Assembly: GCA_047495785.1 (NCBI GenBank)
Contig: JBLDXI010000048.1
Span: 124,001-188,000 of the forward strand
Length of the DNA stretch: 64,000 nt
From: Lepidodermella squamata
Taxonomy: Eukaryota > Animalia > Gastrotricha
Direction of reading: 5' to 3'
The first letter of the stretch is position 1. Each line of letters starts with the position of its first letter. Of the stretch, positions 1 through 64,000 are shown piece by piece. The notes beneath the pieces were generated by a model. It made no database searches and was not told the origin of the DNA. It was given only the letters and a program-made list of their open reading frames with translations. A program made the position numbers and the translations under genes.

Positions 1-130
1 AAATTTGAGAAATTGGTGATGGAGTATTACGGGCAACGGGGCGGGTCCGATCTGAGCAGCGGCGAGACGAAATCTCAATCGAACCAGCCGCCAGTTCTTC
101 CGGCGCTCAGTTCTACCCCTCGCCGTGACG

Positions 131-158
131 ATCGCCTTAACCACTCGGCCACCGCGTC
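131..158 (-). pseudogene. Truncated 5' part of a tRNA-Ser-like gene
   Basis: Reverse strand reads GACGCGGTGGCCGAGTGGTTAAGGCGAT (acceptor 5' strand plus D-arm typical of eukaryotic tRNA-Ser), then breaks into unrelated sequence with no anticodon or T arm. Confidence 0.65.
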
Positions 159-264
159 CATGTCAATTACAGGCTGCGTGGCGATCATTGAGCTGGCTTT
201 GATTCAACTATTGGTGTAAGTTACAAGAGCCCGCTGATCGAAATATCGCCTAACCGCGAAATCA

Positions 265-336
265 GCCACGGTAGTATAGTGGTTAGTATTCCTCGTTGTG
301 GCCGAGGTGACCCTGGTTCGACTCCAGGCCGTGGCA
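265..336 (+). tRNA. tRNA-His(GTG)
   Basis: Acceptor GCCACGG/CCGTGGC, anticodon arm CCTCG-TTGTGGC-CGAGG, GTTCGA T-loop, downstream T-tract. Confidence 0.95.
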
Positions 337-435
337 GAGTCACACAGAACTCGAGACAGTGGCAGGCGGTTCAATTTTTTGTATATTTATTGACAGCGCA
401 GCCGGGTTTTTGTAAAAAGCCAAAAAGCTTACAGC

Positions 436-508
436 TGATTCGGGCCGGGATTGAACCGGCGACCTTCTGCGTGTTAGGCAGATGTGATAACCACTACACC
501 ACCGAACC
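436..508 (-). tRNA. tRNA-Val(AAC)
   Basis: Reverse complement GGTTCGGTGGTGTAGTGGTTATCACATCTGCCTAACACGCAGAAGGTCGCCGGTTCAATCCCGGCCCGAATCA folds as a cloverleaf. Confidence 0.95.
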
Positions 509-584
509 GCTCGTGACAGTACTATTAATTCGCGGCGTATTGTCACCTCTATGCATGCCACCTCTTAGACTTTAAAAACGTTAA

Positions 585-668
585 TGTCAGAAGTGGGATT
601 CGAACCCACGCCAGTAGAAACTGACTGCGACCTGAACGCAGCGCCTTGGACCGCTCGGCCATCCTGAC
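585..668 (-). tRNA. tRNA-Leu(CAG)
   Basis: GTCAGGATGGCCGAGCGGTCCAAGGCGCTGCGTTCAGGTCGCAG..., long variable arm, GGTTCGAATCC. Confidence 0.95.
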
Positions 669-816
669 TGACGGAGCGGGATGGGTGCAACGCGCTTAAG
701 TGAGCCCGGCATGTGAATCGAAAGCTACTACTGGCTGAATTTATCTCGAACGCTGCGGCTGCGGCGAGTCTCGAGTGAAGCTGGATAGACGTAAAGCGGA
801 AAGAAGCCGCCAGGAA

Positions 817-898
817 GTCGCTATGCCCGAGTGGTTAAGGGGTCTGACTAGAAATCAGATGCGGTCTCCGCGCGTAGGTTCAAATCCTACTGGCGACG
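817..898 (+). tRNA. tRNA-Ser(AGA)
   Basis: Anticodon arm TCTGA-CTAGAAA-TCAGA, variable arm GCGG-TCT-CCGC, GGTTCAAATCC. Confidence 0.95.
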
Positions 899-981
899 AC
901 TATTTTTGCAATCGCTTCCGTTGCCAATTCCCAAAATGTCAGTTATATGCACACTTTTCTCCCAGATTCTCAAACTGAACG

Positions 982-1054
982 GGCGTTGTGGCGAAATGGC
1001 TATCGCGTCGGACTTCGGATCCGAAGATTGTGGGTTCGAGTCCCATCAGCGTCG
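982..1054 (+). tRNA. tRNA-Arg(TCG)
   Basis: Anticodon arm TCGGA-CTTCGGA-TCCGA, GGTTCGAGTCC. Confidence 0.93.
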
Positions 1055-1150
1055 ACAAATTTTGCACCCGTTGAGGGCGGCTTATTGCCGCTTGGAAATC
1101 AGCAGCATCGAAATCTTCTCCAGCTCTATAAACGGCCGCCATCAACATGG

Positions 1151-1223
1151 GCCTTCCTAGCTCAGTCGGTAGAGCATGTGACTTTTAATCACAGGGTCGG
1201 GGGTTCGAGTCCCCCGGAGGGCG
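1151..1223 (+). tRNA. tRNA-Lys(TTT)
   Basis: TAGCTCAGTCGGTAGAGCA, anticodon arm TGTGA-CTTTTAA-TCACA. Confidence 0.95.
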
Positions 1224-1300
1224 CAAGCTTTTTCAAGTCAATTACCGAAACCGCTGCTATACGAAATCATATTAGCAATAAATCGTCTGGTTACTACCAC

Positions 1301-1373
1301 GGGGGATTAGCTCAAATGGTAGAGCGCTCGCTTAGCATGCGAGAGGTAACGGGATCGACGCCCGTATCCTCCA
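1301..1373 (+). tRNA. tRNA-Ala(AGC)
   Basis: G3:U70 pair, CTCGC-TTAGCAT-GCGAG, eukaryotic Ala-type GATCG T-loop. Confidence 0.95.
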
Positions 1374-1450
1374 ATTTTTCTCGCAGAATTTTACAACCTA
1401 CTAGACTAGACTAGACGAATAGTGCCACTGCTGCAGAAATACCCAGCCTC

Positions 1451-1523
1451 GGCTCAGTAGCTTAGTGGTAGAGCGTCTGCCTAGTAAGCAGAAGATCGAG
1501 GGTTCGATCCCCCCCCTGAGCCT
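1451..1523 (+). tRNA. tRNA-Thr(AGT), T-stem imperfect
   Basis: TCTGC-CTAGTAA-GCAGA; T-stem GAGGG faces a run of 8 C (one mismatch and one extra C). Confidence 0.85.
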
Positions 1524-1598
1524 TGCTTGACTTTTTCGGCGGCAAGCTCTCTTTTTGCGTACCAAAACCTACAATTGACATTGCAAAGCTCAAAAACT

Positions 1599-1670
1599 TT
1601 CCCTGACCGGGAATCGAACCCGGGCCGCCGCGGTGAAAGCGCGGAATCCTAACCACTAGACCATCAGGGA
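1599..1670 (-). tRNA. tRNA-Glu(TTC)
   Basis: TCCCTGATGGTCTAGTGGTTAGGATTCCGCGCTTTCACCGCGGCGGCCCGGGTTCGATTCCCGGTCAGGGAA. Confidence 0.95.
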
Positions 1671-1763
1671 GCAGCTTCTTCATATGCGCTGTGGCATCAA
1701 CGTAACAGGAATATGTTGACAAAAACTGTGCATGTGCATGAATGGCTTGAATTCAAAAATTAT

Positions 1764-1835
1764 GGGCCCGTTCGGGAATTGAACCCGAGACCTCTCGCAC
1801 CCGAAGCGAGAATCATACCCCTAGACCAACGGGCC
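1764..1835 (-). tRNA. tRNA-Pro(CGG)
   Basis: GGCCCGTTGGTCTAGGGGTATGATTCTCGCTTCGGGTGCGAG... Confidence 0.95.
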
Positions 1836-1920
1836 TCATCTAAAAGTTTTATGGAATTTCTTGCTCTTGAGGGCTGGTTGTTTGCCGTTTTGAAATATCG
1901 CTTTTATGAAAAAAGAAGCT

Positions 1921-1993
1921 CGCCGAGACCCGGGATCGAACCAGGGACCTTTAGATCTTCAGTCTAACGCTCTCCCAACTGAGCTATCTCGGC
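1921..1993 (-). tRNA. tRNA-Phe(GAA)
   Basis: GCCGAGATAGCTCAGTTGGGAGAGCGTTAGACTGAAGATCTAAAGG... Confidence 0.95.
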
Positions 1994-2205
1994 GTGTGCA
2001 ATGTGAACTTCCAGGGGCGAGCTACAGCTTTGAAGGCACACGCCCAAGTCCGAGTTGTGTGCACACTGGCGTTGCAGAGTTCTTTGGCACTGCGCATGGT
2101 TAGCTTCTACCCGAACGGCCTGAACTCCAGCGCAGAAGGCATAAATGACTGTACGAAATTCAAATTAAGAATTATGGCGAACCCTGTCAACATAACTAAC
2201 GTCAA

Positions 2206-2277
2206 GGCCCGTTGGTCTAGGGGTATGATTCTCGCTTTGGGTGCGAGAGGTCTCGGGTTCAAATCCCGGACGGGCCC
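2206..2277 (+). tRNA. tRNA-Pro(TGG)
   Basis: Same body as the Pro(CGG) gene with anticodon TGG. Confidence 0.95.
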
Positions 2278-2357
2278 GATCTTTTTGGTTGATTAGCGAC
2301 ATACGCCTTGCGAGCAGAGGCCTGCGTATTGTTTCAGGCGGGGCAATGAATACAGCG

Positions 2358-2428
2358 GCATCGGTGGTTCAGTGGTAGAATTCTCGCCTGCCACGCGGGA
2401 GGCCCGGGTTCGATTCCCGGCCGATGCA
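2358..2428 (+). tRNA. tRNA-Gly(GCC)
   Basis: GCATCGGTGGTTCAGTGGTAGAATTCTCGCCTGCCACGCGGGAGG... Confidence 0.95.
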
Positions 2429-2510
2429 ACGCACACAATTTTTGAGCAATCTATTTTGAACGGCTTTCAAACCACTAAAGTACTACGTGTCAGCTGCAAT
2501 GAATGTAACG

Positions 2511-2582
2511 TCCTTGGTAGTATAGTGGTTAGTATCCCCGCCTGTCACGCGGGAGACCAGGGTTCGATTCCCTGCCAAGGAG
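2511..2582 (+). tRNA. tRNA-Asp(GTC)
   Basis: TCCTTGGTAGTATAGTGGTTAGTATCCCCGCCTGTCACGCGGGAG... Confidence 0.95.
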
Positions 2583-2645
2583 AACCTTTTTCTCGCTCTT
2601 CGAAAACGCAATCTATTGGAGGATCTAAGAAGTAAAAAGCGAAAT

Positions 2646-2718
2646 CGCCCGATGTGGGGCTCGAACCCACGACCCTGGGATTAAGAGTCCCATGCTCTAC
2701 CGACTGAGCTAACCGGGC
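2646..2718 (-). tRNA. tRNA-Lys(CTT)
   Basis: GCCCGGTTAGCTCAGTCGGTAGAGCATGGGACTCTTAATCCCAGG... Confidence 0.95.
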
Positions 2719-2798
2719 TGAGACAGTGTCATCTAATCTCAAAATTTGAGAAGTAGCAAAGCCTCTGTTGATACAATGATGCTTTCTCTAAAAAAATT

Positions 2799-2871
2799 CG
2801 AGGCTGCCAGGAGTCGAACCTGGAATCTTCTGATCCGTAGTCAGACGCGTTGTCCATTGCGCCACAACCCC
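2799..2871 (-). tRNA. tRNA-Arg(ACG)
   Basis: GGGGTTGTGGCGCAATGGACAACGCGTCTGACTACGGATCAGAAG... Confidence 0.95.
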
Positions 2872-2968
2872 GCTGTGCATTTCGATACAACAGTTGTTCT
2901 CTTGTGGTTTCAGCTTATCCGTACTCGTACCAGGCATTTTCACCGCACTAGAGCTGTTCTTCGTGACA

Positions 2969-2985
2969 GCTTCTGTCGCGCAATT

Positions 2986-3025
<40 letters not shown>

Positions 3026-3042
3026 GAGCCCACCCAGGAGCG
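2969..3042 (+). tRNA. tRNA-Asn(GTT)
   Basis: TTCGG-CTGTTAA-CCGAA anticodon arm, GGTTCGAGCCC. Confidence 0.95.
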
Positions 3043-3174
3043 CATTTGTTTGCAGTTGCAGCCGACGAAAGTGCTCAGACATAAAAGAATGCTCAGCTTT
3101 GTAATTCGTGTCGTTCTATCGCCACGGAGTCGTCATCATGAGAGAATCATGCTACCATAGTGAGTAAAAATTAT

Positions 3175-3203
3175 TGGAAGCTGGCAGGAATCGAGCCTGG
3201 AAA
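3175..3203 (-). pseudogene. Decayed tRNA 3' half (resembles the Arg-ACG gene)
   Basis: GAAGCTGGCAGGAATCGAGCCTGGAA aligns with GAGGCTGCCAGGAGTCGAACCTGGAA at 2800-2825; the rest is not recognisable. Confidence 0.4.
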
Positions 3204-4287
3204 GTTCCAAAACGTAACACGGTAGACATTCTCACTATCTCCGCCTTATGTCGAACATTTGAGCGGGGCGAGGAGAAGTTGTAAATTCATGATTCGTGAT
3301 GGGTCAATTGGAAGTGATGATTTCTGTGATGATTATCAATGGATAATTTTTTAGCGGTGTTAGCGTCAGGCTCTAGGATAGGAACCTTTTGGCAAGCTAT
3401 ACTTGACATACGCGGCCTTTCTGTTTATTTATTATACTCCGCATCATTCATCATCATGCTCTCACGTCAACCGCGTCAGCGAAGGTGCAACGTTGTTCAA
3501 GCGAGTCTAATATCTAATCGCATCGCGTACTCCAGCCGACCAATTAGTGTAGCCCTTTTCAATGCACGAAGTCAGCAGAGAACACTCGCCATCTACAGTG
3601 AAGTACTTGAAAGCAGCGCAATTGCTTCGTGCGGCGCACGCTAAACGGCAAGGCCCTTGACCGATCGGGAAGTACACGGTCTCGATGACATTTGAGTCAG
3701 ATCTGCAGTTGGAAGATGACATTCCGAAAATGACCTCCTCGGGGTTAGTCGCTGAAAACAAACAATATTTTAGAACACGCGGCAAAGTAGTCAATTATTA
3801 CAAATAATAAGCCTACCTTCGGCGTAAGCAGCAATCAGAATAACGGCGATAGCGAATTTGATCGACATAGTGGCTTCGGTTTTATATATCTCGGAGGCGG
3901 AATAACACAAAGTTGAACTTGAGAGATTTGATCATTTTCCTCACTTCAGCCCATGCCTTTTATTGGCGTGTCCCATTCAAACACAGCAAAAACACTTGCG
4001 TCATTGATAGCAGCTGAAACAATGGGCGGTATTACCTTCGCGGAATTTCAGCAATAAACATGTAATAAACGTATAATAGGAATGAGCCATGCATGTACGC
4101 TGCTGGCGAAATGCTTTTCATCTTAACAAAAAGCGGAAACATAATATAGAGCAATGTGGATAACCGGCCAGGTCACATGAATCGATCGCTGGTGCTATTT
4201 ATTTTGACAGATGCTTAACTTGTTTGAAAACACTATCTGCCCGCGTAGCTGGTGTTATACTAAACATCTTAGGTGCAATCTAAAGTA

Positions 4288-5000
4288 CGGATGATAATTT
4301 TTTGCCGAGCATTTTTTTAACAACTCCGTAACCATGATGAATTTTGAGGAGCGGGTTTCACCAGTCACCAAAATCATCGTTAAATTGGGATAAAATTTGA
4401 GAAATTGGTGAGAAATTTGGTGAGAAATTTGGTAAAAAAAAAGTTCATTTGTGAAAAATGCTATTCTGCATCCATGTGATTTGTGGCAACCATTTTTCTT
4501 GTCAGAGGGTTCAGATTTAGTGGAGAGGTGGTCCACTATATAGTCATCCATGTCGCCGATTTCCACAAAAATCAACAATTGCACAACCTGAAACTTGCAG
4601 CTTTGCAAATTTGGTGCAGTCCTCCAGAAATAATGTCAAAACCCATTTGGATCTCATTTCGTTATATTGAGAAACGTTTCTGTCCGGTCCACAGTGAAAT
4701 TCTCGGTTAACGGTGCGGGATTGACATCACGCCATGCTAGGAATATGGTCTAATTTAGCTTTACGACAGGAAAATGACAAAAATTACTAAAACCTGGAAA
4801 ATAGCATTTTTCAAAAATGAACTTTTTCACCAAAAATCACAAGAAGCATTTTTGTCATCAATTTCTCAAATTTTATCCCAATTCGACGAGGATTTTAGGA
4901 AAGTTTACACCAGACTAGATCTATCGAAAATTCATCATCCTCAAAATTCATCATGGTTACGGAGTTATTAAAAAAATGCGAGGCAAAAAATTATCATCCG
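4288..5000. mobile_element. Non-autonomous Tc1/mariner-type TIR element (about 710 bp)
   Basis: Long imperfect terminal inverted repeats CGGATGATAATTTTTTGCC...ACTCCGTAACCATGATGAATTTTGAGGA and their reverse complement at about 4938-5000; TA on both sides (4286-87, 5001-02); no transposase ORF. Confidence 0.85.
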
Positions 5001-5044
5001 TACTAATTGATTCATGGCTAAGCCTCAATAGTATTTATCTGTGA

Positions 5045-6360
5045 GTAGCTGTTGGTAAGATAATGCCTGCTTGTTATTTGTAATGGACTGAGAAAAATTT
5101 CCCTCATTTTAATTATTTCGCTGTGAGTGATGGGAAAATGATAAGTATGTGTGAATTGAAAGAGATAACGTTGCGAAAATAAAACATAACCGGTTCATCG
5201 ATCCATGGCTCGATCGAGCGGGGATTCAACCAATCAGCGCAGAAAGCTATGGCGTCGGTGACTTCCCGCCTTGGAGGAATATAGACACTGTACTAGTATT
5301 CCGAGTTCACTGGCGCCATTCAGCCGATTTCACTGGTAATTTCCAATGGCTTTCCTAACTACGACGATTTCCAGACCTAAATGTTGTCAACACCTTCTAC
5401 CAAGAACTTTCCAGCTACGGAGACATTTGATTTCTGTAATTAAGTATTTCACCAGGTAATCAGTCGTCTAATGGTCGATTTATCACGACTTTTTTATGAC
5501 GAAATCGTTGATTTGCATGCAGAAATTGAAAACCAAACACAACGCATAATCAAAGCTACCATATGATAAGGGACCTTATATTTTATGTTGTGTCTCACAA
5601 AAAAATGTCCTGCAACAATATTGACTTCTTCAAAAAAAATCTGTCTTGGATATAAGGACCCTCTTCTTACGGCGGCGTGTTTCATTTGTTCTTAATTTTC
5701 TCTCGAAATTAGACCCAAGGTCGATCTATTTTTCAAAAAGAATTGAGAGAAATACATTTTTATGCACTCGCATTTTCGTACAGTCCAAAATAACCACATT
5801 TTCACCTGAACTTCAGGGTCATGTCCGGCAAAACCCAATCGTCAGCGTTTCATTTTTCTTGGCATGGGAGATATGAGGGGGTCCCGCATCACGTTAAGCC
5901 TACTTTCGAAGAGTACAAGAGACGGGCAACCCTATGCAACAAACTCTGTGCTATTATCATACGGCATTTCCAAGCTATTCGCTGCAAACCCGAAGTGATT
6001 AAAGTAAACCTGTCCACGATTTCCCTGCGCTGCGGTCTATCAATTTCTAAACTCCGAAAAACACCCCCAAAATACCTTTCGTTCCAGCATCGGCCAGTTC
6101 ATCTGTGAATCGATACTTTCGCCGTACATTAATTTCTGTCGCATTGCTTCAACTTGCTTTTTGCGATAATCTCGCAGCATTTTTCGCTATCTCCTCAGGT
6201 CATAGCGATTGTTTGCTCACTCTATTTATCTATTGTTTTTGCCTTTTTCTCAGTTTTTGCTTTATCCTCGTTTAAAATACATTATCAAACTAGCCACAGG
6301 GTAGAAGCCGTTGTGGTAAGACAATGCCTACTTGTTATATGTAATGGACGGAGAAAAAAT
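5045..6360. repeat. Pair of about 55-bp imperfect direct repeats (about 5045-5100 and 6301-6360)
   Basis: TGGTAAGA(T/C)AATGCCT(G/A)CTTGTTAT(T/A)TGTAATGGAC(T/G)GAGAAAAA occurs twice, about 1.26 kb apart. Confidence 0.7.
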
Positions 6361-6474
6361 GGTCGACTTTCTATTTATTCGAAAATTCCTATCCCCCCTT
6401 TGAAAGATTCCACTAGTATAGGGTGAGTACAACCACATGCATTGATTTTAGGTAATTAACTATTATTTGAGAAC

Positions 6475-7152
6475 ATGTCAAAAGACGGATCTAGCGGTGA
6501 GAAAAAGGACCGAAAAGTTGGCTGGTTTGCCTATCGCGTTCCGATTTTCATTCAAATCGCAACTGCTGTCGCCATTTTCGCCACCGGCCTTCAAGCGGTC
6601 GATAACCACGACCTGAAATATGCCGGGACAGGCAAGTTAGACGCCAGACTGGGCCTAGCCCTGCGATGCCTAACCTTTTCGATAACCCCGCTCTTTTTCA
6701 TGGTGGCCGCCGTGACAATGGGCCGGCTGTTCACGCCGGCTATCGACCCTGCATCAGGCAATGAAGCCTTCGTTGCGATGAACAGCCGCATTTTGGTCAA
6801 CACATTCGAGCAATTCATTCTCCATGCATTTGTCCTTCTTTCACTCAGCACTATCCTGAACGAGACGACTTCAAAGTAAACTTATATTGCAAATAATTTC
6901 CATTTTAGTCCTTTTTAATACTATGCTTTTAACTTAACCATCAGGTTCCTTCCGTTCCTATCGCTGATTTTCGTGCTCGGCCGAGTTGCGTTTTTCATCG
7001 GCTACCAAGTCGATCCGAGAGGCCGCGCCCTCGGCTTCGCACTCACCCAGCTGCCCACCCTGTTCGGCCTCGTCTACATCCTTTCCCACCTGTACAAGGG
7101 CGGAGTGGTTGGCTTGGCTGATTTCAACAAACCACTTGGAACCACTGCTTAG
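6475..7152 (+). CDS. TMEM79-like / MAPEG-family membrane protein (2 exons: 6475-6875, 6945-7152)
   Basis: Four hydrophobic segments, NTFEQF motif, GRVAFFIGY..DPRGRALGF; GT-AG intron keeps the frame. Confidence 0.8.
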
Positions 7153-7714
7153 ACAATTTCGAACATCGCTGGCTGAGGTTATAGGCAATATTTCATGTGC
7201 CACGTCCTCGTTTAATTGACAACTGAAATCCAATAAAAAGACGAATTTATCAGCAAATAATACGGTCTTTTATTTCATCGCATGAAAGAAGTTCAACAAA
7301 ACATGGCTAACAAAACGGCTAGGCTGTACTACAACTAGCAATTAAATAAAAAACGAACGCAAGTATCAATCGCGAATTCGACACGATTATTCACAATTCG
7401 TATAAAAAGGAAGTCGAATGCATCTCTTTCTTTCGCAAATTACAACATCGAATTTTTCGGACCTATCAACGCTTTCGATCGAAAATCGACCAAGGCTTGA
7501 GTTTTCAGCCAATTTCAATTTTCCACAAAATTGAAGATTTAAAAAAATCTGACAAGTTTCTTTAAAACAATAGAATTTTTCCAAAGAATTTTTTCCGGAA
7601 ATTTAAAATTTTCTAAGGAAATTCAACAATTTTAAAAATCTTAAATTTTCGGGAATTTCAGCTGAAATTAAGAAAAAATTGATTTTATCCGGAAAATTCG
7701 ATATTGATGAGCTC

Positions 7715-9429
7715 TCAACAAGCATCATCATCAAGCCACCCGTTATCTGTCATGAGGCCAATAATCGCGCGTCGATGGGCCGGGTCGAGGCCGGGCGGGT
7801 AGCGCAATTTGACGGCGCAGCCACGCCGCCTCGCGAGGTAGTCCTTCAAAATGGCCGTTTTCACGCCGAAATACTGCTTGTAGGACATTTTCATCGAGTG
7901 GCACATCTTGCGCTCGCGCTCCGTCATCATGTCCGCGAGTTCGGGCGCGTAGTCGTCGTAGCCGGTGGGCGACGCTGCCGACGACCGCGTCGGGTAGGAC
8001 CGCGTTGGCGATTCGACTCGGTTCGTCTGAGGCGAAACGGGCCGAGGCGAGCGTTTCACTTCGGCGATTTCAGCCATCTTCTTCGCGCCATTTCTGGCGC
8101 TTTTGACAGGCGAAGGCGATGGAGACGATTTTTCTTCTGAAATCAGAAATATTCGATGAAAATTCCCAGTTTATTAGAGAATTCATTGTTAGAAAAATTG
8201 AATACAAGCGTTTAAATGGATCACAAATTTCAAATAAATTCAGCATACGTTTGAGCTTGGTGACGCCCTGGCGTTTGAGATTCGACAGTTGTTTGACTCG
8301 GTCGCGCAGTTGCTTCTCCTTTTTGAGACTCTCGATTAAACTTCGCATCTCCTCGGCCGATTTGTACCGCGACAACGGCCGCAAATATTCGAAGCTAAAA
8401 ATTTCAAATAATTTAAATAATCAAAATTTATCAGAAAATTAATGACCAACTTTGAGAATATATCGTTTTTGGAAGGCTGCGCCTGGCTTTGCTGCGCCAT
8501 TTCTTTCGAGTCTTTCGACCGTTTTCCCGACGGCGGCGCGGTATTCGAGGTAGAAGCCGAAGGCTCAGCTGCGGCTGGGATTACGAGGCCATAATCACGA
8601 GCCACCATTTTGTGCTTAATTCGATTGTCCAGCCTCAACCGATACCGATCGATTTGCCACACTTTATACGCTGGGAATAAAAATAAAAAAAAATAGCAAA
8701 ATTAAGATTTCAAGATTAATTGGTTTACCTATTTGGTCCTCGTCGTCATCTGCTCGAAAAACGAGATCGGCAACGAGTTGTTCGGCGTTGTGGTCGTATT
8801 CTAGTTCGAAATCATCGCGAAACGGGTAGTAGCCCAACTCGCGCTTCTCATCCAGCGTCATTTCAACAGGCGGCAGCAGCGAAACTAAAAAAACTTATAA
8901 TAAATTAACAGAAATAACTGAAAATATAACAAACTTGGCTGGGCAGGTGTTGAATGGTCCTGAATGTCCATATCGAGTTTATTCGCATTGAAAACACGCC
9001 GCAGATTTCCCTCGACAAACATCGTCACAAAAAATACCGCACATTCTGCAAAAAAATTAAATGATTTTCTGCCATTTTTTCAAATTTTCTCAACAAACCC
9101 TCTGGAGTTCGGCTAGGCACAGATTTCGCAATATTAGTCCAATTTCCGAAGCCGTGATGCTCGACCCCATCCAATAGAGCCAACGTCTCAGATGCTGTCC
9201 ATGTGATAGGTTTGTCGAACAGGCGAAACTGCCCGGCATCCAGCACGAAGTAGTCGTGGTCTTTGCGGTGCGGCCCTGCCTCGGCGCCGGACGCAAAACA
9301 CGCAAGGCACTCGTAGAACTCGTCGCACTGCGCGCATTTCACGCCGACGCCGCCCAATTTTCGCAGGCAGTACGTACAGGGCGGGAAATTTTGCAAAACT
9401 CCACCGCTAGCTTCGTTCGATGAAGCCAT
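7715..9429 (-). CDS. TADA2B: Transcriptional adaptor ADA2 (TADA2B-like), about 6 exons with short introns
   Basis: ZZ zinc finger (CTYC..CAQC..CLACF..GAE.GPH), SANT domain (WTASE..LLDGVEHHGFGNW), LGYYPFRDDFELEYDHNAEQLV, C-terminal SWIRM-like ERKMCHSM. Confidence 0.88.
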
Positions 9430-9835
9430 TTCACCTCATTTTTTCATTAAAATCAGGGGAAAATACCTAAATAAATTTAAAAAATATTGTTGTTTATAAA
9501 TGTTTGCTATTATTTCTTTTCGTCAAAAAATTGCAGTATTAATTTTCGATATTAAAGCAAGAGACAGCCGACAGAAAACGATAATTTATAACACATAACT
9601 CGGAATTTTTCTTTGATGAGCTTGAATTCAATATGGAAGTCAGAACTGGATGGCGATACAGAGACAAAACAGACAGCGAGACAGCACCGCGTATAAAAAC
9701 AAGCGAAAATCGGAAGCGTTGATAATTTTCTACGTAATTCTCGAAAATTGAGTCAGAGTTTAATCGTTTATTCAGCTCAGAGCTAGTAGTAGCAAACAGA
9801 AAAAGGCACATTGGACGTGAAAATTGAACAGAAAA

Positions 9836-11470
9836 TCACGAATTCCATTTCGAATCCGCCGACATTTCACCGCCATCTGAATTGTCTTCATCCGAAGACG
9901 ACGAAGCCGAATCGCCGCCTGTTAGCGCCCGTCTCCTCGCCTCAATCGCCCGCTCCAGCATCGCGTGGATATCCGGCAACGCGCCGGGTTTACCCCCGGC
10001 ATTGCCCGGGCCTGATTGACCGGGTTTATTCGCGTTATTTGCACCGAAAAGGCGCGATGAAGATGTGGAGTTGGTCGAATTCGACGGCTGGTTGCCGTTC
10101 GAGCCGGAATCTGAGCCTTGCCTAGCGACTGGTTTCAACTTTGTGCCCTTTCGAATCGCCTCGAGTAAATTGTCGCGGTTATTCGATGTCGCCTGGGCTT
10201 TTTGGGCCTGTTCCATTTTCCCAGATGACGCGGCTGGTTTATCGGTTTTCGCACCAGGTGGGCCGGGTGGTGGTGGCGGCGGCGGAGGGGGAGGAGGTGG
10301 CGGTGCACCTCCCGAAGGCGGAGGAGGCGGTGGTGGGGGCGGTGGAGGTGCTGGTTGGAGATTTCCGCTCGAAACCGGTTGCTTTTTCAGAGTTTGAAGT
10401 TGCGGTAACGGAGGAGGAGGTGGTACAGCAGCTGCTGCTGAATTTTGCGGCGGAGGAGGTGGCGGCGGCGGGGGTGGGGGAGGCGCCGGTACATTCAGCC
10501 TCGACTGGCTATAAATCTGAGAATGAGCCTGCTGAGGCGGAGACATGGGCGGCGGTGGCGGGAACTCCTCGTCGATACACATATTCGGAGGTGGAGGCGG
10601 TAACATCGATTCATGTAAATTCGTAGTCGTGTTACTCGCATTGAAGTCGGCCTGGTCATTTCCGTACATATACGACGTATTTGTACCCATCGCTTGTGAC
10701 CTAGAGCCGTAATTCGACTCTGAGGCTACACTCATGTTTTCGAACTGTTGATACAACGAGTTGTTATCGTCCTGACTCGAAGCTGCGTAGTTATTCTGAG
10801 GCACGAATTCGCGACCTCGAGCCATAATTTGATTTGTTTCTTTCATCTGAGCGCGAGGTTTCACAACCTTATCGCGATGCATAGTTCCGATATGTTGTTG
10901 CTGCTGTTTAGCTAAATGCTTGCCATTTGCAATAGTTGGCTGTTGAAATTCACGCTCCAAGTTCTTCTTCCATAGCTCGAAGAAGAAATCCGGGTCGCTG
11001 TATGATTTTAAACAAGACTTCGCCCCGGGATCTTGGAATTTGTCGAACGCGTCAAGGGGCGGCGGTCTTGCGCATTGGTTGTATAAATCGAGAAGAGCTG
11101 GTGGGGTAGTGTGCTTCGTGAAGAAGTGTTGCTCTGTAGAGTGATGCAGATGAAACGGCATTCGCATCATCCACTTATCCGGCGTTTGCGTCTCTTCAAA
11201 ATCAGCACCATTGGATTGCTCTACCCGCTCTTTTAACACGTCGATCCTCTGCTGCAGGTTAGCAGTGCGTTTGCAGATGGCAGCAGCATCGGCAAGCAGC
11301 TCGGCAAAAATGTCTTCCACATGTTGAGACAGCAAACTCAACTGTTCGATTAGCTGACAAATTGACTCATGACTGAGAGCAATCAACGGATATTGTTCGT
11401 TAGCACCGTCGTCAAATCCATCCAATTGATTAGTGCCCCGCGGTTGAACGGAGCGTTTCAAGAAAGGCAT
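9836..11470 (-). CDS. SCAR: SCAR/WAVE actin nucleation-promoting factor (intronless CDS, 544 aa)
   Basis: WHD (MPFLKRSVQP, PPPLDAFD, YSDPDFFFELW), poly-proline, WH2 (RDNLLEAIRKGTKLKPV), central helix and acidic tail with Trp. Confidence 0.95.
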   Translation of the reverse strand: MPFLKRSVQPRGTNQLDGFDDGANEQYPLIALSHESICQLIEQLSLLSQHVEDIFAELLADAAAICKRTANLQQRIDVLKERVEQSNGADFEETQTPDKWMMRMPFHLHHSTEQHFFTKHTTPPALLDLYNQCARPPPLDAFDKFQDPGAKSCLKSYSDPDFFFELWKKNLEREFQQPTIANGKHLAKQQQQHIGTMHRDKVVKPRAQMKETNQIMARGREFVPQNNYAASSQDDNNSLYQQFENMSVASESNYGSRSQAMGTNTSYMYGNDQADFNASNTTTNLHESMLPPPPPNMCIDEEFPPPPPMSPPQQAHSQIYSQSRLNVPAPPPPPPPPPPPPQNSAAAAVPPPPPLPQLQTLKKQPVSSGNLQPAPPPPPPPPPPPSGGAPPPPPPPPPPPPPGPPGAKTDKPAASSGKMEQAQKAQATSNNRDNLLEAIRKGTKLKPVARQGSDSGSNGNQPSNSTNSTSSSRLFGANNANKPGQSGPGNAGGKPGALPDIHAMLERAIEARRRALTGGDSASSSSDEDNSDGGEMSADSKWNS

Positions 11471-12709
11471 GCAGCCACACTGAGTAACAAACTCTCAATA
11501 AGGCAACGTTTCTAAATAATCCTAAAAAATCAATGAAATGTAAAGCTTATTGAGAACTGATAACTAGAGGCGAGAACTTCAGTCAGCAGCCAGCAGCACA
11601 CAGCTTGAATACTTGATTTGTAATTTACGTATAACCTACACCTGACAATTCAGCGGATCAAATGACATGTATCGTCTGCGGGATTTCGACAACTAGCGGG
11701 AAGCGGGAAGCGGGACGGGGCATAATCCACGATCAACGAGCAACGTAAGATTTTCGGCAACAAGGCAACAGACCGTAGATGTTGCAAGATGAGACCGAGG
11801 TGCAAACAGCAGCCACATAGATGGTGGGTTCGTGGTTCACAGTTCACAAAGTTTACCGCCAACTTCTTGCTTGGGCCGCTTTTGTGGTCATCGCCGAGAA
11901 CTGAAACATTGGCCGAGAGCCTTGGAAAGTGGGACTCGTTCTCGCTAGAAAGATTTTTCGAGCGCAAATATTTTAAAAAAATTCGAACAATTTTCAAAAG
12001 GTTTCCACAGATGTTGCAGTCAAATATCATTTACAGTTATTGCCATGAATTTAATTCATAATTGAAAAGATAATTTTTGATGAATCATTTTTTGCGGGCT
12101 CTTGGTTGGTCCGTTGCTTGGTCGGCCGTACATACGAAGGTTTGCCTGTGCTTCTCGCTCGTTCTCTGCATGTGTTTTTCCTGCTTCATGCTAGCTGCTG
12201 CTGCCTGACATTTCATTACTAACGCCTCCGCTTAAATAGCGCTAGCTTGAGAGTTTTCGTCATTTCGACGCAATAAACGGGACTTTTCATATCTGTTATT
12301 TTGCTAACGACCCTTGCCCTAAACCACGTTGATAGATAACCAATCTTCACAATTTACATAGATTTCACACGCCCTGTCTACGTAAACTACAGTTTTCAAT
12401 AGCGTGGCGCTTATTTGTTTTTGATATAATTCATTGCTGCTAATTAAGGTCGGTCAAACTCTCCGATCGCGTGCTCTTCAGGTGCTCTTAAATTCATGTT
12501 ATCACGTTGCTTTCTGAGGTCAAAGTCGTGTCATTTCTATTTAAATGCCCAAGTTCGACTGTATTCAGCAGTTGATACATCTTTTATCAATTCATCACAT
12601 TTTTAATAGTTCATTTAATCATTTTCTCCATTGATTATAGGGTCACCTCTTTTTTCTTTGTTAATTAAAAACTAGCAAGTGCGTACTGGTCTCCAACGCC
12701 AACACCTGT

Positions 12710-14954
12710 ATGCTAGCTGTTACTCACAACAATGCCTCCCTGGAATCCTTTCACGTTCGCCGCATTGGCTATGATATTAGTAATCTAGCCATCGCGAGCG
12801 TTGGATTAGCGGTTCTCGATCGCCTCGAGAAGTTTACGCCGCCAAAGTCGAAATCGGCTGAGCTGGAGGATGAATGTTTTCATCTGACTTGCTTCGACGA
12901 CGATGATTACAATGGTGAAAACTTCCCGAATCCGAGAATTGCATCAACATCTCATGCGTTAACTCTGGACCATGTTTTGGAACGCGAAATCGAAAATGGC
13001 GACGGCGAGGAGCCATTTTTCGTCGGGGATCTAGGCATTGTTGTGAAACAGTTCGACAAATGGAAGTCGCTTCTACCGCGTATCGAACCATTTTACGCAA
13101 TCAAGTGCAATACCGACAAGGTACTGCTGAACACCCTGGAGAAGCTAGGCACGGGCTTCGACTGCGCATCGAAGGCTGAGATCCAGACTATGCTGGACAT
13201 GGGCGTTGAACCATCGCGTATTATCTACGCGAACCCGTGCAAGCCCGCTTCGCACATTCGCTACGCCCGCGAGAAGGGCGTTCGCATGATGACGTTCGAC
13301 AACTTGACCGAGCTGGTCAAGATCAAGCAGGACTACCCTGAGGCTGAGCTTGTCCTGCGCATCGTCACCGATGATTCCAAGTCTGTCTGCCGGTTCAGTG
13401 TTAAATTCGGCGCTGCTCTGTCTTCCGTCGAGCCGTTGCTCGCGGCAGCGCTTGCAATGCAGCTCAAGGTAATCGGCGTCAGTTTCCACGTAGGCTCCGG
13501 TTGCTACGACGCTGCGCAGTACAACGACGCCCTGAAATCGGCGCGTTTCGTTTTTGACACGGCCGCTAAGTTGGGATACGACCAATCGTTCCACTTTCTA
13601 GACATTGGCGGAGGTTTCCCGGGTAGCGAGGACGGTCAGGTCACCTTTGAACAAATCGCTCGCGTCTGCAACGCTTCGTTGGATGAGTTTTTCCCGGCTG
13701 CTGAGTTCCCGCATGTTCGTGTTATTGCCGAGCCGGGCCGTTATTTTGCTTCGGCTGCTTTCGCGCTGGCGGTTTGCATCACGTCGTGCCGTGTTATGGC
13801 CGAGAAGAATGATGAAACAAACTCGCTGTCAAAGAAATTCATGTATTACGTGAACGGTGAGTACTTACGCTATCATTAATGTTCATCTCAAAATATTTAA
13901 AAAAAATTCATTTTTCCCCTCCGATAAATTGTCTCTTCATTTTGGGGCTATCATTATTCGTTTAATTGTTATCTCGACATTCGGTCGTGTTTTCGTGACA
14001 ATGACTCACTCGGTTGGGGAGAAAAAAAGCGAGCAGCTGTTTGTAGCGAGGTTGAGTGGCTTATTTACATAGCGTGTAGATTATATTATCATGAAAAACA
14101 GCCTGCTAATCGCATGCGAAATTCTGAAAGGTGGAAAGTACACCAGGCGCTTGTGAATCATCAATTTCTGGCTTACTTCCAAAGTTTTTTTACCTGTCGA
14201 CAAAAGCTTCTATTTGATCAAGAAAACTGTTTAGGTAAATAACCAAAAATAAATCTCCTTGCATCTGGGGGCTCAGCGGGTAAATTTTACATCTCACAGT
14301 AGATCGAGGGCGTTATTTGATTATTTATAAGGTTTCAGGGGTTTGCTTCAATATTTGCTTACCGGGGTCACCATATTTCTGACCTTTTTGTTAAAACACG
14401 TTCATTTGGACTGACGAGAACAAAAAAGCTTGTTGAACTTGAAAACTCGAGACCGGAATTAAAAATAAGGTGATGAATGTGATTTTATTTATAATATATT
14501 CAGCGCAAAATGACCTGAAATAAGTTTCTGATTTCCCTATAAAAAGCGAACCATTTTCTGATTTAATTTATTGTTCTGAAATTTGCTGAAATTTTAATGT
14601 TGATTATAAATTGCAGATGGCGTCTACGGTTCGTTCAACTGTGTGCTATTCGACCACGCTGTCGTGCGCCCGGAAGTGTTCACGCAACACGGCCGTTTCC
14701 TGAGCCGCCTCGGCGAGAACGCGATGCAGGAGGTGCACGCGTGCTCCGTTTGGGGCCCGACGTGCGACTCGATGGACTGCATCCTGAAGGAGCTCGAACT
14801 GCCGGAGCTCGACGTCGGCGACTGGCTCGTCTTCCGCCAGATGGGCGCGTACACGATGGCGGCCGCCAGCACCTTCAACGGCTTCCCGCGCTCCAAAGTC
14901 GTCTACCTGAACCAGGAAGCTTGGCGCCAGTCTGCGACCTGCATTTCTGCCTAG
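12710..14954 (+). CDS. ODC1: Ornithine decarboxylase (exons 12710-13856, 14617-14954) with N-terminal extension
   Basis: PFYAIKCN (PLP lysine), GFDCAS, SFHVGSG, DIGGGF, EPGRY, VNDGVYGSFNC across the splice, WGPTCDS (catalytic Cys), MGAYT. Confidence 0.93.
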
Positions 14955-15194
14955 AAAATTATCGTCACCAAGCCGCGCATTTAGGCCCAGTATTAGAGGC
15001 AAAAAAATAAAGACAAACATTCGTTTTTAGGCTATAATTTCATGATTTATTGGGCTTATTTGTCTCGTAATAATAATAATAATAATTAATCGTTAATTAA
15101 TTCACCCTAATAATTAAATAGAGCGGCTTAATAAAATCGGAATAAAACTTGTTGTTATTGTGTGTGATTATTTTTAAGATATTTAATACTTGTA

Positions 15195-18100
15195 ATGAGT
15201 GACGTTCAGGAATTTGACGATGCCGAGTTCCAGCTCGACCCCGACTGCGAGTTGCGCTTCGAAGTCGCCGCAGCCCTGCCGCCCGGTTCGGTGATCGCCT
15301 CGTCGAAAGCGAAGAGTAAAAGCGAGGCGGGAGGCGGTGGCGGAGATTCTTCGCAGCAGGGCGGGTCATCAGCTGCGATCCCGCTAGCTGGGCTTGAGCT
15401 CGAGTTGATGCGCGGCAACGCGGAGCTGTTCGGCACCGAGCTGGCGAAGAACGTCACGTACACGTTTGCGGCCGAGTCGAAACTGGCGATTTTCACGTGG
15501 CACGGCGCGACGGTGCGCCTGCGCGGCCGCTGCGAGGTGTGCTACGTCGCCCGCGAGACGCCCATGGTCACGTACTTGAACACGCACGCGGCGCTCGACC
15601 AGCTGCGACGCCGCGCCGCCGAAGAGTGGGCCCTTCAAGAGGTGAGATTCAGCGTTGTGTCACTATTTAAATTTTCGGGAAAAAATTGAGGAAATATTAG
15701 CGTTTACGGAAAAACCTGAAATGTTCGAATGTTCGTAACTAACAGGTTTGAAAAAGTGTAAAAAATGTATTAAAATCAAGAATATAAGCTTTCGTTGGAA
15801 ATGAAAAAAATGAGGAAAAATTCAGATAATTACTGAATCAGTTACCATAGGGTTTTTTCCATCTCGCTGCTAGTTTCATATATCATCATTTCCTCCCTTG
15901 TGCTCGATTTTTGAGCTTAAGTAGGCTTGAGTTTCATTAAAGCCTCGTTTGCGGTTAGATATTCTACGCCACACGCCTACCCAGTTTTTCTTGAAGGGCT
16001 TAAATAAGGGAGCCATTTTGGGATACTTCGCATGTGAGCTGCTATGTTTAATCGATTGACGAAATGCCTCAGACCAGGCGACCCCTTTTGTTGCTCGAAA
16101 GCTCAGTTAGTTATGCTTCACGGGTGCAGCTAGTTCTTTGATTTTGCGAGACGAATCGAAGTCATCGTATTCGAGTTTGGTTTGTACCGCATCAACTCTG
16201 AATCCTCCTTCATCGCTGATAAATTGAGCTATGGTGATTTAGGGGCTTCGCAAGAAGTCGCAGGATTTTTCCGTCTTAGTTTTGTTGCCATGCTCATCAT
16301 CGCGTTGAGCATTGAGCGGATTTCGGCAGATGTCCATGACCGGATTTTCACGGTCTATTCATCTTGCTTCGTTGGCCGAAGCTTGCATCGAGGCTTGCAA
16401 TTCCCACGAACTTATTCGATTCTGGAGAACATTACGAGGCAAGGCGCCGAGTATGGAACCCTTGAATGCTTTATAATAAATCGATGGCATCAGACTTGCG
16501 TAGGGATACATCAACGACGCCGAAGGAGCACCATCTGGTGCATAGTGTAGTGAGACTTCTTAGATGAGAATTGCGCCAATTTTCGTTCTAAAATTCGAAA
16601 GTAGAATGTCAGCATGTTTTATTTGCTTGTTTGTTCGAGAGTTGCAGAACTTAATCATATCAGATATGGCTGGTCTGGGTAGACATCATCCGGCAGAACT
16701 GATCCTTCAACCCAAGCAGGATTCTCATGATCGGACTGACGTTTTAGGTCGGATTTTCTCAATAGACAAAAACCAAAGAAATGCTGAACCCTTCTGGTAA
16801 ATTTGAACCTGAAATGGTCTTACAATCAGAGAATTCCTCTTACCTATTGCTTTATCCTATTCATTTGAGTCTAGCATTTACATTCTTATCGATTAAATTT
16901 ATTCGATATATATATTTTGTTGAATTAATGTAAACTTCTGCGGGAAATCGAGTAATTTTTTACAATATTTTTTCCAGGCTGAGACGGCTAAAAAAGCGAA
17001 AGAGGCGAAGCCGCCGACTGGCGATGGCGCTGAGCCGGAAGAAGAAGAGCCAAAGCCGGATATTCGCGGCCCGCGCGTGTTCGTCGCTGGCCCGGCTGAC
17101 GTTGGCAAAGCCTCGCTGTGCCGCATCCTCGTCAACTACGCCGTTCGGTCGGGCTGGTCGCCGATTTTCGTCGATCTCGACCCGAGTGACAGCCAAATCT
17201 CAATGCCGTGCACAATTGGCGCAGTCATCGCCGATCGACAGGTAAAAAAGGAGGATAAAACCTACCTGGATGCCTTCACGTCGAATATTTGGCGACCTTG
17301 AAAATTGATTGAAAATTTAATTTTTCTAATTTCTGAGATGTTTCAGAATTTGGTAAAAATCCAAAAATAATGCAATAAATTTTCAAATTTATTTTTAATT
17401 AAGAATTATTCTTCAACCGCCAGCAAACTCCCTCTTTTTGCAGCGAATTTTTATTAGTGAATTCCGTCTACTTAGATTGGCGTGGAAGAGTCTTACGGCG
17501 AAATGGCGCCGCTGATGTACAATTTCGGGCACCACTCGCCGAGCGCCAACACGCAGCTGTACAATCTGCTGATCGCGAATTTAGCCGAAGCCGTGAGTCT
17601 GCGCACGAAGTCGGCGAAAAACGCGGCTGTCTCTGGCGTGATCGTGCGCGCGTCGAACTGGGTGCGAGCCGACGGCTACCAGTGCCTGGTCCACGCGGCG
17701 ACGTCCTTCGACGCCGACGTCGTACTAGTCCTCGACCAAGAGCGGTTGTGTTCGCAGCTGAAGCGCGAATTGCCGTCGCATGTCAAGGTGGTGCTGCTGC
17801 CTAAATCGGGCGGCGTTGTTTCGCGGTCGAAAGAACAGCGAATTGCGACGCGAGATGTGCGGATCAAGCAGTATTTCTATGGCGATCGAACGCCACGCTC
17901 GCTAACAGCCTGCCATTTGTTCCCTCAGGTTTGCTATTTTTTTCGATATTTTTCTCATTAAAATCGATAATGTTTTTGGTCACTCAATTTGCGTCGTGAA
18001 AATGAACCATGGTCCGTGTCCGTAGCTATTCAAGCGTGTAGCGCCACTGACTTGTTTGATCAATATAATTGATAAATTTCCTGATAAGTTCTAAAAATTC

Positions 18101-18793
18101 TGTTTTCCTCATGTTAACGGTCAATCACGTTGTATAAATCACGCGGTAGATCGCTCATCAACACTGGATTGATCGCAAGGAGAAGTCCGTCTTCGACCGT
18201 GAAAGTCCTGACTAGTTTGCGAAATTTTAGCCTTCCTGTTGTCCCTAATTCGAGGCGACGAATGATTTTAGACCTCAAATCGCGTGAATCAGCAGTTCAG
18301 CGTTAAGATAGAGGTTCAAAGGGGAAGTCGAAATTTCATGCATAAGTACAGCTATGAGACTAAGAGGGATGGGTTTTCGAACACAGATCTTCCCAAAATT
18401 TCCAGTCAATTTCTTTCCTAACTTGTAGATTTTTCAATTTTCTAGGTATTCGACGTGCGGTTCAGCGACGTGACGGTGTTCAAAATCGGCTTCGAAGCGC
18501 CGGTGCCTGACTCGTGCCTGCCCATCGGCCTGCGCGTCGAAGACCGCTCGACCAGCCTCGTGCCAGTCGCCCCGTCCTCAACCACCCTCCTCCACCGCCT
18601 TCTCGCGGTTTCTCAGGCCACGGAAGAGGACGAAGTCGTCGCATCGCCGCTACTCGGCTTTTGCGTGGCAACCGCAGTCGATGACACTCGAAAAATGATG
18701 ACCGTCTTAGCGCCATCCGCCCGCCCACTGCCCAACCACCCGAGTACGATTTTACTGCTCACGGAACACGCTTTCATCGAACGCGGATTTTGA
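15195..18793 (+). CDS. CLP1: Polyribonucleotide 5'-OH kinase CLP1 (exons about 15195-15641, 16978-17241, 17478-17928, 18446-18793)
   Basis: ELRFEV, AELFGTEL, AIFTWHG, Walker A GPADVGKAS, VDLDP, LPKSGGVV, YFYG, PDSCLPIG. Confidence 0.93.
16200..16760 (-). mobile_element. Degenerate LINE reverse-transcriptase fragment in CLP1 intron 1
   Basis: Reverse strand has a frameshifted (Q)GSILGAL motif resembling the RT PQGSxLGP box; otherwise decayed. Confidence 0.4.
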
Positions 18794-19193
18794 GTGATTT
18801 CGAACTAAAGTCATCTCTTCGTTTATCCTCGATTTGGTTTTTTATAATATACAATTTTTTGAAAATAAAAATTCGATGCTTTGAAAATCCTCGAATTCGT
18901 ATAACTTCGACCTCCAAATCTCCATTTATTCAATGATAGAAAATTCAAAAACTCTCAGGCAATTATGATGGAATTACCAATAGCAGTTTGATTGAGAAAA
19001 TAAGGGATTGAGAAAAATTCGAATTTGGCCCGATTTTCAGAGAATTATCGGCTGGACTATTCAAAAAAGGGAAATAAACTGATCAATAGCTAATTAAACA
19101 CTATTTTTGCAGGTTATTGTACATTACCTATTGGTCATTCAATTTATTTTAAAAAAATTCAAATTATTTTTAGATGATTTAGTGTTGAAAATA

Positions 19194-20260
19194 ATGAGTT
19201 TGCTGTTGCTAGTGGCCGTTTTGGCCGCAGTGACGCGAGCCGAGCAATGGCTTCCGCACGACCTGGCCTACATGGAGAGCGGCCTCAACATCATGTTCCC
19301 AACGAAGGAACCGCCTGACTTCGACTTCGAAAACCTATCAGCCATGATCGACGCGGCGAGTTACAACCCGAATTCGGCCCTCGTTCGCTGCGAATTTCTA
19401 CCCGATGAATTCGTCACCTGCGGCTTTGATTCGCCGGCTAACAATGCCCAGCAAGGTCAAGCCAACAACGCATCTTCAACTACTACAGCTTCAGGTAATT
19501 ACAAATTCAATTCAGAATGTTTTGCAGTTGGACTAAATTTCACCGCAAACTATGAGTCATTTGAATTTTGGTCTTCAATCATATTTTGTCATGTTTTTAA
19601 AGTCATAAGAAGGTAAAGGAAATCGTAATTTAATTTCCTTATAATTTATTTTTATTTTCGAAAATTCCGAAAAATTTTGCTAAATTTGTAGCTGAATTTG
19701 AGCTGAGAAATTAAATCAGAAATTTGAAAAAAATCGTTGCAGAAACTTGTTCAATTTTTTAAATTTGTGATTTTTTAATTATTCGAAAAATTTTGAATTT
19801 CGGCGGTTTAGGAAAATCAAGTTACTTCGATTTGATGCAGCGTAAAATTCATTTTTACTGATGAAATTTAGGACCGCTATTCCTAGCCGGCTCGGACGAT
19901 TACATCGCGAGTTGTCAGCAGTGGAATGCCAACAACATCGGCGCCTTGCTGCCCCTGCACCTCGCCCCCACGTGCACCGTGCTCGACGGCGTCATGTGCT
20001 ACGGCGAGCGGCGGTTCCAGCGCACAGATGCGCCGTGCGACCAACGCCCCGGCGAGCACTACTTCCTCACCGTCCTGCTCTACTCGGTGTTTCTCGGCTT
20101 TTTCGGGGTCGACCGGTTCGCGCTGGGCCACACCGAAACCGGGGTCGGCAAACTACTGACACTGGGCGGATTCGGCATCTGGTGGCTGGTCGACATCATC
20201 CTGCTAGCGGCTGGGCAGCTGGTGCCGCGTGACGGTTCCGGCTGGGCGACTTACTACTAG
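19194..20260 (+). CDS. TM2D2: TM2 domain protein, TM2D2-like (exons 19194-19494, 19872-20260)
   Basis: Signal peptide, [35 protein letters not shown]2 domain ([17 protein letters not shown]...[20 protein letters not shown]). Confidence 0.88.
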
Positions 20261-21799
20261 GTTGAATCTTGCGTTTTTTGTTTATTCTATCATCTTGTTT
20301 TTCAATGTTCTTTCATACCGCATACAAATCTTGTCAAAGAATAAAATCGAAATCGAAATCGAAAGTCGCTTCTTCGACAAAGTGAAATTTTTGAATGTTT
20401 TCTGCGCCACTAAGATGGATTTATATCCCAAATTTAAGCCAAAAAGAGCGCTGTATTACTATTATTATTTACCAAACATGTTCAGCCTTGTCAATTTATA
20501 AGAGAAAGAAAAGGTTTAGAATTAGGCAATCACACGCATCCAATATTTGAAAGCAATAGGCTGGTAAATAGTTGCAGATCTTCACGATCTTTTGTAGTCT
20601 TCTGCAAGGAATAATGTTGTTGTAGACTCGTTGACGTTTTTGTTCGGATACTGGTGAGTGAATCTTCACTTGAAACGACTGCTGACTTCGTTAGGCTGGC
20701 TTTTCAGAAAGACCAGTTTTGATTGCCATTCCAAGTCTTTTTGAAGCCAGATCCAAGCCTGTGTCTCCACTCTCATACGCTTTTTACCGCTGAGGCTTTT
20801 TGAGCTTAGCGGATTTTTCTCATTTGTTGAGGCGGCCGAGCTCGGGGCGACTGGAAGCTTTCTTTTAGGAGTAACCGGCGGCGTTTCTTATTTCTCATCC
20901 TCGCCATCTGAAGATTCAACGATACGCTTCTGTTTTTTCGATGGTCCGCCGATGATCGATCCGCGGTTGCTGGCAATGGAGAGCGTGACCTGATCACGAC
21001 CCGATCCGGCACCATAAAAGTTCCTGGGATTGAGCGATTTAATGTGCTCTTCTAAGGTCTTCGATTTAGCAGTGGCTTTGGGGACTGAAGCCAAAGCTAT
21101 CCACATTAATGATCCGCATTCGACAGACTGCTTGAACCCCTCCGCGACCTCCGCGTCGGCCTCAATTCCTGCCTCGAACGGGCATAGCCGAAGTCTGAAG
21201 TGGAATCAGCTAGCAACGCAGTAATACACCCACAGTTGTAGTAGCTGAATCGAAAATTGGCCGACTCCGACCAAGTCCATGAGCGGCTTCGTCAACTGCA
21301 TGAGCTAGATCCAAAGCGCGACGATGACGCGTCTCCGTCCGGAAAGCGTCAATGGCAGCAGTTAGCGTCAAGGCCTTTAGCTTAAGTTGAGAGTTTCTAA
21401 ACTCGGCATAGATACTTGGCTAGTCACGTAGGCTCAGAGCTCAGACGCCACACGACGAACCATCAGTAATTTTACCGACAAATCACACGGTGGCCCCAAG
21501 CAGCCTTCGAGGCAGTACCGCCGCTAGTAAACGTGTCTTGTGTCAAGTGTTTAGCCATAATGGTTTGCAGGTGCATAAGACAATCTGTAAATGCACCCTG
21601 GGGGCAAAATCACCCTCGATGGGATTAATCTCAGGAGGTATTAAAATGGCGGGCATCGTTGGGCCAATAACCTGTGAACGATCAGGGTTAGCAATTTGTT
21701 GCGAGCTGGACATCCTTCGGTGGTATTTGTATAAACAACTGTCTAATGTGGAAAGATATAAATTTATCAGTAATCTTCCAGAGGCAAGTCAATGAGAGA

Positions 21800-21988
21800 T
21801 GATAGCGTTAGCGACGCTCCAAAACAACCACTTTACTATTTTTAGAATTTATGAGGAAAGTACGTTCGATAGATAAAAAAAATCGGTTCTCAAAAGGCCT
21901 AACGTACTTCATCAATACGTTAGGCGACTAGAAGTACGATCGAATGAGTCATTTAAGTGGTTGTTTTGGCGCGTCGTTAACGTTATCA
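21800..21988. mobile_element. MITE-like inverted-repeat element
   Basis: GATAGCGTTAGCGACGCTCCAAAACAACCACTT ... AAGTGGTTGTTTTGGCGCGTCGTTAACGTTATC, about 33-bp terminal inverted repeats. Confidence 0.75.
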
Positions 21989-22369
21989 CATTAGGAAACT
22001 GAATTCAAGCTCTAAACATTCGAAATACTTTGAGTATTTGAGGCCTGATCAAACATATTTCGACTGATGATTTTCTACGAATCCTACATGAATAGTTTCA
22101 GGATCAGCAACTGAAGGCGAAGGCAAATATTTCGTTGAATAATTATAGGTGTGAATGAATAGAATAACGTGGGAATAGAGACCGTAGTGATCATGGAGAT
22201 CGGCAATGGTTGATTCGCACGCGAAGCATATTAATAAGACAATTTGCTATCAAAGAGGACTTGGCGTAATTTTAAGAACGTTGAAATTTATTCCGATTTC
22301 GTGCATTTGTGATACAGTTTTACCTTGAATTCTGTTATTTTATATTTTAGTATTTTTATCAGTATTATA

Positions 22370-23468
22370 ATGAGTTTCTACGACGAAGACGCGCAGTGTC
22401 CGAAATGCCTGGCCACAAAGCTGAAAGATCCAAACTTGACCTTGCTAGTCAATGTTAGTCACATTTTCTTCGATTTCTCTGCCTTTCTATTGTTCGTCTG
22501 AAATTTAAGATTTGCGGCCATCCTTTGTGCAAAAACTGCGTCGAGATGATGTTTGTGCGCGGTTCAGCCGCCTGTCCAGAATGCAACCTGCCGCTAAAAC
22601 GAGCCGATTTTCGCCTGCGGCTGTTCGATGACGCCTACGTTGAAAAAGAGCTGGAAATTAGGCGGCGAATCACGAAAGAGTTCGTTTGAGTTCATTCATT
22701 TGGGTGCGACTGTTGAATTGCTATTTTCCAGCTTCAATAAACGAGAGGACGATTTCGAAAACCCTGACGAGTACAATGACTACTTGGAAATGATCGAAAC
22801 CATGAGTGAGTTGTAATTTCAACATTCTCGTATAACTTTATGTCGCTGTAGTTTTCAATCTAGCGAACAATGTCGACGTGAAGGAGACGAAAGAAATGAT
22901 CGAGCGTTACAAACGCGAAAACAAGGACACGATAAAGCGGAACAAGTTCAAGAAATCGAAAGATGAAGAGATTCTGGAGAGTCTCATTGCGGAGGAAACG
23001 GAGCGGAACCGTAAACTCACCGAGGCGTCGACAGCTGAGCGGCTGGCCGAAAAGCGGCGCCTGCAAAGCGACCGCGAGGCGTTGATCGAAGAGCTGATCA
23101 CGTCGAACGCGACGGCCGAGGAGATCATCGAGTCGCATTTGCAGGTGGCGAAGGAGAAGGCGAACGAGAAAGCGCGAACTGCGATGACCACGGCCGAGTT
23201 GGAGGCGGCCATGGCGAAACGGGCGCAGGCCGAGGCGACGCAGCTGTCGGCGGTTGAGTTGCTGGCGTCGGCGAGGGCGCGGCCGAAGATCGACACGGTG
23301 GGTCTGGCAATGCTGCTCGAGACCAGCGAGTTGGACGCGCTTGCAGACTACGTCGGGGCGTTGCGGCCGAGTCACGCGCACGAACGCGCCGGCGGCTATT
23401 CGATGGCGCTGGCGGCTCGGCGCATGCTCAACGAGGCGTTCAATGGTCTCTTCGTTCACGTCTATTGA
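22370..23468 (+). CDS. MNAT1: CDK-activating kinase assembly factor MAT1 (4 exons, three about 50-60 nt introns)
   Basis: RING (CPKC...LLVN/ICGHPLCKNC...CPEC), LFDDAYVEKELEIRRRI, FNKREDDF..YNDYLE, C-terminal AGGY...EAFNGLF. Confidence 0.93.
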
Positions 23469-25248
23469 TCTTTCCGTTTTTTAGTAAATATGTCAAATAA
23501 AATAACGCGATTTTTGAATTTGTTGTCTCGTGGGAATTAAATGGTTCTATCAATGGCTTTTGCTACCAATTGGATTCAATCAGTGAAGTCATTTCCAATA
23601 TTATTCAGGATTTTGCCGTCAGAGAAATTGACGTTTGCTAATGGGCAATGGGTGACGACCCCTTGCGTGGGTATTGAATAGAAAAAAGATTGCAGGTTTG
23701 CCTAAAACACATACGATTCACAAATCACAAGAAGGCTTCGTACGCGTCTCAAGTTTTCGGCGAGCGAAGTAGCCCAAAGAGCTGCTACTTCCTTTTTCTT
23801 GCGCTTCTTTGTTCGCATTCAACAAAAAATGCATGCTGCTCTCGTTAATGGAGTTTTTTGGCTCAGACAGTAGACAGTGTTCCGCTGAGCTATTCCAAAC
23901 TTCTACCAGCTTTCTGATCGAATCATGAACTGGGGTCACGTTCAGGCGTCAGTGATCCTTCCGGCAGTTTGCGCTACGTGTTGTTTGAATTACCCGATTC
24001 GTTTCGTGCACTCTGCGGCTAAGGCCCCGCGTCAACTTTACCCTAGCTGCAGGCAGCGCACAGTATTTCTCTTCTTCTCAGCCAAAAAGGCCGCAAACCC
24101 AAGAGAAAACGAAAGGTGAGATGAAAGAGGAAGATTCATTGTTGAAATCTGAAGGGAAACCTGATCTTTTAACCGATCTTCTTGATATCGAATCCCCTAC
24201 TGGATAGTCCGTGTTAGTCCGATCACGGACTAATAAGTCCCAGCCAGATAGGGGACTTGGTCAGGGTAATTGGAATTGACGGGCTTCATCTGGCTGACCT
24301 TAATCTTCGAGATAAAACAACCGGACCCATTTTTCACACATTGTACGCCGAGCTGCGGTGCCGGCAGGCTGTGGCTAAGCTTGGGCAGTCAACTCCGGAT
24401 GGGGTGTCAACTCATCAGTTACCAATCCTTTTGATGTTTATGGGTCAAGCGACTCAATCGTATGCTTTTTTCAATGTTCTACTCATATGCATAGATATCA
24501 GATTAACCTGATTAATCTTATCTCAATGCCCATAGGAAAGCTGGGAATATGCGTGATTTTGCGAGGTCGACTGTCACTCAATTTAGGGTCGGTCTTTGCA
24601 CTGATGCCGCCACAAGCTGCCTCTGACTAGTGACTAGCTTACAAAATATGCGCCAAGTGAGAACAAGTCTTAAGTCTTAGGCAATTGACCTTCGCGGCTA
24701 GATTTTGTAAATATCGAACAGATAACAGATATGGTGTCCTTGCGTTCCATTTCACGTTTCAACGTGATTTAATCGAGTTACAAATAAACTTCGTTTTCCA
24801 ATAATCGTCAGATCGAAATTGCAGGAATAGTCCGCGAATTTATGTTTTTCCGCGAATTTATGTTTTGGATCTTAAATGGTCAATTTTTATGAATTCTGAT
24901 TCTCGATTTGCGAGCTGATTTCCATCTGTATCATCGTCCCATCTATCAATCACGTGTTAATAGGAACGAATTCATCATTTATAGCAATGATTGACTGTCC
25001 TTCCGAGGGAAGAATTAACATTCCCAGGTGGTCAAGTTGACATAAACTGGAAGCAATGCCCATCCGGCAAGTTATTTTCCGAGAGACTTCTCTTGATCCG
25101 TGGTTAAGATATCTGTTCTATGTTGATTAGGAGATAATGTGCTCTTCAATCACATTTGGGATAAAATATCTCGCATCATCTTTTTATTAGAAATTTGCGA
25201 CATAAAACGAGACAACAGAAGATAGAGGACGAAATTTCGAGGTGAATT

Positions 25249-25973
25249 CTAGCCTGACTTGATTTGAACCAAGGATGACGATGACGCAAGTTCTTTAGCC
25301 GCTACTCGGTGGCAAATTCGTGTCAGCATGGGTATAGTTCGTGCCAATGGCCCGCCCACCTGCTGGAAACACCGCTCGAGCCGACGGCGGTGCTTCGCCA
25401 GTGCCATCTGAGTCATGGCCTTCTCGAGAGCTCGATAAACAATCGCCAACTCATTGGCGTGAAGTCGGGACGGATTCGCTAGCAGCTTCTTTATTCGACG
25501 CAAAATTGCTGAAGAAAATAAAATTTTCCTTTCAATTTTAAAAATTCACTTCGGAAACTAAATTGTGACTGTATTGGTTGATTGGCGAAGTTCGAGGAAA
25601 TTTTCAGAAAATAAATAATTTTCGATCTACAAATGTGTGATTTCGGTTTTATTCGAAATTTGAAAAAATATGCCGGATTTTGAAACTTAAATTCAAACTG
25701 AAAACACGATAATTTGACCTTGAAAAAGGTTATTGGCAAATCGCAAGAAGTTGGGAAATTTACTCAATATGACTGCTACATTTTTTAATTTCAAGTGTAA
25801 ATGTAAAAAGAGGTTAGCAACCAACTTTGCGTGGAGAATTTGCGATTTTTCGCTGCTTTCAAGGCCATATCGATGGGTGATTTCTGACGGCGATCACCTG
25901 GTTTGGCAGCTTCGAGCGCCATCACAGCTACGAACAGCAGCAGGATGGCGACAAAAAATGCCGATTTTAGCAT
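25249..25973 (-). CDS. Orphan secreted cationic precursor, about 135 aa (exons 25973-25826, 25508-25249)
   Basis: Clear signal peptide MLKSAFFVAILLLFVAVMALEA; phase-1 GT-AG join fuses two ORFs; basic clusters RR, RK, KK, RRR; one Cys pair. Confidence 0.65.
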
Positions 25974-26094
25974 GCTAATTTGAAGTGAAAAAACCGACTA
26001 GGCGTGTTTCAACTTCGCGTAGGTACTTTTTAAGAGAACGAACGCATGAAACACCCCTGCGAAATTACGGACACGGCAGCCGCGCGGACTCGAG

Positions 26095-26130
26095 ATGAGT
26101 AATGACTCATGACAGGTGGCGTGACGTCAA
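26095..26130. promoter_or_regulatory. AP-1 (TGACTCA, 26103-26109) and CRE (TGACGTCA, 26122-26129) cluster upstream of the secreted-peptide gene
   Basis: Perfect consensus sites 130-160 bp upstream of the ATG, plus a near-AP-1 TGAGTAA and a TATA-like TTAAAAA at about 26027-26033 on the minus strand. Confidence 0.5.
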
Positions 26131-26962
26131 ATGCACTACTGCCACGTCTAAATTTAGCAGGGTCACTATTAATTACTCGGAACCGGCTAATTTCCACGAA
26201 AAAATGCATCGGCTTATCATATCACTAGCGCATTTTTATTTTTCATCTTCCCACGGTTTTTTATTCTGACAACTGAAACACGAGTTAGTATCAAGATCCA
26301 CTGGTTGCAGAGAGAAAACGCGTGACATACGACACAGCTAATAAGGATTCGATGAACATCAGCAGAAAAATTAGCCAACGCCTTGGAAATCTCATTCAGA
26401 AAAACACGATCACTCATCACATCATAGATCCGAAGTTGAAGAAGAATTCGTCATATAATAATAATAATAGATTATCAATTTTTCGAAATTTCTCACTCAC
26501 AACGCGAAGTTTTTTTTACTATTAAGAGAACCGAAATTCGAGTTGGAAAGGCTACGGGAGCAAAAATGAGCACAATATGCAGAGTTGTCACAATATTTCA
26601 ATATTTCGCCGAGTATATTTTGCATCAAAAAAAGATATTTTGCCGGTTTTTCGGTTGAAAAGACGCGGAAAAAACGTAAGTCTTGAGTATAAACAATAGT
26701 AATGATAGGCAGCAAAGCTACGTCAAGCAGTTTTCGTTTCACGACAGCACAACAATGCAAGAATAAATTAGAATATATAGATTATATATTATATACAAGG
26801 CATTTAGCAGTACAACCATTTTATCGTATATTTTTGCATCACATTCAAAAGTACTCAGGGCTCTCAGTCACGTTAAACTTGTCACGTTATCGCTCAAAAA
26901 TGTCGCAATCGTGAAATCCCGTGAAATCAAGCGGAAACAATGGCGAAGAGTGCCACAATTTC

Positions 26963-26984
26963 GGGGGGGGGGGGGGGGGGGGGG
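26963..26984 (+). repeat. Poly-G tract (22 G)
   Basis: Direct read; G-quadruplex-capable homopolymer in AT-rich intergenic DNA. Confidence 0.9.
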
Positions 26985-27514
26985 TTAAATTTTATTTAGA
27001 TTCATTGAAATTCCTGATTTTGATCATCTATCCAATAAATGAAATTCAAAACTTTTTGGACTCGGAAAATATATGAACTTCTTTTCCTAACCTTTCTTAA
27101 TTTTGCGCCCGGAAAAACAAAGAAAATTTAGTTCCAAATAAATGTCAGAAATCATTATTTTAAATTCAAAATAATCTGAAAAAAAACTTGAGCCTCTCAA
27201 CTTTGGAGGAACATATTCAGGAGTTTTCGATAAGGAATTTCAGCAAGGCGCAATTTTCGGAGTATGCTCCATGATGAAATATTTTTTTTATCCCCAAAAC
27301 TTGGCCATTAAATACTAAAATGTCGTCCCTAACTTTATATAATTCAGTTTTCCGACCAGAAATTATAGGCAAAATTTCGCAAGTTTCCGCTTGAATATGA
27401 AAAATTTCGTGTTACAATCCACAAAAAACAGCAAAAAACGCACAAGATTTCAAACACAGAAAATATTATTTCTTCTAAATATATTATTATCGCTAAATTT
27501 GAGGCCGCGTGCCA

Positions 27515-30500
27515 CTATTCGTCGTCGTTGTCACTCCGCCGCTTTTTCCTGCGCTTCACCGACTCGTCTTTGGAGCGCGCCGCAGAAGGAGCGAAAACCG
27601 AGCATTGCGTCGCAAAGGCCGCGTCTTCGCCCATCGCCATGCAATTCGTTAGAACCGGCTCGGCGATCGATTTGCCGGGCAACAACGGCTTACCGGGCCA
27701 TTCCTTCGACGCCAGCAGTTTCGACTCGTCGCCGCTGCACGTCTCCTTGAGAACCGAGGCGATAGTCGACGAGGGCAGGGCGTCGTTGGTGACGGCAACG
27801 ACAAGCGGCGCGCCTTCAACGCACGCCCCGACTAGAATGTTCGGCCGATTTTCGCCAGCCAGCATTTTCGAGGCGATGAGGCTGAGGCCGCTCGGTGAGA
27901 TCAGCGTGTAGCTGTCGGCGGCTGCGAATGCGAACGCCGTGCCGTGCAGGCGCATCTCTTGCGCGGCTGTTAGGCAGTCGGCGGCGCCCGGCTTCGCTTC
28001 GACCATCGACAACTGGTATTTCTGGGCGGTTTCTACGACGGCCTCGTCGTTGATGAGTTTTCTCGATACGCAGAAGACGTGGCGGTTGAGGTAGGGCTTG
28101 TACAACAGGTCCAGTCGACGCATGGTTGCGGCGAGCGCGTCCGGTTTCGAAATGCTGGCTAGGCCGAATAGCATCGTCAGGTCGTTGAAGCTGGCCGGTG
28201 CCCAGTTCGGAGAAATCTAAATTTGAAAAAAATACAAAAAAATTGATCTGACAAATTCTACACGATTTCTCGGGTTAGCACAAAAATTTCCAAGATATTC
28301 TCAAATAATATTCAAATTTTAGAAGCACCAAAAATCATGATTTAAATCAGGTAAAATTCGTAAAATCGACAAAATTTACAGAAAAATCGGTGTGAATCAT
28401 CCGTAAGTTATCGAGCCAATCTGCCAAACGGGGATTTGCCCGAAGAAGAAGATCGAAATGGTTCTAATTTTAGATCGTAACTTGTCAATGCTTTCATTAT
28501 AATATATTGTCTTATAGTGGTGATTTTAGTCAGCGGGCGGATTTTTGGTCGGATTGGTCGGCCTCAGGCAAATAACACTAATCCATTTCGAAACCAACAG
28601 CGAGGTTTTCGATGAGGAAGGCGGGAAATCCTTCTTCGACCTTCATCTGCTGCTAATGAGCCAACCTGGCCAGTGTGGCGGCAATCGTGAGATCAGGCGA
28701 TCAACATGAAACTTGGTTTCAAGGTTTCACGTTGGGGCTTATGAATAATTGCATGTCCAAATCTGGGCAATGGGACGATTATACTATAATTATGGATTTT
28801 GTCCTGTACACTCGAAAGGTCACGACCCATCTATCGTTTCGACTTCACGATATGTCCTGAACTGACTACGTCTTTCGGCACGATTTTTTTCTACTACACG
28901 CTGGAATTCTTGTACCAGCAGGAGAATACTGAACCCTGGCCAGCTTTTACTCTGATCGAACCCATTCGAAAATTTGTGGTCGATGATGAAGCATTCGAAA
29001 GCACGTTACCGCACCGACAAACGTCGAAGAACTCAAGAAATTTGAATTCCATGTTTGGCAAGAACACCGATCGAATACATTGATAGCCTCTACGAGTCGA
29101 TGCCTCGGCGCACGGCTGCCATCATCAAGGCCAAGGGTGGGCCAATCAATTACTGAATGCAACAGGTCTTTTCAAATTAATTTTATAATTCCAACTTAAT
29201 GCGAAACGTTTGAACCCCTAAATCGCGTTTAATTGAGTTAAGTAACGTTTTCAATGGGTTGACAAGAAGTTTTACTCAGATATATTTTCGCACCAAATTC
29301 TGCAAAATTTATCATGCACTCTCGCTATTAAATATCTTTTAATTAAATTTTCAATGAATCGTTGCCGACAAACATTTTTGTGAGCTCATGCGATGTGCGT
29401 TAGACTCGAGCTTTAAGCCGAATTTCGACTTGCTGTGCCGCAAGATAAACTTTGAAGGATGAGTAAATTGACGACGAGTTCATATCGAGAATATGATGAT
29501 GTAATAGTGAATGAGAGGAATTGAGAGTAAAAATTGAATAAAATGACTGAGGGAAATTCAATTTTCAATTCTTTTATTACTAATTTTAATAGACCTAATT
29601 TATTTTGTTAATATTTTTTTATTTCATCTTTTTTTATCAACAAAATATTTGACAATTTGACTCACTTGGCTATTGGGCAGGCGGGCGCAGCGGTGCAGCA
29701 GCGAGTGGCTGGGGTCGCCGCGCTTCGGCCCGAGCGCGTCCGGCAGTTGCGGATGCGCCGGCACGGTCGTCGGCATCTCGACCGGGTACAGCCGCGCCGC
29801 CCGCCGCGCGCTGTCCGCGTCCAAACAGTCCGCCAGCTCGCCGCGCTTCGGCAACGGGTAGCCGATGCGGCGCAGATCGGCGACCCACGCCGCCACAGCA
29901 CTGGCGTCATGCGGCAGCACGAACGAGTCCTTCGAGGTGGCGAGCACGCGGTACACGGTCTCGAAGCACTCGCCGACATCGGCGGATTCGTCACAATGCC
30001 ATGCTGATAGCGTTTTCACGAGATTCTCGACGTCCAGATACAACTTCATCTCATCCTAAAACAGAAAAAATGTAGAATTTCATACAAAATTGAAGCCATT
30101 CAGTAGAATTTTTCGAATCGAATAGAAAAGCAGCTATAACAGCTTCTTCCCTATCTTTTCCTATATTACAACCTCTTCAATGTCACATGAAGCATCAGAA
30201 ATGTTGTCACGCCCCAATCGAGTTGAAACTATCCTTTCAGCACTGAACAATAATTAATTCAACCTCAATTCGTCGCGGCCCTGGGACTTGACCAGTGATG
30301 ATGCCCGCATGTTCAACGAAACGGCAACTGTTGAAGCCGTTAGAACCCTCTACGTCACGCGGTATCACGCGGTTGTCTTCAATGCAGACGTGCCCGAGGG
30401 CCCGCCAAGAGCTCAATTAGTCGGAAAGACGACGTACTCCAGGGGCAAAACCACCTGTTGAGCAAACCGATTTATTTATATGGCACAAACTGCTTTCTCA

Positions 30501-33500
30501 CCTAAATCCCAAGGACGTGAAACGGATGGCTGCTCTACAGGGTGTTTCATAAAAAACCGAACTCCTATAAAAATGTACTGCTGCTGCGCGTTATCGATTT
30601 TTTTCGCGAGCGCATTTTTTTCTACAAAAATGCACCAAAACCGCACGGTCACCGCAAATTATACGCATTTCTCCGAGAGAAAGCCATGCGGTAGCAGCAA
30701 CAAAATTCGCGGTGTTTCAGGCACATTTTCAGTTACAGTATGAGTTTTACACGGTGAAAACAAAATTCCTCCGGTAAATTCGCATATTTTATTACGATCT
30801 ACATTTTCACCTAAAGTTTACACGAAAATTCGTTAGTGACAAGTTGTTTGCGGCTTCTCTATTACCAAAAATTCTATTTTTGCATCAAAATCAGCAAATA
30901 AACCGCCATTTTTATTGAACGGATGGCCCCTTTCAAACGCAGCGCGACGAAGTCCTGGCCGTTCGCGCTCCGGTATCGAGCCCGACTGGGAAGCGGGTCT
31001 GCCTGGATCTCGGATTGCGCTTAATGGAATGAATTCAAACAAATACCGCAATAGTGGACAGAGGGGATACAGGCAAGGGCAGATGTCAACCCGAGTGCGG
31101 CGGAGTGAACAATAGGTAGGTAAAAGTGTATTTATGTGCACTTCTAGCTCCGCCGAGCTCGGGCATCGGCATGATACTCGAGCGAAAAGAGCGATGATCA
31201 GTTCCACACTATGGCCAGATTCGGGGGTTCCACACTAGGACAGCCCAAGTACGGCGAGAAGCGAGAACCCAACGTTTTCCGCCGCACTCGAGCCGACACC
31301 TCGGCTGGCACGTGTGCGAGCCGAGATTTGGTAAAATTCGTTGAATTTACAGTGTCGCATACAGGCATGTTCTAGGGAAACCCGAGCGCGGAGTGGCAAA
31401 GCGCCGTTATCCAACCGCACACAGGCCGGCTAAAAAGCGAACTGGCCGAAATCGGACTTGGGATAGGGCCCCATCACCCATCACCAAACAGCACTAAGAG
31501 CTTTTCCATCACAGAAAATTGAAGTTGTTCCAATCCAATCCATTCTTTTTGACGGACAAGCCGCCATTCATGTATAACATGCTAGTAGTGGAAGCTATGA
31601 CGCGATTGTTATCCGACGACGCTGAATCTAAGATATTATATTTCGAAACTAGCATAGCTATGTGAAGTCTTATGTTCATGCGGCTCATCTAATGCCGAAG
31701 AAAATGATTAAGCTTCACCCACCTGTCTTGGATGCCTTGGGTCTGACAGAAATGACGATCATGGGGCAAAGGAATGGGCTGCCACTATGTGGCTACGTCG
31801 AGTTCGCATTTGACCGTTGCTATGCTTTCATTGACAACAACTACATTTTCCGTGTTGTTAATCCATTTTTAACCGGTCTAAGTGTCGTTGAGCCGTTGAA
31901 AACATACGACCAGCATGTACGAAAGTTGCTTGCCCATCTTCCTGTGCAACCAAGTGTCAACAATAAGGTTGGTCTGGATGACATCAAACCATTGAAGATT
32001 TTCTCACAACCGGCTGATGAGAGACAATCAATATTCGGCAGTTACCCTTATTTCTTCCCTAGTCGAATATTTCACTGTCGTTTTGCCGTTGATCCACTTT
32101 CAGTTTGCCTGAAAAGTCCTGAAAACCTAAGAAACCACACACTCCGAGGTTAAACGCCACGAGGGAACTGCAGATAACGTTATTTTTCTACGGTGAAACT
32201 TGTTCAATTTCCTATAGGAACATTTGCTCAAATTTTCAAAACTTTGCACCGTCGTTTCACCGTTGATCTACTCGCAGTTTACCTTAAAACTGCTAAAAAA
32301 TATAGGAAATCGCACACTTAAACCCACTCCAAAGCTAAATGGAAGAATGCACGGCAATAGTTTTGACGGCAATGTTAGTCTTTATCATCGAGGATAATTT
32401 AGGTTAAATTTCACAGAAATTGACCGCAGGTTAACCGTGAATTCACCGTGAACACACCGTAAAATGCCACGTTTTCACCGTAGAAATGCCGCATTCCTGC
32501 CGCTTTTCTTCTCCCCGCGACACAGCAAAAAATAACATGGCGCATGGAAAATCGATAACGGCAGTACTTTTCTTATATTATTTATGCATGCTAATATAAG
32601 GCTCATCTCGTACGGTTTTTTATGAAACACCCTGTAGGTCTTATCAAGACGAAAGGCAAACTTTCAAATTCTCAATGCGAAGCTTTTAAAGCTACTGGAA
32701 GTTGGCCGTCCATTTCCGAGCGGCCCACAGCAAAATCTGACCCTAACCCCAACACCTCAAAGTATGCATAAACGACTCAGAATTCGATGCTGCATCGGAA
32801 TACAGGCTCTAGAGATGGATGTGACGGCGTTGAAAGATGATAACAATGATCTGAGGAACAGAATTCAAGCTCTTGAGCAGAATGTGGGTTTCTATGTTTT
32901 GTTGAAACGATCTGGAGAAGGACAATAAGGCGTTTGACGTAAATATATTTTTGGAAATAGATCGGTACCAATTGATGCGAAAGTTAAATGCCTTTAAGGC
33001 GTGGTAGGTGCAACAATCATGCATGCGTGCGAAAGCTGGACGATGACGGTCGAGGAATCACGACGTGTTGACGTAGCGTATATGCGATATTTAAGGCGAA
33101 TTTGCGGAATTACTTTTAGGGATAAAATCCGGAATGAAAACATACGGCGCATTTGCGGCGTTGAGAAGCTCACTACTAAAATAGATAGACGCCAACTGCG
33201 TTGGCATGGTCATGTAACTCGCATGGACTCTAGACGGTTGACGAAACAAATGCGGTACTGGCAACCTCCGACAGATTGGAGACGACCCCAAGGGCGACCA
33301 AAATTGAGATGGATTGATGGAATCAAAAAGCGTTTACATAAAATTGGATTGATAATTTGGACGAGGCCGACGCCCAGGCTCAGGATAGAATTAGTTGGCG
33401 GCAAAAAAATTCATAGCTATTTCGGTTGATTTCAACATTTTTTATTTTTTGAATTGGACTGGCAACCATGATCGGTAGCTTTCCACAGGTCCTCTCCCGA

Positions 33501-35494
33501 CACTCGGTTCGTCTAGCGTGGGGATAAAAATAAAGACTGCGCTAGGCGGGCTGGGTACACCGGGGTGAATTTTATTTTATAATTTTCCTTCCAATTTGCT
33601 ATTCCTTGTTGTTAATCTTTGTTCTGTATTTTATCGGTAAAAGAAGGAAAATATAAAATACAGATTATGTTGAGTAATCTTATGTTATGTTGAAACGAGA
33701 TATCGATTGCAGGATAAATTACTAAAAATGGGAGCTCATGGCTTAATGGTTAAGCGGCGGCTGTGCTTCTCTGCAGGTCAGTGGTTCGCATCCAAGTCAC
33801 GGCGCGTGTGTAACAGAGCAGCGCACTTAACCCCTACTACTCCTACTGCTAACTTCCAGCGGGCAAGTGGATGAAAAGCTCAAAAATTGGCGCAATTGAT
33901 TGGAGAAAAAAGAGCAAAGACAATGAACTAATGCATACCTTGAAGTCTTTCAGGTAATCGTGCGGATTGCGCGCCTGGAACGCGTTCGGCGCCACGTAGC
34001 CTTTGCGGGAGCCGACCGACCACAGCATGCGCTGGCCGATGTACGCGCGCCAGATGTCCGTCTCGCGCATCGTCACCGTGTACGGCAGGAAGATGAACGG
34101 AATCGCCGTCTGCGTGAACAGCGTGTTCTGCGAGTTCGACTGGATGTAGTAGCCCTGCGGCGCCATGACGGCCGGCGCACGGTCGAACGTGATGTTGATC
34201 TCGGTGGGCATGTGCTTCCGCGTCAACCGGTAGATCGCGTCCACATCAGGGTCCCCATTCACCACACCCTGGATCCACGCCGGCGGCCGGGTTGAGCAGA
34301 GGCGGTAGTTGCGGAGTGGGGCTCGTGAGATTTCTCGCAGGGGGTAGCCACGTGGCCACAGGAGCGACTGGCCGAAATGCGGCAGTGGGTTGATGACTGG
34401 CATGGCGAGTTTGCCGGGGGCAAAGTACAGCGAACGGGTGGCATTGCGTGGAATCGAACCTTTCCGGCCATTGAATTCAACACCTGAGAAATTGAAAATG
34501 GAAAAATTAGATGCCGATAGTTTAGATCAAAATTATCATCATTTTTAGTTGCTTGAAGTTTGCTCCGTTTTCACAATTATTTTATAAAATTGCGAAAAAA
34601 TCCCAGAAATTTGTTTCAGTTATACCTGCAAGGTCTAGCATGGATTTGAGCTCATCCGTCGGGTGGTTGTCATCGTCCGTGTCGTAGATGATTTTCGCGC
34701 CGTGGTGAATCGCAAACATGTAGCCGACGTTCTTCGCTGCGTACACCTTCCACTTGTGGTAGCGCATCAAATTGTAGCCGAGCCCATCCGCCTCCTTCGC
34801 TGACAGGTACCGAACGCCCGGCGGCGGCTGCCAGTCGGCAGGTGTCGATTTGTCACCAACGGCCAACACTCGCCAGCCATATTTGGACATTTCACCTTGA
34901 GAAAATAAATACGAAATTTAACAGCGTAATTGTAAAAAAATTGAAAAAAATAAAAAATATCTTTGATTGAAGAATTTTATTAAAATTACAAATTTAATGT
35001 AAATTAGACTGAAAAATCGAATTTTTTTCACTGATTGCTTTCTAATATTTCAATTCAGTAAATTCCAAAATCCAAGGAAATTCTTGAAAAATTCTCCAAA
35101 TTATATGAAGTTTTATTCAACTATTCTTTGTGATTCAAATATTTTTCAGAACTTTATTTAAAAAATCCTATTTATTTTTTCATCTCGGAAAAAGCTATGT
35201 TTTAGTTTTACCTAGTAAGCGCATGTCCTCGGTTGGCTTTTGAATTGTCGTAACGACGACCCATCGCTCAGACAGTTGTTCACCCTTCAACGGCGGCAAC
35301 GGACTCATATCGAACGCATTTTTGTCAACTTGAACAACGACGTTGCTCGACTGCGGAGAATTCGATGAACCGGCGTTATCGAACGAGGACGATGAAGACG
35401 ATCTCGGAGACAGCCAGTAGTAAATTGCGACGAATAGGACGAAAATAAAGGCGATCAACAGAAGCAAACGCAGCCGCGGCACAGAACTAGCCAT
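27515..35494 (-). CDS. STELLO/DUF288-family type II membrane glycosyltransferase, paralog A (5 exons: about 35494-35212, 34895-34626, 34483-33939, 30055-29666, 28216-27515)
   Basis: N-terminal TM, RWVVVTTIQ.PT, W.VLAVGDKSTP, KNVGYMFAIHHGAKIIYDTDDDN, WPRGYPL, IQGVVNGDPDVDAIYRLT, NSQNTLF, MRETDIWR, RNPHDYLKDF.DE; all splices keep the frame. Confidence 0.88.
28780..29157 (+). mobile_element. Degenerate Tc1-family transposase C-terminal fragment (intron of paralog A)
   Basis: YQQEN (like FQQDN), frameshifted WP...NPIENLW-like segment, terminal SMPRRTAAIIKAKGGPINY-stop. Confidence 0.8.
30538..32634. mobile_element. Non-autonomous Tc1/mariner element (about 2.1 kb)
   Basis: TIR CAGGGTGTTTCATAAAAAACCG / CGGTTTTTTATGAAACACCCTG, TA on both sides, subterminal imperfect inverted repeats, no transposase motifs. 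Confidence 0.9.
32800..33400 (+). mobile_element. RTE-clade LINE ORF C-terminal fragment
   Basis: ACESWT...MRYLRRICGITFRDKIRNENIR...QLRWHGHVTRM...RRPQGRPKLRWID. Confidence 0.85.
33730..33842 (+). mobile_element. tRNA-derived SINE-like head
   Basis: A box TGGCTTAATGGT and B box GGTTCGCATCC at tRNA spacing without a cloverleaf. Confidence 0.5.
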
Positions 35495-36379
35495 GGCTGA
35501 TTTCCAATAAATTAAATAACTAATATAAATAAATCTACCCTAAAAACAATATAATGAAATCAAGATTTAATTTATAAAACCGTCAAACAAAACCACCAGG
35601 CTATTTAATCCATCAATTTCTAGGCAATATCTAATCATCTGTAAGTATCATAATGAAACGAGGCAAAGTTGGTCGACTAGTAAAGTATAAGAAGGCGGCA
35701 AATTTCCGAAACCAGTAAAACAGAACAAAAAAATATTGCGGCTATATGTACAAAACATCAACGAGGTGATCGTCTGAGACCAGTTTCAAAGGAGCTGAGG
35801 AAGTAGCAATAAATAAAAGAACAATTTGAGGCAAAATTTAATATGCTCATAACTTGAATAACAACAAAGCATTGGCGGCAAGCATCAGTTTCAACCAATT
35901 TATCGTAACGAAGGGTGATTACGGAGATTTTATTCCAAATTAATTCCAAATTAAATAATTAATTAATTCCTCGAAATTCTTGAGAATTTTTCAATTTTTG
36001 CCTGATTTTTCTCAAACGTTTTCACGTTCAATTTCACTCGAATATCGAAACGGCCTCGCGATTCGCCAGAATTACCTTTCGTTACGGTAACTTGAAGACC
36101 AAGGCTTGATTCTTAAAATTTGAACTTCACATGCAAAATTGGAGATTCTCAAAGTAAAACTTGTCAATCAAATCAACTGAAAAAGTCAAATATCTGATTG
36201 AGATTGCAAGAGGAGAGCGTGTTAGACACACGATTAATCATCGTGGAAAGACCAATATTTTGATTCTAAGATACCATGAAAGTATAGTTTAAAATGCGTG
36301 CACAACTATGTCTGTATTTCAGTACAGAGTGAATATGAGCGACTTTTCAAGGAAGTAAAATGAGGCACCTGTGAAACTA

Positions 36380-39300
36380 TCACACCCTGCAAAACGGCGC
36401 CGTCCATTCATAACTCGTCAAATCACAGTTTGATAACACATCCGAAGTAGGATCAATCGAACACGATTGCGAAACAGCCAATTTCGACCCAGTCGGCGAG
36501 CATAGACGAGCGATTTCAGAAAAACGGCCTAAAATCACTGCATTCGAACTGCAATCGCCGGCAATCGATTTACCGATTACCGATTTCGCCAGACCGATCG
36601 GACTCAAAATCCTCGACGACGCCGGATTTACGATTGAAATCAGTGCGAAATTCGGCGATTCGAGTTTCAAATTCGAAACTTGGGTCAAACAATCCGCAGG
36701 CGATGTCGATTCAATCAGCGTGGTTTTCGACGCCACTGAGGCGTGAAAAATCGATTGATCGACGCAGAAAATTCGACGGGCGAAATATGCGCGGTATAAC
36801 GAATTCAATTTCGGGATAATTTCGCGATTTTCCCCGACGAAAATCACCAAAACCGATCGTGAAGGTGCGATTTGGGGTTCGATGACCAAATTCAGGAAAT
36901 TATCGCAAATTTTGTCATTTTCAGGCACGATTTGTTGCAGCTTCGAAACGGCTGGTAACGCCATTTTTTGCTCAATCGGATAAAACTGGACAGATCGAAT
37001 GTCAGATTGCGGCGAGCAATCGACCGAATCTTTCCTCGGCGGAAATTTGTAGCCGATTCGCCGTAGGTCTGAAATCCACGCCCTGGCACTTTTCACGTCG
37101 AAATCCGTTGCGATAATCGAATTAGCGGCTAGATCTTGGTAGATTTGAACGAAACACTCGCCGAAGTCGAACTGGTCGGGGCACGTCCATTTCGACAGGA
37201 ATTCGACCAATCGCCCGGCTGATTGGTACAAATTCAACTCGTCGGCAAAGTCCTTCAGGTAGTCGTGTGGGTTACGGGCCTGGAACGCGTTGGGGGACAC
37301 GTAGCCTTTCCGGCCACCCGCTAGCCACAACATCGGTTGGCCGATATACGCTCGCCAGATATCCGTCTCTCGCATGGCCTAAAATAGAATAGAGCAACAT
37401 TAATTTTTTTTCATCTACTAGTAATTCGAATTTTTGGAAATTTAAAATCCAGAAATCATATTTTTCAGAATTCCGAGTCACAGAGGTCGTGTCTAAAGGC
37501 CATCAATAGTTCTGGACCGAGCGAATTCATTCTGATTCTAATATCTTAAAAAATAGAACTCGATACAACTTTTTGAAAGGTGTTGCGCCCTCTCCAATTG
37601 ACATGGCGATAGTCTGCGATTTGAATTTTGTTCCAGCGATACGACGAATATGTTGCTCGTGGAAATTTATCTCGCAATGAGGTACCCGCGATTCTTCGAT
37701 TTCACACCGATCAGTCATATAACAAGCTGAGGTGGTTCAGAATTACTTTTCACAGTCACTACCTGCGGCGTGGCCCCCTTTTTAATTAAAATAGCCAAAC
37801 TTCCCACGTCTCTATCGCCCGATTTCTAGTACACTATTCTAGAAAACTTTCCTCGGACTGCCGAGATGCTGAAAGCTAAGTTAAAAGCTTCTAAGCAGGC
37901 TGGAATGGGCGGAAATCACGGGGCTAACGCTCTGCAGCCTCGGCATGCTAGACTGGCGGTTCAGTAAGGGCCGTTTGATATGGATAATCCGCGACAATTG
38001 TTAAACCTCGCTCAAGTCTTATTAGTGATTGCAGGTGGGTTACGAACGACCGACGAAATCTTGTCAATACAGACGCGGGACGTAAGCTTTCCTGAGTTGC
38101 TGAATGGCAGCCAGCGAGTGGACGTCAAGCTGCGGCATTGCAAGAAGGATACTGGGGCAGCGAAAGGCCTTAGAAAAAACCACACTTTGTTCACCGTGCA
38201 TTTATGCGACCGCGAATTGAGGTCCGATAGATCATCTACACAATCGTCAAGTTCCGACTCTGTTTTCAGTACTAGGCCTCGAAACTTTTACATAAATTGG
38301 GCTCTTAGCTCTTTTTCCTCTTCATTCTTCTTCAGTAAATTATTTTACCTCGAGCAAAAAAATGTGTGCCATAACGAAGAACAGCCATCTACAGTATTTC
38401 GATTAACTTACAATGTTTTTCGAAAACGGGAAGAACAGCAGAGAAAGCGCATCGTGGGTGATGAGCGTGTTCTGCGAGTTGCTCTGCACGAAGAAGCCGC
38501 GCGGGATGACAATCGACGGCGCGTGGTCGAAGGTCAAGTTGATGGGCGTGGCGTGGTGCTTGCGCGTGAGCCTGAAAATCGCGTCCATGTCCGGGTCGCC
38601 ATTCACGACGCCCTGGATCCAGGCGGGCGGCCGCGCGTCGCACAGTTTGTAGCGGCGCGGCGGCGGGCGGGCGACCTCCGACAGCGGGAAGCCGCGCGGC
38701 CACAGCGACGACTGGCCGAAGTGCGGCAGCGTGTTGATCGCCGGCAGCGAGTACTCGCCCGTCTGAGGGTCCGGCACCAGCGCCCTAACAACTTCAGCTT
38801 TGACGGCTTTACTAGCTGCGGCGTCGTTGCCAGACAGCTCCAGCATCGACTTCAAGTCATCCGTCGGGTGATTGTCGTCATCTAGAAAATGCATAATGAT
38901 TCATTCCAAATGAAGAAAAACGTCTGTCCAAGCGGTTCTCCCAGCTTCATGGGCTGGACAGATTATTGATACCTATAAATCACGATCGCAGATCGCGTTT
39001 CCTTTCACACAATCAGCCTTGCGAACGTCAAGAACCAAGTGGCCAAGTGTTACCTTGAAATCACCGATAAATGTGAGAACCTCTCATTTTTATCAAAACA
39101 GAAGTCTAGTCCGTATTCTGCAATTAGTTCAATGCGGAGGAATACGGGGTTTCTAGGTGCGACAAGGAGCAACATGTCATCGATATCGAAATTGCAGCGA
39201 CTCCAATGCTCAAATTGGATTATGCTTCGACATCCGAGTAAAGTTATTGACTATCGCTGATACAAGTATTCATCCGCAAACTATCAAACTTTCCGCATTT

Positions 39301-40818
39301 ATTACACTACATGCAGTTCTTAAATCAGACCCGTTAGGAAACGCATCCTGGGCGGATATCGATAACACTATCGACGCCGTACAAGATGCATTCTTTAAGC
39401 TTGCTTTGATGATTTGGGTTGCTTCAACAAATGGATGGTGATTTTATAAGCCAAGAACCCCCCAAACCTGTACCATAAGACATTCCACGCCAGTTAAAAA
39501 TTGAAGCATTTCATCCCAAATGAGCGCAAAGTTCTACACATAAACAGCTTCGGCTAAAGCTCGTTACGCTCGCACACTGAGCCATAACCGGATTAGAAGG
39601 TTCGCGAGAGAGCGCAATTTGTTCTCTCGCGCAGCTGGCAGGTCAGATGTACTACTTCAACGCTGAATGGATGGGTGATCAAATGACGGCAATGCTACTT
39701 GTTTCTATTACAAAGATGAGGGCTCAAGATCCGCTCGGAGAACCTCTCAAATCCATCCTTTCTCTTCCATCGCGCCAAATTTTACAGCTTTCATAACTAT
39801 ACCCTAATGTCAACCCATTTCGAACTTCAAAACGTCGATTTGGCTCAAGGCGAGTAGAGGAGGCGTGGCACTATACCATTCTGGAACCTGGAACCAAAGC
39901 AGAAGTCGAATCCGCAAAATCGATAAAGGACAGCGAGACAAGGCTACTGCGCCGGTAGATGGAGCAACCGCAAATTTACAGTTTTCATAACTAGACCCTA
40001 ATGTCAACCCATTTCGAACTTCAAAACGTCGATTTGACTCAAGGCGAGGAGAGGAGGCACGTCTTCAGAAAAAGAGTTTTGGCATACAGTACAGACTGAC
40101 AGAAAACAGGCCCGAAAACGCCGAAAATTTAGGGGGAAAGGGGGGAAAAATCGGAACAAATTAATTTCAAAAACCTCATTTTCGGTGGCGGACCTTTTTC
40201 GGGTATACTCAACGAACCTGTATCGTAGATCATCTTCGCGCCATGCTGAATGGCGAACAAGTAGCCGATGTTCTTGATCGAGTACGTCTTCCAGCGTTGG
40301 TACGCCAGCAGGTTGTAGCCGAGCGTCTGCGCCTCGTCGTGCGACAAGAAGCGCACGCCCTGCGGCGCCGGCCACTCCTTCGGACTCGACTTGTCGCCGA
40401 CGACCAACACGCGCCAGCCGAATCGCGACAGCTTGCCCAACAGCTTCACGTCCTCGGTCGGCGGTTGGATCGACGTGACCACGATCCACCGATCTGACAA
40501 CTGCTCGCCAGGCAACGGCGATAAAGGCGCCGTCTTCAACTCATCGTCCAAAATCGGCACACCCAACGGACTAGGGGCTGCAGGTTTAGCCCAGCTGTAA
40601 GGCGTTATCGAGGCAATTTTCCGCCTCAAATCGGTTAGGTACGATTTCGACTGTTCAACTTTTCTGCGCACATCTGTAGGCCGGACGACGATGAGGTAGA
40701 AGCAGATGAACATGAAAGTGAACACAACGCCGACTATGATGTAGGGCGTGCTAAGACGTCGCAGGCATAACGCGACGCTTTTTCGCACACTCATCGGTTT
40801 ATCTTTCATGAGATTCAA
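36380..40818 (-). CDS. STELLO/DUF288 glycosyltransferase, paralog B (exons about 40818-40218, 38881-38412, 37378-36380)
   Basis: Same motif series; YDT/DDDNH and FPFSKNI/AMRETDIW joined by canonical GT-AG introns; the ATG start is probably near 40809. Confidence 0.88.
39776..40060. repeat. About 90-bp direct duplication (39776-39866 and 39972-40060) in paralog B intron 1
   Basis: CAAATT(T)TACAG..TTCATAACTA.ACCCTAATGTCAACCCATTTCGAACTTCAAAACGTCGATTTG.CTCAAGGCGAG.AGAGGAGGC occurs twice. Confidence 0.9.
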
Positions 40819-41100
40819 ATATTACAACAAAAATACCTAAAATAGAACAGAAAATGTTGTAAGAAAATTATTCATTCCCCTTGAGCGTACAAAAATCGGT
40901 AATCAAACAACCACGGCTAGAGAGATAGAAGATTTCACGCAATCATCAAATTTCAAATTTTGTCGCAGAAAAACACTGCCGAAAACTCTTCTAGAATATA
41001 AAGCACGAATAAAATCTGATGAAAATATCAATTGCACAGGATAGATCAAGACTGATAAAATATATGCACCATAATAATCAAGATAAATGTCAACCCGAAA

Positions 41101-44100
41101 TCAAGCACTATTGCGGCAGAAAGGCATTGAGGAGGAAGGTGACTCAAGTAAAGCTCTACAACTGGATAGCAGCTCAGCGCCGGTCGACGGCGAAAATTGG
41201 CAATTCGAGGTAACAACTGCAAGTTCGGCATTCGAACACAACTTTTCACCACTAATCGATTGATCATTAGCAACATTTTTCAACATTTCCTTCAATTTCG
41301 ATGAACCAATCGAAACAAATGAAGGATTTGATTTCTCACTGCAAAATACAGTCGAATCGCGGAAATTCGCAATTTTCGACATTACAGCTGGGCTAATTAA
41401 TTGATCGAAATTAGAAAAATCTAGAAGTGATATTGATTTTGATTCCGAATTCAAGGAAACAATTTGCCGCAAGCAATCAATCGGCGAGGATGATTCAATG
41501 ATTGATACCTCCAAATTCGGTTGATGGGTCAAATCGCTCGATTCGACACAATAAAATCGACGAGCGAAAAATGGAGAATAAATCCGATTTAAATTCGGAA
41601 TATTTTTCTCACTCTTCCCCAGCCAAATGGCGAAAATCGATATTTCAGAGGCAATCATGGGTTGATCGAATTGATCGGGACAAATCGATTTTTCCGATGA
41701 TTCAGGCAATCGATTCAGCTTCGATTTTGCTGGCAGGGCGAATGGCTGCTCGATGGGGTAGAATTGAACTGATCGAATCGAACCCGAACAATCCGAGTCG
41801 GCCGATTTCCGCTTCGGGAATTCAAAATTCATGCGTCGCAGGTCTGAAATCCACGCCTGAGCACTTTTCACATCAAATTCCGTTGCGACAATCGAACTAG
41901 CGGCTAGATCTTGGTAGATCTTAATAAAGCACCCGCCAAAATCGAACTGGTCCGGGCACGTCCATTTCGATAGGAATTCGACCAATCGCCCGGCTGATTG
42001 GTACAAGTTCAGCTCGTCGGCGAAGTCCTTCAGGTAGTCGTGGGGATTGCGGGCCTGGAACGCGTTGGGCGACACGTAGCCTTTGCGGCCGCCGGCTAGC
42101 CACAGCATCGGTTGGCCGATGTACGCCCGCCAGATATCAGTCTCTCGCATGGACTAAAAAATTATATAAAAAAATTGTTCAATTGAAAATCACGGAAATG
42201 GAGAAAATTTGTCAATATATTTGCAAAAGATCTGAAGCTCGCTATTATTCTGATATTTGATACCCGTCAACAACCGTTTAATCGATTTAATCGATTATTT
42301 CAACTCGAGAATACTGACAGTATAATAGAGAAACGGTTCAGTTTGTGCTCCGTAAGTTGAACTATTCCTCAAGTTTCCTCCTAACGATACTATACAGGTA
42401 AATTGGTTGCGTTCGACATTGGTAAGCACAACTACACTGAACTTCTTCATGCATCGAATCCGGCGGCGAGCAGGCATTCAAATCGATCAAATACACCAGC
42501 TGCTCTCTTCGCAAGTACACCACACGAGCGACGAGTTCATCAAAGGCATCGACTACTTGTGCTCCCACCTGAACACATTGAGAATCTGAATGAGAATCTT
42601 TAGGCCACGGTTGTGGCGTTCGCAATTCTATTGCGCTGTGATGTTCTGAGAAGAGACGATAGCGAAGAATTAGGCGAGTCTTTTTTCTAGTAAACCTCTT
42701 GTCAGAATGTCAGCTGAATTTCGGAATCGTCTTCTAACACTTCTGCTGATTTTACTTCTCTGTTGAAGCAATCACCTCGCACTCGACGGAACTATCGGCC
42801 AAAAGCCAAGTTTTTCGCCGATGCCCTTGGATAAGAGGATTTTATCGCTAGTAACAGTTGGCTAGTAACGAAGCCGGCTTGTTCACGAAGGAATTTCGTT
42901 ATATTAGAAGTCTCATTCGATATTTTGGTCATTTTTGACTATTAAAAACTTCGCTACTCTCATTCTAATTCGCCCCGTTAGATGAGAAGGGTCAGGATTC
43001 AACCCCTACCTACCAAATAAACTAGTTTGGATCTCTCAGTGCCGCACCGATTTGGAATACCCAATCAATTGCATTCTTAAGAATAGCTATTTCGATCAAA
43101 TCAACTTACAATGTTCCAATGTTACATTTTAAGCAGTTTATATTTGCTTATAACAAGTGATAAAGGGGATCCCGCTGCTTTGATCCCGAAGAGAATCGCT
43201 ATCTGCACTTGCCTTCCAGGTATGTCAGCAATCATTCGCATCATATCGGCTATCACTGGATATTATCATCAACGCTTCACATCGAAGCACTGTCTCGCGT
43301 CGTATGGAGCAACGACAGCGAGACCCCAAAGGGTAACTACGCCTTCCTTATCTCTCCACACTAATGGACCGTTACAGGACCTACTGGGCTGATGAAAAGG
43401 GCCGCATCACAAATAACACGCTTGCTGCATGTCCACCACTGCCACCTCTGCCCCCTGTTCCTGGAAGGGGCATGCAAATCGTTAACACTTAAGTCAAATC
43501 GTCTCGCGGTGAAAGATGCTTTGCGCCAGTGCGCTACCTCCTGGTGTCATAAGCTGCGATGAGCCCTTTCAGCTTTCTTAAATATCACACATTTCTCATC
43601 ATAAATGTGTCGGTTCTCTAGGTGATGGTACCGTATTTCGAACTGAGAAAGATCCACATTATCGGATGAATTTCGACTTTCTTCAGTAGAAGACGAGGAT
43701 AGCTACGAAACTGAATATTTGGCTGCAGAAAGGCTCGCCGCAACTTGGAGCGCCGGTCTTTGCTAACTTCAATGCCGAGAAAGTAACCGGTATTCTCCAC
43801 TAAGTTAGCCGTTAAATATCAAGCAAATAATAATTCTTTCATAGTCTAATTTTGCAAATAGGTCTCTTTGTGACGACTGGATTGTCTAAACATACTGACG
43901 CCTTGTCGTGCCCTTTCTGCGCCTGCTATTTCGCCGAGTAAAAACCAACAATTTCTTCACCGTGTATTTATACGACCGCGAATTTTGGTGAGATAGCTCA
44001 TCTGCCGATCCGTCAGCGCGAATGACCGTAGTTAATGTGTTTAAAAAGCTTATGGAGATGGTGCAAAAGTAAACAAAACGATGGTTTATAGTCCAATAAC

Positions 44101-47100
44101 TTCCCACCTGAGTGGTACAATTTTTGTAGCCCTGCTCTGTAGCATGATCAAAACAAATTAAAATGACGATTGTGGCAGCGTGTCGTAGATCAACATGTCG
44201 TTGGGTCGAAATGTTACGTTAGGCCAAGGTGTCTCATTTACTCATTTACCTTATTTTTTAGTTATTCCTCCTCATGAAAAATTTTTTTACCTCGAGCAAC
44301 AAAAATGTGAGCCATAACGGAAACAAGCCGTATACAGTATTTCGATTAACTTACAATGTTCTTCGAAAACGGGAAGAACAGCAGAGAAAGCGCGTCGTGG
44401 GTGATGAGCGTGTTCTGCGAGTTGCTCTGGACGAAGAAGCCGCGCGGGATGACGATCGACGGCGCGTGGTCGAAGGTCAAGTTGATGGGCGTGGCGTGGT
44501 GCTTGCGCGTGAGCCTGAAAATGGCGTCCATGTCCGGGTCGCCATTCACGACGCCCTGGATCCAGGCGGGCGGCCGCGCGTCGCACAGTTTGTAGCGGCG
44601 CGGCGGCGGCCGGGCGACCTCGGACAGCGGGAAGCCGCGCGGCCACAGCGACGACTGGCCGAAGTGCGGCAGCGTGTTGATCGCCGGCAGCGAGTACTCG
44701 CCCGTCTGCGGGTCCGGCACCAGCGCCCGAACAGCTTCAGCTTTGCCATTGCCAGACAGCTCCAACATCGACTTCAAGTCATCCGTCGGGTGATTGTCGT
44801 CGTCTAGAATAAAGAATAACAGCTAGGTTAAAATATTAACACTTGGAATATCTAACTAGTGCATTCCGAATTTCTGGAATTTCAGGTTTCAAACATTTTG
44901 ATAGCATAATCAATCATTGACTCGTCTCTGGTAGATTGCTAATACTTTGTATCTTTCACCCTTAGATAGCTGTTTACTCTAACTAACCCAGTACCATAAT
45001 ATCTTCACAGCTCATGGGCCCAGCGATGCCTGTTATTAACGTACCTCCCGAAGTAATCCCTCACGAGTGACTTTATTTATTGGTCAGGAGCCTTTAAACA
45101 ATACCTGCGGCACCCCCATCGTGGTCAAGCACATATCGTTAGCGACGTTGAATAACTCGGATTTAGGCTTGTTTACATCCGTTTCAAGGTGAGGGGTGAC
45201 AAGTAAATAGTAGAGTTTTTTAACATGAACGAAGAGGCAAAACAAGAGACTTTTTAGTTGTCACCTCTAACCTTGAAACACATGTAAACAGGCCTAAATC
45301 CGAGTTATTCAACGTTGCTAACGATATCTGAAAGCGCATTTTCGAGGGGCGCTATTGACACGAAGAATGATTGGGAACACCGTGATTCAACAATACGTGT
45401 GCTGATGGTTCATCTAATTTCATTATATCGTAACCCCCAAGGCTACGGCTATGGCACGGTGGGAAGTCTTGAAGGCTATTGTCGACACTGCATCCTTGGT
45501 CAGAAAGTACCGAGCTATCATGATAATCTAGATGGGTCATTTGACTCCGGAGGGTTATGTCTGTGCTTTCGTTAAGTTAGTTGAGGCTTCACGGACGACT
45601 TCGACCTGTCACGTGTCGGTTACTTCTGAAGTAACTGACGAAGAAAGCGACGATTTGGTAGCAATGAATCAAGAAATCAACTCGTATACGAAATTGCGTA
45701 TCCTGTCACATTCACTCAGCTCAAGCAAACGTCGTAGGCGCTGGCCGGGCGCAGGTGACCCAAGCAAACGTGATGCCTCTTCGCGGCGCTGCTGATAAAA
45801 ACGGCGACAACTCAAAGGGATTGCTCATGGCGCACGCAAGTAATCAAAAGCCCTTGCAGGAAATGCGTCGAGGGATGGAAGACTACCTACAACGGCTACA
45901 AACACCGCTCCGTCCCTCTTGGATCCAGCTCGGTCCAGTATCACAGGAACGGAGTCCCCATAAGGCGCATCGACGACTGAACCTTGTGAACAGGAGTTGA
46001 GCGACAGCGAGAGCATCGAACGTCGCGAACACGGGTTGGTAGCTGTTGAGCACAAGCCCTGCGACATGTGTGCAGATTCCGCAGGTCTAATAAAAAAACT
46101 CTTCCGTTTGCCGCGAACAGGAAAATTTGCAGGAGTTGTCAGGCAGGCTCTGCGCATACACAAAAAATATTTGTCGAAAAACGAAACGAAATGTGGCGCG
46201 GAAGTCGCAGATGGCGTCTCAAATGACCCTGATGGCGCCTCTGGCAGCAAACGCAGGGCAAAGCGCAAGACTGCTGAAGAAAACTCAGTCGGCTCGAAGA
46301 AGCAGCGCGCTAAAATAGGCGAGAGCTAAAGGTTAATTATTAACTTTTATATTTCATCGAGCAAATTAATGCAATCATATCTTAGCTCTTCGGGAAAGGG
46401 CGAAATGCCCAATTAAAAGTGGAAGGCTTTCGCATTCAGACAGAACGCAGTGTGGAGTTTTTAGCATGAAAAACGGCGAAGTCGTTGTGAAAGAACTCCG
46501 GCCTAATGGAATCGCGGTGTTCAAATGTAAGCTGACACGGTGTCGAATTTGTAATCAAGAGAAGTGTAACCACTGGCCCGAAGGCTTTGCCGATTCACTG
46601 CCTTGTGAAGGGCTGCAGAAAGACCTACGTCAGAATATTTCACTGGTGTAATCACGTGGCGAGCTGCCATTCACAGGTTAAAATGGAAACGAACGAGTCA
46701 ATGGAGGTTCAGTCTCTGAGTGTCTGAGCCCGGTGTGAAGCAGGACGTTCCACCTGTCTGCCCCGAATGTGGTCATAAGACCCCGACGATAAAGGCAATG
46801 CAAAATCATTGTAGCTCACACCATCAGCTCTACTTTTCAACTGGCCAACCAAGTCGTGTCAAAGCTAGCAAGGTAACTTGCGTCCGGAAAGGTGCGTTCC
46901 GTAACAGCGCCCAGTCCACGATCCCGGTGAACCTGCTCGGTGCGATCATCTCTGAAAATGCATCTGCATCGGCTGGAGTCGAAAACAGAATAAGTCGGGC
47001 AAGAGCGCTTCTCACAAAGCTGCGTCCGATACTTTTACGAGTGCTGGGAAAAACGACTAAAAATGATTTGGCCTGGCTCCAAAAGTTCCACCCTGCGCAG

Positions 47101-48607
47101 CCTTCATTTGAAGCGCGGCTCTCTGGTCTCAAAACTGCTGTCTTAAAGAAATCCGGCTACGTTTAAAAGGATCAAAAGTACCTGATCGTGGCGGTAGCTT
47201 CGGCTCCAAGGCTTGTGTACCTTATGCTCGGCCTCAGCCGCGGAGGGTATCACTTCCAGGGTTCTTTCGAAAATATAACTTTTGATGAAACTCAAGTGCT
47301 GGAAATAATCGCTAATCTGTCTGACTCCTACGTTTGTCCCGACTCTTCGAAATCAACTTATGACACCCTTCAAAAATATTTAAAATATATTTTGAATTTT
47401 GAAAACAGCGCCATTTCTGCTGTTGGCGAGATGCACCAGTCACTCCTATACCGAAGAAAGGAAATTCAAAAATACTGCCGATTATCTCTCTCACTTAGAC
47501 CCCGTGCCGGATCTTTGAATCCATTATTCGTAACAGCATTCCCGATTTTCAACTATACCACAAAAGAACAACATGGCTTAATGATGGAAAAATCAACATC
47601 CACGCAAATGCTCGAATGCTTGTACGACTGGAGTTATGTCATTGATAAAAATGAATGTGGGAATAGAATTCGCTGAAGCGTTTGATTCTGAGAGTCACAG
47701 AAGAGCTACTACAAAATCTTGAGGCTATCGAAGTGCGGGGCAAATTAATAAAATGGATCAGTGCATTCTTGATGAAACAAATCAACAAGTAAATAATGCT
47801 CTTAGTGAATCTTCTAAAGTCATGAGTGGAGTACCACAGGGTTCCGTTGTGGTACCTCTTCTTCTTCTTATTTGCATTAACGATATTGTTATAAATCTTC
47901 CCGATAGCCTTCAAATGAAACTCTTCTCAGACGACTGCAAAGTGTACATGGTTTTCCCGCTTGAAAACTAACAAAATTTCTCTCGTATTCGCTTTCAAAC
48001 GCTTTCAAAATATTGGTGAATGATCTAGGCAATGTCTTTTAACAACAACGACAGCCAAAATTTCATTGTAAATAAAAAAAAAAGTGATCGGTAAATTTTC
48101 CAGCGTACCAGTGTCGTAGATCATTTTCGCGCCGTGCTGAATGGCGAACAAGTAGCCGATGTTCTTGATCGAGTAGGTCTTCCAGCGCTGATACGCCAGC
48201 AGGTTGTAACCGAGCGTCTGCGCCTCGTCGTGCGACAAGAAGCGAACGCCCTGTGGCGCCGGCCACTCCTTCGGGCTCGACTTGTCGCCGACGACCAGCA
48301 CGCGCCAGCCGAATCGCGACAACTTGCCCAGCAGCTTCACGTCCTCGGTCGGCGGCTGGATCGACGTGACCACGATCCACCGATCCGACAACTGCTCACC
48401 AGGCAACGGCGATAGAGCGTCGATCCGCAGCGGTTTTTCATTGACCGAAACCGGTTTTCCGACAATATCAGTGATTTTATCGAGTTTCGATAGATTGTCA
48501 ATAGCTTTCGAGCCAAACAAGAGGTAGCCGAATAAAATGGTGAAGATGAGGCCGGTTAGAAAGAAGCATAGTACCCGCAAATTGACAGCCGGAAATTTCG
48601 GGGCCAT
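41101..48607 (-). CDS. STELLO/DUF288 glycosyltransferase, paralog C (exons about 48607-48109, 44803-44355, 42153-41101)
   Basis: Catalytic region nearly identical to paralog B; same two intron positions. Confidence 0.88.
45133..45327. mobile_element. Hairpin MITE (about 195 bp, about 75-bp arms)
   Basis: ATATCGTTAGCGACGTTGAATAACTCGGATTTAGGC...GCCTAAATCCGAGTTATTCAACGTTGCTAACGATAT. Confidence 0.88.
46720..47166 (+). mobile_element. TE-derived ORF fragment: C2H2 finger fused to an RTE-LINE-like segment
   Basis: CPECG...MQNHCSSHH followed by GVENRISRARALLTKL. Confidence 0.45.
47590..47971 (+). mobile_element. LINE (CR1/Jockey-like) reverse-transcriptase fragment
   Basis: SGVPQGSVVVPLLLLICINDI...KLFSDDCKVY. 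Confidence 0.85.
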
Positions 48608-48732
48608 CCACTCATCGGTGTTGGTTTTCTCTCAATTAAAGCCCCTATTTAATTCAAATAATTGAAATTAAAGCTTATAATTACTATTTTTCCAAATAAA
48701 ATTGAGCCGCAACAATGGAATTTTTCTGCCTA

Positions 48733-51700
48733 TCATTTTTTGGAAGACCTAGTCTCAGTCGGCTCAGCCTGGCCTGAGACAAACATGTGCACACTGGAAG
48801 AGGAAGACCCAGCCAAATCTTGGTTGCTGTTCAGCATGCGTTGGGCCATTGCCGAGCCGACAATTCCAGCGAGTTGGAACACTTCGAATCGCGAGTAGAG
48901 CGCAACGACCTGGCACGCTTCGCCCGGCGGCGCGTCAGCCATCCAATTCGCGATTTCGGGGTAGAAATTCGGGTAGGACGGCAGGGCGTAGAATACAATA
49001 TTTCTCACTCCGCGAATTCGAAATCTACAATACAAATAATTGAGATTTATCTGAATTCAACTCAGAAATAATCAGGAAATTCAAATTATGCCGACTGTTA
49101 AGTATGGTCACGGCCTGTCTATTAAAGTGGACCTAAAACCCCGAACACTATTAGAGTTAATCCTGAACCTCGACTACCCATGAAAAAGCCGCTCGATTAG
49201 TAAGCCATAGATGCCAGAAAGGCCAAGAACGACTGCGCCAGTTGAGAAAAAGGCTAAACCCTCTCGACATGTCATTAATCGGCGTACCCAATGACGGGTA
49301 ATGTATTTTACTGACAATGACTCCGGCATTATTCAAAAGGACCGTTTTGAATTTCATTCTGGGCAGTGCAGACAACTTTGCTAGGGCGATTGGCGCACAT
49401 GGCCTGGCTGTTGACGGAAACCGAGAAGCAATGCTCGCAACTTTCGGTTATCGAGTTCTGTTTTCATTAAAGATATCGGTGCCATTTTTACCTGAAGGGC
49501 CTTATAGATTCACAGATAGCGGGCGGTTGGAAGGGTGACGACACGCAGACACTTTAGTCTGGATTTGCAGTGTCAAAGTCCACATATTTTTTGCTTCGAG
49601 ATGTGTGGTCGGGGCGGTGGGGTGGTCGAGAATTTTTTTATCATTTAATAATTTCTCGTGAGCATTATTCCCCCTTTAAAATATTCTTTTTTCATGACTA
49701 AAACGCGTAAAATCGCGGCAAAGGAAGCGGCAATTCAAGCCACAAAAGATGCGGCAATTCTTGAGGATAAGGATCGCAATCGCAAGCAGAGCGATGCGCA
49801 GCGAAAGAGTGCTCGAGAAAACGTGGCAAACACACGAAGAAAGGTTCAAGATCCGGCCGCTCCTGTTTAGCTTCTTCATGCGAGTAAAGCTATGAGCTAT
49901 GTGATGAATTAAGAGCTGAGAGGCTCAATAAAAAGTAAAACAAATGCGGTTATTTTCGTTACGTTTTCAGTGCGGTTAACCCGGGTCATGTCCTCTGATG
50001 ATCGGCCCGGCCGGCACAAAAATTTTAACCGCGGCATATCTAATCCATAAGGCTATCCGGAATCCTCTGGGGCCATTCGATTTGGAAAGAAATCTCGGTT
50101 TCGGTTTTTAGAGATCTCACTCTAAAGGCGAATCAGCTAGCCATCGATGAGCCGGTATCAAAGAAGAAACGAGCAAGCGATATTTTCGCCATGATTAGCT
50201 GCTTGGAGCTGCCAGCTGTCAGAGCGAATCGATTGAAGATCGCGTGAAAGGAGCTTGATGATTATCGCGAATTCAAATTCTAGCAGCTTTCTGAGCGCGA
50301 TGAGTTCGGCAGGTCCAATCCATTACGTTTTATGAAGTGAGTAATCTATACCTTCAGGAGTTTGAAAATTGAGAACTGAAATTTCCTAAACTAAAAGAAT
50401 GCCAGCAGCGGCGAGTCAGAGCGGCACTTCTCGTTTGCTGGGCATGTAGTTACTGGCGACCGTGGCAGCCTGGCCGCTGACTCAGTGGAGGCCTGCGTTG
50501 TTCTGAAAGAGGCTTTATCAAGAATTTGTGGCCGGCTCTCATTGCCGCAAAAATTTCTGCAGATTGAATGTTATTGATTGCCTTGTAATTGCGGAGAAGA
50601 TGAAGGATTGCCGATGGGTGACATGGGGTTCGGTGGAGTCGGCTTTTCCCCACCTGTTGTACCTCCGGCGGAATGCCGCGTGTACTTCCAGCGCGTGCTT
50701 ACCACGATCGGAAACGGCCGAAACTCGTTTTATCACCCTCTCAAACCCTGAGGAAGTCTACATAATGTGAATGCCGAGTTTCTCATCGACTACACCCTCC
50801 CATACTTATATAAGCTTGCTATAAAAGAGTATCAACGTACCGTTTGAAGAAGTGCATTCGTTCTGTGTACAGCAAAAACGTGATTTTGCCATGGAAAAAC
50901 AAGCTGCGAACGCGGGACACTTGACTGTCTTTCGTGTATCTGAAACATCGGAAACAATCAAAGATGTAAACAGTCAAAAATCAGAGAAACCTGCTACAAT
51001 AGATGTAAGCACGAAGTATCAAAATGACCAAAACGAATTTGTTTTATTTCACACCCTCCGTTAGGCAATGTGATGTTAAACTAAAAAAGATAGGGGACGA
51101 AGTACTATAATCTATTTTTAGAATTTGAACATCTTAGTGGGAATAATAAATTGCTGCATACATTTCGAGTGCTTAATGGTCATATTTTGAGTATATGAAA
51201 GCATATCACGACATGTTAGAGGCATAATGAGCTCGTTAAAATTGCTAAATGTAATAGGCATTAACTGTACGAGCGAAGTTAGAGCAATGCATTAATTATG
51301 AAGTTAATCTCAAATAGGATTGTTTCACCATCAATTATGAAATTTTGCATATTTCTTGGAAGGAGTAGCGTTGCACAGCTAAATGCTCGAATAAACTAAG
51401 AGCTATATAAGACCTAAAAGAACCAATGAAAGAAAGCATAAAAAATCCCCCATCTTTGATTGATAAAAATTCGAAAGCCGCATGTTCCTAGCCTTCGTAT
51501 TTTTCAAGCAGTTGAGCAGTAAATATTTCACTGATAATATGACACTAATAATAGCGATACTGAAAGGAAGTGTTACTCTGGGTCCGTGAGGCGTGTCGTT
51601 CGTGTGTTATCACGCCGTCATCTAGCCACGTACTCTTGACATTTTTGTCTCATTTGTTAGCCACGCCCTTCCCCTATTAATAGCCAACCAAAACATATTC

Positions 51701-54229
51701 AGGAATAAATTATTCCGAAAAATATGAACGTGAAAAATTCAAGTTTTTAGATTTTATTTTTTTCCTATAATAAATTTGACAAATGTGTCTGTGAAAAATC
51801 TGAGAAATTTAGTATTGACATAATAACTACTCTAAGCGTCATCAGTGACAATTGAGTTATTGACAATTGAGGCAGCTAAAAAATCGTTTAACATGTTTAA
51901 TAAAAAATAAAAAATCTATAAAATTTACTAAAAATCTGAGTTGCTTTAGTTACGTTAAATGTAAGATTTTCCTGAAATACTTACTCAGAAATCCACAGGC
52001 AGTTGAACTGCTCGCGTTTGCAGTAATTTCTCAGCCGCACATAGTCGAAATACGACGGAATAAAAATGATCGTGTGGCTCAGCTGCGAATCCACGATACC
52101 AGGCAGTACTTTGGTCGTAAAATACTCGAACCGCTTATCAGCCGCCGTCGACAAATCGCCCACGGCGTCATCCAATCGATGAAACAACTGCGGCGAAACA
52201 TGAGCAACATCCCCGATCGAGCCGTTTTCAACCAGTTTCGACACGAAAATCCGGCCGTTTCGATTGAACGAAAACTTCGTCATGAACGCGTTGAATTCCG
52301 GCAACATAACGCTGGATAGCAGCACTGTTTGCCGGTAGAATTTCGTCACGCCATTCAGCGCCCACATGCGCACTCGGCTGAAATCGACATCGTGCGGCTG
52401 TTTCGGCATTTCATTCAAATCTTTCATCACGGCGAGGACATGCTCCCAGTTCTGCATGAACAACACGTCGCCGTGGTCGATAATCAACATTTCGATCGAA
52501 CTCAGAAAATCGAACAGCGCTTCTTCACTCGACGCGACGCCTTTCAACGTCGGGTTGTTATCTCTCGGCGTGATTGACCTCAGCCCTAATGGACTGGCGA
52601 TTATTAGGTCTGACGCGTAGAAATCGGTGAACAGTTTCAACGTTCGTTTTGAAACGCTGAGGCCAATGCGAAAATTGTCGTCGCAGTTGCCGGAGAATAG
52701 CCGGTCGAAATCGGACGGCGTGTCGCGGAAATTGCGCGCCTTCCGCTGGCCGGGCTCGGTCGCGTATTCGACGCTGAATCGCCGCCGGTTCGACACGACT
52801 AGGCGCTCTTCTTCGGCGAGAAGCGACCACAGCGTTTGAACGACGCGGGCGCAGGTTTCGCGGAACGGCAGAAGGACGAGAATTCGGGCTCGCGTGAGGC
52901 CTCGATCTCGGTATTCGCGCTCAGTTTGATCTAAAAACAAAGCGAGGTTTATTTTAAATTTTCGAACAACTGAGTGAAAACTCAAGAAATAACTCGAAAA
53001 TTTTCTAATTAGGGTATAATTTCAAAGTCTAACAATTTTTTCACAAAATTTTCAATTTTAGAAATTAAATCTCTCCCGAATTTTCAAAATTTTCTGAAGA
53101 AATTTCCTGATTAAGTTAGGAAAAATAAAATTATCGAAATTAAAACGCGTTTGAATTCAATTTTTAGATCGAATTTTTGAATTTAGAAGCATCAAACTGC
53201 TTTTGAATTTTTGTTGAGAATCGAACCAAACCGATTTTTGCCGAAGTTCTTCAAAATTTCACTCTTCAAAATTTCTAATATAAATTCAGATTCAGCGTAA
53301 AATGTTGAGGTAATTAAATTTATTCAACCCGCCCTTAGATATTTTGAAGTTTTACACGTTTTTACAATAAATGGAGACAACTCACTTTTCTTATCTTTCG
53401 ATTTCGCCGCATTTTTTAACGCAGTGTTATTCAGCGCCACAATTTTCCGCGATTTCAACAGGTGGTTCAGAATATGAAGGCAGTAAACGAGCCGCAACTC
53501 TTCACAGTTATCCAAGTTGAATTTCGGCGTCGATAAATCGATGTAATTATTCAGCGCCACGAAAAATTCGTATTGAACAGGCGTCATAAGGCCGTTCAGT
53601 TTCGCCTGGCTTTGTGACTCGAGTTTCTCCAAAAATTTCGCATTCAACTGCCGAAATCTCGCGATTAACGTCTGCCGAACTTTCATCTGCTTCGCATCGC
53701 TGAACAAATCTGGATTTACAGCGTCTGAAATTTTGAAATTCGGCCCGCTCGGCTGGAATCGCGATAAATTCGAGTATGAATAAAACCCGGGCGATAGGAA
53801 CTCGGCATCGGTAATCGTCGAGCGTTGAAAATTCAGCTTTTCCCGACTCAACGAGTCGTCGCTCAGCTCGAGGCCGTAATGCGCGATGAAAGGGTCGTTC
53901 GAGCGAGACGCCGTGAAAGTGGTCACCGAACCGCCGTCCACCGTCGACGTGCCATCGTCGTCTTCATCGTCCGAGTTTATCTGGTCGTTTTCGTCCTCAA
54001 AAATCTCCTCCTGCTTCTCCTCCTCTTCGATCTCTTGTGGTTCAGTTTCTTCCTCTGCATCGGAATTTTGCGACTCGGATGAGGACGAGGCTGAATTTTG
54101 GCGTTTCTTCAATTTTTTCCTACTGTCTTTCTTCTTTTTCGCGTCTTTAACGAGGCAAGAAACGAGCGTTTTCAGCGAGTCGGCCGATGGATTTTCTTCC
54201 AATTCAATTACAGGCTTTCGTTTTGACAT
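48733..54229 (-). CDS. UTP25: U3 snoRNA-associated protein 25 / DIEXF (exons about 54229-53386, 52930-51986, 50939-50842, 49025-48733)
   Basis: YCLHILNH, RDRGLTR.RILVLLPFR, FSGNCDDNFRIG, DFYASDLIIASPLGLR, FLSSIE, MQNWEH, IFIPSYFDYVRLRN; a small exon missing from the ORF track encodes LLYTERMHFFKR; then FRIRGVRNIVFYALP. Confidence 0.93.
50130..50482 (+). mobile_element. hAT transposase C-terminal dimerisation-domain fragment (UTP25 intron)
   Basis: ASSGESERHFSFAGHVVTGDRGSL matches hAT (P)ASS..SER.FS.AG...T..R..L; upstream ELDDY and NPL segments. Confidence 0.7.
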
Positions 54230-54913
54230 TCAATTTAAATATTCTTAAAATCTAAAATTACAGCCAAATCGATATATTCAGGTATTTTAGGTCATTTTTC
54301 ATTGTCAAAGCACGTAATTTTCCCAAGTTACAAATATAATAACCGCAGCAAATTTTCATTTGGTTTCACTATTCAAATTGATTTTAGACACTAAAATTTA
54401 GGAAACTAATTTACCTTTGTTTTAATTTTTTGAAGTATCCTAAAAATTCACTGTCATCTTAATTTTATCAAAAATTAGACCAGACCGAAACCAAACCCCA
54501 AATTCCAGTTTCAAACTTCAATTTTTTCACCTAAAATTGTCAAAAAAATGACAATTTGCTGCGGCCTAGTGCATTCAACATTTCAAGAGCTCGAAGAAGA
54601 CTTTGAACAATAGCAAAAGCAATAGGTATACTTCACACTGGGATTATGATATGCACGAGTTTTATGTATCGGCGGAATATTCAAGCTGTTGTGGTGAATA
54701 TTAGAAGGAAAGAAAGAAAGGCTCAAATAACATTTTTTGGATACACAAGTTCAAAATACAAAAAAGCCCTCACTCTTTGAGTCAATAATAATTACCCGTG
54801 AATAATACTGAGATGATTACATACAAAAATGTGATGTATGGTGGAAAAAACAGTTGAGATAGCGATATTTCAAGTTTTCAAGCACCCATTTAGCATTTCA
54901 GATCCACTTGTAG

Positions 54914-57900
54914 TCATGACCTCGACTCGTCGTCGTCTTCATTTTTTCTAATAAAATTGCACAATTTTCGAGACGTCGATACGTCGCTTATATTATTAAC
55001 GCCCGCTGCCGCCGCCGCATCGTCGGGCAAGCGGGCGATGGGCACGACGCCAGGCCGGCCGTGGGCGCAGTGGAACGGGTCGCTGCACTGGCGCAGGGCC
55101 ATCAGGATGCCGGCGCACTGGTCACGTGACAGCGGCGTGTTGGCTTTGATGGCGCCGCGGCAAGCCGACGATTTCATGGCTTCGACGACGCACGGCACAT
55201 CGTACAGCCGGGTGTAGCGCTTCGGGTTCGATAACACCTCGGCTATCACTTGATTGACCAGTTGAATCAGTTGCCTAACAAATAAATTCGATTTGATTAA
55301 TATTTCGAAATAATTTTAAAATTTCGAGATGATAATTCCCTGGCAATGCCATAATGGCATAAGAGGACACAGTGAAACCCCGAATATTTGGTTCCGCGTT
55401 GACCGGCGACCTTTACTCAGCAAAATTTTCAAGCCTTTGCTAGCCATGAAGCAACCCTCACCCATTGCTATCCTGCAAGACAAAATGACGGCAAAGCGAA
55501 GTACCGGGCAACTTCTTGCGATCGCTGGATAATTCGCCCAATTGGCGATTGGAGAATAGAACTGTTGAAGATGATTTGGGTATTCTTAGTATTCTTAGTT
55601 CTCAAGTTTATATGTCGCAGGGCAAACAGTTAGGTATTATCTGCTATAATTGTTCCGCGTCCTACTGAAACCAGGCGAAAAATCCATCCCTGTTGCCTTC
55701 AAAAGATCTCACTATCCTTTGAAATTTTGCTTTGAGTTGACGGCGAATAAGGCACAAGGAAAAACTTTTTCCCGTGTTGGGGTCTTCATTCACCGGTCTT
55801 CACGCATGGGCAAAACTGTGTCGCTATCGATGACTATCAGCGAGCTGCTATGGATCCCTGTAAATCTGGAACTCGTGTCTCATCCGCGAATGGCGGGCGT
55901 CACAAGCGTAGCCGGAACGATCCGAAGGGCTTTAACTGTGGTCGTGGTGCTCACACCAGGCGAGAATGTTGGCAGCCTCCTTCCAAATGTAGGCGGTGCG
56001 GAGAACCAGGTCGTATGCGGAGATACTGCCGCAGGATGTCGAGGCACGTCTGGACGTACATTCGCGTGTGAGTATCTGCGACATCTGTGTCGCCACCGAA
56101 TATTACAGTCGATTTATTATTTATACCATTTCTAATTAGTACCGCTTATAATAATACCGATTATTACTAGCGGCGGGCCACGTGGTACCGCATAGATGTC
56201 GTTGCAAAGTAACAACGGAAAACGACTGGACTTTGCTTTACAGAACCCAGACGGAAACTTCACCAGTACTCACCGCCTTACTTCCAACGCAAATGACGGC
56301 GATTTACCAAAAATGGTGAAATTACGAAAATATAACGCACATGTGTGGCGAATTACTTTCCCAATAACCAGCTATGGCACATTACTAGGATTCAAACGGG
56401 AAAAGGACATCATCCCCTTCGATGACGACATCGATCTCATGGCATCACCGTATGCATCACTTCGAGAAATTGACCAACATTTATGAAAGCGATGCAACCA
56501 TGAACAGAAACGCTGATCTACGGCGTATAAAGTTCAAGACGGCCAGCGGTAAATTTTGCTACTGAAGAAATCGACGTAGGTTTCTAATTTTTAATTCAAC
56601 TTGAGTAATTCATAGCCGAAAAAGCTGACCAATGCATCAATAAAATTGAAAGCGTATAATAATGAAATATTAAAATATAAACTGCCGCCAATGGTTTGGC
56701 AGTCACAGGAATCGGCTCAGCAGCCACAACCTCAGCATCAGTCTGAGCAATTCCACGAGGACCAGCAAAAGCGATGGAAGCGGAATACGTGACAAACGAT
56801 TACCGAGAGACAGTTTTTAAAATCGCCGTTAATTTAAAATCAAAATTGAGGATCAGCTCAGCTCTGAGCGAGAAATTTACTATGGGGTTCCTCAAGGCTC
56901 GCACCTCGGCCCTCTATTCTTCATATTCTTTACAGCAGACATGCAGCCTATGGAGGTTAAGCCGGACGACGGAAAACCGCCGAGTGGCAACATATGCCGA
57001 TGATGCCCTTAACTGGGCTTACGGAAAGTCCTTACTAGACTGTGTTCGCCGACTTTAGTCTCAGTTGAACAATACCTTCAGCTGGTGCAGACGTTGGCGC
57101 CTCATCTTGTACCCAGATAAATGCGACGCCATACTCTTCGGGTACCACAACTCATCGCCTTTGATTAATCTGAAGCTGGGAAGCCATATATCTGAGATAC
57201 CAGCTAAAGCAAGGCCTGGAGCAGGCATGCTTCGGGGCATCATGGCACGCCGAGTTCTAGGAAATCACCTGGGCATGCTTTTCTATAAATCTATGTCAGA
57301 AAGCGTTTCAACAATAATGAGGACCCTTAGTTACAAGATGCCAATTTGATTTAATAATCGTTTTCAGTCTACTTTCATCAATTCATCAGTCGAATGGCAA
57401 ATCAAAAGAAATTTTCCTTCCCTCTACCTTAAGTCGAGTATCAGTTTTGGCTGGCCACAGGACCCCATTGCGTAGTCAATTGCTCTCCGGCCTGATCTTG
57501 CTCATCAAAGTCATCTGCAAACAGATGGTCAATCCAAATAAATTTTATCTACGAACTCACTGCGTGTGAAAAACAGCCTTCCCAGTGTGTATAAACTTCA
57601 GTATTACTTTCGCCAGTTTTGATATTACTCGGGCTATTTATTCGTCGGCGCGGAAATGACGGAGAATAACGGGGTTTCACTGACCCCAAATATGGTTTCA
57701 AAGGTCCATCGAGCATCGAATAAACAAATTTAAAGAACATGAAGCCGCATTAATTTATAGACAAAAATCAATTGTTGACAAATCGACCACGTTGATCATT
57801 GCTAATTCTATTTCACTCACATTTTATCAACTTGTTGCCGATCAGAGTCGAAGATATCGATCAAAACATCGGGAATCGCGTCGATTCTCGCGTTGCCACC

Positions 57901-60223
57901 ATCGCCCAGTCGATTCAGTTCGAAGCCGAGCCGCGGCCACTGAACGCAGTCGAACGCAAAACTGTCACTGAGTCGATCGATCGCCAATTCGGACCCGCAA
58001 ATCGGCGAAAAATCGCGGCGTAACTTCGGCTCTCGGCCCAACAATCGATCGAGGCGAATTCGCTCATGCGCCGCGTGCTGGTCGATCGCGACTAGAATTT
58101 TCGACGAATTTTTCTCCAACGAACACATTATGACGGTATCGCTAAATTGGCCAATCAAGCGCAACGCGTTCAAATCACGCCTCGTCAGCACAAATTTCTC
58201 ATCCATCTGACTTAGAATCGGCTTTTTCGAACACTCCGAAAATGACATTACGGGCATTGCGGGCGGTTTGAAGTAAATTGGCAACAAATTTTTGTGGCCG
58301 ACTTCTTGATTTTCGTCATTACTCTCCTGTGATGAGCTGCTGCTTGATCTAGGCTCGAATTCTGAGTGAAAATCACCACCCCGGCTTTGGACTCGGTTGT
58401 ATTTCACGAAATGTTTCGGCTTTTCAACCGGAATTTCGGCAACATTTTCGAGGCAATTTTTGACAAAAGCGGCGATACTCGATTTCAAAAATCGTTTCAG
58501 CGCCGGTAAATTGCGAAAATTCGCCTCGTAACCGCAATCGAGCCAATCGAGACCGACCTGTTGGCAGGGGATTTTTATCGAAATCAGGAAACTGAACGAT
58601 CGCCGGTCGTGGCCGACGTAGCTTTTCGATAGTAATCGATCGATTAGGTCGTATAGGGGTGAAGTTCGAGAAATCGGTGATTTGTTGACCAGAATTAGTT
58701 TAGCCGTGTGCAGATGCGCCTCGCTGAGTCGTTTCGTTGAAATGTAACCGCTTATCGCATAGCCTTTCGCATCGTTGGCCTAAAATATTCATAAAAAAAA
58801 ATCATTTCTTTTTCCTATAAATTGAACGAATTCCATAAATGAATTTCTGAATATCAGCATTACATGATTTTAATAGCTTGATAGCTAATTCATGGCTACT
58901 TCTTGATGGCAAACCACTGATTGAATGGGAAATTAGTTAATTCATCTTCCGGCCACTTTGAACGATCTCAATATTCGTCAATGTACGCCGAACTTGATTG
59001 ATTTTGTTAAATCCCAATTCAGCTATATTTTCAATCTAACAACGAGGTCTTGCCCATGCAAGTCTCTGCATTTCTGAGTATCAACAAAATCCAAAAATAT
59101 TTCTGAAAAGCCCTCAACTAACTAGACAAAAGTACAACTCATGACAAAAAATAGGCCAACGTTCAAAATTCCTCGTTGCCCATGCAATGCTGCTTCGAAT
59201 GAAGTGCCTTGACTTTACAACTTATTTACGATAGGATCCATGCAACTTGCACATCTAAAACTTATATTTCATGACCAAAACGTATCAAAAAGCTATCATC
59301 TTCTTCTCACAATGCCCAGGTAAAATAAACCAATTCAATTTCAATCGCAATATCAAGACATCAAAATCAAATTTATAACACAAAATTATTTCAACTTAAA
59401 ATGTCAAAAATATCGATATTTACCGAAATTTAGTACCTATCAACTTTAATTGAAACGAGTTATTAACAATTTGGGAAATATTTTAGATTTTGTAGAATCT
59501 TACCTGGTTGCCAGATAGAAATCGAATTAGGGTAAAGTCAGATTTTTCCAGCAGTGATTTCATGCCGAGAAACGCGTCGAACCGCGACGACACAGCACCA
59601 TTCGTTTCAAGCAGCACTCGGTCCTCTCGATCTACCAACGTAAATCGCACTGAAAAGTGACCAATCGCCAAATCTTCGACCAGCTTCGCAATATTTCGCA
59701 TCTCCTCGCCGGCATCAATCGATTTTTGCCGAACAGGAACATTCGCGAATAAATCGTCGATTTTCACAAAATTCATTTTACGGTCTGAATTGTTCATTTC
59801 GAAAGTAGTCAAATTTCCGTCCGTGAATTTGAGTGAAATACACCGATCGGATCCAGTCAATAGCGGCCAATTTATCGAGAGCTGCCTCGCTAAAATCGAC
59901 GCATGGTTCAAGCAAGGCAAAAATTGCCCAATTTCACGATCCAATTGCCGCTGTAATTCCGCAAAAATTCGCTGTTTAAACACATTTCGCAGCGAATCGA
60001 TGAATTTTTTCGAAAAAGACCCGTTGTCTTCGAAGGTCAAATGCGACGATGATTCGACAGTAGAAAATGCGACTTTTATACGAATCGACGAGGCGTGGTG
60101 GCGGGTCACGCTCGAGTGGATCAGCTGGGCAATGAGATGAGCATGCGAAGTGATTCGAGCCGAGGCGGACAACAGGCGCTGGTCCTCCTCGGCAAGGCTA
60201 ACCAGCGGTGCCAATTCATTCAT
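54914..60223 (-). CDS. MLH3: MutL homolog MLH3, about 679 aa (exons 60223-59504, 58779-57821, 55274-54914)
   Basis: Endonuclease motif DQHAAHERIRL, SSACRGAIK, PFHCAHGRP; N-terminal remnants EDNG and DLFANVPVRQK. Confidence 0.88.
55650..55790 (+). mobile_element. Helitron/PIF1 helicase fragment
   Basis: FKRSHYPLKFCFELTANKAQGKTFSRVGV resembles F.R.QFP....FAMTINKSQGQT...VG. Confidence 0.75.
55925..56045 (+). mobile_element. Retroelement Gag-type tandem CCHC zinc-knuckle fragment
   Basis: (G)FNCGRGAHTRREC and CRRCGEPGRMRRYC, two degenerate CX2CX4HX4C knuckles. Confidence 0.6.
56340..56486 (+). pseudogene. LicD/fukutin-family nucleotidyltransferase fragment
   Basis: YGTLLGFKREKDIIPFDDDIDLM matches GTLLG..R....IPWDDD.D. 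Confidence 0.7.
56860..57349 (+). mobile_element. Degenerate LINE reverse-transcriptase fragment
   Basis: GVPQGSHLGPLFF, YADD, WCRRWRLILYPDKC in shifting frames. Confidence 0.8.
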
Positions 60224-60763
60224 TCAGGCCATTTAAAATATACAAAAAAGTCTCTAAAAAATGAAGAAATTCAGTGAATATGTTTATTAAATTTGAATTA
60301 TCAATATTATAAATAATAAAATGAAGGTGATCACAGATCATAAACGAGGCGTAATAAAATATCACAATACATTCGGTAGACATTAATGATAATAAATGAA
60401 ATTTGCAAAACTATATGATGATTAGAGAGAGTGTATTCGTGAAGGACTTCAGGTGCGCAAATATTTGCATCGCGATATCAGCCAAATAACACGTGGTATT
60501 CTTAGTTCATCCCATCGTCAATCCAGGGGTTTTCTTAACCATCGCATTTTGCAATTTAAATAAATTTGCTGCGACTAGAAAATTCTGATTTTCAAAGCAA
60601 ATTCAGCAAAATTTATCAAATGTTTCATCAACCAGAGGTGCTAGAAATTCAGTGCAAATCAACAAAACAATCGAAATAAGATATTTTCTCCTTTTCCTGA
60701 GATTTTAACCTGAATTGACGATTAATGCTTTCATAATGGCTGAAGAAATTCGTTTTTGCTCAT

Positions 60764-62989
60764 TTATTTCAACAAAGAGCTCGGTCGCTGCCGGCTATTG
60801 GGCATATTTGGCCCAATCAACCCCCGCGGCCCGTTTCGACTCGACGGCGCCAATAGCGCCTGCATTTTCGACCTCAGCTGGCTTTCAATTCTCGCATACA
60901 AGCCTCCCGGAATCTCACGGGTCGAGCTCGAACTCGCCGTTGAAGCATGGACAACTGGCACGCCGCTGCTCGTATCAGTCTGGGCCGTCGCTAGCCGACC
61001 GCCCAACTGCGATGCCAACATGCCCGACGCTGCTTTCCGCATCACGACGTACTCGCACATTTCGCGCATGATTCGATAATCAGCCTGGCGTTGGTTGTCT
61101 TGATTCAACCGCGTGGACAAATCCACGTTCCAAGTCGGGAGAAGAAACCGCGAGAAATCGTAATTCAACGCCGAATTTCCAGGCTGAGGGCTCGCCCCTG
61201 GCCTAGGACTGCCGAATGCTGTGGGCAGGCTTGCATTTCTAACACCTAGAGTTGACGAAACGCCATTACTTTGGCCCTGATTTGCTTCGTCATTCTGGTT
61301 CATAAAACTTCGGATGAAGAGAACAGGGTCAAGGGCTAAATTCTGCGATCCGCTTTGATTGGCCGGGGCAGCGGATCCAGGCGGCCCTGATTGATCGCCA
61401 ACTATTGGTTCGCGAAATCGAAGAAGCAATTCGTAAATTCTTTTCGTTCGATCACCTCCAATCTGATTTGAAAATGTAATAAAGACTTCATATACCTATT
61501 ATTGAGAATTTAATACCTGAAAATCTGTTAAATGATCCATCATCCTACAACCGCCAGTTCGAACTGAAAATGGGTCGAAAGGGCGGAAAGTTTGCCGGCA
61601 GCAAGGGTAGAAATCAGCGGCTGGTTTATCAGGATGCGTCCAACAGAACGGGAAATCAATGCATCGAAACCATTGGCGGCATCTCACGCAGCGTAAACAC
61701 TGGACAGTCGCCCAGAGTCGCCAAAAAACTACTCGCCAGGACCGTAGTTCTTTGTATTGCGAGCTTATCCATTCGTTTACATCGAAATTATCTGCAGGGA
61801 CGTGATTTGCCACAATTTCACCCCATCGGGTCAATTGCAATTGACTAGCTTCGCATGGAACTAATAGATGAGTTGTTGGGGTGAGCAATTTCAAGCAAAC
61901 TCGACATTGGAACAAATTGCTTGCATCTGGAATATCGATGTCGTCCAAAATAAGTTGAGCCAGGTGGTCTTTATTGGCTTGATCAGCCAGTAATTGATGA
62001 GATGAAGTCCTCGTAAACATTGCTTCAATTTTCGCTTGATACAGACGAGATTTCAATCTATCTTTCTTGTCCTTAATCGCATCTAGCTCTTCGATATCGA
62101 ATAACGAAGCTAATCTCTTCAAAACCAGCTCAGAAATACTGAAAATAACAAAATATGAACAAAATGAATGCATAATTTTAACGGAATTCTAACCAATTAA
62201 AGTTCGCAGGTGAATTACTGACAACCGCTTCGGTATTCGTATGAATAAACGTAAGGCAATCAGTCACAAGTTCGTCCATTTGAAGAAAATCGGAAGAAAT
62301 CAGAATTGAAATAACATTAGCTGGTTCCAAAACCGGCGGGCCCGAACTGTTAGTACCCTGAGAACTAGAGCCTGCCGGTAATTGAGATTCTGGTACGTCT
62401 TTATGCACGTATTTCATCAACCAATCGAAAATAACAACGTCGCATTGAACACTGATGTCAACATCGTCTGGTTTCGAATCGTCCGTTAGATGAGCGGCGA
62501 AGAACTTCATTTTAGAAACTAGCAACCATTTAGCGCAATAGAAATCCTGACTGCGGCGTTTCGCCTCGTCAACCACGTGTATTCGCAATAATGCAGATGA
62601 GTAATTATCATTGCTTTTAGCCGCAGCATCAGGCGGCGAACCTTGAGCCATAGCGGGTTTGTCGCCTTCGTTTAAATACTCAGAAATTTGAACATCTGAC
62701 TGACTAGCATCATTTGAATTAAGACTAGCGTCGAGCGTAAGTGGTGCATAGAAAGACCCGGCTCGGTCTAACGGAAATACTTTGTCGCAAAAGTCCTGCA
62801 AAATAGATAATCGATAATGTTGAATGAAACGGGCAACGGTATATATCGGCTTACTTGATATGTACGCTTCGATAGGAATGGTAATTCCCGACACAATGCA
62901 TCGAAATCACTTGGAGCTGGCCTCACACCACTACTACGTAGTTGGCTAAGCACATAAAAAGTGGCGGCTGACGACGCCGGATCGTTCAT
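60764..62989 (-). CDS. SANBR: SANT and BTB domain protein SANBR/KIAA1841-like (4 exons, short introns)
   Basis: IHVVDEAKRRSQDFYC...LLVSKMKFF, DISVQCDVVIFDWLMKYV, LEPANVISILISSDFLQM, KDKKDRLKSRLY, SWRVVFWRLW, C..C..WF, YPCC. Confidence 0.85.
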
Positions 62990-64000
62990 TCGTACTCTGT
63001 TGATTGCTCACTCATAAATAATTAATTTTACGATACGGCCATGTTTGAGTTAGATCCAAGAGTTTATCTATCAATATCGTTAGGAACTAGTGAATGGAAA
63101 CAAAATAAATCACTGGAAAAATGCAAAAAAAGAAAATCAAGAGCCTACGAGAAGAAATATGATGGAACTTCGATTACTTGTGACCCAAGTAAACGGTTGT
63201 CGAGGGCTACAATTAATTCAAAGCCACATGCGAGCGCAAGTGACTAAACGATGACAAAGTAAACTTATGCAATTGCAAGAATCTAATTTGAGGGAAAATT
63301 TCTCGAGCGACACAGCTTTCCAAAATGCACCCCGAGTTGCCGAAAAGAGGATTGTTTCAGAAAAGCATTGCGAACTATTACCGGTTTCTCACAGCACCTA
63401 GTATCATCGAGACAGCAAAAGAACTCTCATTAGATAGCATTGAAGTAGCGCTGGAACAGTGCAAGTGTTCATTCTCGAGATCAAAGGGAATTCGCAAACG
63501 ATTTACTCGGATAACCAGACAAATGACGTCCGAAAACCGCAACACGCGTTACCTGAGCGCAATCAGAAAACTGAAATCAGCCTGTACCGTGTCCACGGAC
63601 GCGCGGGTTGCTCAATTCTTTTTCAACGGAAATAAAACACAATTTCCTTATATTGTTATTCGCAATTTTTAATGTTTTTTCCATAATTTAGTTTTTGTTG
63701 CCCCCTTGGCGACATGATTTTTTGCCCTTGAATGAGTCATCGCTGTAATCAATCAGCTGCTATCAGTTGTTTTGCGTGCAAAAGTACAACACAAAGAAAC
63801 ATAAGCAACTATTGCAATGTCTAGAGGCACTTAATCACCATTAATTCATGATAATATATGTTTGCTGATGCTCCCACAATGAATATTTATTGCGTCTACA
63901 TCAGTGAGGCCATCTGACCACCCTTGTTGTTTCAACACCTTTCGCCAACTCATCGTGTTAAATTCATTCACTCATAATCAATGTCATCGAGAAGACCTTG

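Follow-up and report, generated by a model that had tools for sequence, protein, structure and literature searches.

Do the A/T-rich stretches that adjoin exons in this part of the Lepidodermella squamata genome form a phased, anti-silencing system of the kind described in nematodes? In Caenorhabditis introns, periodic An/Tn clusters (PATCs) license germline expression within repressive, repeat-rich chromatin (PMC4947018), a literature statement that the original prediction gave accurately. The prediction also correctly held that the organism is not Caenorhabditis; the source is a gastrotrich. Its central claim was that A/T runs recur every 10-11 bp in ten intervals of the 64-kb stretch of DNA analysed here (the window). 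Our results indicate that these stretches are probably native AT-rich non-coding DNA carrying a weak, genome-wide helical WW periodicity, rather than a long-range array of the PATC type.

We examined 234 kb of the 121-Mb genome, comprising the window and 17 arbitrary 10-kb pieces, one from each of 17 contigs. Phasing was scored by proxies, namely AA/TT autocorrelation, Welch power, an oscillation statistic and the phase coherence R of run centres, and dinucleotide shuffles, block shuffles and a 5th-order Markov model served as null models. An A/T run was counted from 3 nt upward and was considered in phase when it was no more than 2 bp off the best phase. Simulated phased arrays and the published PATC definition, rather than measured true PATCs, provided the yardstick for comparison. 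The original PATC algorithm, that of Fire et al., reportedly assigns a value of 60 or more to <0.1% of random bases.

The ten intervals, with the outcome of individual shuffle tests, are as follows.

7500-7710: 3' flank of an ADA2-like gene, AT-rich and run-dense; individually non-periodic (p 0.17; R 0.25 versus 0.26 in shuffles)
17300-17460: CLP1 intron, with CLP1 domains in the flanking ORFs; individually non-periodic (p 0.62)
19620-19860: between two plus-strand ORFs; individually non-periodic (p 0.17; R 0.27 versus 0.26)
25510-25800: individually non-periodic (p 0.34)
27000-27500: significant (p 0.007)
28220-28400: marginal
34900-35200: within a STELLO-like array; marginal (p 0.05, best period 9.5 bp; R 0.41, p 0.012)
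35940-36200: within the STELLO-like array; not significant (p 0.09)
52940-53320: UTP25 intron; non-periodic (p 0.57)
54230-54560: significant (p 0.006)

All ten stretches are present as described, being non-tandem, 68-80% A+T (GC 0.20-0.32) and exon-adjoining. A coding-like open frame adjoins nine of the ten, in agreement with the claim that they sit beside splice sites and gene ends. Across the gap at 52940-53320, the UTP25 Pfam profile continues from positions 1-51 in one flanking ORF to 53-266 in the other. The ORF at 7715-8077 shows a weak match to the Ada2b C-terminus.

The intervals contain 0.76-1.31 A/T runs (≥3 nt) per 10.5 bp, about 1.1 per helical turn, a density that corresponds to the PATC definition of dense non-coding clusters, each of at least 3-5 successive A or T. 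TRF detected no real tandem arrays in them. Those tested were single-copy, with genomic matches limited to the stretch itself and a second, colinear copy on contig C10, as seen for 27100-27450 (just two matches) and 34900-35200; where tested, they are thus non-repetitive in the PATC sense, having neither tandem nor dispersed copies. Base composition divides the window into exons (52-61% GC), confirmed transposon copies (38-52%) and unique spacers (20-32%), the last saturated with short A and T runs, roughly one to each helical turn. Introns and gene flanks consist of spacer DNA, which is why the spacers hug exons.

When AA/TT autocorrelation and power were compared with composition-matched shuffles, the check that the original prediction had proposed, a signal at about 10-11 bp rose above controls. 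Autocorrelation in the window peaks at lags 9-12, 21 and 30-33, with AA>AA and TT>TT each peaking at lags 9-10. Welch power at 10.25-11 bp reaches 1.3 times that of block-shuffled controls (z 6-8), and AA/TT Welch power is 1.2-1.4 times that of shuffles across 10-11.5 bp. The lag-10 peak holds against the 5th-order Markov null (z 8 across 49 kb of AT-rich sequence), and the periodicity persists with all micro-tandem repeats (TRF arrays) masked, the autocorrelation being almost unchanged. The same peak appears in 75 AT-rich segments outside the listed intervals, and the 17 genome samples peak at lags 10, 20-21, 30, 50 and 60-61. The AA/TT excess over composition-matched nulls at multiples of about 10-10.5 bp is therefore genome-wide rather than locus-specific, as in generic WW periodicity.

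Pooled, the ten intervals gave an oscillation statistic of z 5.6 (p 0.0025) and exceeded every one of 300 random subsets of the same size drawn from the remaining AT-rich DNA, which argues for a real local enrichment, possibly a functional one. This signal was carried by 27000-27500, 28220-28400 and 54230-54560 (z 7.0), while the other seven pooled to z 1.8, which is what ordinary AT-rich DNA gives here. Singly, only 27000-27500 and 54230-54560 reached p<0.01 against shuffles; 28220-28400 and 34900-35200 were marginal, and the remaining six were null. In the listed intervals the phase coherence R ranged from 0.18 to 0.41 and 44-72% of runs were in phase, values close to those of shuffles. Successive runs lay on average 9.5 bp apart, against 10.3 bp in composition-matched shuffles; a density of about 1.1 runs per turn forces the mean gap to about that value. 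Only gaps of 10-11 bp showed a modest excess (47 observed versus 27 expected). The claim of runs every 10-11 bp thus stands for the aggregate, which is periodic above shuffles, and falls for most single intervals, which are at background: the eye mostly caught run density, not phasing.

Scanning the AT-rich spacers picked out short periodic islands.

54100-54563: strongest AT-rich island, which includes the start codon of minus-strand UTP25 (54229) together with some 330 bp of sequence 5' of it; period 10.72 bp, power 4.23 versus 1.06 ± 0.45 in shuffles (z 7.1), segment statistic z 5.1
27100-27450: 3' flank of an unnamed minus-strand gene with its last exon at 27515-28217; period 10.64 bp, power 3.66, z 5.7
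26550-26882: intergenic spacer, absent from the original list; period 10.76 bp, z 4.7, segment z 4.8
28198-28560: weaker, intronic island on the upstream side of exon 27515-28217; z 1.6 over the whole 363 bp, z 2.9 (p 0.01) for segment 28198-28429
12511-12699: borderline spacer directly upstream of the ODC start codon; z 2.5, p 0.05

The splice acceptor of exon 27515-28217 could be read directly from the sequence. The strongest island is single-copy apart from its C10 counterpart. The signal had been described as weak or absent at ODC exon 1, an impression at odds with the borderline spacer just 5' of the ATG; AT-rich flanks bracket WAVE and SANBR too. The segment around one marginal listed interval (34855-35254) gave only z 0.8. 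Overall, 14% of AT-rich segments reached p≤0.05 and 7% reached p≤0.01.

These islands are at most about 350 bp long and lack a mutual phase link, since shifting them by arbitrary offsets of 0-10 bp gave the same maximum power and 32% of offsets equalled or exceeded the observed value. In most AT-rich DNA phasing fades within 1-3 turns, the autocorrelation falling from 0.04 at lag 10 to 0.007-0.008 at lags 20 and 30. Compared with simulated phased arrays, lag-10 autocorrelation is 0.04-0.05 versus 0.3-0.5 and maximum power about 4.0-4.2 in the window versus 12-16; the phasing amplitude is roughly a tenth of that of a simulated array. The best 300-bp island of the genome samples had a power of 5.1, and five PATC-poor Caenorhabditis odc-1 neighbourhoods reached maxima of 1.9-2.8, below those of the window.

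The implication that transposon debris is free of the signal did not hold, since repeats hold three of the five distinct windows with the strongest periodicity (the first three entries below).

32250-32550: top z-score of the whole scan (z 13.5, period 11.0), a subterminal array of ~11-bp repeats, TRF unit ACCGTGAACAC, towards the right end of the 2.1-kb transposon at 30532-32639; the array proper lies at 32390-32500
45132-45330: palindromic ~195-bp MITE with a strong ~11.2-bp signal (z 8.7) and an inverted repeat visible in the sequence
49555-49845: dispersed repeat underlying periodic windows at 49450-50000 (z 5.2-5.5), with copies of 86-88% identity on five other contigs
30721-30924: AT-rich periodic segment inside the 2.1-kb transposon and covered by transposon copies; z 4.0, p 0.01

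The 2.1-kb transposon has copies of 99% identity on contigs C32 and C19 and many more besides, and the MITE matches about 20 loci at 78-99% identity, mostly in both orientations. The transposon array and the MITE have the highest periodicity scores; unlike the degenerate A/T clusters of the spacers, they are multi-copy, sequence-specific repeats.

With these data we weighed three other explanations. The simplest, that no real periodicity exists and dense A/T runs in low-complexity DNA fool the eye, accounts for the 9.5-bp mean gap set beside the 10.3 bp of shuffles and for the failure of eight of the ten intervals to reach p<0.01 singly. It is nonetheless extremely improbable, because pooled and genome-wide testing gave highly significant departures from the Markov model and from both kinds of shuffle; the genome samples, the Markov null and the random subsets together refute it. 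Somewhat less remote, yet still very doubtful, is that the islands have a transposon ancestry and are not native spacer DNA. In its favour, transposon ends with ~11-bp units account for three of the top five periodic windows, one AT-rich periodic segment sits inside a transposon, micro-duplications of 7-12 bp are 2.5-6 times more frequent than in shuffles, and a preprint offers a precedent (10.64898/2026.08.08.743475). However, the AT-rich islands tested are single-copy and have no dispersed relatives, masking of TRF arrays hardly alters the autocorrelation, the micro-duplication excess has no peak at 10-11 bp, and the islands have 20-32% GC against 38-52% in confirmed repeats.

We consider it unlikely, on the sequence evidence at hand, that an independently evolved PATC-like system operates here, in which phased A/T islands of housekeeping genes would resist heterochromatin spread and license germline expression. 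Such a system would fit the significant phasing of three listed intervals and two further spacers, the position of islands beside broadly needed genes (UTP25, ODC) in a transposon-holding window, the excess of the pooled intervals over all random AT-rich subsets, and non-nematode precedents in a centipede (PMC4947018) and in oyster Helitron satellites (preprint 10.64898/2026.08.08.743475). PATCs (Fire et al. 2006; Frokjaer-Jensen et al. 2016, PMC4947018) also resemble the gastrotrich spacers in being non-repetitive, AT-rich, non-coding and exon-adjoining, with runs about one helical turn apart. In PATCs, however, which account for some 10% of the C. elegans genome, many clusters hold a ~10-bp register across stretches that range from hundreds of bp to about 1 kb. 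No such long in-register arrays were found in the ten intervals, and in most of the AT-rich DNA order is lost in 1-3 turns; it is here that the PATC analogy fails. Furthermore, seven of the ten intervals are at background, 44-72% of runs are in phase against the 90% phasing threshold of recent PATC work, the period of about 10.6-10.7 bp departs from the 10.0 bp of PATCs, and the signal is genome-wide and present in transposons too. The proposed tie to genes with transposon-filled introns was likewise not borne out, as the genes beside the best islands are compact (UTP25 and the unnamed gene at 27515-28217), periodicity is not significant in spacers of the transposon-rich STELLO-like array, and islands do not track transposon-rich genes within the window.

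AA/TT runs at about helical spacing confer anisotropic bendability and a favoured rotational setting on nucleosomes. The work of Trifonov, Widom and Herzel is said to link a generic AA/TT periodicity of ~10.4 bp to such rotational positioning. The gastrotrich signal resembles this generic eukaryotic periodicity in being a weak, genome-wide AA/TT excess over composition controls. An antiphase GC component belongs to the generic signal; GC>GC and AA>GC cross-correlations showed no clear oscillation in the gastrotrich AT-rich segments, where GC dinucleotides are rare. A dinucleotide periodicity of ~10.4 bp occurs in many non-mammalian eukaryotes (PMC3117857), and Serizay et al. 2020 (PMC7706728) describe a 10-bp WW periodicity in worm, fly and zebrafish that sits on the +1 nucleosomes of ubiquitous and germline promoters, roughly -50 to +300 bp relative to where broadly expressed genes begin transcription. 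The islands resemble this +1-nucleosome signal in length (~150-350 bp) and may do so in position, as the top island spans the start codon of housekeeping UTP25 and a borderline one lies 5' of ODC; unlike it, other islands are intronic, lie in a 3' flank or sit inside a transposon.

Under the reading that we favour, native spacer DNA with weak helical periodicity, the ten stretches would be short introns, intron flanks, UTRs and intergenic spacers of the gastrotrich genome, with GC-richer transposons presumably persisting mid-spacer, away from splice and end signals. Neighbouring AA/TT runs would mildly prefer a spacing of ~10-10.7 bp genome-wide, which would favour nucleosome rotational setting through anisotropic bendability. 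Order would be lost after 1-3 turns in most spacers, and about 10% of spacers would build islands of 200-350 bp, the length of about one or two nucleosomes. The signal may have arisen by selection for nucleosome positioning or as a by-product of nucleosome-phased mutation. Nucleosome positioning, which the original prediction gave as an alternative, is on sequence grounds a plausible role for the A/T periodicity.

The outcome is a calibrated negative for the PATC claim, a warning that DNA with roughly one A/T run per turn looks periodic to the eye, and a shortlist of real islands at 26550-26882, 27100-27450, 28198-28560 and 54100-54563. As a speculative reading with little probability, about one in ten AT-rich spacers might be selected, phased islands of 200-350 bp that set nucleosomes or block heterochromatin at housekeeping-gene flanks, a miniature non-nematode counterpart of PATCs. 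If true, this would give a second animal lineage with PATC-like anti-silencing DNA, and what looked like a nematode peculiarity would become a general principle. The evidence favours an ordinary weak helical-repeat A/T signal, widespread among non-mammalian eukaryotes, in the very AT-rich native spacers of this gastrotrich.

The original prediction singled out ten stretches of the window (7500-7710, 17300-17460, 19620-19860, 25510-25800, 27000-27500, 28220-28400, 34900-35200, 35940-36200, 52940-53320 and 54230-54560) as resembling PATCs, the periodic An/Tn clusters of Caenorhabditis. The intervals exist and stand out: their A+T content is 68-80%, A or T runs of at least 3 nt are dense (0.76-1.31 per 10.5 bp), and TRF identified no real tandem arrays in them. 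At the pooled level, AA/TT autocorrelation and Fourier analysis against shuffles gave a peak at ~10-11 bp above the controls. Over the whole window, autocorrelation maxima fell at lags 9-12, 21 and 30-33, and Welch-averaged power at 10.25-11 bp exceeded that of block-shuffled controls by a factor of 1.3-1.4 (z 6-8). When the ten intervals were pooled, maxima at lags 10-11, 18-21, 30-34 and 44-45 alternated with minima at lags 5-6, 15-17, 24-28 and 36-38. Their oscillation statistic (z 5.6, p 0.0025) was higher than in every one of 300 subsets of the same size drawn at random from other AT-rich DNA.

Neither tandem repeats nor oligomer composition accounts for this signal. The AT-rich intervals yielded no TRF arrays, and the signal stayed after all micro-repeats were masked. 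Markov models of first, third and fifth order failed to reproduce the peaks at lags 10, 20 and 30, and lag 10 stood at z 8 against the fifth-order null in 49 kb of AT-rich DNA. AA-to-AA and TT-to-TT correlations peak at lags 9-10, AA-to-TT peaks at lags 2-3, and TT-to-AA is depleted at lags 2-4; this pattern reads as an A-tract arrangement, from which anisotropic bending would be expected. Two-copy micro tandem duplications of 7-12 bp occur at 2.5-6 times the level of 200-bp block shuffles in the window and 17 arbitrary 10-kb genome samples (L002-L018; 234 kb in all). Their excess has no peak at 10-11 bp and, since the signal survives masking, they are not the cause of the periodicity.

The claimed recurrence of A/T runs every 10-11 bp proved to be mostly a matter of run density. 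Gaps between successive run starts averaged 9.5 bp in the ten intervals (CV 0.59), compared with 10.3 bp in dinucleotide-preserving shuffles of the same intervals (CV 0.67), and about 1.1 runs per helical turn give a mean spacing near 10 bp from density alone. What stands of the claim is the pooled periodicity and a modest excess of gaps of exactly 10-11 bp (47 observed vs ~27 expected), the sole excess seen. Run-centre phase coherence (R 0.18-0.41) and the share of runs no more than 2 bp from the best phase (44-72%) were both about shuffle level across the ten intervals.

Taken singly against their own shuffles, only 27000-27500 (p 0.007) and 54230-54560 (p 0.006) reached p<0.01; 28220-28400 and 34900-35200 were marginal, and the other six were null. 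The pooled signal is carried by three intervals (z 7.0), while the remaining seven together gave z 1.8, with a statistic of 0.0084 vs 0.0082 in other AT-rich DNA of the window. Among 134 AT-rich segments of at least 180 bp from the window and the genome samples, 14% were significant at p<=0.05 and 7% at p<=0.01, so that only a minority are real islands, that is, short AT-rich segments with individually significant A/T periodicity. In the window their periods are 10.6-10.8 bp.

Periodic segments of the window
26561-26882, periodic island
26973-27523, periodic island
28198-28429, periodic island
30721-30924, periodic island
54169-54563, periodic island
12511-12699, borderline periodic segment directly upstream of the ornithine decarboxylase (ODC) start

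A 2-kb coherent domain at 26400-28560, with a single 10.64-bp period (z 8.5), was considered and rejected. Shifting the islands by 0-10 bp gave equal maximum power, and 32% of arbitrary inter-island offsets in this range equalled or exceeded the observed power. The coherence seen at first came from scanning periods; because the shifts leave power unchanged, the islands are independent, each of at most ~350 bp.

We gauged amplitude against simulated arrays with clusters in register; their power over 300 bp was 12-16, and their autocorrelation of 0.3-0.5 was sustained at lags 10, 21 and 31. Observed power reached at most 4.2 in the window and 5.1 in the best 300-bp island of the genome samples, and autocorrelation in pooled AT-rich DNA was 0.04-0.05 at lag 10 and below 0.01 at lags 20-30. 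The best phased A/T island of the samples (L014, 3300-3700; power 5.1) is non-repetitive, ~350 bp long and has a period of 10.2-10.3 bp. By eye, it exceeds everything in the window for PATC likeness.

The window, G000:C48:124001-188000, is eukaryotic, gene-dense and 44.8% G+C, with three compositional classes: exons (52-61% G+C), confirmed repeats (38-52%) and unique spacers (20-32%).

Genes of the window (named genes from Pfam scans of each ORF separately)
~7715-9429, minus strand, ADA2-like gene
9836-11470, minus strand, WAVE
from 12710, plus strand, ODC
15195-18793, plus strand, CLP1
end at 23468, plus strand, MAT1
27515-28217, minus strand, last exon of an unnamed gene
29624-42150, minus strand, four STELLO-like N-terminal ORFs
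51981-54229, minus strand, UTP25
57817-58488, MutL-like exon
62178-62894, SANBR

Each ORF of the STELLO-like array at 29624-42150 corresponds to the STELLO glycosyltransferase domain in its N-terminal part; one copy has this domain broken over ~3.9 kb containing the 2.1-kb transposon of 30532-32639, and a 331-aa ORF has one homologue only by word search. A perfect run of 22 G lies in an intergenic spacer at 26963-26984; since the assembly was made from MDA-amplified DNA (PMC11660948), this run is possibly an artefact.

The proposed tie to genes with transposon-rich introns was not borne out: spacers of the STELLO-like array are not significant, and the best islands flank compact genes. The lag-10 peak is also present in 75 AT-rich segments outside the ten intervals, and AA/TT peaks recur in the 17 genome samples, which come from as many other contigs, at lags 10, 20-21, 30, 50 and 60-61 (z up to 13). 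The signal had been described as weak or absent around ODC, where the segment at 12511-12699 is in fact borderline periodic; WAVE, ODC and SANBR all have AT-rich flanks on both sides. AT-rich segments adjoin an open frame in 72% of cases vs 21% with random placement, a statistic that is partly circular because AT-rich DNA abounds in stop codons.

Transposon debris, said to lack the signal, accounts for three of the top five distinct periodic windows in the whole scan.

Transposon and repeat features
30532-32639, 2.1-kb transposon; contigs C32 and C19 hold copies at 99% identity, and older copies are numerous
32250-32550, ~11-bp subterminal array of this transposon (z 13.5)
45132-45330, palindromic MITE of ~195 bp, with ~20 matching loci, mostly in both orientations, at 78-99% identity
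49555-49845, dispersed repeat, strong periodic window

The subterminal array has a repeat unit of ~11 bp, ACCGTGAACAC, at ~32390-32500, and the transposon carries an ORF (31662-32153) with a weak HNH_2 match. Periodicity within transposons differs in kind, being sequence-specific. As a PATC detector, a z-score ranking of sliding windows was discarded: instead of A/T clusters, it put transposon ends and the region of a putative signal-peptide exon (25801-26100) at the top. Here, on the minus strand at 25830-25990, an ATG-initiated hydrophobic stretch resembles by eye a signal-peptide first exon; this candidate has a TGACGTCA motif ~130 bp upstream of its ATG. Other repeats include an AT-rich, MITE-like element of ~185 bp at 21800-21990, probably in a MAT1 intron (more than 35 copies on many contigs, 85-92% identity), and dispersed repeats at 46589-46937 and 33114-33691 (many copies, 78-96% identity).

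The tested intervals are single copy, save for one colinear counterpart on contig C10. Each tested piece of window 17200-54600 has such a copy there (G000:C10:2316960-2353503, minus strand), with 81-99% identity by segment and small length differences; the two candidate explanations are a divergent, uncollapsed haplotype and a large segmental duplication.

The view that the organism is not Caenorhabditis was confirmed, and it is very probably the gastrotrich Lepidodermella squamata. The assembly used here comprises 121,234,032 bases in 151 contigs, with a mean G+C of 43.3% in the 17 samples; the published assembly has 122 Mb, 157 contigs and 43% G+C (PMC11660948).

PATCs consist of many An/Tn clusters in a 10-bp register over extended regions, e.g. 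1 kb, and account for ~10% of the genome in C. elegans. Within Caenorhabditis they are conserved, among other nematodes the picture is mixed, and elsewhere they are rare (PMC4947018). Recent PATC work uses a 90% phasing threshold. Like PATCs, the window spacers hold dense non-repetitive A/T clusters, but they lack the defining long in-register arrays. A PATC-like anti-silencing role is not supported. The odc-1 neighbourhoods of C. remanei, C. sp. 36, C. bovis, C. angaria and C. auriculariae were all five PATC-poor (maximum power 1.9-2.8 vs 4.0 in the window) and hence provide no positive control. P. pacificus gave a comparable weak signal, and Ciona DNA had no such periodic signal in this comparison. 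According to a 2026 preprint, the PATCs of C. elegans come from Helitron minisatellites (10.64898/2026.08.08.743475). For the islands described here, single-copy status and composition argue against a transposon origin, though an old one is possible.

We propose instead that the unique AT-rich spacers are the native DNA of introns, UTRs and intergenic regions, adjoining exons because those regions consist of them, and that transposons may survive mid-spacer. A generic helical-repeat periodicity of WW (AA/TT-type) dinucleotides is probably overlaid on this composition. Such WW periodicity is known from many non-mammalian eukaryotes, and a dinucleotide period of ~10.4 bp is common among eukaryotic genomes (PMC3117857). 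In worm, fly and zebrafish, +1 nucleosomes at ubiquitous and germline promoters bear WW periodicity that continues beyond 150 bp (PMC7706728). The best window island, which spans the UTP25 start and upstream flank, would fit this pattern; other islands do not match it. The original observation holds in part, and a nucleosome-positioning signal, a weaker reading than the PATC one, is plausible. The periodicity of the window adds one more case of a genomic property already known to be widespread, and a few genuine short islands merit keeping on record.
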